Assembly (NCBI GenBank): GCA_964592775.1
Contig: CAZQFX010000004.1
Span: 1 to 40,166, forward strand
Reading direction: 5' to 3'
Length of the DNA stretch: 40,166 nt
From: an uncultured Actinomycetota bacterium
GTDB lineage: Bacteria > Actinomycetota > Geothermincolia > Geothermincolales > RBG-13-55-18
Shown here one piece after another: positions 1 to 40,166 of the stretch. A model generated the notes under the pieces. That model did not search any database and had not been told where the DNA came from. It saw nothing but the letters and a program-made list of their open reading frames with translations. Both the position numbers and the translations under genes were made by a program. Positions within the stretch are counted from its first letter, which is position 1; each line of letters starts with the position of its first letter.

Positions 1-211
1 TGATCTGCTCCACCTGCGGGCGCAGTTGTTCCACGTCCACTTGCTGCTGGCGGAATTGCTCCAACAGGCCTTCGCCCAATTGGGCCACCATCTCTCCGCG
101 CTGCTTGCGCATCGCGTTTACCTGGCCCTTCTGCTTGGTGCCGTCCAGCGCCTGGTCGATCTGCGAACCCAGACTGGATGCCTGCTCCTTGATCTTGTCG
201 AGAAATCCCAT
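1..211 (-). CDS. hypothetical protein, N-terminal part only (gene runs off the left edge)
   Basis: Absent from the ORF track because there is no stop in the window. The reverse complement of 209-211 is ATG, preceded by GGTGAGGGAA. Hand translation is MGFLDKIKEQASSLGSQIDQALDGTKQKGQVNAMRKQRGEMVAQLGEGLLEQFRQQQVDVEQLRPQVEQI. GC3 is high and the sequence is Q/E/K-rich with a helical look. No family recognised. Confidence 0.5.
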   Translation of the reverse strand, partial: MGFLDKIKEQASSLGSQIDQALDGTKQKGQVNAMRKQRGEMVAQLGEGLLEQFRQQQVDVEQLRPQVEQI

Positions 212-444
212 TCCCTCACCTCGCTCGCGTTGATACGGTTACCGGCTTTTATATTATAGAACACCGTTTCGAGGCCAGCTAACCGGAGGCGGGCAGCAAC
301 CGGATTGTCACCGTTGCCGAATCGCGGCCGCGGCACTACGCGGCGTGGATACCCCGATGCTGTAACGGATCTCACTTGCCCGTCTTGTGATAATGACGGG
401 ATGGCGCGCGGATGGGTTCCTCCGTCCCGGGCGGTCGGCGTATC

Positions 445-1863
445 TCAGAAAGGCGCCTCCTGCCCCGTGAGCAGCTTGTGGATGGCCCGGGCCGAGTTCT
501 TCCCCGCCCCCATAGCCTCGATCACCGTGGCCGAGCCGGTGACTATGTCGCCCCCGGCAAAGATGTTCTCCATGGAAGTCTGTCCCGTTTCCGGGTCCGC
601 CTCGATATAACCCCACTTGTTCCGCTTCAGTTCCGGCAGGGTGGAAGGAAGAAGGGGATTTGCCCTGGTCCCAATGGCCATCACCACCAGGTCCACCTCC
701 AGCTCGAACTCGGAGCCCTTGATGGGGACGGGACGGCGCCTGCCGCTGTCATCCGGCTCCCCCAGCTCCATCTCCAGGCATTCCATCCCCCTCACCCACT
801 CGTCTCCGATGATGCGCACGGGAAGGGTGAGGAACTTGAAGGCCACGCCTTCCTCGACGGCGTGCTCCACCTCCTCCGCGCGCGCGGGCATCTCGGCGCG
901 CGAGCGGCGGTAGACGATGCTCGCCCCCTCCGCCCCCAGGCGGAGGGCGGTGCGCGCGCTGTCCAGGGCCACGTTGCCGCCCCCGATCACGGCCACCCTG
1001 CGGCCGCGCTTGATGGGAGTGTCGTAGGCGGGGAAGAGGTAGGCCTTCATGAGGTTGGACCGGGTGAGGTATTCGTTCGCCGAGTATACGCCGTTGAGGT
1101 TTTCCCCGGGTATGTCCATGAACATGGGCAGCCCGGCCCCGATGGCGATGAAGGCGGCCTCGTATCCATCGGCGAAGAGCTCCTGCAGGGTGTTGCTGCA
1201 TCCGATGACCTGGTCCAACCTTATCTCAACCCCGAGGCGATGCACGTATTCGACCTCGCGCATGACGATGGCCTTGGGGAGGCGGAACTCGGGTATGCCG
1301 TAGGCAAGAACCCCGCCGGGGGCATTGAGAGCCTCGAAGATGGTGACCTCGTGCCCCATGCGGGCCAGGTCCCCGGCGCAGGTGAGCCCCCCCGGACCCG
1401 CGCCGATGACCGCCACCTTCTTGCCCGTTGCGGGGCTTCCGGGCGGGATGATCGTCTCTCCATGAGCGGCCTCGTAATCGGACGCGAAACGCTCCAGCCT
1501 GCCGATGGCCACCGGTTCGCCCTTCTTGCACAGGGTGCAGACCTCCTCGCACTGCGTCTCCTGCGGGCAGACGCGCCCGCAGATGGCCGGCAGGTTGTTC
1601 TGCTCCTTCAGCTTGGACGCCGCGCCCATGAAATCGCCCTCCTCTATGGAGGCGATGAAGGCGGGGATGTCGATCTCCACCGGGCATCCCGCCACGCACG
1701 GCTTCTTCTTGCACTGCAGGCAGCGCGAAGCTTCCCGTACGGCCTCGGCTTCCCCCAGCCCCAGGGCGACCTCGTCGAAATTGCCGATGCGTGCCCCGGG
1801 GTCCTGCTGGGGCATGGCGACGCGCGGTATCCCGGCTCTTTTCTTCTTTTCCTCTGCGCTCAT
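445..1863 (-). CDS. NfnB/SudA-type NAD(P)H oxidoreductase (homotetrameric glutamate synthase GltA family; 2x[4Fe-4S] + FAD/NAD(P) domains)
   Basis: ORF 445..1875. Cys clusters CLQCKKKPCVAGCP and CGRVCPQETQCEEVC. Dinucleotide folds VAVIGAGPGGLTCA and VAVIGGGNVALD. C-terminal GGDIVTGSATVIEAMGAGK. I prefer ATG 1863 (MSAEEKKK, purine-rich GGGGTGGGCAAAGGG upstream) over the track start GTG 1875. Confidence 0.9.
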   Translation of the reverse strand: MSAEEKKKRAGIPRVAMPQQDPGARIGNFDEVALGLGEAEAVREASRCLQCKKKPCVAGCPVEIDIPAFIASIEEGDFMGAASKLKEQNNLPAICGRVCPQETQCEEVCTLCKKGEPVAIGRLERFASDYEAAHGETIIPPGSPATGKKVAVIGAGPGGLTCAGDLARMGHEVTIFEALNAPGGVLAYGIPEFRLPKAIVMREVEYVHRLGVEIRLDQVIGCSNTLQELFADGYEAAFIAIGAGLPMFMDIPGENLNGVYSANEYLTRSNLMKAYLFPAYDTPIKRGRRVAVIGGGNVALDSARTALRLGAEGASIVYRRSRAEMPARAEEVEHAVEEGVAFKFLTLPVRIIGDEWVRGMECLEMELGEPDDSGRRRPVPIKGSEFELEVDLVVMAIGTRANPLLPSTLPELKRNKWGYIEADPETGQTSMENIFAGGDIVTGSATVIEAMGAGKNSARAIHKLLTGQEAPF

Positions 1864-1943
1864 CCCTTTGCCCACCCCTGTCGATTCGAAGCGGTATATG
1901 GGCTGTAGAAAATATACGCGCCTTTCTTTCCTCAGCGCAACAG

Positions 1944-2113
1944 AACGGGGTCGTATCTTCGATCTTCGGTCCCCGGTAACTCAGGGGTCCTCATATCCGG
2001 ATGTGCACGTACCAGGCCTTGACCTGGCTCGGCTCGGTCGAGGCGCCGGGTTCGCTTCCGCGATGCGTCCTGCAGGGCATTGGTGGTGAGCCGAAGATCG
2101 ATACGACCCCGTT
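1944..2113. repeat. long-range inverted repeat (arm 1944-1969 / arm 2091-2113)
   Basis: AACGGGGTCGTATC[TTC]GATCTTCGG matches the reverse complement of CCGAAGATCGATACGACCCCGTT at 23/23 positions, apart from a 3-nt bulge. The arms enclose 121 nt. The 13-mer CGAAGATCGATAC (2092-2104) recurs exactly at 8301-8313. Confidence 0.8.
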
Positions 2114-2530
2114 CACGTTCACACCGGCGGCTCCCCGGTGGGCGCGGCTGGTCGCTAGGAGCCAGGCTGACAGAGAATTGATCCCCAGTCCGGGGGTCAG
2201 CCCTCCGTCTTCCACACCATCACACAAGTGGTGACTGTAAGCTGGGATTTCATTGCATAGCGTGGAAAACGGTACGTCGCTACGCTCCTCACCACAAGTT
2301 TCGGGTTGACCCCCGCCTTGAATCGCGCCAGTTCATATATTCTCGGCCAGTCCCTCATGCCGCAAGGTCGCGGCACCATCAAAGGATGAAAACAGCTTCG
2401 CGCCATGAATGGGAAACAAGATATGGTACCGCAAAGGCTATTTTCGGAACAGCCCGGAGCCATATGAGGGGAGGCTCTCACGTACGGTTCTGTGGGAGCG
2501 AGAGGGAGAGAGTCCCTTGCGCCACCCGAC
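2003..2530 (+). mobile_element. possible full extent of an ORF-less (or decayed) group II intron
   Basis: The only GUGYG-like 5' candidate upstream of domain V is GUGCA at 2003. No RT/maturase ORF lies in this 769-nt gap or anywhere else in the window. Domains I-IV were not reconstructed by eye. Confidence 0.3.
2457..2530 (+). ncRNA. group II intron domain V (2457-2490) and domain VI-like helix with bulged A2524 (2494-2527), putative 3' splice site near 2530
   Basis: GAGCCAUAUGAGGGGAGGCUCUCACGUACGGUUC is 34 nt. It has the AGC triad, the AC bulge and the invariant 3' CACGUACGGUUC of canonical domain V, and its upper helix is kept by compensatory pairs. Three nt later a GGG/CCC + GCG/CGC + GGGA/UCCC helix leaves an A unpaired 7 nt before AC. 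Confidence 0.75.
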
Positions 2531-2632
2531 CCTATGGCACGCGTACTCTCGGATAAGGAGTCCGGAACCGGGTCGATGGCTGCGCGCGTCTTACCTTCAT
2601 GGGCTGAGGGAACGCGCACTGGAGGTAAGAAG

Positions 2633-3598
2633 ATGACAAGGAAGCGGTGGATAAGCGTTACGGCGGCGCTGGTCACTCTGACAGTGGCCGTGGCGGCCGC
2701 GGTGCTGGGGTGTGGTGGAGACGATGAAGCGAATCTGTTAGAAGTCAGCGATGAATCGGAAAGGAGAGGCGTCGATCTCGATAAGGCCGCACCGAAATCC
2801 GAACAGTGGCAGGCTTTTCCTGAGGAAACGAACGACTCCATGACCTCTTCCATGGGCGGGGAGGCGGGGATGGCCCCTACCTCTCCGGGCTCGCCCACCC
2901 TGCCCCAACGCCAACTAAAGGTGATCAAGACGGCTCTCATGGAGATGGACGTGGCGAAGGGCGACTACGCGAACATAAGGGAGGATGCCGTGGCCATCGC
3001 CTACGCGGCGGGAGGTTACGTGGAGGGCGAGAGCGCCCGCCGGGACGACGAGGGCCTCACCTACGCGACTATCACCCTGCGCATACCCTCGGATAAGTTC
3101 GACGAAGTGGTGTCCGGCGTGTCCGAGCTGGGTGAGGTGGTCTCGACCCAGGTGTCCACGAACGACGTGAGCGCGGAGTACGTGGACCTTGAGAGCCGGC
3201 TCAGGCATCTCCAGGCGGAGGAGACCTTCTACCTCTCGCTCATATCCAAGGCCCAGACCATACAGGAGATGATCACCATCCGCGAGCACCTCGACTCCAT
3301 CCAGTTGGAGAAGGAGCAGGTTCAGGGCAGGATGAATTTCCTCGACCAGCAGGTGGGCTTCTCCACCCTCACCCTCTCCGTGGACGAGAACGCTCCCGAC
3401 GAGGACAAGGAGGGGTTCTGGAACACGGTGGGCGATGCCTTCAAGAGCTTCGGCAGGGGGATGAAGAAGCTGGCGGTGGGGTTCTTCTACGCCCTTCCCT
3501 ATTTCGTGGTACTGGCCGCGATCGCCGTCGTTGTCTGGCTTCTGGCGCGGCGCCACCGCCGCAAAGCAGCTCCCGGAGAACCCGGCAGCGCCGGGTAG
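2633..3598 (+). CDS. DUF4349 domain-containing lipoprotein
   Basis: In frame with ORF 2492..3598. GGAGG at 2621-2625 precedes ATG 2633. N-terminus MTRKRWISVTAALVTLTVAVAAAVLGCGGDD carries a signal peptide and lipobox Cys. Central coiled-coil region (AEYVDLESRLRHLQAEE) and a C-terminal TM helix fit the DUF4349 architecture. Confidence 0.85.
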   Translation: MTRKRWISVTAALVTLTVAVAAAVLGCGGDDEANLLEVSDESERRGVDLDKAAPKSEQWQAFPEETNDSMTSSMGGEAGMAPTSPGSPTLPQRQLKVIKTALMEMDVAKGDYANIREDAVAIAYAAGGYVEGESARRDDEGLTYATITLRIPSDKFDEVVSGVSELGEVVSTQVSTNDVSAEYVDLESRLRHLQAEETFYLSLISKAQTIQEMITIREHLDSIQLEKEQVQGRMNFLDQQVGFSTLTLSVDENAPDEDKEGFWNTVGDAFKSFGRGMKKLAVGFFYALPYFVVLAAIAVVVWLLARRHRRKAAPGEPGSAG

Positions 3599-3699
3599 CC
3601 CGCATCGCTGCGCCAACTCACCCGGGCGGCAAAATGAGATAGGCATATGGTTTCTCTGCAATAAGTGTGGACGAATGGAGGATGAGGATGGTCAACTCT

Positions 3700-3735
3700 G
3701 GCCGAGGGGCCAGGCATGGAACGGACCCCTCGGCC
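3700..3735. repeat. perfect 10-bp hairpin GGCCGAGGGG(16 nt)CCCCTCGGCC between convergent genes (GGCCGAGG repeat family; possible bidirectional terminator)
   Basis: Arms at 3700-3709 and 3726-3735 are exact reverse complements. The core is shared with 14317-14344 and 30248-30326. The T6 run at 3751-3756 is 15 nt away, so this is not a classical terminator. Confidence 0.6.
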
Positions 3736-3739
3736 TGAA

Positions 3740-3767
3740 GCCACCCGCGCTTTTTTACAGAAGAACC
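3740..3767 (-). repeat. copy of the GGTTCTTCTCC..GCGTGGG repeat family (F1)
   Basis: The minus strand reads GGTTCTTCTGTAAAAAAGCGCGGGTGGC, close to GGTTCTTCTCCAAAAAGCGTGGGTGGC at 35385-35411. Confidence 0.6.
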
Positions 3768-3917
3768 TTGCAGAATATCCAGGTATATCAACCTGCGGGA
3801 AACGGGGGAGTACGTAAGGTGATATCCCGTAGAGAATCCCCTGACCGGGCTCGCCCCGGGCTGGAATATACCGGCTGGCGAGACCTCCAGCCGGGCGGTC
3901 CGGGCACCACGAGATGA

Positions 3918-5813
3918 TCAGTTGCTGTTGGGGACGACCGGCAGGATGAGGCGGGACGCCGCATCCCCGCGGTGGTGCAGGAGGATGAAGCTCAAACCCC
4001 AGACCGGCCAGGTCATCAGGAGATCCGCGGTGGCTATCTCCAGCTTGATCCGGCATCCTTTCCGGAAACGGCGGTAGCAGGCCTGCATCTCCACCGGTTG
4101 GCTACCGGTGTTGCTCATGGCCCAGGGTGTCCCGCTGTAACCCTCGTACCAGCCCCTGCTTACGAGCGTCTCCTTTCCGTCCGGCGAGACCTCGTAGATC
4201 CTGGGGATGAGCTGGGCGAAGTTCTGCGAGCACTGGTAGTACAACTGGAGGGTTGGCGGGCCCATGATGGTGATATCCTTGCTCAAGGGATCCGAAAGGT
4301 AGCTGCGCTCCGTTAACGGTATCTCGAGAAGCTTGATCTTGCTGGGGATATCCAATTTTTGCCAGCCGACCATCTCCGTCACGTCCTGGTAGTAAGGGAG
4401 CGATATCGAGCCCGTCACCCCGATGTTCAGCAGCAGGTTGGGTGAGGCGGTGTTCCCGCGCGGCCTGCGGGTGGAAAGCCTTCCTCCGTTAGAGGCATCG
4501 AGGTAAAGGGAGGTGAGGCGCGTGCCGGGCAGGGGATAGGCGCTGGCCGCGCCGTAGTTGGCGGGATCCCGGTCGCGGTAGTAGGAGAGCCGCGGCCCGC
4601 CTTCGGCTCCGTTGTCCACGCCCTTGAGGAAATGATCGAACCACATGCGCACCTGTTCCTCCACCCAGTCGTACTCCGGCCCTCCCGGGAGGTCGACGAA
4701 GAAGTTGTTGCCCATCCCCCCGATATGGCCGTGGTTGGTGATGATCATGCGCGCGGGGGCCTGCATGCAGGTGGAGAGCACCCGCAGGCCCTCGTTGGCA
4801 TAGAAGATGTCGTCGTTCCAGCCCGCCACCATGAGCATGGGGGCGACCATGGGGTGCTCGACGATGCCGTCGTACTCCTCGTCACACCAGTACCTGGCGG
4901 AACGGGCCTGCAGGTACTTCTTCCCGGCCTCGACGTCTTCCAGCCGCCGCTGCATGGCCGCCCCCACTAGCCACACGAGTTCTGGGGTCACGTTGCTGAA
5001 AGCGGGAGACACGCCGCCGAGCTTGCCGAGCGTACCGATGAGGGCGTTGAGCTTCTCCCACCCCCCCATGTCCTGGCGCATGATGATATTGAGGATGTTC
5101 TCGAACATGCCTGCGAGGTTCCCCCCGTACGACCCGATGACGAGGAAGACGCCCCAGAACGCCTTCGCCGCGCCGTTGGGCATGATGGAAAATACCAGGT
5201 CGGCGCCTCCGTGCATGGGAACCACGGCCCGTATCCGGGGGTCCCCGGGATCGCCCGGCCTGGGATCTTTACGGGGGGCCACCAGATAGGCAAGACAGCC
5301 GCCCATGGAATACCCGGTCACGCCGACCACCGGCCCCCTGTCGTCCCACGACACGGGGAAGCGCCCGTCCTCGCTTGCCAGGGTGATTATGTGCCTGATG
5401 TCGCGCACTTCGTACTCCGGGTCCATGCAGCCGATCTGGCCTTCCGCGCCGAACCAGCCTCTCACCGTGAAGGTGACGGTCACGTAGCCCTCGCTCGCGT
5501 ACTCCAGGGCCTGCCTCTCGAAGACGAGCTTGTCGGTGTCCCAGGGATGGATGAAGACAATGAGGGGGAAGGATGCACCCTTGCCGCTCGTGGCCGGATA
5601 GAAGACCGAGACGGGGAGCTTCGTGCCGTCCCACATGGCCCACGTCTCGTCCACCCGTCGGACCTCGTAGCCACCGGCCGGGGTCTCGGGTGCATCTGCG
5701 GCCGTCGCCGCGGTGATACCCTGCGCGGGCGATGGCGTCACTCCCGTTCCCAGGATGGCGAGTAGGATCAGCAGGGTGAATGTAATGGCTCTCCGGAAAG
5801 CGGAATACAGCAT
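3918..5813 (-). CDS. secreted alpha/beta hydrolase, CocE/NonD (X-Pro dipeptidyl-peptidase S15) family
   Basis: 631-aa ORF. RBS GGGGGGAGAG precedes ATG 5813. N-terminal signal peptide (ITFTLLILLAILGTGVTPSPAQG). Nucleophile elbow GYSMGG. A long C-terminal beta-rich domain is typical of CocE/NonD hydrolases. Confidence 0.85.
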   Translation of the reverse strand: MLYSAFRRAITFTLLILLAILGTGVTPSPAQGITAATAADAPETPAGGYEVRRVDETWAMWDGTKLPVSVFYPATSGKGASFPLIVFIHPWDTDKLVFERQALEYASEGYVTVTFTVRGWFGAEGQIGCMDPEYEVRDIRHIITLASEDGRFPVSWDDRGPVVGVTGYSMGGCLAYLVAPRKDPRPGDPGDPRIRAVVPMHGGADLVFSIMPNGAAKAFWGVFLVIGSYGGNLAGMFENILNIIMRQDMGGWEKLNALIGTLGKLGGVSPAFSNVTPELVWLVGAAMQRRLEDVEAGKKYLQARSARYWCDEEYDGIVEHPMVAPMLMVAGWNDDIFYANEGLRVLSTCMQAPARMIITNHGHIGGMGNNFFVDLPGGPEYDWVEEQVRMWFDHFLKGVDNGAEGGPRLSYYRDRDPANYGAASAYPLPGTRLTSLYLDASNGGRLSTRRPRGNTASPNLLLNIGVTGSISLPYYQDVTEMVGWQKLDIPSKIKLLEIPLTERSYLSDPLSKDITIMGPPTLQLYYQCSQNFAQLIPRIYEVSPDGKETLVSRGWYEGYSGTPWAMSNTGSQPVEMQACYRRFRKGCRIKLEIATADLLMTWPVWGLSFILLHHRGDAASRLILPVVPNSN

Positions 5814-5881
5814 CTCTCCCCCCTTCGTCGCAGCGTCTCCAGCCTGTACTCTTTCGATAGCGAAGTGTGCCAGCGGCCTTA

Positions 5882-6044
5882 GTGCACCGTTTCATAATTA
5901 CGGTTGCATTCGATCGCCGCTGCATCCCCACCCGCTGTGTTCCGCTCCCTGCGACGTACTCGCAGATTACGCCTCAGCCGCGCGCCTTGCGGGTGGGGCG
6001 CAGCGTCGCTCTCGATACGTCACCGTAATTACGAAACGGTGCAC
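5882..6044. mobile_element. MITE-like 163-bp element with 23-bp terminal inverted repeats and TTA flanking duplication
   Basis: GTGCACCGTTTCATAATTACGGT (5882-5904) matches the reverse complement of ACCGTAATTACGAAACGGTGCAC (6022-6044) at 22/23 positions. Both ends are flanked by direct TTA (5879-5881 and 6045-6047). The interior is also largely self-complementary (CTGCATCCCCACCCGC / GCGGGTGGGGCGCAG). The core 5943-5977 recurs inverted at 25927-25961. Confidence 0.6.
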
Positions 6045-6254
6045 TTAGTGAGGATAGTTTCGGGGAGGTGGCTACGTTCGTTGCTGCGAAATATGGGCCC
6101 GAGAACCGTGCATGCTTACCGGCCACCCCTCAGCTCTTCTTATTTATAACATCATGTAGCCGGACATTTCAAGCCGGTTTATTCAGACCGGGGTCTCGAA
6201 ACTCTGAATCTGCCTGAGCCGGGGGTCGCACCTCGGCCTGGGCCTGGAAGGAGA

Positions 6255-6446
6255 TCAGGTGAGCGGTTTGAGCAGTACCTTGTGTTCGAGGAGGGTGATG
6301 GCGGCCACCTCGGCCTCCAGGACGCTCTCCTCGCCGATTATGTTGGAGAGGATGACTTTTCCGCCCTCCTCCCTGACGTTGATCACGTCCTCCATGATCA
6401 GCTTTTCCTCGTCCCCCTCGAGCAGGTAGGCGTGTGATTCGCACAT
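6255..6446 (-). CDS. cooT: CooT-family nickel-binding protein
   Basis: Internal start of ORF 6255..6515. GGGAGG RBS, then MCESHAYLLEGDEEKLIMEDVINVREEGGKVILSNIIGEESVLEAEVAAITLLEHKVLLKPLT (63 aa). The Met-Cys2 start and EGG motif match the CooT family as I recall RrCooT. Confidence 0.75.
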   Translation of the reverse strand: MCESHAYLLEGDEEKLIMEDVINVREEGGKVILSNIIGEESVLEAEVAAITLLEHKVLLKPLT

Positions 6447-6448
6447 CC

Positions 6449-6841
6449 TCAATTTCCTCCCGTGGTCTCGAAACGGATGCTGCGCACGAGGTGATTCCAA
6501 CCGCACCCGATGCATACCTCCACGACGTAACAGGTGAAGTCCCCGTACTTCTCCCTCAGGCCGTTGAAGACGGCGCGGGCGGGAAAAACGCGTCCGTTGT
6601 CACGGTCGAGGTCCTTGCCGTATACGAAGTTGAGCAGGCGCAGGCGCTCGCGCTTGCACACCGGGCAGATGCTGCGCGTATCCTCACCGACGTTGACCGC
6701 GATACGCCGTATCTCCGGATGCGCGTCGCATACGTCGTATACCGACAGGCGGCCGCAACGGTAATCGCGCAGCACCGACCGCTTGCGCAGGGTGTAATCC
6801 ACGCTGCTCGCAGTCTTCCGCATCTTCATATCATCTACCAT
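6449..6841 (-). CDS. DUF5318 domain-containing protein (actinobacterial conserved, Cys4 zinc-ribbon-like)
   Basis: 130 aa. VDYTLRKRSVLRDYRCGRLSVYDVCDAHP..CPVCKRERL..YVVEVCIGCGWNHL matches the DUF5318 pattern. Its stop is 2 nt from the cooT ATG. Confidence 0.8.
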   Translation of the reverse strand: MVDDMKMRKTASSVDYTLRKRSVLRDYRCGRLSVYDVCDAHPEIRRIAVNVGEDTRSICPVCKRERLRLLNFVYGKDLDRDNGRVFPARAVFNGLREKYGDFTCYVVEVCIGCGWNHLVRSIRFETTGGN

Positions 6842-6850
6842 AATGCGTTA

Positions 6851-6856
6851 ATTATA
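6851..6856 (-). promoter_or_regulatory. TATAAT -10 box only 9 nt upstream of the DUF5318 ATG (near-leaderless transcript)
   Basis: The minus strand reads GGGGTATAATTAACGCATTATG. There is no Shine-Dalgarno sequence before ATG 6841 and no convincing -35. Confidence 0.4.
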
Positions 6857-6953
6857 CCCCACCGCTACGGGTGGCCGGCATGACATCTCCTCGCCCTGCT
6901 TCTCCAGATTAGCGGGGAGTCGGTGAAGCGGGCATGTCTCGGGAAAGAGACGT

Positions 6954-7580
6954 TCAGGTCTGTTGCTCGTCGCTCTGGATGCCCCGCAGGTGGCTGGTGT
7001 CGTTCAGCCGCTGTATGACCCAGCCGTGTTCCCCCCTAGAGATGAAGTTCATGGCTCCGTTGGACTGTTCCACCCTCCAGATACCGGAGATGGGAAGGCC
7101 CAGCACCAGGCAGAGAGCGATGCGGTTGATGAGTTTATGGCCGACCAGCAGCACCGTCCCCCCGTGCTCCCGCGCCAGCCATTCCAACCCCTCGTACAAG
7201 CGCTCCCTCACCTCCCGTACGGCTTCACCGCCGGGGAAAACGGCTCTCCCGGGATCGTCGGCCCAGATGGCGAACTCACGAGGCCAGGTCGAGCGGATCT
7301 CGTCGATACTCCTCCCGCTCCAATGCCCGTAATCCACGTCGATAAAACATTCAAGAGGGCCGGCCTCTCCGCCGTGCCTTCCCGCTATTACCGCGGCCGT
7401 CTCCATGGAGCGCCTCAGGGGGCTGGAGTAGAAAGCCTCGAACGGTTTTTCCGCCAGGTAATCCGCCGCCGCCCGCGCTTGGTTCATGCCGCGTTCGTTC
7501 AGAGGCAGGTTGATGCGGCCGCGGAACACGTCCGCGCGGTTGTATTCCGTCTCCCCGTGTCTTGCCAGCACCAGCTCCAT
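6954..7580 (-). CDS. histidine phosphatase family protein (phosphoglycerate mutase-like)
   Basis: 208 aa. N-terminal LARHGETEYN (RHG catalytic motif). The downstream GHKLINR-type His motif (LLVGHKLINR) is present. Confidence 0.9.
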   Translation of the reverse strand: MELVLARHGETEYNRADVFRGRINLPLNERGMNQARAAADYLAEKPFEAFYSSPLRRSMETAAVIAGRHGGEAGPLECFIDVDYGHWSGRSIDEIRSTWPREFAIWADDPGRAVFPGGEAVREVRERLYEGLEWLAREHGGTVLLVGHKLINRIALCLVLGLPISGIWRVEQSNGAMNFISRGEHGWVIQRLNDTSHLRGIQSDEQQT

Positions 7581-7716
7581 TCACCTCTCCTCTCGCCCGC
7601 CGGTCATTCGAGCATAGATGAGGCGGTTACGATGTGGCAATGATGTGCCGCGCGATAGGCGGAAACGGCGATAGCCTCGAGGCCCTGCGACATGGAGCAT
7701 GGAGGGTGGAAAGAGT

Positions 7717-8175
7717 TCAGTACTGGCCCTGCGCCCTGGCCGCCTCCATGGCCTCCATGTAGCCCATGGTGGCATAGTAGATGGCGCGGTCGAAGTAGAG
7801 GACTACCTGGTTGTTGAGCTCCAGGGCCTGGTAGAGCTCGAGGTTGGTCTGCGTGAATCCTTCCGATATGACCTCGAGCCATAGGTAGCGCTTGAGAAGG
7901 ATGAGGGCCATGAGCTCCTCTTCCAGGCGGAAGCCCTCCTGGAAACGGCGCTGGCCCAGGTTCATGTAGAAGTGTCTTATCTCCTCCTGCCTGGTCTCCG
8001 GGCTGAGCCAGTATCCCAACCTCTCATAGACCGCCATGGCGCGCTCGAAGAGGAGTTCCTCGGGAAAATGGTGATAGGTGGGAGTGTGTCTGGACCGTTT
8101 TACCTCTTTGAGCCAGAGCTTGGCTACCTTGTCCGCCCGGGTCTCTATCAGCTTAATGAATCTTCTGGTCAGCAC
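7717..8175 (-). CDS. hypothetical protein, RsbRD_N-like (non-haem globin-type sensor fold) stand-alone domain
   Basis: 152 aa. GTG start with GGAGG 6 nt upstream. Coding-like GC3 throughout. The family assignment rests only on general resemblance. Confidence 0.6.
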   Translation of the reverse strand: MLTRRFIKLIETRADKVAKLWLKEVKRSRHTPTYHHFPEELLFERAMAVYERLGYWLSPETRQEEIRHFYMNLGQRRFQEGFRLEEELMALILLKRYLWLEVISEGFTQTNLELYQALELNNQVVLYFDRAIYYATMGYMEAMEAARAQGQY

Positions 8176-8247
8176 GGCAACCTCCGGCTATGCTACGTCT
8201 CGCTCATGCTCCGTATAGGGCGAAGGACAGAGTTATTATACCCCGTC

Positions 8248-8364
8248 GGTTCTTCTCCGAGAAGTATACTTAACACCGTTGGGGTCAGTCATTCATGAAT
8301 CGAAGATCGATACTGCCCCTTCTGACTTACCTTCACATTCACCCACGCTTCTCGCATAAGAACC
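8248..8364. repeat. 117-bp unit bounded by inverted F1 arms
   Basis: GGTTCTTCTCCGAGAAG (8248-8264, +) and GGTTCTTATGCGAGAAGCGTGGGTG (8340-8364, read on -). The interior carries CGAAGATCGATAC (8301-8313). The left arm overlaps the -35 position of a minus-strand TATAAT (8235-8240) upstream of the 7717..8175 gene. Confidence 0.55.
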
Positions 8365-8433
8365 ATCCGCGGAAACGGTGCATCGTGAAGTCTCTCATCT
8401 CAATCCCGATCCAGGTCTGGCCCCAGGGCGGGA

Positions 8434-8931
8434 CTACGGGGTGGCGCACTCGCCTTCGTCGCCGCGGAGCTTCTCGAGCCCGTGGGGAAGGGCGGGGAGG
8501 ATGACCTCCAGGTTCTCCTTCGCCCCGCGCGGGCTGCCCGGCAGGTTGATTATGAGCGTGGAACCGCGTATGCCGCTCACGGCGCGGGAGAGCATGGCGT
8601 GAGGGGTCACCCGCTGCGAGGCGGCGCGCATGGCCTCCGCGAACCCCGGTGCCTTCCTGTCTATCACGCGCAACGTTGCCTCGGGGGTGACATCACGGGG
8701 GCTCAAGCCGGTGCCTCCCGTGGTGAGGACCAGGTCCGCACCGAGCTCGTCGCAGTAGGACCTGAGTTTCATCTCCACATCGCCCGCTTCGTCGGGGACG
8801 ACGTCACGGGCCACCACCAGCCAGCCCATGCGCAGGACCTCCTGCTCCACGGCCAGGCCGGAGAGGTCCTCCCTCTCCCCCCGCGAGCCCTTGTCGCTCA
8901 CCGTTAGGATGGCCACCCGGAACTTTTTCAT
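8434..8931 (-). CDS. mog: molybdopterin adenylyltransferase MogA/MoaB
   Basis: Internal start MKKFRVAILTVSDKGS within ORF 8434..9057. The motifs LVLTTGGTGLSPRD and INLPGSP are present. ATGA overlap with the upstream MOSC gene. Confidence 0.9.
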   Translation of the reverse strand: MKKFRVAILTVSDKGSRGEREDLSGLAVEQEVLRMGWLVVARDVVPDEAGDVEMKLRSYCDELGADLVLTTGGTGLSPRDVTPEATLRVIDRKAPGFAEAMRAASQRVTPHAMLSRAVSGIRGSTLIINLPGSPRGAKENLEVILPALPHGLEKLRGDEGECATP

Positions 8932-9374
8932 GGCTCCACCACCCTTATCTCGTCGCCGGGCTTGACCGTCCCCCCCATGACAACGCGGGCGAAGATGCCC
9001 TCGCGGGGCATGATGCAATCCCCCGCCGCATAGTAGATGGCGCAGCGGTCCACGCACTCCTTGCCTATCTGGGTCACCTCGAGCAGGACCTCGCCCCCGA
9101 CCCTCAGGAGGTCGCCGATACCCAGGGACGCCAGGTCGATGTCCCTGGTGAGCAGGTTCTCGCCGAAAGCCCCCGGCCGCAGGTCCTCCAGGCCCATGGC
9201 GCGCATCTTGTCCACGCTCTCCTCGGCGAGGAGGCTCACCTGGCGGTGGCCGAAGCCGGAGTGGGCGTCCCCCTCGATGCCCCTCTCCTCCACGAGCAGC
9301 GCTTCCTCCACGGCGTCTTTCTGCACGTGCTTCTCGGCGCTGGTGCAGACGGCGATTATCAAGGGCTCAGCCAT
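8928..9374 (-). CDS. MOSC domain-containing protein
   Basis: 148 aa. GIEGDAH..HRQVSLL..GENL..G motif series of the MOSC beta-barrel. It sits between moaC and mog. Confidence 0.85.
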   Translation of the reverse strand: MAEPLIIAVCTSAEKHVQKDAVEEALLVEERGIEGDAHSGFGHRQVSLLAEESVDKMRAMGLEDLRPGAFGENLLTRDIDLASLGIGDLLRVGGEVLLEVTQIGKECVDRCAIYYAAGDCIMPREGIFARVVMGGTVKPGDEIRVVEP

Positions 9375-9386
9375 TATTTGCCATCC

Positions 9387-9890
9387 TCATTCGCGCGTGT
9401 ACGTGCCGGACCTGCCGCCGCTCTTCTTCAACAGTTGCACGGAGGTGATGGTCATGGAGCGGTCGACGGCCTTGCACATATCGTAGATGGTGAGCGCCGC
9501 CACCGCCGCCCCGGTCAAGGCCTCCATTTCCGCGCCGGTGCGGTCCCTGGTCCTGGCGGTGGCGGTGGCGGTGATGGTCGAGTTCTTCCTGTCCACCTCG
9601 AAGCCCATCTCCACTGAGGTGATGGCGATGGGATGGCACATTGGTATGAGCTCACTCGTCTTCTTGGCGGCCATGATCCCCGCGAGTCGCGCCGTGCCCA
9701 GCACGTCGCCCTTCTCTATCCCCGACTCCAGGATGAGGTCCAGGGTCGCTTTCTCCATGCTGATGCTCGCCCTGGCCGTAGCGGTACGCGCCGTCACCCG
9801 CTTGGAGGATACGTCCACCATCCCCGCCTTGCCCTTCTCGTCCAGGTGGGTAAGCTTCTTGCCGACGGGCTGCCTTCTTTCCGCGCTCAC
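9387..9890 (-). CDS. moaC: cyclic pyranopterin monophosphate synthase MoaC
   Basis: 167 aa. GTG start with GGAGG inside the moaA 3' end. The motifs MVDVS.K..T.R.A, GDVL and IPMCHP of MoaC are present. Confidence 0.95.
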   Translation of the reverse strand: MSAERRQPVGKKLTHLDEKGKAGMVDVSSKRVTARTATARASISMEKATLDLILESGIEKGDVLGTARLAGIMAAKKTSELIPMCHPIAITSVEMGFEVDRKNSTITATATARTRDRTGAEMEALTGAAVAALTIYDMCKAVDRSMTITSVQLLKKSGGRSGTYTRE

Positions 9891-9891
9891 C

Positions 9892-10863
9892 TCAGCCTCC
9901 TATCTGGGACATCTTCCGGTTGGGCGATTCCGAAAAGCCGCCGTGGTCGCGCGGCTTACGGGAGAGCGAGAGGCGGATGGCCTCGAGCACGGGCGCGTCG
10001 TCCTCGCTCGCGCGCAGGATGCCGCGCATGTCGTCCTCGTCCTTCGAGAAGAGGCAGGGCCGCATCTTGCCGTCCGCCGTGAGGCGCAGGCGGTTGCACT
10101 GGGGGCAGAAATGCGAGCTCACGGGGGATATGAAGCCCATCATGCCGTGTGCTCCCGGCAGGCTGAAGTAGCGCGCGGGGCCGGCACCCGCCGGCGGCTC
10201 TGACGACGTGAGGTCCCCGTGCCGGGCGAGGCGGCTCTTCACCTCCTCGGCGGAGACGTAATAAGAGTTGTCGAACACGCCGCAGGGGCTCATGTACTCA
10301 ATAAATCTCACGTGCACCGGCAGGCGGCGGATGAGGTCGACGAAGGCGTCGAGCTCGTCGTAGAGGTGCTCGAGCACCACCACGTTTATCTTCACCGGCT
10401 CCAGGCCGGCGTCGAGCGCCGCCTCCACCCCGGCGAGGGCTTGCGCGAGTTCGCCGGTGCGCGTGATGCGCCGGTAGATGCCGGGGTCCAGCGAGTCGAT
10501 GCTCACGTTCACCCGCCTCAGGCCGGCGGCGGCGAGCTTCTCCGCCTGTTCGGCCAGCAGGATGCCGTTGGTGGTGAGGGATATGTCCACATCCGGGCGC
10601 TGGGCCGATATCTCGCCGATGAGGTGGTCGAGGTCCTTGCGCACCAGGGGCTCACCCCCGGTGAGGCGCACCTTTCTTATCCCCGCCCGCACGGCCACGC
10701 GCAAAAAACGCGCGATCTCCTCGTAGGTGAGGATGTCTGAGTGCCGCAGGCGGGGCACTCCCTCGGGGGGCATGCAGTACACGCACCTCAGGTTGCAGCG
10801 GTCGGTGACCGCTAGACGCAGGTAGTCTATGTGCCTGGAATAGAGGTCTACGAGCGAGGTCAT
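9892..10863 (-). CDS. moaA: GTP 3',8-cyclase MoaA (radical SAM)
   Basis: Internal start MTSLVDLYSRHIDYLRLAVTDRCNLRCVYCMP (CxxxCxxC) within ORF 9892..10944. C-terminal CxxCNRLRLTADG cluster motif. RBS AAGGGAAGAGG. Confidence 0.95.
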   Translation of the reverse strand: MTSLVDLYSRHIDYLRLAVTDRCNLRCVYCMPPEGVPRLRHSDILTYEEIARFLRVAVRAGIRKVRLTGGEPLVRKDLDHLIGEISAQRPDVDISLTTNGILLAEQAEKLAAAGLRRVNVSIDSLDPGIYRRITRTGELAQALAGVEAALDAGLEPVKINVVVLEHLYDELDAFVDLIRRLPVHVRFIEYMSPCGVFDNSYYVSAEEVKSRLARHGDLTSSEPPAGAGPARYFSLPGAHGMMGFISPVSSHFCPQCNRLRLTADGKMRPCLFSKDEDDMRGILRASEDDAPVLEAIRLSLSRKPRDHGGFSESPNRKMSQIGG

Positions 10864-10882
10864 GCCGCCTCTTCCCTTAGCG

Positions 10883-10909
10883 TAAAAAATACGGCGAACC
10901 CGATTCGCC
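10883..10909 (-). terminator. intrinsic terminator/attenuator immediately upstream of the moaA RBS
   Basis: The minus strand reads GGCGAA-UCGGG-UUCGCC followed by GUAUUUUUUA. It ends about 10 nt before the moaA Shine-Dalgarno sequence. Confidence 0.6.
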
Positions 10910-10954
10910 ACATGATTAAAACACCGCCTATGCAGGTTTTTCACTCATTAGGGA

Positions 10955-10963
10955 ATTATAACA
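10955..10963 (-). promoter_or_regulatory. extended -10 promoter TGTTATAAT for the moaA leader
   Basis: The minus strand reads TGT-TATAAT. There is no good -35. It predicts a leader of about 95 nt containing the terminator above. Confidence 0.45.
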
Positions 10964-11318
10964 CAGGACTCAACAGGAACTGATGATGGCCGCCTATCTA
11001 TTAGTCTGAAGGTCGAGGTACGCAGCAGTACGCAGCAGTGCAAATATGGAGCCCCCTAATTCTTTGGGCACGGAGCCTGTTGCAAAAACCTCGTACGAAT
11101 CCCGCTCTCCCGGAATCGCGGCAAAACAGGCATCGTAATGGAGGGCGAACCGTCAATAACGGGCCGTTTCGGTGAATATGCGGAGAGCGATATGTCTGGC
11201 GCGGGGTTTGTGCGGCAGCCTCCGCGTTATTGTCTTGACGATGATCGTTTATGGGGTGGCTCTTTGCAAGAGACAGGCGAAAACAAGGTAAGAGCTCCGG
11301 ACCTCGTCCAGCGCGCTT

Positions 11319-12464
11319 TTACTGCGGCTTTTCACATAGTTGCCGCAGGAGCGAGGCTATCTCGCGGGAGGCGCGCTCGAGGAGGGAGCCTGCCCGGCGG
11401 ATGCTCTCCTCCAGGCCCATGGGGCCGCGGGCGATGCCCAGCATGGCGGTGACCCCCAGCTCGCGCAAGGCCTCGGCGCCCTCCGCAACCTCTCCCGCCA
11501 GGGCCAGGACGGGGATGCCGTGCCGCCTGGCGGACCGCGCCACCCCGGTCACCGTCTTGCCGTAGGCGGTCTGGGCGTCCAGCCTGCCCTCCCCGGTCAC
11601 CGCCAGGCCGCAGCCGGAGAGCTTCTCCTCGAACCCCACCGCTTCGGCGACCACCTCGATTCCGGGCCTTATCTCCGCCCCCAGGAAGGCCATGAGCCCG
11701 AAGCCCAGGCCTCCCGCCGCGCCGGCCCCCGGCTTGTTCTCCAATCCGGGCAGCAGGGTGGACGAGACCACCTCGGCCAGCCTGGCCAGGCCGCTCTCCA
11801 GCAGCTCCACGTCGTATTCGCTGGCGCCCTTCTGGGGACCGTAGACGCGCGAGGCCCCGGCATCTCCCAGCAGCGGGTTGGTGACGTCGGAGGCCACCAC
11901 GATCTCCGTCTTGAGCACGCGGGGATCAAGCCCGCTCAAGTCCATGCTCTCCAGGTTGTTGAGGTAGATCGCCCCCGGAGAGAGGACGTCGCCGTAGTCG
12001 TCCAGGAAGCGCACCCCCAGGGCCGACGCCATGCCTGCGCCGCCGTCGTTGGTGGCGCTGCCACCGATACCCACGATGATGCGCCGCATCCCCATGTCCA
12101 GGGCGGCGCGGATGAGGTCTCCCGTGCCGATCGTTGTCGTATAACGGGGATCGCGCTTGTCGGGCGGGACCAGCACCAGCCCCGAGGCCGCGGCCATCTC
12201 CACCACCGCGGTCCGCCCGTCATCCAGGATGCCCAGGAGCGCCCGGCGCGGCTCGCCCAGGGGTCCGGTCACCTCGCGCTCTACCGTCCTGCCGCCGGTG
12301 GCGTGAACAAGCACCTCGAGGGTGCCCTCGCCGCCGTCGGCGAGGGGGCAGGTGATGAGCTCGGCGCCGGGCCAGCCCGCGGAGAACCCCCGCGCCATGG
12401 CCCCGGCCGCCTCGCGCGAGGCAAGGGAGCCCTTGAACTTATCGGGAGCGATGACGATGCGCAT
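11319..12464 (-). CDS. glxK: glycerate kinase
   Basis: Internal start MRIVIAPDKFKGSL (GAGG 8 nt upstream) within ORF 11319..12638. The motifs PLADGGEGT and GGSATNDGGAGM are typical of the glycerate kinase family. Confidence 0.9.
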   Translation of the reverse strand: MRIVIAPDKFKGSLASREAAGAMARGFSAGWPGAELITCPLADGGEGTLEVLVHATGGRTVEREVTGPLGEPRRALLGILDDGRTAVVEMAAASGLVLVPPDKRDPRYTTTIGTGDLIRAALDMGMRRIIVGIGGSATNDGGAGMASALGVRFLDDYGDVLSPGAIYLNNLESMDLSGLDPRVLKTEIVVASDVTNPLLGDAGASRVYGPQKGASEYDVELLESGLARLAEVVSSTLLPGLENKPGAGAAGGLGFGLMAFLGAEIRPGIEVVAEAVGFEEKLSGCGLAVTGEGRLDAQTAYGKTVTGVARSARRHGIPVLALAGEVAEGAEALRELGVTAMLGIARGPMGLEESIRRAGSLLERASREIASLLRQLCEKPQ

Positions 12465-12655
12465 ATACATACCTCGGTTCGAAAGCGCGATCGCATTAGA
12501 GTACCACTCCATCCACGCCGGAGGAGTTCGTCCCCCTGCGATGTGCTCGCAGAGTACACGTCGGTCATCTGCCTTGACGGCGCGGCGCCCCATACCCTCG
12601 GTGCATGGCCATGCCTGCGAACCGAGGTACGGCTGCACCTGGATCCAGGGAGGCC

Positions 12656-13468
12656 TCAGGGTAGGCTACGGGCCACCGCCTCTTCCTCCTTGTACTGGTC
12701 GAGGCGCGAGAGGAGCAGGTCCCAATCCACCTCGTGCCCGTCGAACTCGGGGCCGTCCACGCAGGCGAAGCGGGTCTTTCCCGCCACCTCGCAGCGGCAG
12801 GTGCCGCACATGCCCGTGCCGTCCAGCATGATGGAGTTAAGGCTCACCCTGGTGGGCACCCCGAACTCCCGCGTCACCGCGCTGGAGAACTTCATCATGA
12901 TCGCCGGGCCGATGGCGATGACCGGGCCGGCGCGCTCCTTTTTGAGTACTTCTTCCAGGGCCCAGGTGACCCGGCCTTTCATCCCCTTCGTGCCGTCGTC
13001 GGTGGTCAGGATTAGCTCGTCCGTCACCGCGGCCATCTCCTCCTCCAGGATGAGCAGGTCGGCGCTGCGGGCGCCGATGATGCCGGTGACGCGGTTGCCC
13101 GCGTCGCGCAGCGCGCGGCATATGGGGTGTATGGCGGCGATGCCCACGCCGCCCCCCACGCAGACCACGTGCCCGCCCTCGCATATCTCCGCCGGACGGC
13201 CCAGCGGGCCGACGAGGTCGAGGATGGCGTCGCCCTCGGCCATGAGGCTGAGCTTGCGGGTGGAGCGCCCCACCACCTGCAGCACCAGGCGGATCCACCC
13301 CTCCTCGGGAGACCAGTCGCAGAGGGTGAGGGGGAATCTTTCCCCCGTCTCGTCCAGACGCAGGATGACGAACTGGCCGGCGACGGCCCGCCTGGCGATG
13401 TCCGGGGCTGCCACGTTCACCGAGAAGACGGTTTCGGCGAGCTGCACCTTCTTCGTGATCTCGAACAT
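12656..13468 (-). CDS. NfnA/SudB-like FAD/NAD(P)-binding ferredoxin-NADP reductase subunit with C-terminal [2Fe-2S] Cys motif
   Basis: 270 aa. FNR-like fold (GQFVILR, VCVGGGVGIAAI) and C-terminal GTGMCGTCRC...CVDGPEF. The ATG overlaps the cooC stop (TGATG). Confidence 0.85.
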   Translation of the reverse strand: MFEITKKVQLAETVFSVNVAAPDIARRAVAGQFVILRLDETGERFPLTLCDWSPEEGWIRLVLQVVGRSTRKLSLMAEGDAILDLVGPLGRPAEICEGGHVVCVGGGVGIAAIHPICRALRDAGNRVTGIIGARSADLLILEEEMAAVTDELILTTDDGTKGMKGRVTWALEEVLKKERAGPVIAIGPAIMMKFSSAVTREFGVPTRVSLNSIMLDGTGMCGTCRCEVAGKTRFACVDGPEFDGHEVDWDLLLSRLDQYKEEEAVARSLP

Positions 13469-14253
13469 CAGGCCTCCCTTCCGAGTTCCCGGAAAAGGCT
13501 GTTTTTAATGGCGCGCACCTCGTCCACGAAGTCCGGGTCGGCGTCGTAGGGGCTGGTCCCCTCCAGGTCGGAGCGGCGGATGTTCTGGTTGTAGGAGATG
13601 GAGCCCAGGTAGGGCAGCCCGTCCAGCCTGTCCTTCACCATCCGCTCCTCCTCCGGACCCTGCACCTTGTTGAGGACCACGAATATGCGCCGCACCTTGA
13701 GGTCGGAGGCCAGCTTGCGGATGGTGGTCGCCGTCTGCACGCTGCGCATCCCCGGCTCGGTGACCACGATCATGGCGTCCACCGCGCCGGCGGTGCCCCG
13801 GCCCAGGTGCTCGAGGCCGGCCTCCATGTCCAAGATGACCACGTCGTCGCGTGCGAGCAGGAGGTGCTGTAGCAGGGCCTTGAGCATCACCGACTCGGGG
13901 CAGACGCAGCCGCCCCCGCCCTCCTTCACCGTGCCCATGACCAGAAGGCGCACGCCGGCGTGGATCTTGGAAAGGGCTTCGGGCAGGTCGTCCACCTTGG
14001 GATTCATCTTGAAATAGGTGCCGAAGGTCCCGGGCTTGGAGCCGGTTCTCTCCGCCACCAGCTCCTTCATGTCGGCTATGGGCACTACGCCGGACATGTC
14101 TTCTGCGGAGATGCCGAGGCTGGAGGCCAGGTTGGCATCGGGGTCGGCGTCCACGGCTATGACGTTGAAACCCTCGTCCGCCAGCAGCCGGGCCAGACCT
14201 CCTGCCAGGGTGGTCTTGCCCACTCCCCCCTTGCCGGTCACTGCGATCTTCAA
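13468..14253 (-). CDS. cooC: CooC-type nickel-insertion ATPase (CODH maturation factor family)
   Basis: TTG 14253 gives MKIAVTGKGGVGKTT (deviant Walker A), preceded by GAGGGAGGGAG. The CxC motif GGGCVCPE is present. The track start TTG 14283 is less likely. Confidence 0.85.
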   Translation of the reverse strand: MKIAVTGKGGVGKTTLAGGLARLLADEGFNVIAVDADPDANLASSLGISAEDMSGVVPIADMKELVAERTGSKPGTFGTYFKMNPKVDDLPEALSKIHAGVRLLVMGTVKEGGGGCVCPESVMLKALLQHLLLARDDVVILDMEAGLEHLGRGTAGAVDAMIVVTEPGMRSVQTATTIRKLASDLKVRRIFVVLNKVQGPEEERMVKDRLDGLPYLGSISYNQNIRRSDLEGTSPYDADPDFVDEVRAIKNSLFRELGREA

Positions 14254-14316
14254 CTGCGGCTCCCTCCCTCGCGGTCCTTTCAAGTCATCCCGTCAAGGTG
14301 GATTATATTACAGACT

Positions 14317-14437
14317 CAGGCCGAGGGGTCGAGCCTCGGCCTGGCGCAAACGACTATACGCGGCTGTTGTGGGATTATCTCCCAAGTGCACCCGTATCGA
14401 TACTGCCTTACGGGCAGATTCCGAGGCTCGACCCGCC
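14317..14437. repeat. inverted pair of the GGCCGAGGGGTCGAGCCTCGG repeat (F2)
   Basis: CAGGCCGAGGGGTCGAGCCTCGGCCTGG lies at 14317-14344. GGGTCGAGCCTCGG (14326-14339) is the exact reverse complement of 14421-14434. The interior holds GTATCGATAC. A tandem GACCCGCCAGG x2 follows (14430-14453). Confidence 0.7.
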
Positions 14438-14627
14438 AGGCGACCCGCCAGGCCTGACGGCACCCCGGCTCGATACGGAAGAACCAAGAAGGCGAGCGGA
14501 GAGGGGCCATGTTGCGGGCTTCCGTGAAGTGCTCAGCAAACCGGACCCTATCCGGCCGGTCACCCGCCGCTGTTGCCACCGCCCATCTCGTTACCATGGA
14601 GTGAGACGCTTTTGGCGGGTTCTTTTC

Positions 14628-14739
14628 CCTGCCGCCCTTCCTGCGCTCCTCCGGCGGCTGCAACTCCCGCATCAACGCCTGCCCGGCCCGGATGCTCTTG
14701 ACCTGCCGCCCTTCCTGCGCTCCTCCGGCGGCTGCAACT
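14628..14739. repeat. perfect 38-bp direct repeat, copies 74 bp apart (14628-14665 and 14702-14739)
   Basis: CCTGCCGCCCTTCCTGCGCTCCTCCGGCGGCTGCAACT occurs twice. Copy 2 lies inside the CBS gene 3' end and copy 1 just past its stop. Confidence 0.9.
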
Positions 14740-15193
14740 GCGCGGGAGCTACCTGGTCGCGCCACATCAGGGAACGCGCCACGTCCACGGTGGAGAGGCT
14801 CCCCGCCAGCCTGCCCCCGCTGACCACCGGAAGGGTCTTGCCCCCGCTCTCGAGCAGTTGCCCGAAGGCGCTTTCCAGGGACTGCTCCGGGTCGAGGAAC
14901 CTCTCCACCTCGCGCATGACCTCTTTTACCTTGAGATGGGGGAGGAGGTCGGTGGAGCGCCGGTGGGGATGAAGCCGGGAGGGGGAGCCGCCCCTGGCCA
15001 TGAGCTCGTCGTATTCGGGGATGAGGCAGCGCAGGAGGTCCTCGGCCCCCAGCATCCCCGAGACATGGCCTCCCGCGGCCACCACCACCAGTTCCCCGGC
15101 CTGGGTGAGGGCCATCCTCTCGGCGGCTTCCTTGATGGTGGCGTTATCGCGGATCTTTGGGGCATTGCGGTTCATCGCTTCCTTTACCTGCAT
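14672..15193 (-). CDS. CBS domain pair protein
   Basis: Internal start MQVKEAMNRNAPKIRDNATIKEAAERM with GGAGG RBS, within ORF 14672..15409. A second CBS module (VKEVMREVERFLDPEQSLESAF..LPVVSGGRLAGSLS) is present. The C-terminal tail is encoded by the 38-bp repeat. Confidence 0.8.
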   Translation of the reverse strand: MQVKEAMNRNAPKIRDNATIKEAAERMALTQAGELVVVAAGGHVSGMLGAEDLLRCLIPEYDELMARGGSPSRLHPHRRSTDLLPHLKVKEVMREVERFLDPEQSLESAFGQLLESGGKTLPVVSGGRLAGSLSTVDVARSLMWRDQVAPAQLQPPEERRKGGRSRASGPGRR

Positions 15194-15474
15194 CGCGCCT
15201 CCTTCGTCACCCTTTGCTCGCTCCGTATATATTATTCCCATCGGGGCGCCCGCATACGCGCCCGTGCCCGCCTTGATCGCGCTCTCGCCGGCTGATCGTA
15301 TGAGCTGTCGTAAGGGATCTAGCGTGAGCCGTAAGCTGGAAAATATGGTTTCTCGGGCTTCGGGCCTTGCGGGCATCCGTCGCGGCTTTTTCTCAGAAAA
15401 GATCGCCACGTCGCTTCGCTCCTCTCGGCAAGCTCCAGGCTATTCATGCATACATTCGTCTTATTTCTGTTTAC

Positions 15475-15502
15475 TCGACATTTTTCACCGTGATACTATT
15501 AT
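15475..15502 (+). promoter_or_regulatory. sigma70-like promoter TCGACA-16-TATTAT for the lipid kinase gene
   Basis: Read directly from the sequence. The predicted 5'UTR is about 20-25 nt. Confidence 0.4.
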
Positions 15503-15533
15503 CTCCCGGTTACACCAGGCAGGGGGTATGAGG

Positions 15534-16760
15534 ATGCCGAAGGCCGCAGACGAGAGAAGATACCTGGTCATAGTGAACCCCGTTTCGCGCGGCGGCAAAG
15601 CGCAGGAGGAGGGGATCTGGCTCCTCAACCGCCTCAAGAAAGCGGGGGTGGATTACGAGTTCCTCTTCACGGAGCGGGCGGGGCACGCCGAGGAGATGGT
15701 GGTTAAGTGGGCCGAGGATTTCGATGTCGTCGTCTCCGTCTCCGGTGACGGCACCACCAACGAGATCATCAACGGCATCATGAAGGTCCCCTCCGCCGAG
15801 TTGAGGCTGGCCATGTTCCCCGCCGGCACCGCGGACGATTTCGCCCGCAACATGGGTTACGACCGCAAAGACAAGGAGCAGGCCTTGCGCGCCATCCTGG
15901 GTGACTCCTGCCGCACCATCGACCTCATCCGTTACGACGACCGCTACGCCGCGGTCACCTGGGGCCTGGGGGTGGATTCGGAGATCGCCGACGGTGCTTA
16001 CAAGTGGAAGAGGTTCCGCATACCCGCCTACTTCTACAGCGGGCTGAGGAAATGCTTCTTCGAGGAGAAGAAGCGTTACCGCGTGCGCTTCGACTACGAA
16101 GGGCAGACCTTCGACGACTGGGTGCTCATCTCCATCCTCTGCAACGCGCCTGTCTTCGGACGGTACATCAGGATCAATCCTAACGCGAAGATGAACGACG
16201 GCTTGCTCGATCTCACCATAGGCAGGGAGATGCCCAACATCTACGGACTCGTCCTCTTCGGCTTCGCCTGCATGGGAGGAAGGCACGGTTTCTCCAGCCT
16301 GGTCTCCTTCCACGAGGTGCGCGAGATGCGGGTCGAGTGCAAGTCCGATACCTATGCGCAGATAGACGGGGAGGTGTACAGGTTCGAGGCGGGAAAGGTC
16401 ATCAACCTGTCGATGGTCTCACGGGCGCTGAAGGTCCTCGTGCCCGCGGAATCCCTCGCGGACAAGAAACTGCCCTTCGTATACCGGGAAGAGCCGCCGG
16501 AACCGGTACAACTGCGTCTCATCCCCAGGCGCGATGGGGTGGCAGAGGAACTGGAAGAGCTCTCCCGCAGGGTGAAGATGAGGGTGGAGCGGGCGCTGGA
16601 GACAAGGCGCTGGAAACCCGCTATGGCGAAGGGCGGGAGCGGGGAGGAGCAGGGGAGGCAGGAGGTCATGTTCAGGCAGCGGCGGGAGGAAAAGCGCGGC
16701 GCCCGCAGGGCCGCCAGGAGGATGAAGAAGGAAATGGAAGATCTGAGGAAAAAGGATTGA
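15534..16760 (+). CDS. diacylglycerol kinase-fold lipid kinase (YegS/BmrU family) with basic C-terminal tail
   Basis: In frame with ORF 15000..16760. MRMPKAADERRYLVIVNPVSRGGKA, and the SGDGTTNEIING motif. ATG 15534 has better spacing from AGGGGG than ATG 15528. The last ~90 aa are R/E/K-rich low complexity. Confidence 0.85.
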   Translation: MPKAADERRYLVIVNPVSRGGKAQEEGIWLLNRLKKAGVDYEFLFTERAGHAEEMVVKWAEDFDVVVSVSGDGTTNEIINGIMKVPSAELRLAMFPAGTADDFARNMGYDRKDKEQALRAILGDSCRTIDLIRYDDRYAAVTWGLGVDSEIADGAYKWKRFRIPAYFYSGLRKCFFEEKKRYRVRFDYEGQTFDDWVLISILCNAPVFGRYIRINPNAKMNDGLLDLTIGREMPNIYGLVLFGFACMGGRHGFSSLVSFHEVREMRVECKSDTYAQIDGEVYRFEAGKVINLSMVSRALKVLVPAESLADKKLPFVYREEPPEPVQLRLIPRRDGVAEELEELSRRVKMRVERALETRRWKPAMAKGGSGEEQGRQEVMFRQRREEKRGARRAARRMKKEMEDLRKKD

Positions 16761-16857
16761 GCGCATAGGCCGCTGGGCATGATATATATCAATATGTTGT
16801 TTAACGGGCCTGTCCGATTTGCTTGACATAGATAGTGCACTCTGATACTTTCAAAAC

Positions 16858-16917
16858 AACGGGTGGGAGCAAGTACATAGTCGTATGTGTGTTGCCCCAT
16901 TCGGGGCTGATTTTTTT
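16858..16917 (+). ncRNA. candidate small RNA (promoter + intrinsic terminator unit)
   Basis: TTGACA (16823-16828), a 17-nt spacer, then TGaTACTTT extended -10 (16843-16851). GCCCC-AUUC-GGGGC (16894-16907) is followed by UGAUUUUUUU (to 16917). There is no ORF and the region is AT-rich. Confidence 0.35.
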
Positions 16918-16937
16918 GAACATTGAAAAGGCCCTAC

Positions 16938-17073
16938 GCTATAAGCTGCCGGCCAACCCCATATGCCCTATAGCATGAGATGGAATCAGCACATTCCACC
17001 CCCTGAAATAGCCCTATCCGCCGGTGGCTTATAGCTCCCCTTTTGGGAGGCGCTTAGGCGCCTCCTTTCATTT
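16938..17073 (+). ncRNA. candidate structured RNA: 16-bp closing stem, inner hairpin, own terminator
   Basis: GCUAUAAGCUGCCGGC (16938-16953) pairs with GCCGGUGGCUUAUAGC (17020-17035), giving 14 Watson-Crick pairs and 2 G.U pairs. The G.U pairs work only on the + strand. Inner hairpin is UGGAAU-CAGCAC-AUUCCA. A terminator GGAGGCGC-UUAG-GCGCCUCC + UUUCAUUU follows (17046-17073). Confidence 0.35.
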
Positions 17074-17305
17074 GGGACCCTCCGAGAATACATTCCCGAA
17101 ATCCCGCTTAGGGGTCAGGCCTGGAACGGGATCGGCTGTGGTCTACCACTATATGTTGCTTCGCCAGTCGCTGAAGGTTTGCCCAAAAAAATAGCGACCG
17201 GCATTTTCGTCCTCGGTGGTGTCGCGGCCGCGCGACATGGACGGCTGCCCCCCAACCGGCTTTGTCCTGGCGAGAAAAGCTGCAGCGATGTCTCCCGAGG
17301 TCCGT

Positions 17306-18520
17306 TCATGGCGCGAGCGAAAGCCCGGCCGGGGCTCGAGATCTGCGGCGCGCCTTAAGCGAGGACGGCTTGTAGGGTTCCGCGATGGCGAGCTCCGGCC
17401 TTCCGCACGGGGGGTTCTCGAGGCCGGCGCAGCTCACGTGGCAGTTGGCCGCGCATCCCGGCACGGGATCGAATCCAAGCGGCCCCACGCGGCGGGAGAA
17501 GGGCATGACGAAAGCCTCGCAGTGGGGGAGCCCCGCCGTGTCCGCCTCCCCCGCTGCCAATTCCTGGCATACCGCGTAGGTCATCCCCGCTTCCCCCGCC
17601 GCGTCGCGCATGGCGCGGTGGAACTCGAGGCGCAGCGGGTGGCGCAGCATGTAGCCGCTGGAGGTGTAGGAACGGTCGTAGGTATAATCCCGCGCGAGTT
17701 CCTCCGCCTTGAGGGGAGAAAGGCCGCCCACCAGGTCGCGCAGCCCGGCCAGGGTGGCCCGCGTGAAGCGGCCCGTGGAGCTGACCACGTGCCCCGCTCC
17801 CGCCGCGGCGCAGTCCGCGAGGATCCCCGCGGCTATATCCGCCCAGCCATCACCATAGAGAGCGCGCCACAACGGGGGGATCACCGGGTCCAGCCGCACC
17901 AGGGCCGGAAGCCCGAGCGAAGCCGCCCAGCGCAGAGCATCCAGCCTCCGTTCGTAGCCGGGCGCCATGGGAGAGAGGAATGCCAGGACCTCCGGGCCCC
18001 CCTCGACCGTCACGGCCAGGAAGAAGAAGCCCGTACCGGGGAAGCCCTCCACCCCGCCGAGGAAGGAGGGGTCCCCCTTGGTGATGACGTGGAAGCTCAC
18101 CCCCCACCGCACCAGCACGTCCACCAGGTCTTTGACCGCTCCGCGCAGCTCCGGCACGTTCTGGCATGGGTCGGTCACGTTGGATATGGACACGGGCGGG
18201 CACAGTTCCAGCTTCGCCAGTTCCTTTTCGACCACGGTGGCGAGGTTTGAATAGACGACCATGCCGCCTTCCGTACGGCTCGAGTAGACCGCGTCCCGCG
18301 CGTAACAGTAGAGGCAATCGTGCAGGCAATTCCCCCTGCCTGGCGGGGCCACGTTCACTATCCACTTGTGATAGCACTTGCGCCCCTCGCCCCGGTAGGG
18401 GAAATCGTGCAACGTGGGCGAACGCCGCTCGCGCAGGATCGTGTTCATGCCTTCATGATAATCCATACCTGCCCGCGCCAGGCCTCGCGCCACCGTTTTG
18501 CCGCTCGCGATGGTTTCCAT
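17306..18520 (-). CDS. radical SAM protein with C-terminal Cys-rich extension (start uncertain)
   Basis: ORF 17306..18577. CLHDCLYCYARD is a CxxxCxxC motif. The C-terminus has CEAF..GCAANCHVSCAGLENPPCG. The first 19 codons of the track ORF have low GC3, so I start at ATG 18520. ATG 18466 and ATG 18448 are also possible. Confidence 0.8.
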   Translation of the reverse strand: METIASGKTVARGLARAGMDYHEGMNTILRERRSPTLHDFPYRGEGRKCYHKWIVNVAPPGRGNCLHDCLYCYARDAVYSSRTEGGMVVYSNLATVVEKELAKLELCPPVSISNVTDPCQNVPELRGAVKDLVDVLVRWGVSFHVITKGDPSFLGGVEGFPGTGFFFLAVTVEGGPEVLAFLSPMAPGYERRLDALRWAASLGLPALVRLDPVIPPLWRALYGDGWADIAAGILADCAAAGAGHVVSSTGRFTRATLAGLRDLVGGLSPLKAEELARDYTYDRSYTSSGYMLRHPLRLEFHRAMRDAAGEAGMTYAVCQELAAGEADTAGLPHCEAFVMPFSRRVGPLGFDPVPGCAANCHVSCAGLENPPCGRPELAIAEPYKPSSLKARRRSRAPAGLSLAP

Positions 18521-18670
18521 GCCGGCCCGTGGCTTGACTGGTGTTGTTGGGACAGCAGGGAAAGTGGGTATATGCATAGTTGGCTCGCGTCAGGCGGCAA
18601 CGACGGAAGGGCTTGCGCCATGCAAGCCCGTCTAGCTGGTTTTTCTGGGCGGAATCGAACCGACGCCGTA

Positions 18671-18700
18671 TTGATTTGTCTCAACCGGGGAACATATAAT
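18671..18700 (+). promoter_or_regulatory. sigma70-like promoter TTGATT-18-TATAAT upstream of fadA
   Basis: Read directly from the sequence. It implies a 5'UTR of about 270 nt before ATG 18975. Confidence 0.5.
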
Positions 18701-18974
18701 GAATGACGGAAAGCGGATGCAGAAGAAGAGGTCGCAGCAATGGACGCAGCAATACTCCCGGAGGTCTTTCAATATCCCACCCACGTCGATCGCCGGGGAG
18801 CAGCGCCCCGTTCCATAAATGCGGTGATGCACGGAGAGAGCCGGTACAGCGGTGGCGGAACGCCGCTGTGTTTATGGAGCGGAGCACCCAGCCCCTTTAC
18901 ATAGATCCCGCAAACCACCCTGAAGAACGGGCGCCCGCGAACCGCGCCCCGGATAACTAGAAGGAGGGGAAGTT

Positions 18975-20165
18975 ATGGCCAGGGAATTGCAGGAAGTCTA
19001 CGTCATCGACGCCTGCCGCACCGCCTTTGGCAAAGCCCGGCCCGACGGCATCTTCGCCCAGACGCGCGCCGACGACCTGGTGGTCAAGGTGATCCGCTCC
19101 CTGCTGGAGCGCAATCCCGGGGTCCCCGGGGACAAGATCGAGGACAACGTGTGGGCGGCATCCACCCAGTACGGCGACCAGGGCCTGACCATCGGCCGCA
19201 CAACCGCCATACTCGCGGGCCTGGGGGTCCAGACTCCGGGGGTCGCCATCGACCGCATGTGCGCCGGAGGGTTGACCGCCATCTGCTTCGGAGCTTCGGA
19301 GATACAGGTGGGGGCGGCCGACCTCATCATCGCCGGCGGCGTCGAGCACATGGGGAACCATCCCATGGGGCAGGGCGCCGACCCCAACCCCCGCTTCCTG
19401 GCGGAGAAACTGGTGGACCAGAGCGCCCTCAACATGGGCATGACGGCCGAGAACCTGCACGACCTTTACCCCAACATCACCAAGGAGATGTGCGACGAAT
19501 ACGCGGTCCTCTGCCAGCAGAAGGCCAAGAAGGCCCTGGACGACGGCAAGTTCGACAGGATCATCGTGCCCATGACGGTGTGGAGCGGCAACGGCTGGAG
19601 GCTGGCCGACAAGGACGAGCAGCCGCGCCCGGAGGCCTCGGCGGAAAACATGAAGGGCCTGCGCACCCCCTTCCGCGTCAAGGGCAGGGTCACCCCCGGC
19701 AATGCCTCGGGCCTCAACGACGGGGCGGCCGGCGCCATCCTGGCTTCGGAGAAGGCGGTCAAGGAGTACGGCCTCAAGCCCATGATGCGCCTGGTGCAGT
19801 ACTCTTTCGCCGGCGTGAAGCCCGAGATCATGGGCATCGGTCCCGTCCCTGCCACCAAGAGGGCCCTGGAAAGGTCCGGGCTGAAGCTCGAAGACATTGA
19901 CGTCTTCGAGATCAACGAGGCCTTCGCCGTGCAGGTCATCGCCTTCATGCATGAGTTCGGCATCGACAAGCTGGACGACCCGCGCGTCAATCCCTGGGGA
20001 GGGGCCATCGCCTTCGGGCACCCTCTCGCCTCTTCCGGCGGACGCCTCACCGCCCAGTTGGCCTACGAGTTCGCCGACAACCCCAAGGCCAGGTACGGCC
20101 TGGCGACCATGTGCGTGGGGCTCGGCCAGGGCGCGTCCGCGATCTTCGAGAACGTCCAGAACTGA
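18975..20165 (+). CDS. fadA: acetyl-CoA C-acyltransferase (thiolase)
   Basis: 396 aa. RBS GAAGGAGGGG. Nucleophile region DRMCAGGL. C-terminal GHPLASSG and ATMCVGLGQG thiolase signatures. Confidence 0.95.
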   Translation: MARELQEVYVIDACRTAFGKARPDGIFAQTRADDLVVKVIRSLLERNPGVPGDKIEDNVWAASTQYGDQGLTIGRTTAILAGLGVQTPGVAIDRMCAGGLTAICFGASEIQVGAADLIIAGGVEHMGNHPMGQGADPNPRFLAEKLVDQSALNMGMTAENLHDLYPNITKEMCDEYAVLCQQKAKKALDDGKFDRIIVPMTVWSGNGWRLADKDEQPRPEASAENMKGLRTPFRVKGRVTPGNASGLNDGAAGAILASEKAVKEYGLKPMMRLVQYSFAGVKPEIMGIGPVPATKRALERSGLKLEDIDVFEINEAFAVQVIAFMHEFGIDKLDDPRVNPWGGAIAFGHPLASSGGRLTAQLAYEFADNPKARYGLATMCVGLGQGASAIFENVQN

Positions 20166-20192
20166 AGAGCGAGGAAGGAAAGGAGGTAAGAG

Positions 20193-22235
20193 ATGCCTGA
20201 CGAGCTGGTAACCCAGTTTAAGGATACTTATTTCGAATCGCCGGCCGGCAAGGTCGCCGTCGTCACCATGGACAACGGCGAGGACTACCGCAAACCCAAC
20301 AGCTTCGGACCGGGCGGCATCGCCAGCCTGAACGAGTGCCTGGACCGCGTCGCGGCCGAGCCCGACGTCAAGGCCATGATCTTAACCGGCAAGCCCTTCA
20401 TCTTCGGGGCGGGAGCGGACCTCACGCTGGTACCGGAGGTGAAAACCTACGAGCAAGCCCTGGAGATCGCGAAGATGGGGCACACCGCCTTCAAGCGCAT
20501 CATCGATCTGCCCTATCCGACGGTTGGGGCCATCAACGGCGTCGCCCTGGGCGGGGGCCTGGAGATCGCCCTGGCCTGCGACTACCGCACCATATCGCCC
20601 GGGGCGGTGGCCGTGGGTTTCCCCGAGTGCTTCCTGGGGCTCATCCCGGGATGGGGCGGGACCACCCTGCTGCCCAAGCTCATCGGCCCCGAGAAGGCGC
20701 TGGAGATCATCATCCACAACGCCCTCAACAACAACCGCATGATCAACGGCAAGAAGGCCTTCGAGATGGGCATAGCGGACCGCATCTTCGAGCCCGTGGA
20801 CTTCCTCGACAAGACGGTGGAGTTCACCGTGGGCATTCTGCAGGGCACGGAGAAGGTGGAGAGGCCGGAGCCCGACTGGTCCAACCTCGACGCGCTGGTG
20901 GCGCAGGCCAGGGCCGCGGCCGACTCCAAGGTGCACGGCAGCTCCAAGGCGCCCTACATGGCTATCGACAACATCGCCGCGGCGAAGGACAACACGGTGG
21001 ACGAGGGGTTCGCCCTGGAGGACGAGGCCCTGGCCACGCTCATCCCTTCCCCCCAGATGCAGGCGGGGGCCTACGCCTTCGACCTCACCCAGCGCCGGGC
21101 CAAGAAGCCCGTGGGCGTGCCGGAGGGGGCGCCCCTGCCGGTTAAGAAGGTGGGTATCCTGGGCGCGGGGCTCATGGGCAGCCAGCTGGCGGTGCTCTTC
21201 CTGCGCCGCATGAAGGTCCCCGTGGTCATCAAGGACATCAAGCAGGAGTTCGTGGACAAGGGCATGGGCTATATCGAGCAGGAGATCAACCGCCAGGCGG
21301 AGAAGGGCCGCATCGACAAGGACCAGGTGCCCTGGATCCTCAGCCTGGTTGAGCCCACGCTGGACTACGCCGACATGGCCGACTGTGATTTCGTCATCGA
21401 GGCGGTGCTGGAGGAGATGCCGCTGAAGAAGAAGGTCTACGCCGAGCTCGAGGAGTTCGTCTCCGAGGCCGCCATACTGGCCACCAATACCTCCTCGCTC
21501 TCGGTGACGGAGATGGCCTCCGACCTCAAACACCCCGAGCGCGTGGTGGGGTTCCACTTCTTCAACCCGGTGGCGGCCATGCCCCTGCTGGAGATCATCA
21601 AGGCGGAGAAGACCAACGACCCCACCCTGATCACCGCCGTGGACACGGGCCGCAAGCTGGGGAAGCGCTGCGTGCTGTGCAAGGACGCGCCGGCCTTCAT
21701 CGTCAACCGCCTGCTGCTGCGCTCCATGGTGGAGACGGTGAAGCTGGTGGACGAGGGCAACGATTTCAAGGACGTGGACGAGGCGCTATGGGCCCTGGGG
21801 ACCCCCATGCCCCCCTTCGCTCTCCTAGCCCTGGTGGGGCCGGCCATCGCCCTGCACACCAATGAGACCCTGGCCGGCGCCTTCCCGGACCGCTACACGG
21901 TGAGCGGGAACTTCAAGGAGCTGGTGGCGCGCAAGAAGCCGGGCGTCTACGGCCCCGACGGCGAGGTCGATCCCGAGGTGCGCGAGCTCTGGAAGCAGGC
22001 CGACCCACCGGTGAAGATCGGCGCCCAGGAGATGCGCGACCGCGTCAGCGAAGCCTTGGCCGACGAGTGCTGGAGGATGCTCGACGAGGGAGTGGTGGGC
22101 GCGCCGGAGGAGATCGACATCTGCATGATCTTCGGCGCCGGCTACCCCTTCTACATGGGCGGCCTCACCCGCTATCTCGACTACGCCGGCTACTCCGAGA
22201 AGGTCAAGGGGAAGAAGTTCCACTCCGACGCCTAG
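20193..22235 (+). CDS. fadB: bifunctional enoyl-CoA hydratase / 3-hydroxyacyl-CoA dehydrogenase
   Basis: 680 aa. RBS GGAAAGGAGG. N-terminal crotonase fold (FGAGADL, GGGLEIALACD). Central NAD fold VGILGAGLMGSQLA. HFFNP motif. Confidence 0.95.
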   Translation: MPDELVTQFKDTYFESPAGKVAVVTMDNGEDYRKPNSFGPGGIASLNECLDRVAAEPDVKAMILTGKPFIFGAGADLTLVPEVKTYEQALEIAKMGHTAFKRIIDLPYPTVGAINGVALGGGLEIALACDYRTISPGAVAVGFPECFLGLIPGWGGTTLLPKLIGPEKALEIIIHNALNNNRMINGKKAFEMGIADRIFEPVDFLDKTVEFTVGILQGTEKVERPEPDWSNLDALVAQARAAADSKVHGSSKAPYMAIDNIAAAKDNTVDEGFALEDEALATLIPSPQMQAGAYAFDLTQRRAKKPVGVPEGAPLPVKKVGILGAGLMGSQLAVLFLRRMKVPVVIKDIKQEFVDKGMGYIEQEINRQAEKGRIDKDQVPWILSLVEPTLDYADMADCDFVIEAVLEEMPLKKKVYAELEEFVSEAAILATNTSSLSVTEMASDLKHPERVVGFHFFNPVAAMPLLEIIKAEKTNDPTLITAVDTGRKLGKRCVLCKDAPAFIVNRLLLRSMVETVKLVDEGNDFKDVDEALWALGTPMPPFALLALVGPAIALHTNETLAGAFPDRYTVSGNFKELVARKKPGVYGPDGEVDPEVRELWKQADPPVKIGAQEMRDRVSEALADECWRMLDEGVVGAPEEIDICMIFGAGYPFYMGGLTRYLDYAGYSEKVKGKKFHSDA

Positions 22236-22251
22236 AGACAACGTCGATGGA

Positions 22252-22280
22252 GGCGGCTCCCCCGGCGGGAGCCGCCTTTT
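22252..22280 (+). terminator. intrinsic terminator of the fadAB operon
   Basis: GGCGGCUCCC-CCGGC-GGGAGCCGCC is a 10-bp perfect stem, followed by UUUU, and lies 17 nt after the fadB stop. Confidence 0.8.
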
Positions 22281-22286
22281 CATGGT

Positions 22287-22478
22287 TCGGGGCGCCGGTC
22301 TGAGGTCATGGGATATGGGGCCAGTTCTCGGAGTCTCGCCGTGGCATCGGGGAAATGCGTTGCGCCGGGTTTCGAAACTCGAGACCAGACCCCACCCTAC
22401 GGGGAACAGAGCGTACCGGAGGGGGCAGACGGACTGGCTATGGATCGGGGCGCCGGTCTCAGGTAATGGGAATTGGGG
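22287..22478 (+). repeat. 34-nt direct repeat pair (22287-22320 and 22445-22478)
   Basis: TCGGGGCGCCGGTCT[G/C]AGGT[C/A]ATGGGA[TA/AT]TGGGG, 30/34 identical. The 124-bp interior contains the palindrome GTTTCGAAAC followed by CTCGAG. Confidence 0.8.
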
Positions 22479-22545
22479 AACGAGCGTGCTCGCGAGTACA
22501 ATGCGGTAGAATATCTACGGTACAAACTCGCAGAAAGGAACGCCC

Positions 22546-23496
22546 TTGCTGCCGGAAGGCATGGTCCTACACAAGGACGGGGAGACGATATGGCCGGCGT
22601 CGGCCAACGTGCTCCTCGTAAGAGACCCCGACGGCGCCTATCTCGTGGACGTAGGATGCGGGCAGGAGGAGACGTACGTCCGCCTCAAGGAGTTCATCGC
22701 CGGGCAGGGACTCACCATCAATGATATCCATACCGTGGTGCTCACCCACGCCCATCCCGACCACATGGGGGCCATGCGCTACCTGCTGGAGGAGATATCC
22801 CCGCGCATCTTCCTGCATCCCGTGGAGATACCGCTGGCCGCGGAACCATCCCGCCTGAACCGCACCTTCGACATGCCCTTGCCGTTGCGTTACGGCATCA
22901 ACCCATACAACCTGGAGAAGCCGGACATATTGGAATACTTCGAAGCCAGCCGCTGCCGCATGTCCGGGGCCGACGCAACCCATACCATCGACCCGGACGG
23001 CGAGCTCGCGCTGGGAAGGTTCACCTTCCGGGTCGTCGTGACGCCGGGACATGCCAACGGCCTCGTCTCCCTCTTCGAGCCCGAGAGCGGCATGCTCTTC
23101 ACCGCCGATGCGGTGGGAGACGTGGTGGCCTGGTACTCCCCGTCCTCGGGCGGGCTGACCGGTTTCCTGGATGGCCTGGACCGCCTCGCGGCGGTACCCG
23201 CCTCCTTCGTCCTCCCCTCGCATGGAAACATCGGCGGCGAGCCCCTGGTGGAGGTGGAGAAGACGAGGAAGAGACTGCTGCGCCGCGAGGAGAAGGTAAT
23301 GGGTGAACTTGCTGGCGGGCCGCTGCCTTTCCCGGAACTGTCGGCGCGCGTCTTCAACAACAATCCGGCCATCGCTTTCTTCCCGGGACCGCAGATTCTC
23401 CAGTGCCACCTGGACAAACTGGAGGCCGAAGGCAGGGTGCGCTGCCGCGGGGAGGAGGACGGCTGGCTCGTCGAGGTCCTGCCGGGGAGGAAATAG
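22546..23496 (+). CDS. MBL-fold metallo-hydrolase
   Basis: 316 aa. TTG start with AAAGGA upstream. The motif LTHAHPDHMGA (HxHxDH) and later His/Asp ligands are present. Confidence 0.85.
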   Translation: MLPEGMVLHKDGETIWPASANVLLVRDPDGAYLVDVGCGQEETYVRLKEFIAGQGLTINDIHTVVLTHAHPDHMGAMRYLLEEISPRIFLHPVEIPLAAEPSRLNRTFDMPLPLRYGINPYNLEKPDILEYFEASRCRMSGADATHTIDPDGELALGRFTFRVVVTPGHANGLVSLFEPESGMLFTADAVGDVVAWYSPSSGGLTGFLDGLDRLAAVPASFVLPSHGNIGGEPLVEVEKTRKRLLRREEKVMGELAGGPLPFPELSARVFNNNPAIAFFPGPQILQCHLDKLEAEGRVRCRGEEDGWLVEVLPGRK

Positions 23497-23723
23497 GCCT
23501 TGGTGGCGATGGATGCATGGCGGCAAGCATGAGAGCATGGAAGCCGGGTCCGCCCCGCTTGCGTGAGGATACCAGTGCGAGGGGAGGAAATAAGTATACG
23601 CGGGGGAAAAATGAAAGGGAGGAGGCGTTGGGTATCGTGCCTCGCCCAGGAGCAATAACGAGGGCGCATCGGTAAAGTGCCTTGCATGACATCGGGAAGT
23701 GAACGGAATACGTGTATTAGGGG

Positions 23724-24503
23724 GTGAGGGAGTTGAGCGCATGTCCGCAATGCGGCGAGGAGAACAAGGAAGGCGCGAAGTTCTGTATCAAGTGTGGCGC
23801 TCCTCTGGGAGCGCCGGCCGCACCGGCGGCGCAGCCGACCGCCGCGGAGGCCGCTCCTCCACCCCCGGCGGCCGCGCCACCGCCTGTCGCGCCACCCGTG
23901 CAACCCACATATCAGCAGCCCGCGCAGTACGCGCAGCCGACCCCACCCGCGGGCACGTATGCGCAGCAGCCCTACGCGGCGCCCCCCGTGGCGCCCTACC
24001 CCCAGCAATACGCCCCCGCGCCGGCATATGTCACCGTCCGCAAGGAAAGGGGAGGCATGTTCTGGGTAGGGTCGCTCATCATCCTGGTTGCCGGCATACT
24101 CGTCCTGGTGAGTACGTGGATGTCGTGGGTGAGCGGGCCGGGAGGCTTTCATTCCCTATCCGGCTGGGACTGGTTCGACCTCGGCAAGTCGGGCGGTGGG
24201 GCGTCCGGAGAGGTAGTGAACGCCTTTTTCATCTACTCCGACGGTTACCCCATGTTCACCGGCCTGTGTTCGCTGATACTCGGGGGCCTGATCGCGCTGA
24301 TCGCGGTGCTCATGCTCCTCTTCCGCAGCAAAGGGCTGGGTGGCATCGCCATCCTCTTCCTTATCTTCGCCCTGGGCATGGCGATCACCAACCTCACCAC
24401 CATCTTGCGCACGGAGGGGATATCCGTGGGCGTGGGCATGTACAGCTTCCTCATCTTCTCGTTCCTGGGCCTGGTGGGCGGCGGCATGTCCATGTCGGGA
24501 TGA
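23724..24503 (+). CDS. zinc-ribbon domain membrane protein with Pro/Ala/Gln-rich linker
   Basis: GTG start. CPQCGEENKEGAKFCIKCG zinc ribbon, a ~80-aa PAPQ-rich linker, then four predicted TM helices. Confidence 0.7.
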   Translation: MRELSACPQCGEENKEGAKFCIKCGAPLGAPAAPAAQPTAAEAAPPPPAAAPPPVAPPVQPTYQQPAQYAQPTPPAGTYAQQPYAAPPVAPYPQQYAPAPAYVTVRKERGGMFWVGSLIILVAGILVLVSTWMSWVSGPGGFHSLSGWDWFDLGKSGGGASGEVVNAFFIYSDGYPMFTGLCSLILGGLIALIAVLMLLFRSKGLGGIAILFLIFALGMAITNLTTILRTEGISVGVGMYSFLIFSFLGLVGGGMSMSG

Positions 24504-24721
24504 CGCCCCCGGGCGGTCCGGCGAGCGGGCGCCGGGGGTGATAGGATACGTTAAGCGTATCCGGATCCAGGTGCTCCGTTCCGTGAAAGCGGCCTGCACC
24601 GGGAGCGCAATCGCGCCACGCCCTCCTGTCCCGGGCCGTGCGGGACGGGTCGGTGGGATGCGGGGGCTTTAGAACGTTATCGTATTCATATATCGGGGCA
24701 CGTAGATCCGCGCGGGTGAAT

Positions 24722-25930
24722 ATGTCTCCAGGAAACGGAGGGACCGGCCGGCGGCGGGAGTGGCTTCATCATATCTTGTATATTCTCGCCGGCCTGGTCC
24801 TGGCGGCGGTCCTGTTCTCCCGTGGCGCCGGTGACGGCGCCGCTTTCCTCATCCTGCCGTTGCCCCTGCTGGGCATAGCCGTGCTCACCAACGTGGAGGC
24901 GGGCAAGAACCGCTTCGGCCGCTACAAGGAGTACGGCATCCCGGACATCGTCGGCTCCGATGGCCTGGTGGTGGAGACGGAGACCATGGAGGAGATCGAC
25001 GGCGCCATCGGGCGCATCCTGTCCCATGGGGAGCGCCTCATCTGCCTCAACGGCGGCGACGGGACCGTGCAGCGTACCGTGACCCATATGGTCAACAAGT
25101 ACGGGGAGGGAGCTGACCGCATCCCGTTGCTCTTCCCCTTGAGGGGCGGGACCATGAACCTGCTGGCCGACCACCTCGAGGTCAGGGGGACGCCGCCGGA
25201 TCTGCTGAAGGCCGCGATGAAAACCGCCTGCGGCACGCAGGACTTACCCTACGTGGAAGTGCCCACTCTGAGGGTGACGCGGGATATGGGCGGGGTAACG
25301 GCAAGGGAGTACGGCTTCTTCTACGGTAACGGGGCCCTCTACCGTTTCCACCGCGTCTATTACCGCGAGACCAACGGGGGGCCGGTGGCGGCGGCCGGCC
25401 TCTTCGCGAAATGCGCGCTCGGGGGAGCCATCAAGCGCACCCGTTACAAGGACGTCTTCGGGCTCACCCCGGCGAGGGTGCTCATCGACGATTTCGAGTT
25501 GCCCGCGGACCAGGTCACCGTGGTCCTGGCGGTCATCTTCAAGGTGGTGGTCATATCCTTCGACGCCTTCCGGGACGAAGGGGAAGGCGACTTCTACGTC
25601 CTGGCCACCAGCGTGCCCATCTTCAAGATGGCGCGCAAGCTGCCCAGGCTGCTGTGGGCGAGAGGCGCGGAGCCCCCCTATGCGAAAGAAGAGTTCTTCA
25701 ACCAGAGAGCCTCGCGGGTGATGATGGAATGCCGCGAGGGATACAGCCTGGACGGGGAGGTATTCGAGCTGGAGGAGCCCTACCGCCTGACCATCGAGAC
25801 GGGACCGAAGGTCAAGTTCCTTAACCTTAGGACCCAGGCCCATATATCCGGTAACGCATCGAGAGCGTCGAGAGCGTCGCTGCGCCACGCCGATTCATCC
25901 CGCGCCGTGCGGGACAAGGCGCGCGACTGA
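24722..25930 (+). CDS. membrane-anchored DAG-kinase catalytic-domain protein
   Basis: Internal ATG of ORF 24638..25930. Two N-terminal TM helices. LICLNGGDGTVQRTV (GGDGT) motif. The last ~30 codons lie in repeat-derived DNA. Confidence 0.75.
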   Translation: MSPGNGGTGRRREWLHHILYILAGLVLAAVLFSRGAGDGAAFLILPLPLLGIAVLTNVEAGKNRFGRYKEYGIPDIVGSDGLVVETETMEEIDGAIGRILSHGERLICLNGGDGTVQRTVTHMVNKYGEGADRIPLLFPLRGGTMNLLADHLEVRGTPPDLLKAAMKTACGTQDLPYVEVPTLRVTRDMGGVTAREYGFFYGNGALYRFHRVYYRETNGGPVAAAGLFAKCALGGAIKRTRYKDVFGLTPARVLIDDFELPADQVTVVLAVIFKVVVISFDAFRDEGEGDFYVLATSVPIFKMARKLPRLLWARGAEPPYAKEEFFNQRASRVMMECREGYSLDGEVFELEEPYRLTIETGPKVKFLNLRTQAHISGNASRASRASLRHADSSRAVRDKARD

Positions 25931-25961
25931 GGCGTACTCCGCGAGTACGTCGCAGGGAGCG
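25838..25961 (-). repeat. inverted, diverged copy of the interior of the 5882-6044 element
   Basis: CTGAGGCGTACTCCGCGAGTACGTCGCAGGGAGCG (25927-25961) matches the reverse complement of 5943-5977 at 32/35 positions. Homology continues through GGCGCAGCG.CGCTCTCGA and CGGT.ACG.ATCGAGAGCG. There is a local tandem CGAGAGCGT x2. Confidence 0.7.
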
Positions 25962-25995
25962 CAACCAGGTTTTCGCGCAGCGAAAACCTGGTTGC
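25961..25995. terminator. perfect 16-bp hairpin between convergent genes (no U-tract)
   Basis: GCAACCAGGTTTTCGC-GCA-GCGAAAACCTGGTTGC. Confidence 0.5.
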
Positions 25996-26106
25996 GGGGA
26001 GTCCGAGGCGAAGCAATCTCGATCGAGGCATCACGCCACTACGGGATGTTTATCAATACATGATGCAGCGGCTGCCTGTTGCGGGCGTATTTATGGATCG
26101 GGGTAC

Positions 26107-26946
26107 TCAGGTGTGGATAAGCAGGGTGGGGACCTCGGCCCGGGCCAGCACGCCCCGCACCGTTTCCGCCATCTTCTCGTGCAGCAGGCCGCGCCAGGAC
26201 AGCGCGATGAGGTCCTCGGCGTTTTCCATGGCGAAGCGCAGGGTGACCGCGTACGGGTTGCCCCGCCTGTGGAAGAGGCGCATCTGTGCATCGGGGTGGA
26301 GGTAGGCATAGAAGCGATAGAGGAATTCCTCGCTCCAGGCCGGCCAGTCGTATTGGGGATGATCGAGGTAACGGGGGCTGGCGAAGGTCTCCACTTCCAT
26401 GGGAGGTCTCTTCCTGTCTGCCGCGATGTGCAGGATGTCCAGGTCCAATTTCATCTCCCTGGCCAGGTCGAACACCTTCTTGATGACGCAATCCGCCAGC
26501 GAAAGGCCTTCCAGGGGAACCAGCATCCTCGCCGGACGCCAGTCCGTCCCGGGCGGCTCGCGCATGGCGGCTCGGATGACCATCACCGGGAAGGTCGAGC
26601 GCTGTATGAGATCGAGGGCGGTCTGGCCCGCCAGCCGCTCGGGATCGTTGGTCTTACCCTGGCCCGACATCACTATCATCCAGGCGCTCACGGACTCCGC
26701 CAGTTTCAGGATGGCCGCGGTCACATCCCCGCGTTTCTGGTGAAGGACGAAGTCCTTCTCCATCGGAGCGATATGCAGGTGCCGGGCCAGGCGGTGATGG
26801 GGCACGGGCTGGTCGGTGACGTGCACTACGTGCAGCACCCCGCCCACGAGCCGCGTCAGGGCACTGGCCGCCCCGAAGGCGCCGGCTGAAGTAACGGATC
26901 CGTCCAGGGGAAGGACTACTAATGGCCGCTGCCTGGCCGCCATCAT
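26107..26946 (-). CDS. tandem universal stress protein (2 x Usp domains)
   Basis: 279 aa with two UspA-like halves (LHVVHV.., ..MIVMSGQGKT.. and ..ILHIA.., ..LIALSWRG). ATGA overlap with the GH65 gene stop. Confidence 0.85.
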   Translation of the reverse strand: MMAARQRPLVVLPLDGSVTSAGAFGAASALTRLVGGVLHVVHVTDQPVPHHRLARHLHIAPMEKDFVLHQKRGDVTAAILKLAESVSAWMIVMSGQGKTNDPERLAGQTALDLIQRSTFPVMVIRAAMREPPGTDWRPARMLVPLEGLSLADCVIKKVFDLAREMKLDLDILHIAADRKRPPMEVETFASPRYLDHPQYDWPAWSEEFLYRFYAYLHPDAQMRLFHRRGNPYAVTLRFAMENAEDLIALSWRGLLHEKMAETVRGVLARAEVPTLLIHT

Positions 26947-29900
26947 CCCCCACCCTCTTCCTCGAAGTCCCGCCAGTCCTTGCCCGACCAGGTCGAGACG
27001 TAACGGCTCCTGGTCCGCACCAGCCGTGGCTCCCGCCCGAAGATACCGACCTCCACCTCGAGGCCTTCCACCCCTGAAATCCGCAACTCCATGCTCCGGC
27101 TACGCCGTATGTCGAAGTCCAGCCAGGCGCCGCGCCAGGTCAGCGAGAACCTGAGGCGTCGCCAGCGCGCCGGCGGCTTCGGGTCTATGAACAGCCCCGC
27201 GTCCCAGGCCCGCACCCCCGCGAAGCCCATCACCAGCAACTGCCACAGGCCGCCCAGCGCCGCGGCGTGTACTCCGCCCGCGGCGTTACCCATGTTGTCG
27301 CCCAAGTCGATGGTGCCCGCCTTGCGCAGGTAGCGCATGGCTTCCCTGGTCATTCCCAGCCGTGCCGCTATCAGGCCGTAGATGGAGGGGGAGAGCGAGG
27401 AACCGTGGGCGGTGCGCCGGTCGTAGTAGAGGAAGCTCTCTCTTATCACTGCCGGGGTGTAGCTGTCCTCCAGCAGGTAGAGCGCCATGACGACGTCCGC
27501 CTGCTTGACCACCTGGGAGCCCGCGGTGCGCTCCCTTCCCAGGATGGTATCGAGGGAGGCGGTTAGCGGCTCGTACCGGCTGACATCGATATCCTCCAGC
27601 CCGAAGTAACCCGCGAACTGCTCCAGCGGCCCGCGCTCCCCGTGCCCGTTGCCGTACATGCGGTCCGCCACCGCGCTCCAGCCGCCAGGCTCCTCCGCCC
27701 GCAGCGCGATCTTCTGCCGCAAGAGCCGCCATTCCTCCGGGTGGTGTTCCTCCAGGAACTTCGCCACTTTTGCGCCATGCCGCAGGTTGTAGGCGGCCAT
27801 CATGTTGGTGTAGAGGTTGTCGTCCACTCCCTCGTGGTATTCGTCCGGACCCTCCACGTCGAGGATGTGGTAGAGTCCGTCGTCTCCAAGCACCACGCGG
27901 CTGGCCCAGAAACGGGCCGTCTCCAAAAGGATTTCCGCCCCCGCCCGCAGGAGGAATTCACCATCGCGGGTGGCGTTCCAGTAGGTCCAAACGCCGTAGG
28001 CCACGTCCGCCGTGATGTGATGCTCGAGGTGGCCGGAGAGGATGGGGATGACTTCGCCCGTGGGCGAGAGGGCGGCGGGAGGGGTCATCTCCTTCCCGTC
28101 GCCGGTGGATTCCCAGGCGTACTGGGCCCCCTCGTAGCCGTTGCGGGCGGCGTTGGCACGCGCTCCGTCCAGCGTGTGATAGCGGTACATGATCATGGCG
28201 CGCGCGGTGGCGGGGTGGGTGAAGATGAAGAAGGGCAGGATGAACATCTCCGAGTCCCAGAATATATGGCCCTTATATATGGGGCCGGAGAGGGCGCGGG
28301 CCCCGATGGAGACGCGCTCGTTATCGGCGTTGCCGGCGCTGATAAGATGATAGGTGGCGAAATTGGCCCAGCGCTGGGCTTCGGGATCGCCGGTGATGCG
28401 CAACGCGGCGGTCTTCCAGCGCTCTTCCCAGGCCGCCATGTGTTCCAGCATCAACTCCTCGAAATCACGCTGCGCCAGTTCCTCCGCATGCGCCAGTGCG
28501 GCCCGCTCCGCTTCCACCCCGTCCAGGGAGGTGAAGACGGAGACCAGCTTCTCCAGCCTTACCTCCTGGGCTATGTTGCCGATCCAGCTCCAGTGCTCCA
28601 GCACGGATGTATTATCCGTGCTGGAGGAATGTTGCGGCTCCACGAACCCGTCGGCGATGCGGCTGCGCCCGGCCATCGCCGCGTCGATGTTGGAAAAAAG
28701 TGTCTGAGCGCGGACGAGCACGCCCGTGCCGTCTGCGCCGGTGGTCATCTCCACTCCCTGCAGGGAAGGGTTGCTGCGCGAGTTCAATCTCAGCCCCGTC
28801 TCCACCCGCAGTTCGCCCGTGTAGTTCCTGGGGATGACGGTGACGCGCAGGGCCAGGGCATGGGGATCGGCCAGGGAGGCGAAGTGCAGGAAGCGCACGC
28901 GCGTAACCCGGTCGGTGATGTCCTCGTACAGCAGCTCGCGGAAGAGCAATCCCTTGTACATGTCCAGGATGCGCTGGTGCTCCACTATGTTCTTCCGCTT
29001 CATCTGCAGGCGCTCGTCGTCCACGTAGATGCGGGTGAAGAGCCAGTCGGGGAAGATGGGCATCTCGTCCGGCGCCTGCTGGCTGCGGCGGTCGAACACC
29101 CCGGCCACCAGGGTGGCGGGGCTGGAGGCCTCGTCCTCTTCGGCCAGGGATCCGCGCGTGCCCAGGTAACCGTTGCCCACGGTTAAGATGGACTCCACCT
29201 CGCGTTCGCGCACGGGATCGTAGCCCTCCTCCACGACGAGGAAGGTGGGGTCGCCCGTGGGCCGGAAGAGCCGGTGCAGATTGGTCTGATCCTTGATGAT
29301 GCGCATGAACTCGTCCGGCCCCCCTCCCGGGTGCTCCACCTCTTCTGGCACGCCGTTTGGTTCCTTGCCCACCGATAAGTAGGTGATCCCCTCCGCCCCC
29401 GGCAGCACCATGCGGAAGTCGGATCCCTCGAAGCCGGCGATGGGGCCGAACTCGTCGCCCAGCACCAGGATGTCGTGGTAGGGGATGTTGCGCCGCTCCG
29501 CCACCTCCTTCAGGATCCAGCGCAGGGAGTCGGACTTGTCGGTCAGCCCCACCTCCACGTGCTTGACGTCGCTGGTGATGCGGGCGTCGGCCAGGCCCGC
29601 CTCCCGGGCGAAACGCTCGGTTGCTTCGTAAGCCCCCTTGATGCCCGGCGCGTATCCCCCTTCGCGCAAACGCTTCTCCGTCTGCTTCAGCAGCTTTCCT
29701 ATCTGGGATTTGGCAGGGTCCGGCCATTCCGGGATGAGGTCGATCTTGCGCCGGTTCAAGCGGTTGTAGACGATATCGATGGTGACGCTGGAGCCCCACT
29801 CCACCTCCGCTTTCACCGCTTCCGCCGTCAGGTCGAGGGCCCTGTTCTCCACGTCCGTGGCTTCCCTGAGGTAGAGGAGGAAGAGCTCGGAGTGGGCATC

Positions 29901-30146
29901 GAATCCGTAGACCTCGGAGCCGCGGTTGGTGCAGATGTAGAGGTTGCGCTTGCGGGGGCCGGAGATGTAACGGGCGAACTGGCGTTCGATGTTGTCGTAG
30001 TTGGTGCCGGTGACCACCACCACGTAGACGTCCAGTTGCAGCAGGTCCTGCAGGGCGCGCGCCACCGGCCGGGCGTCGGCCGCGCGGTCTTTCACCGCGG
30101 TGCCGTCCCAGTCGAAGACGATTATGCGGTAAGCTTTTCTGTACAT
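26943..30146 (-). CDS. HAD-phosphatase-like domain fused to glycoside hydrolase family 65 phosphorylase (trehalose/kojibiose/maltose phosphorylase type)
   Basis: 1067 aa. N-terminal FDWDGTAV (DxDGT HAD motif I) and LGDE. Central/C-terminal GH65 signatures (HIFWDSEMFILPFF, (alpha/alpha)6 region). Confidence 0.9.
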   Translation of the reverse strand: MYRKAYRIIVFDWDGTAVKDRAADARPVARALQDLLQLDVYVVVVTGTNYDNIERQFARYISGPRKRNLYICTNRGSEVYGFDAHSELFLLYLREATDVENRALDLTAEAVKAEVEWGSSVTIDIVYNRLNRRKIDLIPEWPDPAKSQIGKLLKQTEKRLREGGYAPGIKGAYEATERFAREAGLADARITSDVKHVEVGLTDKSDSLRWILKEVAERRNIPYHDILVLGDEFGPIAGFEGSDFRMVLPGAEGITYLSVGKEPNGVPEEVEHPGGGPDEFMRIIKDQTNLHRLFRPTGDPTFLVVEEGYDPVREREVESILTVGNGYLGTRGSLAEEDEASSPATLVAGVFDRRSQQAPDEMPIFPDWLFTRIYVDDERLQMKRKNIVEHQRILDMYKGLLFRELLYEDITDRVTRVRFLHFASLADPHALALRVTVIPRNYTGELRVETGLRLNSRSNPSLQGVEMTTGADGTGVLVRAQTLFSNIDAAMAGRSRIADGFVEPQHSSSTDNTSVLEHWSWIGNIAQEVRLEKLVSVFTSLDGVEAERAALAHAEELAQRDFEELMLEHMAAWEERWKTAALRITGDPEAQRWANFATYHLISAGNADNERVSIGARALSGPIYKGHIFWDSEMFILPFFIFTHPATARAMIMYRYHTLDGARANAARNGYEGAQYAWESTGDGKEMTPPAALSPTGEVIPILSGHLEHHITADVAYGVWTYWNATRDGEFLLRAGAEILLETARFWASRVVLGDDGLYHILDVEGPDEYHEGVDDNLYTNMMAAYNLRHGAKVAKFLEEHHPEEWRLLRQKIALRAEEPGGWSAVADRMYGNGHGERGPLEQFAGYFGLEDIDVSRYEPLTASLDTILGRERTAGSQVVKQADVVMALYLLEDSYTPAVIRESFLYYDRRTAHGSSLSPSIYGLIAARLGMTREAMRYLRKAGTIDLGDNMGNAAGGVHAAALGGLWQLLVMGFAGVRAWDAGLFIDPKPPARWRRLRFSLTWRGAWLDFDIRRSRSMELRISGVEGLEVEVGIFGREPRLVRTRSRYVSTWSGKDWRDFEEEGGG

Positions 30147-30247
30147 CTCTTCGACCTCGTTCTTCTCTTCTTATAGTAAATCCCCTTGAGGTTGCAAGAG
30201 GAACAAGGGAAAGTTCCCCCGGTTGACAGGCGCGATAAAAGGCCGTC

Positions 30248-30326
30248 AGGCCGAGGGGTCTCAGGCCGAGGGGTCGAGCCTCGGAACCCGCCTGAGGCCG
30301 AGGGGTCGAGCCTCGAAACCAGCCTG
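30248..30326 (+). repeat. 2.4 tandem copies of a 32-bp F2 unit
   Basis: AGGCCGAGGGGTCGAGCCTCGGAACCCGCCTG (30263-30294) and AGGCCGAGGGGTCGAGCCTCGAAACCAGCCTG (30295-30326) match at 30/32 positions. They are preceded by the partial copy AGGCCGAGGGGTC (30248-30260). Each unit contains the CCGAGG/CCTCGG hairpin. Confidence 0.85.
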
Positions 30327-30441
30327 AGAGACCCGCGCGAAGCCAGTGCCCTCAGCAACCGTTCCTATAACAGCCATATGTGGCGACATGTGGCTCTTAT
30401 GCGGGAGGTGTGGCTGGCCATGGAGCCACTTGGTGGCCAGG

Positions 30442-30458
30442 CTTCTCGGAGAAGAGCC
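30442..30458 (-). repeat. F1 palindromic core CTTCTCGGAGAAGAGCC 10 nt upstream of a -35 box
   Basis: The reverse complement GGCTCTTCTCCGAGAAG closely matches 8248-8264. Confidence 0.6.
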
Positions 30459-30467
30459 GGGTTTATT

Positions 30468-30496
30468 TTAACAACGGTAAGGGTAACAGATATAAT
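30468..30496 (+). promoter_or_regulatory. sigma70-like promoter TTAACA-17-TATAAT for the GT4 gene
   Basis: Read directly from the sequence. The 5'UTR to ATG 30583 is about 80 nt. Confidence 0.55.
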
Positions 30497-30582
30497 ATGC
30501 AGAAATAATCCGGCACTCTTACCGTATAGTAGAAGATCCCGCCTCGCGGCGGGTGGATATATCGCTGAGGAGGTTGCGGGGT

Positions 30583-31623
30583 ATGCGCATCGCGATGATA
30601 GCTCCGGTCTGGATCCCCATCCCCCCCGAGGGATACGGGGGGATAGAGAGGATGCTCAAGCTCCTGGTGGACGAACTCGTGGCCATGGGGGAGGAGGTGA
30701 CCCTCTTCGCCGCGGGACCCAGCCGTACGCGGGCGCGGCAGAGGATCACCATCGAGGAAGCCCCTACGAAGCACATGGGTGAAACCCTCTTCGACGCCTA
30801 TCATGTCGGGAAGGCATACCGCGATGTCGCCGCGGGGGAATACGACATCGTGCACGATCACGCGGGCTTACTGGGCACGGCATTCGCCCGCCTGCTCCCG
30901 CTACCCGTCGTGCACACCCTGCACGGTCCCTTCACCCGCGATTCGCGTACGTTCTACGAGGCCTTCAAGGACGACTGCTATTACGTGGCCATCAGCAGCC
31001 GGCAGATGGAGGGCTGTCCCGGCCTGCGGTACCTCGGCGTGGTCGCCAACGCCGTGGACATCGAGGAGCATCGCTTCCAGGCGGAGAAGGAGGACTACCT
31101 GGTCTGCGTGAGCCGCATATGCGAGGCGAAGGGGACGGAACATGCGGTTCGGCTGGCGTTGCAGACGGGCAACCGCATCCTTCTGGCCGGTAAGATAGAC
31201 CCCGGCCGGGACCGGGAGTACTTCGAATCGCGCGTCGAGCCCCTCCTCGATGGCGAGCGGGCGGATTATCTCGGCGAGGTGTCCCAGAAGGAGAAGGTCC
31301 GGCTGGTGGCCGGCGCGCGCGCCTTCCTCTTCCCCATCCAGTGGGAGGAGCCCTTCGGCCTGGTGATGGTGGAGGCGATGGCCTGCGGCACGCCCGTTCT
31401 CGCCACGCGCCTGGGGGCCGTACCGGAGGTGGTGGAGCACGGGGTCACCGGTTTTCTGGCCGATTCCCCCGAGGAACTGGCTCCATATATCGGACGCATA
31501 GACGAGCTGGACCCGCTGGCTTGCAGGCTGGCCGCCGAGAAAAGGTTCAGCCCCCGGGTGATGGCGGAGAGTTACCTTGATGTCTACCGGCGGGCCCTGG
31601 AGATACATGCCGGCGGGCTGTAA
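30583..31623 (+). CDS. glycosyltransferase family 4
   Basis: Internal ATG with GAGGAGG RBS in ORF 30553..31623. MRIAMIAPVWIPIPPEGYGGIE at the N-terminus. EPFGLVMVEAMACGTPV (E-x7-E region). Confidence 0.9.
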   Translation: MRIAMIAPVWIPIPPEGYGGIERMLKLLVDELVAMGEEVTLFAAGPSRTRARQRITIEEAPTKHMGETLFDAYHVGKAYRDVAAGEYDIVHDHAGLLGTAFARLLPLPVVHTLHGPFTRDSRTFYEAFKDDCYYVAISSRQMEGCPGLRYLGVVANAVDIEEHRFQAEKEDYLVCVSRICEAKGTEHAVRLALQTGNRILLAGKIDPGRDREYFESRVEPLLDGERADYLGEVSQKEKVRLVAGARAFLFPIQWEEPFGLVMVEAMACGTPVLATRLGAVPEVVEHGVTGFLADSPEELAPYIGRIDELDPLACRLAAEKRFSPRVMAESYLDVYRRALEIHAGGL

Positions 31624-31705
31624 CCCCCGGGGTCGGACCCTGGATCCTTGGCCCTGGAGAAACGGCGGACAATCGGTTAGATCAACGGGCAGGGTTAAAG
31701 GTCCA

Positions 31706-31716
31706 GGTTCTTCTCC
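31706..31716 (+). repeat. F1 core GGTTCTTCTCC 12 nt upstream of the metY -35 box
   Basis: An exact 11-mer shared with 8248, 35242, 35385 and 40080. Confidence 0.5.
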
Positions 31717-31727
31717 AGGTACCCCTA

Positions 31728-31756
31728 TTGACAAGGGGGGCATTAAGCGGTTAAAT
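31728..31756 (+). promoter_or_regulatory. sigma70-like promoter TTGACA-17-TTAAAT for the metYXW operon
   Basis: Read directly from the sequence. It predicts a leader of about 275 nt. Confidence 0.55.
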
Positions 31757-31859
31757 GTCTACAAAGTAGATAGGAAATATAGAGATATGTCAAGAGCGTG
31801 GCGTGAAGCATGAAAAAAGGGAATGCAACGGTGAATAAGACTAAAGGATTGGAAAAACC

Positions 31860-31996
31860 TGGTCTGATGATCGCATGCTGTATGGCCATGCGTCACAGCC
31901 CGGGAGCGGGAGGAACACCTATGTAGCGCATCAAGGTTGACCGCGAAAGTACGAACTCCCGCAGCCGGGTATGGATTGGCAGGCGGGTTTTTTATT
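31860..31996 (+). promoter_or_regulatory. riboswitch-like leader: closing helix, internal hairpins, antiterminator/terminator switch upstream of metY
   Basis: GGUC+UGAUG (31861-31869) pairs with CAUCA..GACC (31929-31942). Hairpins cGCAUG..CAUGCg and CCCG-GGAG-CGGG are present. GCGGGAG (31906-31912) is complementary to CUCCCGC (31956-31962), which is also the 5' arm of the terminator CCCGCAGCC..GGCAGGCGGG+UUUUUU (31958-31996). Confidence 0.45.
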
Positions 31997-32025
31997 CCGG
32001 AAATGCCCCAGGCAAGATGTGATGA

Positions 32026-33333
<1,308 letters not shown>

Positions 33334-33398
33334 CAAGCAGGGACGGGGCGGAGCCTTGACCGGAATCGGCTTTCCATTCAACGCTCGTTCTGAAGGGA

Positions 33399-34541
33399 GT
33401 GGAAATATTGCATAACGGAATCGGTATAGTCGAAACGCAATACTTCACATTCGCCGGTCCTCCCGGTCGGTTTACCCTGGACAGCGGCGAGGAGCTGGGG
33501 CCGGTCACCGTAGCGTACGAGACATACGGGGCCCTGAACGGGGAGCGCTCCAATGCCATCCTCGTGGCCCACGCGTTTTCCGGCGATGCCCACGCCGCGG
33601 GATGGCACGAGGGCGCGAACAAGCCCGGCTGGTGGGATGGCATGATCGGACCGGGCAAGGCCTTCGACACCAATAGGTACTTCGTGATCTGCTCCAACGT
33701 GCTCGGGGGATGCAAGGGAACGACGGGCCCGTCATCGATCAACCCGGCGACGGGGAGACCGTACGGTACAGCTTTCCCGCTCATAACCATCCCGGACATG
33801 GTTGGGGTGCAGGCCAAGCTCCTTGACCACCTCGGCATCGCCAGGCTCCTTTCCGTCGCCGGCGGCTCCATGGGCGGTCAGCAGGTGCTGGAGTGGCTTG
33901 TGTCTCACCCCGAGCGGGTGAGAAGCGCGATAGTCATAGCGACCGCGGCCAGGCATTCCCCCCAACAGATCGCCTTCAACGAGGTTGGCCGCCAGGCTAT
34001 CATGGCGGACCCCAATTGGAAGGGCGGGCGCTATTATGGCGGAGACCTTCCGGCAAAGGGGCTGAGCGTGGCGCGGATGGTCGGCCACATCACCTACATG
34101 AGCGATAAATCGATGGCCGAGAAATTCGGCCGGCGCGCGGGAAGAAACGGCGAAGCACGGCCTTTCAGCAACGGTTTCGAGGTCGAGGATTACCTGCATT
34201 ACCGGGGCTTGAGTTTCGTGGGCCGCTTCGACGCCAATTCCTACCTGTATATAACCAGGGCCATAGACGATTACGACGCTTCGCGGGGTGGAAATCTTGC
34301 CAATGCCTTCAGGGGCTTGGAGGCCAAGACGCTGGTCGTTTCCTTCAAGTCCGATTGGCTTTATCCATCCTACCAGTCAGTCGAGATAGTGCGTGCGTGC
34401 AAAAGGGCGGGCGCCGACGTGACCTATTGCGAGATCAGTTCCACCTACGGCCATGACGCTTTCCTCCTGGAGGTCCATGAGCAGGCAAAACTGATTACGC
34501 ATTTCCTGCTGAAAACATATGGGGGGGAAACACGAAGATGA
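33399..34541 (+). CDS. metX: homoserine O-acetyltransferase
   Basis: 380 aa. GTG 33399 is the track start; TTG 33408 has better spacing from GAAGGGA. GGSMGG nucleophile elbow. The GHDAFL motif is near the C-terminus. Confidence 0.95.
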
Positions 34542-35167
34542 GGGCCGTGAAGGACGGGGTGGAACATGACACGATAGCGGGCTGGGTGAAGTACGGATCA
34601 TCCGTCCTGGAGCTAGGCTGCCGCGATGGAAGTCTGCTGGAGCGCCTTGTCGCCGAAAAGGGCGTGAAGGCGCAGGGCGTCGAGCCGGATGATGAATCCA
34701 TATTCCTTTGTGTCGAGAAGGGCCTTTACGCACTCCACGAGCAGGCTGACACCGCATTGCACGATTACGCTGATGATTCGTTCGACTACGCCATATTCGA
34801 TCGCAGCCTCCAGCGCGTGGCCGGGAAACCGGAAAAAGTCCTAGAGGAAGCCCTGAGGGTAAGCAGGCGTACAATCGTCGGGTTTTCCAATTTCGCTCAC
34901 TACCGCGCGCGCTATCAGATATCGATGAGGGGCCGGACCCCGGTGACGCAATCGTTGCCATACCACTGGTACGATACGCCCAACCTTCATTTCCTGAGCA
35001 TCGGCGATTTTTCCGACTACTGCGGATCGAAAGGCATTCGGATCGAGGAAGCCGCCTTTTTCGGAAGGCGCGGCGCTATCGGATTGTGGCCTAACCTGAG
35101 GGCGCTCTCCGGCTTCTTTCTGATCTCGAGGCGATCACCACGATGCCAACCGCCATCCAGGAGGTAG
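34538..35167 (+). CDS. metW: methionine biosynthesis protein MetW
   Basis: 209 aa. ATGA overlap with met[13 protein letters not shown] methyltransferase-like motif. [11 protein letters not shown] is typical of MetW. Confidence 0.9.
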
Positions 35168-35173
35168 GAGAAG

Positions 35174-35281
35174 ATGTCCGGCGAGCTGTACGGCATTGTT
35201 GAAGCGATCGGCGGAACCCCGTTGGTCAGATTGAACGAAGTGGTTCTTCTCCCAGTAGTGTGGGTAGAGAAATACAGGTGA
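35174..35281 (+). pseudogene. 5' fragment (about 23 codons) of a cysteine synthase / cystathionine beta-synthase-family gene
   Basis: A strong AGGAGG RBS, then MSGELYGIVEAIGGTPLVRLNEV. The IGxTPLVRLN motif is the conserved N-terminus of CysK/CBS PLP enzymes. Homology stops at 35241 where the F1 repeat starts, and a stop follows 12 codons later. No remainder of the gene lies in the window. Confidence 0.55.
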
Positions 35282-35328
35282 TTTAGCGTCAATACGGAAA
35301 AGAGCTGGTAGTTAAGGTATGGGCACAC
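35241..35328 (+). repeat. 88-nt long form of the F1 repeat, copy A
   Basis: 78/88 identical by hand alignment to 40079-40166. It begins TGGTTCTTCTCCCAGTAGTGTGGGTAGAGA and ends GTTAAGGTATGGGCACAC. Confidence 0.85.
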
Positions 35329-35356
35329 CATCGCATATCAAATGCCATCCAGATAG

Positions 35357-35407
35357 CCCACACTTTATGGCGAAGAGCCAGAGGGGTTCTTCTCCAAAAA
35401 GCGTGGG
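35357..35407 (+). repeat. F1 hairpin: 23-nt arms, 5-nt loop
   Basis: CCCACACTTTATGGCGAAGAGCC-AGAGG-GGTTCTTCTCCAAAAAGCGTGGG, with 19 Watson-Crick pairs and 1 G.U pair out of 23. Confidence 0.8.
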
Positions 35408-35613
35408 TGGCGAGAAAGGGATTGCATGATGACGGGATCGGGTCCGACCCCAAAGGCCACTCATGCTTCACGGAGACGAACCCAATATAATAGGTCGTGG
35501 AGCCTGCTGCACAAACCACGGCCGGATGTTGAAGGAGTCTGAACGCAATGCGACACTACTGGTTTATGCAACGGGCTCTGTGGTCCGAAAGCGTTGCCTA
35601 AGGCGGTAAGCGG

Positions 35614-36723
35614 GTGTTCTACGACGTGATGGCCATGGGAGCGGGGCCGGGCGGCTGCATGGCCGCCAGGACGCTCACGGGCGCCGGTTTCAGGGTGGTC
35701 CTGCTGGAAAAGGAGAGGATCCCCCGCGACAAACCCTGCGGCGGCTTCCTCTCGCCCCAGGCCGTTTCACACATCGAGGAAGCTTTCGGGCCCATCCCCG
35801 GCGACTGCCGCTCCTCCCCGCAGCGGGCACTCGGCGCCCGTCTGCTCTGTGAAGGCGGGGGCGATTACGAACTCCCTTTCTCCGCACCCGGCTCGTCTGT
35901 CGTGCGTTCACGCCTGGACGCCTTTCTTGCCGCGGGTTGCGGAGCCACGGTCATGGACGGCTGCGAGGTGGAGGGCCTCGAAGTGGGGCGCTTTCGCGTG
36001 AAAGCGCGATTGAAACCCCTCGAGGGAGGGGAAGAGACGGTGGAAGCGACCTATCTCCTGGCCGCGGACGGAGCGGACTCCATGGCGCTGCGCTCTCTCC
36101 GCCCCGAGTTCCACCGTACTTATGCGGCTCCGCGCCTGCAGCGGAGCATGTTGGTGCTCAGCGGCGGGAGGATGGAATGGGATCCGGAGTGGATGGGCCT
36201 CGTGCTCATGCGGAAAGGTTCGGGTATCGCGCGCTTTTTCGCAAAGGACGGCCTTATCGGCCTGGCGGTGAACCATGGCGGCGCCAGGGGGTGGCGGGAA
36301 GAGCTGGACGGGCTCACCGCCTTCCTGCGGCGGAGTGTGGGACTGCGGGTCGAAGGAGAGACCATGCGCCAGATAACGGCCTCCAACCGCATGGCGGCCG
36401 GAGGGCATTATAACCTGGGAGCGGGATGCGCCCTGCTGGCGGGGGAGGCGTCCGGGCTCCTGGACCCCTGGGGCTTCGGCATCCGCCTGTCATTGGAGAG
36501 CGGGCGCGTGGCCGGGGAGTCCATCGTGGAGAGCGCGGGGGAAAGCATCACGCCCCACATCCGCTACCGCTACCGCATGCGGGAAATACTGGAGCGTGAG
36601 CTCAGGCAGCGCCGCGACCTCAGCGGCGGAATGGGGGATCTGGAAACCGCGTCCCTGGCCGGTGACAGGAGCCGCGCCGCCCGGCGTGACAGGCGCGCCC
36701 TGCGCCGCCGCTTCTCGAAGTGA
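35614..36723 (+). CDS. FAD-dependent oxidoreductase (geranylgeranyl reductase-like family)
   Basis: 369 aa. GTG start. YDVMAMGAGPGGCMAA dinucleotide fold, LLEKE, and LLAGEASGLLDP near the C-terminus. The tail is Arg-rich. Confidence 0.8.
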   Translation: MFYDVMAMGAGPGGCMAARTLTGAGFRVVLLEKERIPRDKPCGGFLSPQAVSHIEEAFGPIPGDCRSSPQRALGARLLCEGGGDYELPFSAPGSSVVRSRLDAFLAAGCGATVMDGCEVEGLEVGRFRVKARLKPLEGGEETVEATYLLAADGADSMALRSLRPEFHRTYAAPRLQRSMLVLSGGRMEWDPEWMGLVLMRKGSGIARFFAKDGLIGLAVNHGGARGWREELDGLTAFLRRSVGLRVEGETMRQITASNRMAAGGHYNLGAGCALLAGEASGLLDPWGFGIRLSLESGRVAGESIVESAGESITPHIRYRYRMREILERELRQRRDLSGGMGDLETASLAGDRSRAARRDRRALRRRFSK

Positions 36724-36732
36724 AGGGGTGCC

Positions 36733-37479
36733 TCAGGGGCTATAGCGGAAGTGCTCGTACCATCGCATGGGCTGCTCCGGGCCCTGGGCGAGCAGGGTCC
36801 ACAGCGCCGAGGCGATGCTCTTTGCCCCCTGCAGCGCCAGCCTCCCCCGCAGGCCGGGAACGGCCAGCACGGGGGGGAATTCACCCGGCGTGGCCTGGGG
36901 AGACTCCTTGCGGGCTTCCTTTTTTGCCAGGGGCAGCTCGATGACGGCCAGGCAGCATGGATCCCCCTTGGAAAGCAGGCTGGTGATCTTGGGCACCGCG
37001 AGGTCGGGGTTGAGCACGGAGAAGGTGCCGGCCTCCAGGGCCATCATCAGGCGGGTGCAGACGTCGGGGCAGGCGGCAAGCTCCCCCGCCGCCGGGCAGT
37101 ACCGTTCCTCCTTCACCGCCCTTCCTCTGGTCTCCTCGGTCCAGACGCCCTTCACTCCGGCCAGGCCGTCCTCGTAGTCGAGCACGCGCCCCAGGCTGCG
37201 CGCGTCACGGGGGTCGATATGCAGGGCCTCGCGGAGGATGGGGGCGCGCTCCTCCCCGATGCGGTAGAAGACGTACTGCAGAGCGCGCACCCCCGGCTCC
37301 CCGTAACGCTCGTACAGTTCCGGCAGGAGCCGGGTCAGCCCGCGCATCACCAGGCGGATGGGGACCTCGCGATGCCAGGCGGGGTCCAGCAGGTCCTTAG
37401 GCCGGGGGTGAAACGACCTTACCGCCAGGCCGTAGCCTACGGCAGAGGCAAAAAGCGCGCGTTTCGCCTTCTTGAACAA
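36733..37479 (-). CDS. hypothetical Cys-containing protein (possibly ATC-hydrolase-like fold)
   Basis: 248 aa with coding-like composition. YCPAAGELAACPDVC ... GDPCC motifs. The family call is only a resemblance. Confidence 0.55.
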   Translation of the reverse strand: MFKKAKRALFASAVGYGLAVRSFHPRPKDLLDPAWHREVPIRLVMRGLTRLLPELYERYGEPGVRALQYVFYRIGEERAPILREALHIDPRDARSLGRVLDYEDGLAGVKGVWTEETRGRAVKEERYCPAAGELAACPDVCTRLMMALEAGTFSVLNPDLAVPKITSLLSKGDPCCLAVIELPLAKKEARKESPQATPGEFPPVLAVPGLRGRLALQGAKSIASALWTLLAQGPEQPMRWYEHFRYSP

Positions 37480-37555
37480 GCTCCATCACTCCTCTTTGCG
37501 TCGTTTCGTCCCGGGTGACGAGACACCATGGCCGCCCGGAACCCGGGTATCGGGT

Positions 37556-38662
37556 TCACGGCGCCAGGGGGCGGTTGACGTCGATCTCCACCACTTCCCC
37601 CGTTGCCGCCCTGGCGGCGAAGACGATGCCCTTGGAGTTGTACTCCATGATGGTCAGCTCCTCGCCCTGAAAGTTCATGGTGCTCTGCCTCTCCGGCGGC
37701 CCGAATTCCTTCACCGCGTCCGCCGAAGGCGAGCCGATGCCCACGCCCTTGGGCGTCTTTCCGGCGTAGGGGGAACGCACGCCTACCGAAACCACGATGT
37801 CGAAATCCCCCAGGGCGTCGTTCCTGTCCATGTCCTCCATGTAGACGTTAAGCTTCCAGGGGCCGTATCCGCCGGTATAGGTGGCGAAGACCAGCCCCTC
37901 GGTGGTGAAGCCGGCGCTGTCGGGGGCCCCGTACTTCTCCTTCACCCTCCTGAACTCGTCATCGATGTTTATGCCCGCCACCGTCTGGCCGGGAACGATG
38001 GGGGCCGACCCGTTCACGCCGAAAAGCCCGCCCTGCGCGTCGCCTCCGTCGCCCTGTTCCTCAACGGGGCGCAATCCTCCGTAGGCGGCCACCACCACCG
38101 TTATCACCCCGTCTTTCCGCGCGATGAGGAACTCCACTCCCTTCCGGCCGTACGAATACAGCTGCAGCTTCTCGCCCTCCGGCCCCTGGGTCTCGGTGAT
38201 GCTCTCGCAGGGCCCGAACTCCCCCTCCACGTCGCCCGGCGTGCTCCCCATCCCCACGCCGCCGGAGGTCAGGCCGTAGTAGGGCGCAGACACCTCCACC
38301 GCCCCCACCTCGTCGGCGGCGTCGAGGTAGCCGTTGCCGCCGTCGTACAGGGTGACCACCATGCGCCAGGAGGCGGGATCGTTTATGTCCCCCCCCTCGC
38401 GCGTCCTGGCGTAGTAGGCGTAGTGGTAGCCGCCGTCCTCGAGGTTCAGCTCGGGGTCGCCGTGCGCTTCCCGCACCGCCGAGTAAGGGTCGCCGATATT
38501 GACCTCGGCCACGGAGTATCCGGGCACGATGGGATCGCGGTCCCAAGCGGAGAGATCCACCCCGCCGCCGCCGCACCCGGCCGGCGCGGCGGCGGCGGTT
38601 GACATGGCCAGCGCCGCTGACGCCAGGCGGGCGGTGAGCGTTTTCGCCCGGTTCTTTCCCAT
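37556..38662 (-). CDS. lipoprotein with internally duplicated domain
   Basis: 368 aa. Signal peptide ending AAAPAGC. Two homologous halves: PIVPGYSVAEVNIGD..GVGMGSTPGDVEGEFGPCE..GVEFLIARKDGVITVV and PIVPGQTVAGINIDD..GVGIGSPSADAVKEFGPPE..GIVFAARAATGEVVEI. Confidence 0.75.
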   Translation of the reverse strand: MGKNRAKTLTARLASAALAMSTAAAAPAGCGGGGVDLSAWDRDPIVPGYSVAEVNIGDPYSAVREAHGDPELNLEDGGYHYAYYARTREGGDINDPASWRMVVTLYDGGNGYLDAADEVGAVEVSAPYYGLTSGGVGMGSTPGDVEGEFGPCESITETQGPEGEKLQLYSYGRKGVEFLIARKDGVITVVVAAYGGLRPVEEQGDGGDAQGGLFGVNGSAPIVPGQTVAGINIDDEFRRVKEKYGAPDSAGFTTEGLVFATYTGGYGPWKLNVYMEDMDRNDALGDFDIVVSVGVRSPYAGKTPKGVGIGSPSADAVKEFGPPERQSTMNFQGEELTIMEYNSKGIVFAARAATGEVVEIDVNRPLAP

Positions 38663-38668
38663 CTCCGC

Positions 38669-39244
38669 CTATTCCCCCTCCCACTCTTGCTTCGCGCTTC
38701 CGTCTCCGAGGCCGCGCCGGGTGTAGACTACGGGGATGTCCATGGCACGCGCCACGCTCTCGACGATGAGGAAGGCCTTGGCGCGGTTTTCCGCGGGAGC
38801 CCCGGTCGTGCCGGAGCGGAAGAGCTTCATGGGACGGCCGTTCTTTCGTTTCAGGCAGACGCGGACGAAATAGGAGAGGTCCCTCCTGGAGGTTTGCCCT
38901 CCTTCCGCGGTGGGGACGCGGGGCGACTCGGCGACCTCCACTTCCTCCAGGTCATCCCGGCCCAGGCGGCGGCGGCTGGAAATGAAATAACGGTAGCGTT
39001 CCAGCGTCAGTTCGCGTGCGGCGGGGTCGACGGAGACGTAGGTGGGGGAGGAGAAGATGGCGAACATGCTGTAGAAGAGCAGGACCACGCAACTGATACC
39101 CAGGGGGAGGCGCATGATCCCGATGGTGGCCAGCACGGCGAAGGTGACCGAAGTGTAGAAGATAAAGGCGTGGATGCCCTCCCACGGGCCTCCCCGGACC
39201 TCGAACTCCATGCGTTCGCCTGCCCTCGCGGCCGCCTCCGCCAT
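38669..39244 (-). CDS. hypothetical membrane protein (2 TM helices + soluble C-terminal domain)
   Basis: 191 aa. AGGAGG RBS. Hydrophobic segments AFIFYTSVTFAVLATIGIM and ISCVVLLFYSMFAIF. The stop lies 6 nt before the lipoprotein ATG. Confidence 0.7.
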   Translation of the reverse strand: MAEAAARAGERMEFEVRGGPWEGIHAFIFYTSVTFAVLATIGIMRLPLGISCVVLLFYSMFAIFSSPTYVSVDPAARELTLERYRYFISSRRRLGRDDLEEVEVAESPRVPTAEGGQTSRRDLSYFVRVCLKRKNGRPMKLFRSGTTGAPAENRAKAFLIVESVARAMDIPVVYTRRGLGDGSAKQEWEGE

Positions 39245-39379
39245 TTTTCCTCCTGACCTCTGGTCCCTTGTCCCAGGCGGCTCTTACCGCTGCCATTATA
39301 ACCTATGGGAGGACGGCTTCCCCGGTCAAATGCGAGCGTATTCATGGACCTGGGTACCGGGAACCCGCGTAGCGGAGGA

Positions 39380-39634
39380 TCAGTCACCGGTGACCTTGTA
39401 GACGACGTCGTGTTCGCGCGCATGCCCTTCGGACTTGATGCCGACGACGTCGCCGGGACCCGCCCTCTCCACCTGGTCGTGTTCTATCTGCATGGACGAC
39501 ACCACCTGGGTCCAATCGGAGGTATGCCCCTTGATGTGGATGGTATCTCCCACCTTCAGCTCGTCCTCGAGTTCGATCGCCGCGACGCTGATATGGCCGA
39601 AGAAGTGCGTGACCCTCCCGATTTGCTTCTCCAT
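39380..39634 (-). CDS. small EF-Tu domain-2-like (translation elongation factor-like) protein
   Basis: 84 aa. RBS GGAAGGGAGG. IGRVTHFFGHISVAAIEL..GDTIHIKG..GDVVGIK beta-barrel pattern. Confidence 0.7.
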   Translation of the reverse strand: MEKQIGRVTHFFGHISVAAIELEDELKVGDTIHIKGHTSDWTQVVSSMQIEHDQVERAGPGDVVGIKSEGHAREHDVVYKVTGD

Positions 39635-40047
39635 GGTTCACCTCCCTTCCCGTCACGATAAACGGCGCTCCCGGGTCTCACCCCGTTCCCCGCAGGGATG
39701 AGCCGATCGCGGTTATATAAAAAGCTACCCCGTTACCGAGGGCATGAAACCGTTTACCGAGAGAGCGCGGGTACGCCCGACCACCGCCGTTCTATGCCAT
39801 TTTTCGGGAGGGGCGGCCGTAAATCCTGCGACGCCGTCCATGCCCCTAGCGCCGGGACCGCTTCGCGCGGTCCAGAGGAAAAGCTGCCGGCCGTTGGCCG
39901 CCGCCTCGCGGTCGGGTCATGCCGGCGGGCGGCGCTCCGCGCCAGGTCTGGAATCTTGGATTCCGAAAGAATGGCGCATTGATGCATGATCATAAGGCAC
40001 AATCGTAAGATCCAAGACCTGTCCCCGTTCATCTTCCTGCCCGATCG

Positions 40048-40166
40048 CCCACACTTCTCGAGACCATGTTATATAATATGGTTCTTCTCCCAGAAGCGTG
40101 GGTAGAGAGACGCAAGTGATTTAGCGCGAGTACGGAAAAGAGCTGGCAGTTAAGGTATGGGCACAC
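40048..40166 (+). repeat. F1 inverted arms flanking ATGTTATATAATAT, then the 88-nt long form, copy B (runs off the right edge)
   Basis: CCCACACTTCTCGAGACC (40048-40065) is an imperfect reverse complement of GGTTCTTCTCCCAGAAGCGTGGG (40080-40102). Positions 40079-40166 match 35241-35328 at 78/88. Confidence 0.8.

Follow-up and report, generated by a model that had tools for sequence, protein, structure and literature searches.

Repeat units in the window

The window, i.e. the whole 40,166-nt contig of an uncultured Actinomycetota bacterium, carries a repeat of the form GGTTCTTCTCC..AAGYGTGGG in its intergenic regions. The repeat is genuine: GGTTCTTCTCCNNRAAGYGTGGG with up to three mismatches has seven matches in the window against 0.00 expected. 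Moreover, a profile made solely from copies outside the window and then run on it recovers the copies at 40080, 35385, 35242, 8248, 8364 and 30458 with E<=2e-4 and those at 35482, 35378 and 40060 with E<0.1. An earlier note on this DNA had described an interspersed, hairpin-forming repeat family. The repeat family stands, but its copies are not isolated, since the ends pair, facing each other, into discrete non-coding units of 67-138 bp; the copies are thus the paired terminal inverted repeats of these units rather than lone hairpins. The features, with the units read as MITEs, are as follows.

3649..3767, unstranded: E0, degenerate 119-bp MITE; left end 3649-3672 (GGTTTCTCTGCAATAAGTGTGGAC), right end 3740-3767 (reverse complement GGTTCTTCTGTAAAAAAGCGCGGGTGGC), interior hairpin GGCCGAGGGG...CCCCTCGGCC; between convergent genes, a DUF4349 gene (ends 3598) and an S15 peptidase gene (ends 3918); end-to-end fold of -50 kcal/mol, z -3.5; target duplication absent (flanks read by eye agree at 4/8)
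8248..8364, unstranded: E1, 117-bp MITE; ends GGTTCTTCTCCGAGAAGTATA and (reverse complement) GGTTCTTATGCGAGAAGCGTGGGTGAATG, profile E 1e-5 and 5e-5; 73 nt upstream of the minus-strand gene 7717-8175; fold z -3.95; target duplication 3/8
30392..30458, unstranded: E2, 67-bp MITE, scarcely more than its two ends, GGCTCTTATGCGGGAGGTGTGGC / GGCTCTTCTCCGAGAAGCCTGGC; in the divergent GH65-GT4 region, 10 nt ahead of a promoter-like TTAACA-17-TATAAT (30468-30496); fold z -4.7; target duplication 3/8
31706..31718, plus strand: solo left-end fragment of 11-13 nt (GGTTCTTCTCCAG); upstream of the metY leader; profile E 0.32
35242..35379, plus strand: E3, 138-bp MITE belonging to the '137-bp subfamily'; its two ends are asymmetric, GGTTCTTCTCCC... 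on the left and GGCTCTTCGCC... on the right; downstream of metW; fold z -3.1; target duplication 4/8
35385..35482, unstranded: E4, 98-bp MITE, 5 bp after E3 in a tail-to-head junction; profile E 6e-8 and 0.03; right flank CAATATAATAG; 132 nt upstream of the FAD-oxidoreductase gene at 35614; fold z -4.2; target duplication 0/8
40044..40065, minus strand: right-end remnant (reverse complement GGTCTCGAGAAGTGTGGGCGAT) that lacks the outermost ~4-5 nt; profile E 0.088; no partner end found
40080..40166, plus strand: E6, left 87 nt of a second E3-type unit, truncated by the contig end; profile E 3e-8; preceded by an A+T-rich 14-bp spacer (ATGTTATATAATAT)

The positions reported earlier for the copies at 3740-3767, 8248-8264, 8340-8364, 30442-30458, 35241-35328, 35357-35379, 35385-35420, 40048-40065 and 40079-40166 are upheld. 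The partner ends at 3649-3672, 30392-30418 and 35456-35482 had been overlooked, and it is these that reveal the copies to be paired ends of discrete units. A listed copy at 31706-31716 is an end fragment, but merely of 11-13 nt and too short to count as an element, and one at 14606-14631 finds no support (E=78). As had been claimed, no copy lies within an intact gene, and the units contain no called genes. The ends conform to a 24-26-nt ISL3-type consensus, GG(T/C)TCTTCTCC-NNN-AAG(T/C)GTGGGT(A/G), and the 88-nt repeats at 40079-40166 and 35241-35328, each including one flanking T, are 89% identical.

Full-length ISL3 elements and copies in relatives

Two full-length 1.36-kb insertion sequences from elsewhere are delimited by the same 24-26-nt ends.

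L066:644-1998: 1355-bp element; ends GGTTCTTCTCCAAAAAGTGTGGGTGAG and GGTTCTTCTCCAATCTGTATGGGTAAA, perfect 8-bp duplication AAATTTTT
L100:249-1607: 1359-bp element of about 60% G+C; perfect 8-bp duplication ATATAGGA

The single ORF of L066 encodes 416 aa with PF01610 DDE_Tnp_ISL3 (4e-73), PF13542 and NCBIfam NF033550 (315 bits, cut-off 180), and the one gene of L100 encodes an ISL3-family DDE transposase 62% identical to it; a third, more distant element carries GGCTCTTCACGGTAAAGTGTGGGTAAA. The ends of L066 and L100 agree with the window consensus in about 21-23 of 26 positions, and the window units resemble the full-length elements over the first ~24 nt only. Neither element was found in the window's lineage, and no ISL3 transposase gene was found in the window or in any MITE-bearing locus (in Actinomycetota MAGs and metagenome contigs).

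A search of 185,579 species genomes for the exact end pattern gives 98 stretches, 95 of them, by a tally of record titles, in four uncultured Actinomycetota MAGs (66 in CAYHAT01, 26 in SURF_21, two in Zod_Metabat.1188 and one in Ca. Hakubella). The family is present in multiple dispersed copies, with at least 66 loci in CAYHAT01 by this tally. In these four MAGs and one metagenome project, taken here as the relatives, the ends flank units of 64-386 bp. Target duplications were compared for 29 such paired units and one 1355-bp unit, with shifted flanks as control: the 8-bp flanks match at seven or more positions in 19/29 units (mean 6.2), as against 0/29 (mean 1.7) in the control. For the seven 137-bp units the matches include 8/8, 6, 6 and 6. 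In the logo of 127 ends the outer positions G G T T C T T C T C C each reach at least 93%, positions 12-14 are G/A/G in 73-85%, and the flank positions -11 to -1 are 64-83% A+T over a background of 40%; the window flanks are 68% A+T, the window as a whole 36%. E3 and E6 align nearly gap-free with 136-138-bp units of other lineages (L057, L077, L108, L109, L115, L116, L117 and L111), the ends being near invariant and the interior diverged.

By contrast with the relatives, none of the five complete window units has a recognisable target duplication (0-4 of 8 positions matching). The loss may reflect age, recombination between copies or intramolecular transposition; simple decay would not explain it fully, as E3 and E6 are still 89% identical.

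Promoters, operators and hairpins

Four copies had been placed beside good sigma70-type promoters. The promoter-like site at 30468 next to E2 (TTAACA-17-TATAAT) scores 11/12 and passes the consensus scan, whereas the other three fail, and promoter-like sites are no more frequent than in shuffled sequences. The 63 classifiable insertion sites in the relatives fall into tandem, divergent and convergent regions at 52/30/17%, compared with 52/28/20% of intergenic length, i.e. insertion tracks intergenic length without promoter bias. The first interpretation offered earlier, a REP/MITE family that carries or recruits promoters, holds for the MITE family, whose ends are common to full-length ISL3 elements with 8-bp duplications; its promoter part is not supported. 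The TATAAT-like boxes beside the ends can be ascribed to a preference for A+T-rich targets, as intergenic sites of this kind often resemble -10 boxes.

A MITE origin might nevertheless have been followed by exaptation, this lineage having co-opted ends or units as modules that build promoters or bind regulators, e.g. by an end that donates a -35-like box to a neighbouring -10, a behaviour known from ISL3 elements of Firmicutes. ISL3 insertions in Enterococcus faecium and Streptococcus pneumoniae build hybrid promoters via such a donated -35 (PMC13216065, PMC13142319), and the arrangement there, an ISL3-type end immediately before a -10-like box at an A+T-rich intergenic site, resembles the one found here, with E2 ending 10 nt before its promoter-like site and E1, E4 and the 31706 fragment lying upstream of gene starts. 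However, those elements carry an outward TTGACA and have measured promoter activity, whereas the ends here, known from sequence, contain no TTGACA-like hexamer and no good -35 in their outward-reading part (...CACTTCTCGGAGAAGAACC; best candidate TTCTCG). Additionally, the genes on either side of E0 are convergent. In five window copies the outermost 11 nt are without a mismatch despite the loss of the target duplications, but in E3 and E6 conservation is no higher at the ends than in the interior (2/24 as against about 8/64 differences). Taking the promoter scan and the site classes into account as well, we regard exaptation as unlikely. The good conservation of the window ends alongside lost duplications could likewise indicate that the units are maintained by co-option, e.g. 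as promoter-adjacent or protein-binding modules, or are repeatedly re-mobilised by horizontally visiting ISL3 elements, which we consider improbable to the same degree.

An operator for a global transcription factor that recognises the palindrome CTTCTC-N-GAGAAG had also been proposed. All copies are intergenic, and about three quarters of those in the relatives contain the palindrome. Yet this core, claimed for the family as a whole, exists only where the variable triplet is GAG; it is missing from the well-conserved copies at 35242, 35385 and 35379 and from both full-length elements. The copies, moreover, form pairs in inverted orientation with a spacing of 64-386 bp and 8-bp duplications at the flanks, their distance to gene starts is not fixed, convergent regions are used as often as expected and promoter-like sites show no enrichment. 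An operator also conflicts with the 8-bp duplications, with a DDE transposase as partner and with the missing covariation described below, and we consider it very unlikely.

The units have a considerable capacity to fold. Facing arms are able to form hairpins of 18-23 bp, as had been stated, and whole units fold end to end with z -3.1 to -4.7. There is no covariation in favour of a selected hairpin: RNAalifold on 12 units gives -9.9 kcal/mol with a covariation term of +0.77, the end pairs being invariant. Rfam has no match at E<=1 within 30100-35700. A structured RNA family was considered and rejected, as no covariation keeps the pairs and no curated family matches within that range.

The hairpins might instead be REP-like elements, i.e. 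DNA substrates processed by a Y1 (RAYT/IS200-type) HUH enzyme. REP/BIME sequences with their RAYT are, like this family, short, intergenic, hairpin-capable and multi-copy, and the folding described above would suit them. REPs, however, are palindromic units of 20-40 nt without target duplications that are handled by a Y1 HUH enzyme, whereas the family described here has paired DDE-type ends, which belong to ISL3 elements, and 8-bp duplications, which HUH/Y1 elements are not known to make. No Y1 transposase is encoded among the 20 window ORFs scanned. The duplications, the DDE partner and the lack of covariation already contradict this explanation and leave it with a negligible probability.

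Probable ISL3-derived MITEs as mobile DNA

The window repeats are thus very probably the terminal inverted repeats of non-coding, ISL3-derived MITEs scattered between genes. As in other MITEs, the units are non-coding and shorter than ~500 bp, have terminal inverted repeats, share their ends with an autonomous IS and occur as dispersed copies; the assignment to ISL3 follows from the PF01610/NF033550 transposase of the full-length relatives, ends of the GGCTCTT/GGTTCTT type, and the 8-bp duplication and A+T-rich target in the relatives. Each unit consists of 67-138 bp of non-coding DNA between two inverted copies of the end and would be incapable of moving alone. Mobilisation would probably occur in trans: the ISL3 DDE transposase of a full-length element in the same cell may recognise both ends and place the unit at an A+T-rich target, with duplication of 8 bp. 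Where the genome has 60-64% G+C, such targets would be intergenic and often -10-box-like. The copies on this contig are probably old relics, as they have diverged and carry no duplications, with no transposase close by.

ISL3 ends begin with GGCTCTTCG and come with 8-nt direct repeats, and ISL3-derived MITEs with such ends are already on record: a 187-nt MITE mobilised by ISL3 is known from Microcystis (PMC11448079). Like this family, the MITE of Microcystis aeruginosa PCC 7806 is short and non-coding, has imperfect inverted repeats from GGCTCTTCG / GGTTCTTC that match the ends of resident-type ISL3 elements, comes with 8-nt direct repeats, folds into a stem-loop and occurs many times. It differs in its host (Cyanobacteria versus uncultured Actinomycetota) and in an end sequence that departs beyond the first ~8 nt; moreover, in Microcystis the matching transposase is present in the same genome and a recent insertion has been observed, whereas for the present family the lineage yielded no partner transposase, and direct repeats are missing from the window copies. 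ISArsp7 of Arthrobacter has the inverted repeat GGCTCTTCGCGG... and an 8-bp direct repeat (PMC6305408). Its end (GGCTCTTCGCGGTTGGTGGTGAAT), like those of L066, L100 and the window units, starts with GG(C/T)TCTTC, and ISArsp7, L066 and L100 are alike in duplicating 8 bp of target, in measuring about 1.35-1.45 kb and in encoding one DDE_Tnp_ISL3 transposase each. The window units, in contrast, contain no transposase and are 10-20 times shorter, and L066 and L100 share with them only the terminal ~24 nt.

A second MITE family is located in the window at 5878-6048. For neither family was a matching transposase found in the Actinomycetota lineages concerned; both families are common to several deep-branching, uncultured subsurface and hot-spring lineages of this phylum.

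The units are ordinary bacterial mobile DNA, not a new regulatory site, and they open no new biological question. They mark A+T-rich intergenic sites and might be taken for regulatory motifs or structured RNAs. In addition, they provide a ready end sequence and two candidate transposases (L066, L100) for a transposition tool or a mobility study in such organisms. Their chief value lies in annotation and assembly, as they account for broken contigs in the MAGs of an actinobacterial clade that is poorly known (relatives: Geothermincolia, Hakubellales and SURF_21). The family is multi-copy and breaks assemblies: as the window is a whole contig that ends in E6, the assembly broke inside the repeat. 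Contigs, the window included, terminate 50-87 nt inside it, and those of the CAYHAT01 MAG break likewise, 50-55 nt inside their repeat.

Repeat units in the window

The hairpin-forming repeat family of the earlier note consists of ISL3-derived MITEs and their fragments. The sequence GGTTCTTCTCCNNRAAGYGTGGG, with up to 3 mismatches allowed, has 7 matches across the window (40,166 nt, 63.7% G+C) and none in any of 100 dinucleotide-preserving shuffles. Window sites were checked in three ways, i.e. by reading the claimed sites, by a fuzzy scan and with a profile built only from copies outside the window, and all loci listed previously were confirmed except two. The copy proposed at 14606-14631 found no support (E=78 with the outside-built profile), and at 31706-31716 end sequence is present, but merely as an 11-13-nt fragment. 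Three partner ends had been overlooked (3649-3672, 30392-30418 and 35456-35482), and thus the copies resolve into discrete units with two inverted ends each.

Repeat-bounded units and remnant in the window
E0, 3649-3767, 119 bp, between convergent genes
E1, 8248-8364, 117 bp, between co-directional genes
E2, 30392-30458, 67 bp, between divergent genes
E3, 35242-35379, 138 bp, between co-directional genes
E4, 35385-35482, 98 bp, between co-directional genes
Right-end remnant, 40044-40065
E6, 40080 to the window end, 87 nt present before the contig stops

E6 lies in an 88-nt repeat (40079-40166) that shares 89% identity with 35241-35328, the stretch containing the start of E3. As the window is the entire contig, E6 cannot be completed; exact-protein look-ups with 3 window genes returned nothing or only a 1.7-kb contig. 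The closest homologues of the window MetW are at most 71% identical, the named ones being labelled Actinobacteria or Candidatus Geothermincolia MAGs. Some of the hairpins proposed before arise from both ends of a single unit, others from abutting ends of neighbouring units (35379/35385 and 40065/40080).

Shared ends, ISL3 elements and target sites

When 185,579 species, each represented by a single genome, were scanned for the exact pattern GGTTCTTCTCCNNNAAGYGTGGG, 98 stretches were found, 95 of which lie, by record title, within four uncultured Actinomycetota MAGs (CAYHAT01, 66; SURF_21, 26; Zod_Metabat.1188, 2; Candidatus Hakubella thermalkaliphila, 1), whose placement within Actinomycetota is uncertain. 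Two isolated Bacteroidota matches, L031 (Ohtaekwangia) and L054 (Sphingobacterium), have neither transposase nor partner end and were treated as chance. The sole remaining stretch, L066, contains a complete insertion sequence (644-1998, 1355 bp) with the ends GGTTCTTCTCCAATCTGTATGGGTAAA and GGTTCTTCTCCAAAAAGTGTGGGTGAG and a perfect 8-bp target duplication, AAATTTTT. Its single ORF of 416 aa matches Pfam DDE_Tnp_ISL3 (4e-73) and HTH_Tnp_ISL3 and scores 315 bits against NCBIfam NF033550 'ISL3 family transposase' (cut-off 180). Fetching the contigs of homologues of this transposase provided a second full-length element, L100:249-1607 (1359 bp), with the ends GGTTCTTCTCCCAACGGTGTGGGTAAAA and GGTTCTTCTCCAATTCGTGTGGGTTCG and the perfect duplication ATATAGGA; contigs made up of this element only (L101, L102) have 59-60% G+C. 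Both elements carry the signature and a third, more distant ISL3 element has GGCTCTTCACGGTAAAGTGTGGGTAAA, so the end signature is a property of one ISL3 subgroup. Published ISL3 ends agree with those found here: ISArsp7 has a GGCTCTTCGCGG... end and an 8-bp direct repeat (PMC6305408), and in Microcystis both a MITE of 187 nt and its partner ISL3 elements start with GGCTCTTCG, with direct repeats of 8 nt (PMC11448079). Beyond the ends, homology of the window units to the full-length elements is not convincing.

As a separate observation, three copies of one ISL3 element on contigs encoding transposase P0173 (L103, L104, L105) have 8-bp flanks that are permuted between contigs, each left flank being the right flank of another copy (TTAAAATA, AAAAATGA, TTTATTAT), which suggests that the copies have recombined or that the assembly has joined contigs through the repeat.

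Paired ends delimit units of 64-386 bp in the fetched loci. Among 29 such pairs outside the window, 19 have 8-bp flanks matching at 7 or more of 8 positions (10 perfectly; mean 6.2), as compared to 0/29 in a control shifted by 8 nt (mean 1.7). Beside well-matching ends (127 flanks) the A+T content is 64-83% at positions -11 to -1, against a background of 40% in the same loci, with G preferred at -12 and T at -11. The flanks of the window units (68% A+T versus 36% for the window and 46% for host intergenic regions) fit this target preference. The MITE option raised in the earlier note is correct: the ends match those of full-length ISL3 elements, and many units in relatives are bordered by 8-bp duplications.

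A second metagenome scan gave 11 contigs from one project with 137-bp units, which align nearly gap-free to E3/E6 and to CAYHAT01 units. In this subfamily the length is held at 136-138 bp and the ends are nearly invariant, but the interiors have strongly diverged, a pattern expected of an old MITE subfamily propagating via its ends. A metagenome scan with a 36-nt E3/E6 interior pattern gave 0 matches, which is uninformative as copies differ by about 11%. Many CAYHAT01 contigs end 50-55 nt inside the repeat and the window ends 87 nt inside E6, which reflects usual assembler behaviour, since assemblers typically stop at multi-copy repeats. In practical terms, the family is of use for annotation and assembly of genomes from this clade; the observation is real, although its meaning is ordinary.

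The window units themselves lack the duplication: none of the five complete units has one (0-4 of 8 positions matching), and a search for other lengths and offsets gave longest shared flank words of 3-5 nt. An 8-bp duplication is also missing in 3/7 of the 137-bp metagenome units. Plain decay does not account completely for the missing duplications, given the 89% identity that E3 and E6 retain; plausible causes would be that copies recombined, that a replicative transposase acted intramolecularly or that units inserted beside resident copies. Neither the window nor any MITE-bearing locus contained an ISL3 transposase gene; used as tblastn and phmmer queries on the window and every fetched locus, the L066 and L100 transposases matched the full-length elements alone. 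The copies in this contig are probably old relics placed by an A+T-seeking transposase.

Promoters, palindrome and folding

The family had also been considered as one that carries or recruits promoters. Of the four promoters named, TTAACA-17-TATAAT at 30468-30496 passes a consensus scan, whereas the other three fail, and shuffled sequence contains promoter-like sites at least as often. ISL3 elements of E. faecium and S. pneumoniae donate a -35 (PMC13216065, PMC13142319); in contrast, the end read outward (...CACTTCTCGGAGAAGAACC) contains no TTGACA-like hexamer. Genes in related loci were called with a rough, home-made codon-likelihood heuristic trained on the Pfam-confirmed genes of the window, by which 77/81 interior insertion sites are intergenic. 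The 63 classifiable sites comprise 33 tandem, 19 divergent and 11 convergent ones (52/30/17%), a split that cannot be told apart from the proportions of intergenic length (52/28/20%). In the window E0 lies between convergent and E2 between divergent genes, the rest between co-directional ones. Thus, the insertion bias is intergenic and A+T-seeking, not promoter-specific, and promoter recruitment is unsupported.

An operator for a global regulator would have its likely core in the palindrome CTTCTC-N-GAGAAG, which requires that a variable triplet be GAG. The palindrome is common in relatives, but it is absent from several window copies and from both full-length elements, so it is not the feature recognised, and the operator option lacks support. 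The same holds for the proposed substrate of a Y1-type enzyme. In all five window units the end-to-end fold is more stable than that of shuffles (z -3.1 to -4.7), simply because their ends are inverted. RNAalifold on a 12-member alignment gave only -9.9 kcal/mol with a positive covariation term, and the end pairs are invariant; no covariation indicative of a selected hairpin was found, leaving selection on pairing itself unsupported. No unit matched Rfam even at E<=1.

An interior motif of several subfamilies, GGGGTCNGNCC, is marginally enriched in the window (5 versus 1.8 expected; equalled in 3/100 shuffles). It is the core of a near-palindrome, TTGGGGTC(A/G)GACC, that recurs in the interiors of MITE subfamilies with little other resemblance (E1, 8279-8290; E4, 35438-35453; TTTGGGGTCAGACCTCAAAA in CAYHAT01 loci; ATAGGGGTCGGCCCTGGACTTAT in SURF_21 loci).

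Neighbouring features

Four consecutive ORFs with good coding scores occupy 36733-39634 on the minus strand (36733-37479, 37556-38662, 38669-39244 and 39380-39634); the first three were searched against Pfam and had no match at E<=0.01. A match to domains V-VI of group II introns (Rfam Intron_gpII, 51.5 bits against a gathering score of 40; window-wide E 2e-7) lies at 2455-2530 (+), just upstream of and overlapping the annotated GTG start of the DUF4349 gene. With no obvious reverse-transcriptase ORF in the vicinity, it may represent an intron lacking an ORF or a 3' fragment.

About 300 nt (31730-32037) separate a promoter-like TTGACA-17-TTAAAT from the start of metY (O-acetylhomoserine sulfhydrylase-type), a place where a methionine- or SAM-responsive leader would be expected. 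This stretch has no Rfam match even at E<=1 and may be an undescribed leader of this kind.

An exact 38-nt direct repeat, CCTGCCGCCCTTCCTGCGCTCCTCCGGCGGCTGCAACT (14628-14665 and 14702-14739, starts 74 nt apart), adjoins the unsupported degenerate copy. Another direct repeat of 39 nt, 87% identical and 158 nt apart (22282-22320 and 22440-22478), is located in the gap following the gene at 20193-22235, where a 29-nt piece (22385-22413) exactly matches fetched locus L045. A palindromic 21-nt repeat, GGCCGAGGGGTCGAGCCTCGG, has three plus-strand copies (14319-14339, 30264-30284 and 30296-30316; 0.04 expected), the latter two in tandem, 32 nt apart, beside E2; it could be a REP-like or terminator-like family, and a similar GGCCGAGGGG...CCCCTCGGCC hairpin is found in the interior of E0.

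A second MITE-like family is represented by a 171-bp unit at 5878-6048, whose terminal inverted repeats of 27 nt (CTTAGTGCACCGTTTCATAATTACGGT) are 93% complementary, and by a partial inverted copy near 25.9-26.1 kb (25915-25965 and 26062-26111). The unit is 82-84% identical to L111:11577-11750, L005:5298-5430 and L110:13102-13159 among the fetched loci, so that the same lineages harbour both this family and the ISL3-type MITEs.

Follow-up and report, generated by a model that had tools for sequence, protein, structure and literature searches.

ISL3-family insertion sequences (ISs), whose type element is ISL3 of Lactobacillus delbrueckii, are recognised in the ISfinder descriptions by an 8-bp target duplication and by GG-initiated ends of 15–39 bp. 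In Neisseria, the abundant Correia elements are intergenic MITEs of 100–155 bp with inverted repeats of about 26 bp, whose transcripts fold into hairpins; they generate a TA duplication, have no ISL3 partner and exert documented effects on transcripts via RNase III and promoters. In Microcystis aeruginosa PCC 7806, a multi-copy, non-coding MITE of 187 nt with a predicted stem-loop is bounded by 8-nt direct repeats and by imperfect inverted ends starting GGCTCTTCG that match ISL3-family transposase genes, and it has moved between laboratory strains (PMC11448079).

Here we describe a 138-nt element, known from sequence alone, in the MAG of a subsurface actinomycetote, a host of another phylum than the Cyanobacteria in which the Microcystis MITE resides. 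The first 9 nt of its right end are identical to GGCTCTTCG, whereas its interior is unrelated to that of the 187-nt element. With ISL3-family ISs it shares GG-starting ends of about 25 bp and an 8-bp AT-rich target duplication, and the 3' end of an ISL3 transposase gene lies against its end sequence and reads part of it; unlike those ISs it lacks a transposase gene, is a tenth of the length, and has an interior with no similarity, outside the ends, to an intact IS carrying the same termini (L057, below). It resembles Correia elements in intergenic abundance, size class and inverted-repeat length, and differs from them in its 8-bp duplication and ISL3 partner. The element has the features that define a MITE, and both its ends (GG-initiated, within the 15–39-bp range) and its 8-bp duplication are of the ISL3-family kind; we put at about 90% the probability that the 88-base repeat first noticed in this DNA is part of a 138-bp non-coding MITE with ISL3-family ends, and thus ordinary mobile DNA.

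The repeat pair and the full extent of the element

The window, meaning the whole stretch of DNA analysed (40,166 nt), is contig C4 of a 2.9-Mb assembly of 272 contigs (G000). It contains two direct repeats, 35241–35328 and 40079–40166, which are identical at 78/88 positions and lie 4838 nt apart. Sequence comparison thus confirmed the preliminary description, which had reported two 88-nt copies in the same orientation, 4.8 kb apart, and had quoted their bases correctly both in copy A (GTGT at 35258–35261, ATAC at 35272–35275) and in copy B (GCGT at 40096–40099, ACGC at 40110–40113). The match of the 88-mer within the genome (BLAST E about 1e-26) is far beyond chance.

That description had also suspected a unit longer than 88 nt and had proposed collecting homologues genome-wide, and both suggestions proved well founded. 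A search of the whole assembly with the 88-mer returned 30 matches, and a search with a longer query extended the common unit to 138 nt (window 35242–35379), the length also given by the alignment of genomic copies, with the 88-base repeat forming its left two-thirds. The genome contains not two but at least 25 copies of this longer form, partial copies at contig ends included; the 22 full copies are 83–97% identical to copy A, with a mean column identity of 89%. Substitutions scattered among the copies, together with small indels, follow no reading-frame pattern, as expected of a non-coding element, and the length is below the roughly 500 bp that bounds MITEs. The features of the two copies in the window are as follows.

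35242..35379, plus strand: copy A, a complete 138-nt putative MITE, delimited by alignment of 25 genomic copies
about 35242–35267 (left) and about 35354–35379 (right): inverted repeats of copy A, without a recognisable target duplication
40080..40166, plus strand: copy B, nucleotides 1–87 of a 138-nt putative MITE, completed by the remainder on contig C116, minus strand
40072..40079, no strand assigned: left 8-bp target-site duplication TATAATAT of copy B, with the identical 8-mer after the right end on C116

Copy B had been described as cut by the window edge. It does end at the contig edge, but only the assembly cuts it and the element itself is complete: the last 55 nt of the window (40112–40166) overlap exactly with the start of contig C116 read on the minus strand, and the joined copy ends in GGCGAAAAGCC, followed by TATAATAT. 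Another contig, C22, has the identical 55 nt with a different flank; we prefer the join to C116 because the matching TATAATAT duplication is found there only. The element boundaries were further confirmed by metagenome contigs (three DNA runs of one subsurface-metagenome study, the public runs listed for this stretch including none of RNA), which, piled up on the window, diverge exactly at the element edges (35242, 35379/35380, 35385 and 40079/40080) and reach a depth about six-fold higher over the element. The single joint reported, linking 35380 to 39323, was rejected as an element-skipping form, since it carries the flank of a further copy on contig C7 and is a repeat artefact.

Terminal repeats, target sites and a candidate ISL3 transposase partner

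Inverted termini of about 25 nt are present in all copies, the left end being GGTTCTTCTCCCAGAAGTGTGGGT and the right end closing in GGCGAAGAGCC (reverse complement GGCTCTTCGCCATAAAGTGTGGGC). The two termini are complementary at 23/26 positions, and 87.5% of the corresponding cells pair across the 22 full copies. The 8-mers flanking 24 copies agree on average at 5.4/8 positions, compared with 2.0/8 in shifted controls, and 13 of the 24 reach at least 6/8; perfect 8-bp duplications surround five copies (ATAATTCA, ATAAATAC, TGAAAACA, ACAACATG and ACAGCGGA). These 8-bp targets have an A+T content of 67%, against a genome-wide G+C content of 63% and one of 45–51% in the element copies themselves, and all 25 copies lie between predicted genes, in both orientations. 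Using a sequence-only model (R1), we also found diverged full-length copies in five of the seven genera of the family, across which the body of about 135 nt is constant in length.

A candidate source of the mobilising enzyme was found beside the same ends. The Pfam domain DDE_Tnp_ISL3 (PF01610) has a single match in the genome, a C-terminal transposase remnant on contig C108 (3.8e-12). Another repeat interrupts this remnant, and about 20 nt separate its end from an inverted repeat that agrees with the MITE end at all but 1 of 24 positions. The ISL3 transposase gene of a same-genus genome (G008:C50) carries a frameshift, and its reading frame continues into an end matching at 25/26 positions. 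An intact IS of 1334 bp (L057:250–1583) encodes a 422-residue transposase (PF01610 at 6e-72, plus HTH_Tnp_ISL3), 87% identical to the G008 transposase over the C-terminal 195 residues, and its ends show the same asymmetry as those of the MITE, with GGTTCTTCTCC on the left and GAAGAGCC closing on the right. At all three loci the shared ends lie 0–20 nt from the 3' end of the transposase gene.

The contig that carries the intact IS (L057; NZ_JBMFOX010000113.1, 1768 nt) is almost wholly made up of this ISL3 element and is binned in a Candidatus Hadarchaeum (archaeal) MAG; it is probably mis-binned, the other explanation being cross-domain transfer. The repeat interrupting the C108 remnant (L031:1370–1450), a small element inside another, belongs to a second, unrelated family with 51-nt arms that are 92% complementary, of which the window holds arms at 5939–5989 and 25915–25965, about 20 kb apart.

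From these observations we infer past activity of the element and its mobilisation in trans by an ISL3 transposase. A full-length IS with the same ends would have supplied the ISL3-family DDE transposase, which would bind the terminal inverted repeats of roughly 25 bp and excise or copy the element; insertion into AT-rich intergenic DNA through staggered target cuts would then leave the 8-bp duplication. Copies A and B would belong to a single subfamily with at least 25 insertions, and the pairing potential seen in the repeat would be a by-product of the inverted repeats and the element sequence, not a selected RNA fold. The preliminary description had raised the conserved end of a mobile element as one possibility; the mobile element stood, although what repeats is a whole miniature element with both its ends and not a single end.

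In this genome's assembly the only ISL3 transposase sequence is the C-terminal remnant, with no intact copy bearing the MITE ends; the MITE family may be dormant here. The metagenome contigs contained no empty site, no insertion polymorphism and no form skipping the element, and scanning metagenome contigs for the precise sequence of an unoccupied site, at copy B and at the C7 copy, returned 0 matches. In the same-genus genomes, only the downstream FAD-oxidoreductase gene aligns at the copy A site (70–74%), and the flanks of a copy on contig C13 found no alignment.

Pairing potential and competing readings

The fold of the copy A plus strand is stable (-43.2 kcal/mol, z = -3.1), which follows from its inverted ends; the minus strand folds no better than shuffled sequences (z = -1.4). 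A good fold on the plus strand is what would be seen if the MITE had also been put to host use, with a co-transcribed hairpin altering mRNA stability, processing or termination in ways reported for Correia elements of Neisseria. Such a use would be compatible with a MITE origin, and the frequent placement of copies 10–100 nt from gene ends fits it, as does a weak covariation signal in interior hairpins across genera. We nevertheless consider it unlikely: a minus-strand transcript would fold like shuffles, orientation to genes is mixed (where flanking genes are codirectional, 11 copies point the same way as these genes and 6 the opposite way), a scan of copy A and its surroundings found neither promoter-like nor terminator-like sites, and the terminal stem shows no compensatory change, either in the 22 copies or in the cross-genus alignment.

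The interior signal deserves care. It was obtained for the hairpins of a minimum-free-energy structure taken from one of the aligned sequences, in a cross-genus alignment that includes 17 diverged copies found with R1; 63% of cells are paired and the score was reached by 1/500 shuffles, a signal that, according to the calibration of the tool, related sequences can produce without constraint. This signal and the constant body length in five of seven genera, neither of which is obviously predicted by simple neutral decay of the element, are the grounds for a somewhat less probable reading, in which the body of about 135 nt, and not the ends alone, is under selection and might act as a folded single strand of DNA or RNA. 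If this were true, the folded body would be needed for mobilisation or would have been adopted by the host, for example as an mRNA-processing hairpin; we consider this unlikely too.

A free-standing structured RNA, regulatory or guide-like, with a small hairpin and a 9-bp helix kept by selection, appears very improbable. The preliminary description had read the repeat as a transcribed structured RNA carrying a compensatory change, and copies A and B taken alone do show a 4-bp hairpin surviving two substitutions, and most copies retain the 9-nt complementarity. The larger sample does not sustain that reading. At the supposedly compensatory pair, the 25 copies have T/A (15), T/G (5), C/G (2), C/A (2) and T/T (1; Fisher p = 0.31), and the neighbouring pair has 3 C.A and 1 T.T; non-compensated C.A and T.T states are therefore present in the stems of further copies, an outcome that the preliminary description itself had named as counting against its proposal. 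The 9-bp helix, proposed between TTCTTCTCC and GGAAAAGAG, can form at 8 of its 9 positions, while the central position is C.A. When the proposed helices were compared with column shuffles in the 22 full copies, 231/500 shuffles reached the observed number of paired cells and 152/500 the covariation score, and the cross-genus alignment likewise gave no covariation in these two helices. We also considered the 9-bp helix as an internal third copy of the element end; the similarity (8/11 and 10/13) is reached by 2–20% of shuffles and is not significant, and this candidate was dropped.

Rfam gave no support to a guide-like or regulatory RNA either: at the gathering threshold the window returned no match to the repeat, and a permissive scan of 35150–35620 returned one chance-level match (E = 0.34). 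The copies lie in both orientations relative to genes, and the 8-bp duplications and transposase-shared ends explain the conservation at the DNA level. The sole Rfam match in the window was a group II intron catalytic domain (RF00029) at 2455–2530, which scored 51.5 bits, above the gathering score.

Other element classes that carry structured RNAs, in the form of an IS110 bridge-RNA end, an IS200/IS605 omega-RNA region or a REP/RAYT palindrome, can be set aside almost entirely, since to our knowledge these families have neither long terminal inverted repeats nor 8-bp target duplications, both of which are present here, and since the gene adjoining the same end encodes a DDE transposase of the ISL3 type.

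Related ends in the genome and the surroundings of copy A

The 138-nt MITE is not the only element with such ends. At up to 5 mismatches, 182 end-like sites were found in the genome, compared with 3 in the reversed genome; joined in pairs, they give elements of several size classes, 22 of about 138 nt, about 16 of 95–107 nt and others of up to 340 nt. Perfect 8-bp duplications flank 8/33 elements of the other subfamilies. The roughly 180 ends of this kind come from several subfamilies of MITEs, and the window contains three further examples of this superfamily.

35385..35482, plus strand: a 98-nt MITE, second subfamily, whose inverted repeats are of the same type, found by paired inverted-repeat scan
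40047..40065, minus strand: remnant of a solo inverted repeat, degenerate, shortly upstream from copy B, from sequence reading (repeat family D11)
8248..8364, plus strand: a 117-nt element of a third subfamily of the same inverted-repeat superfamily (inverted pair I24, paired inverted-repeat scan)

The 98-nt MITE starts 5 nt after copy A, where metagenome contigs have a loose end (35385), and its 95–107-nt relatives elsewhere in the genome have perfect 8-bp duplications; the solo remnant shows internal deletions relative to the consensus. Five pairs of ends lying 0.8–1.9 kb apart were examined as full-length elements and rejected as chance pairings, since housekeeping genes lie between the ends, a glutamyl-tRNA-synthetase-like ORF among them.

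At copy A the flanking 8-mers match at 4/8 positions only, and a truncated gene start lies upstream of it.

35174..35241, plus strand: 22-codon start of a cysteine-synthase/CBS-like gene, identified by translation

This gene start includes the residues IGGTPLVRLN and loses its gene character exactly at the first base of the MITE. Itself apart, it is most similar, and only weakly so (E 0.1–0.2), to the N-termini of the two PALP/CysK-type genes on contigs C69 and C41; the remainder of the gene was not found in the genome, where all six PALP genes are full length. Just upstream of copy A lies a metW gene. A search with this protein as query found no metW in nine other genomes of the genus, and MetW in one other genus of the family only, at 54% identity. 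The downstream FAD-oxidoreductase gene is conserved in 9/9 same-genus genomes, and none of the seven loci inspected has a metW next to it. Because a duplication is lacking, the gene is truncated at the element edge and the metW neighbourhood is patchy, copy A probably lies where a deletion or rearrangement joined two sequences, and not at the site of a simple insertion. The homoserine-acetyltransferase-like/MetW block as a whole (32038–35167) is patchy among relatives, and may have been acquired, with the MITE as its right border.

These ISL3-type MITEs break the assembly: 13/544 contig ends, that of the window included, have such a repeat end within 150 nt. They also mimic RNA hairpins and mark points of rearrangement, as with the truncated cysteine-synthase-like gene at copy A, and recognising them prevents false regulatory-RNA calls and allows contigs to be joined, such as C4 and C116. 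The genome carries about 180 of these ends in its 2.9 Mb, the record of a large ISL3-type MITE burst in a little-studied subsurface actinobacterial lineage. For research on mobile DNA in slow-growing deep-biosphere microbes the interest is modest, and the main value lies in annotation.

Two other repeats were noted in the window. A repeat scan detected a perfect 38-nt direct repeat (family D16) at 14628–14665 and 14702–14739, with a spacing of 74 nt. A motif resembling CAAGACCTGACCC adjoins MITE copies both in this genome (window 39995–40030; G000:C127, about 540–554) and in a same-genus genome (L044, about 2600–2625), and may represent one terminus of a further family of small repeats.
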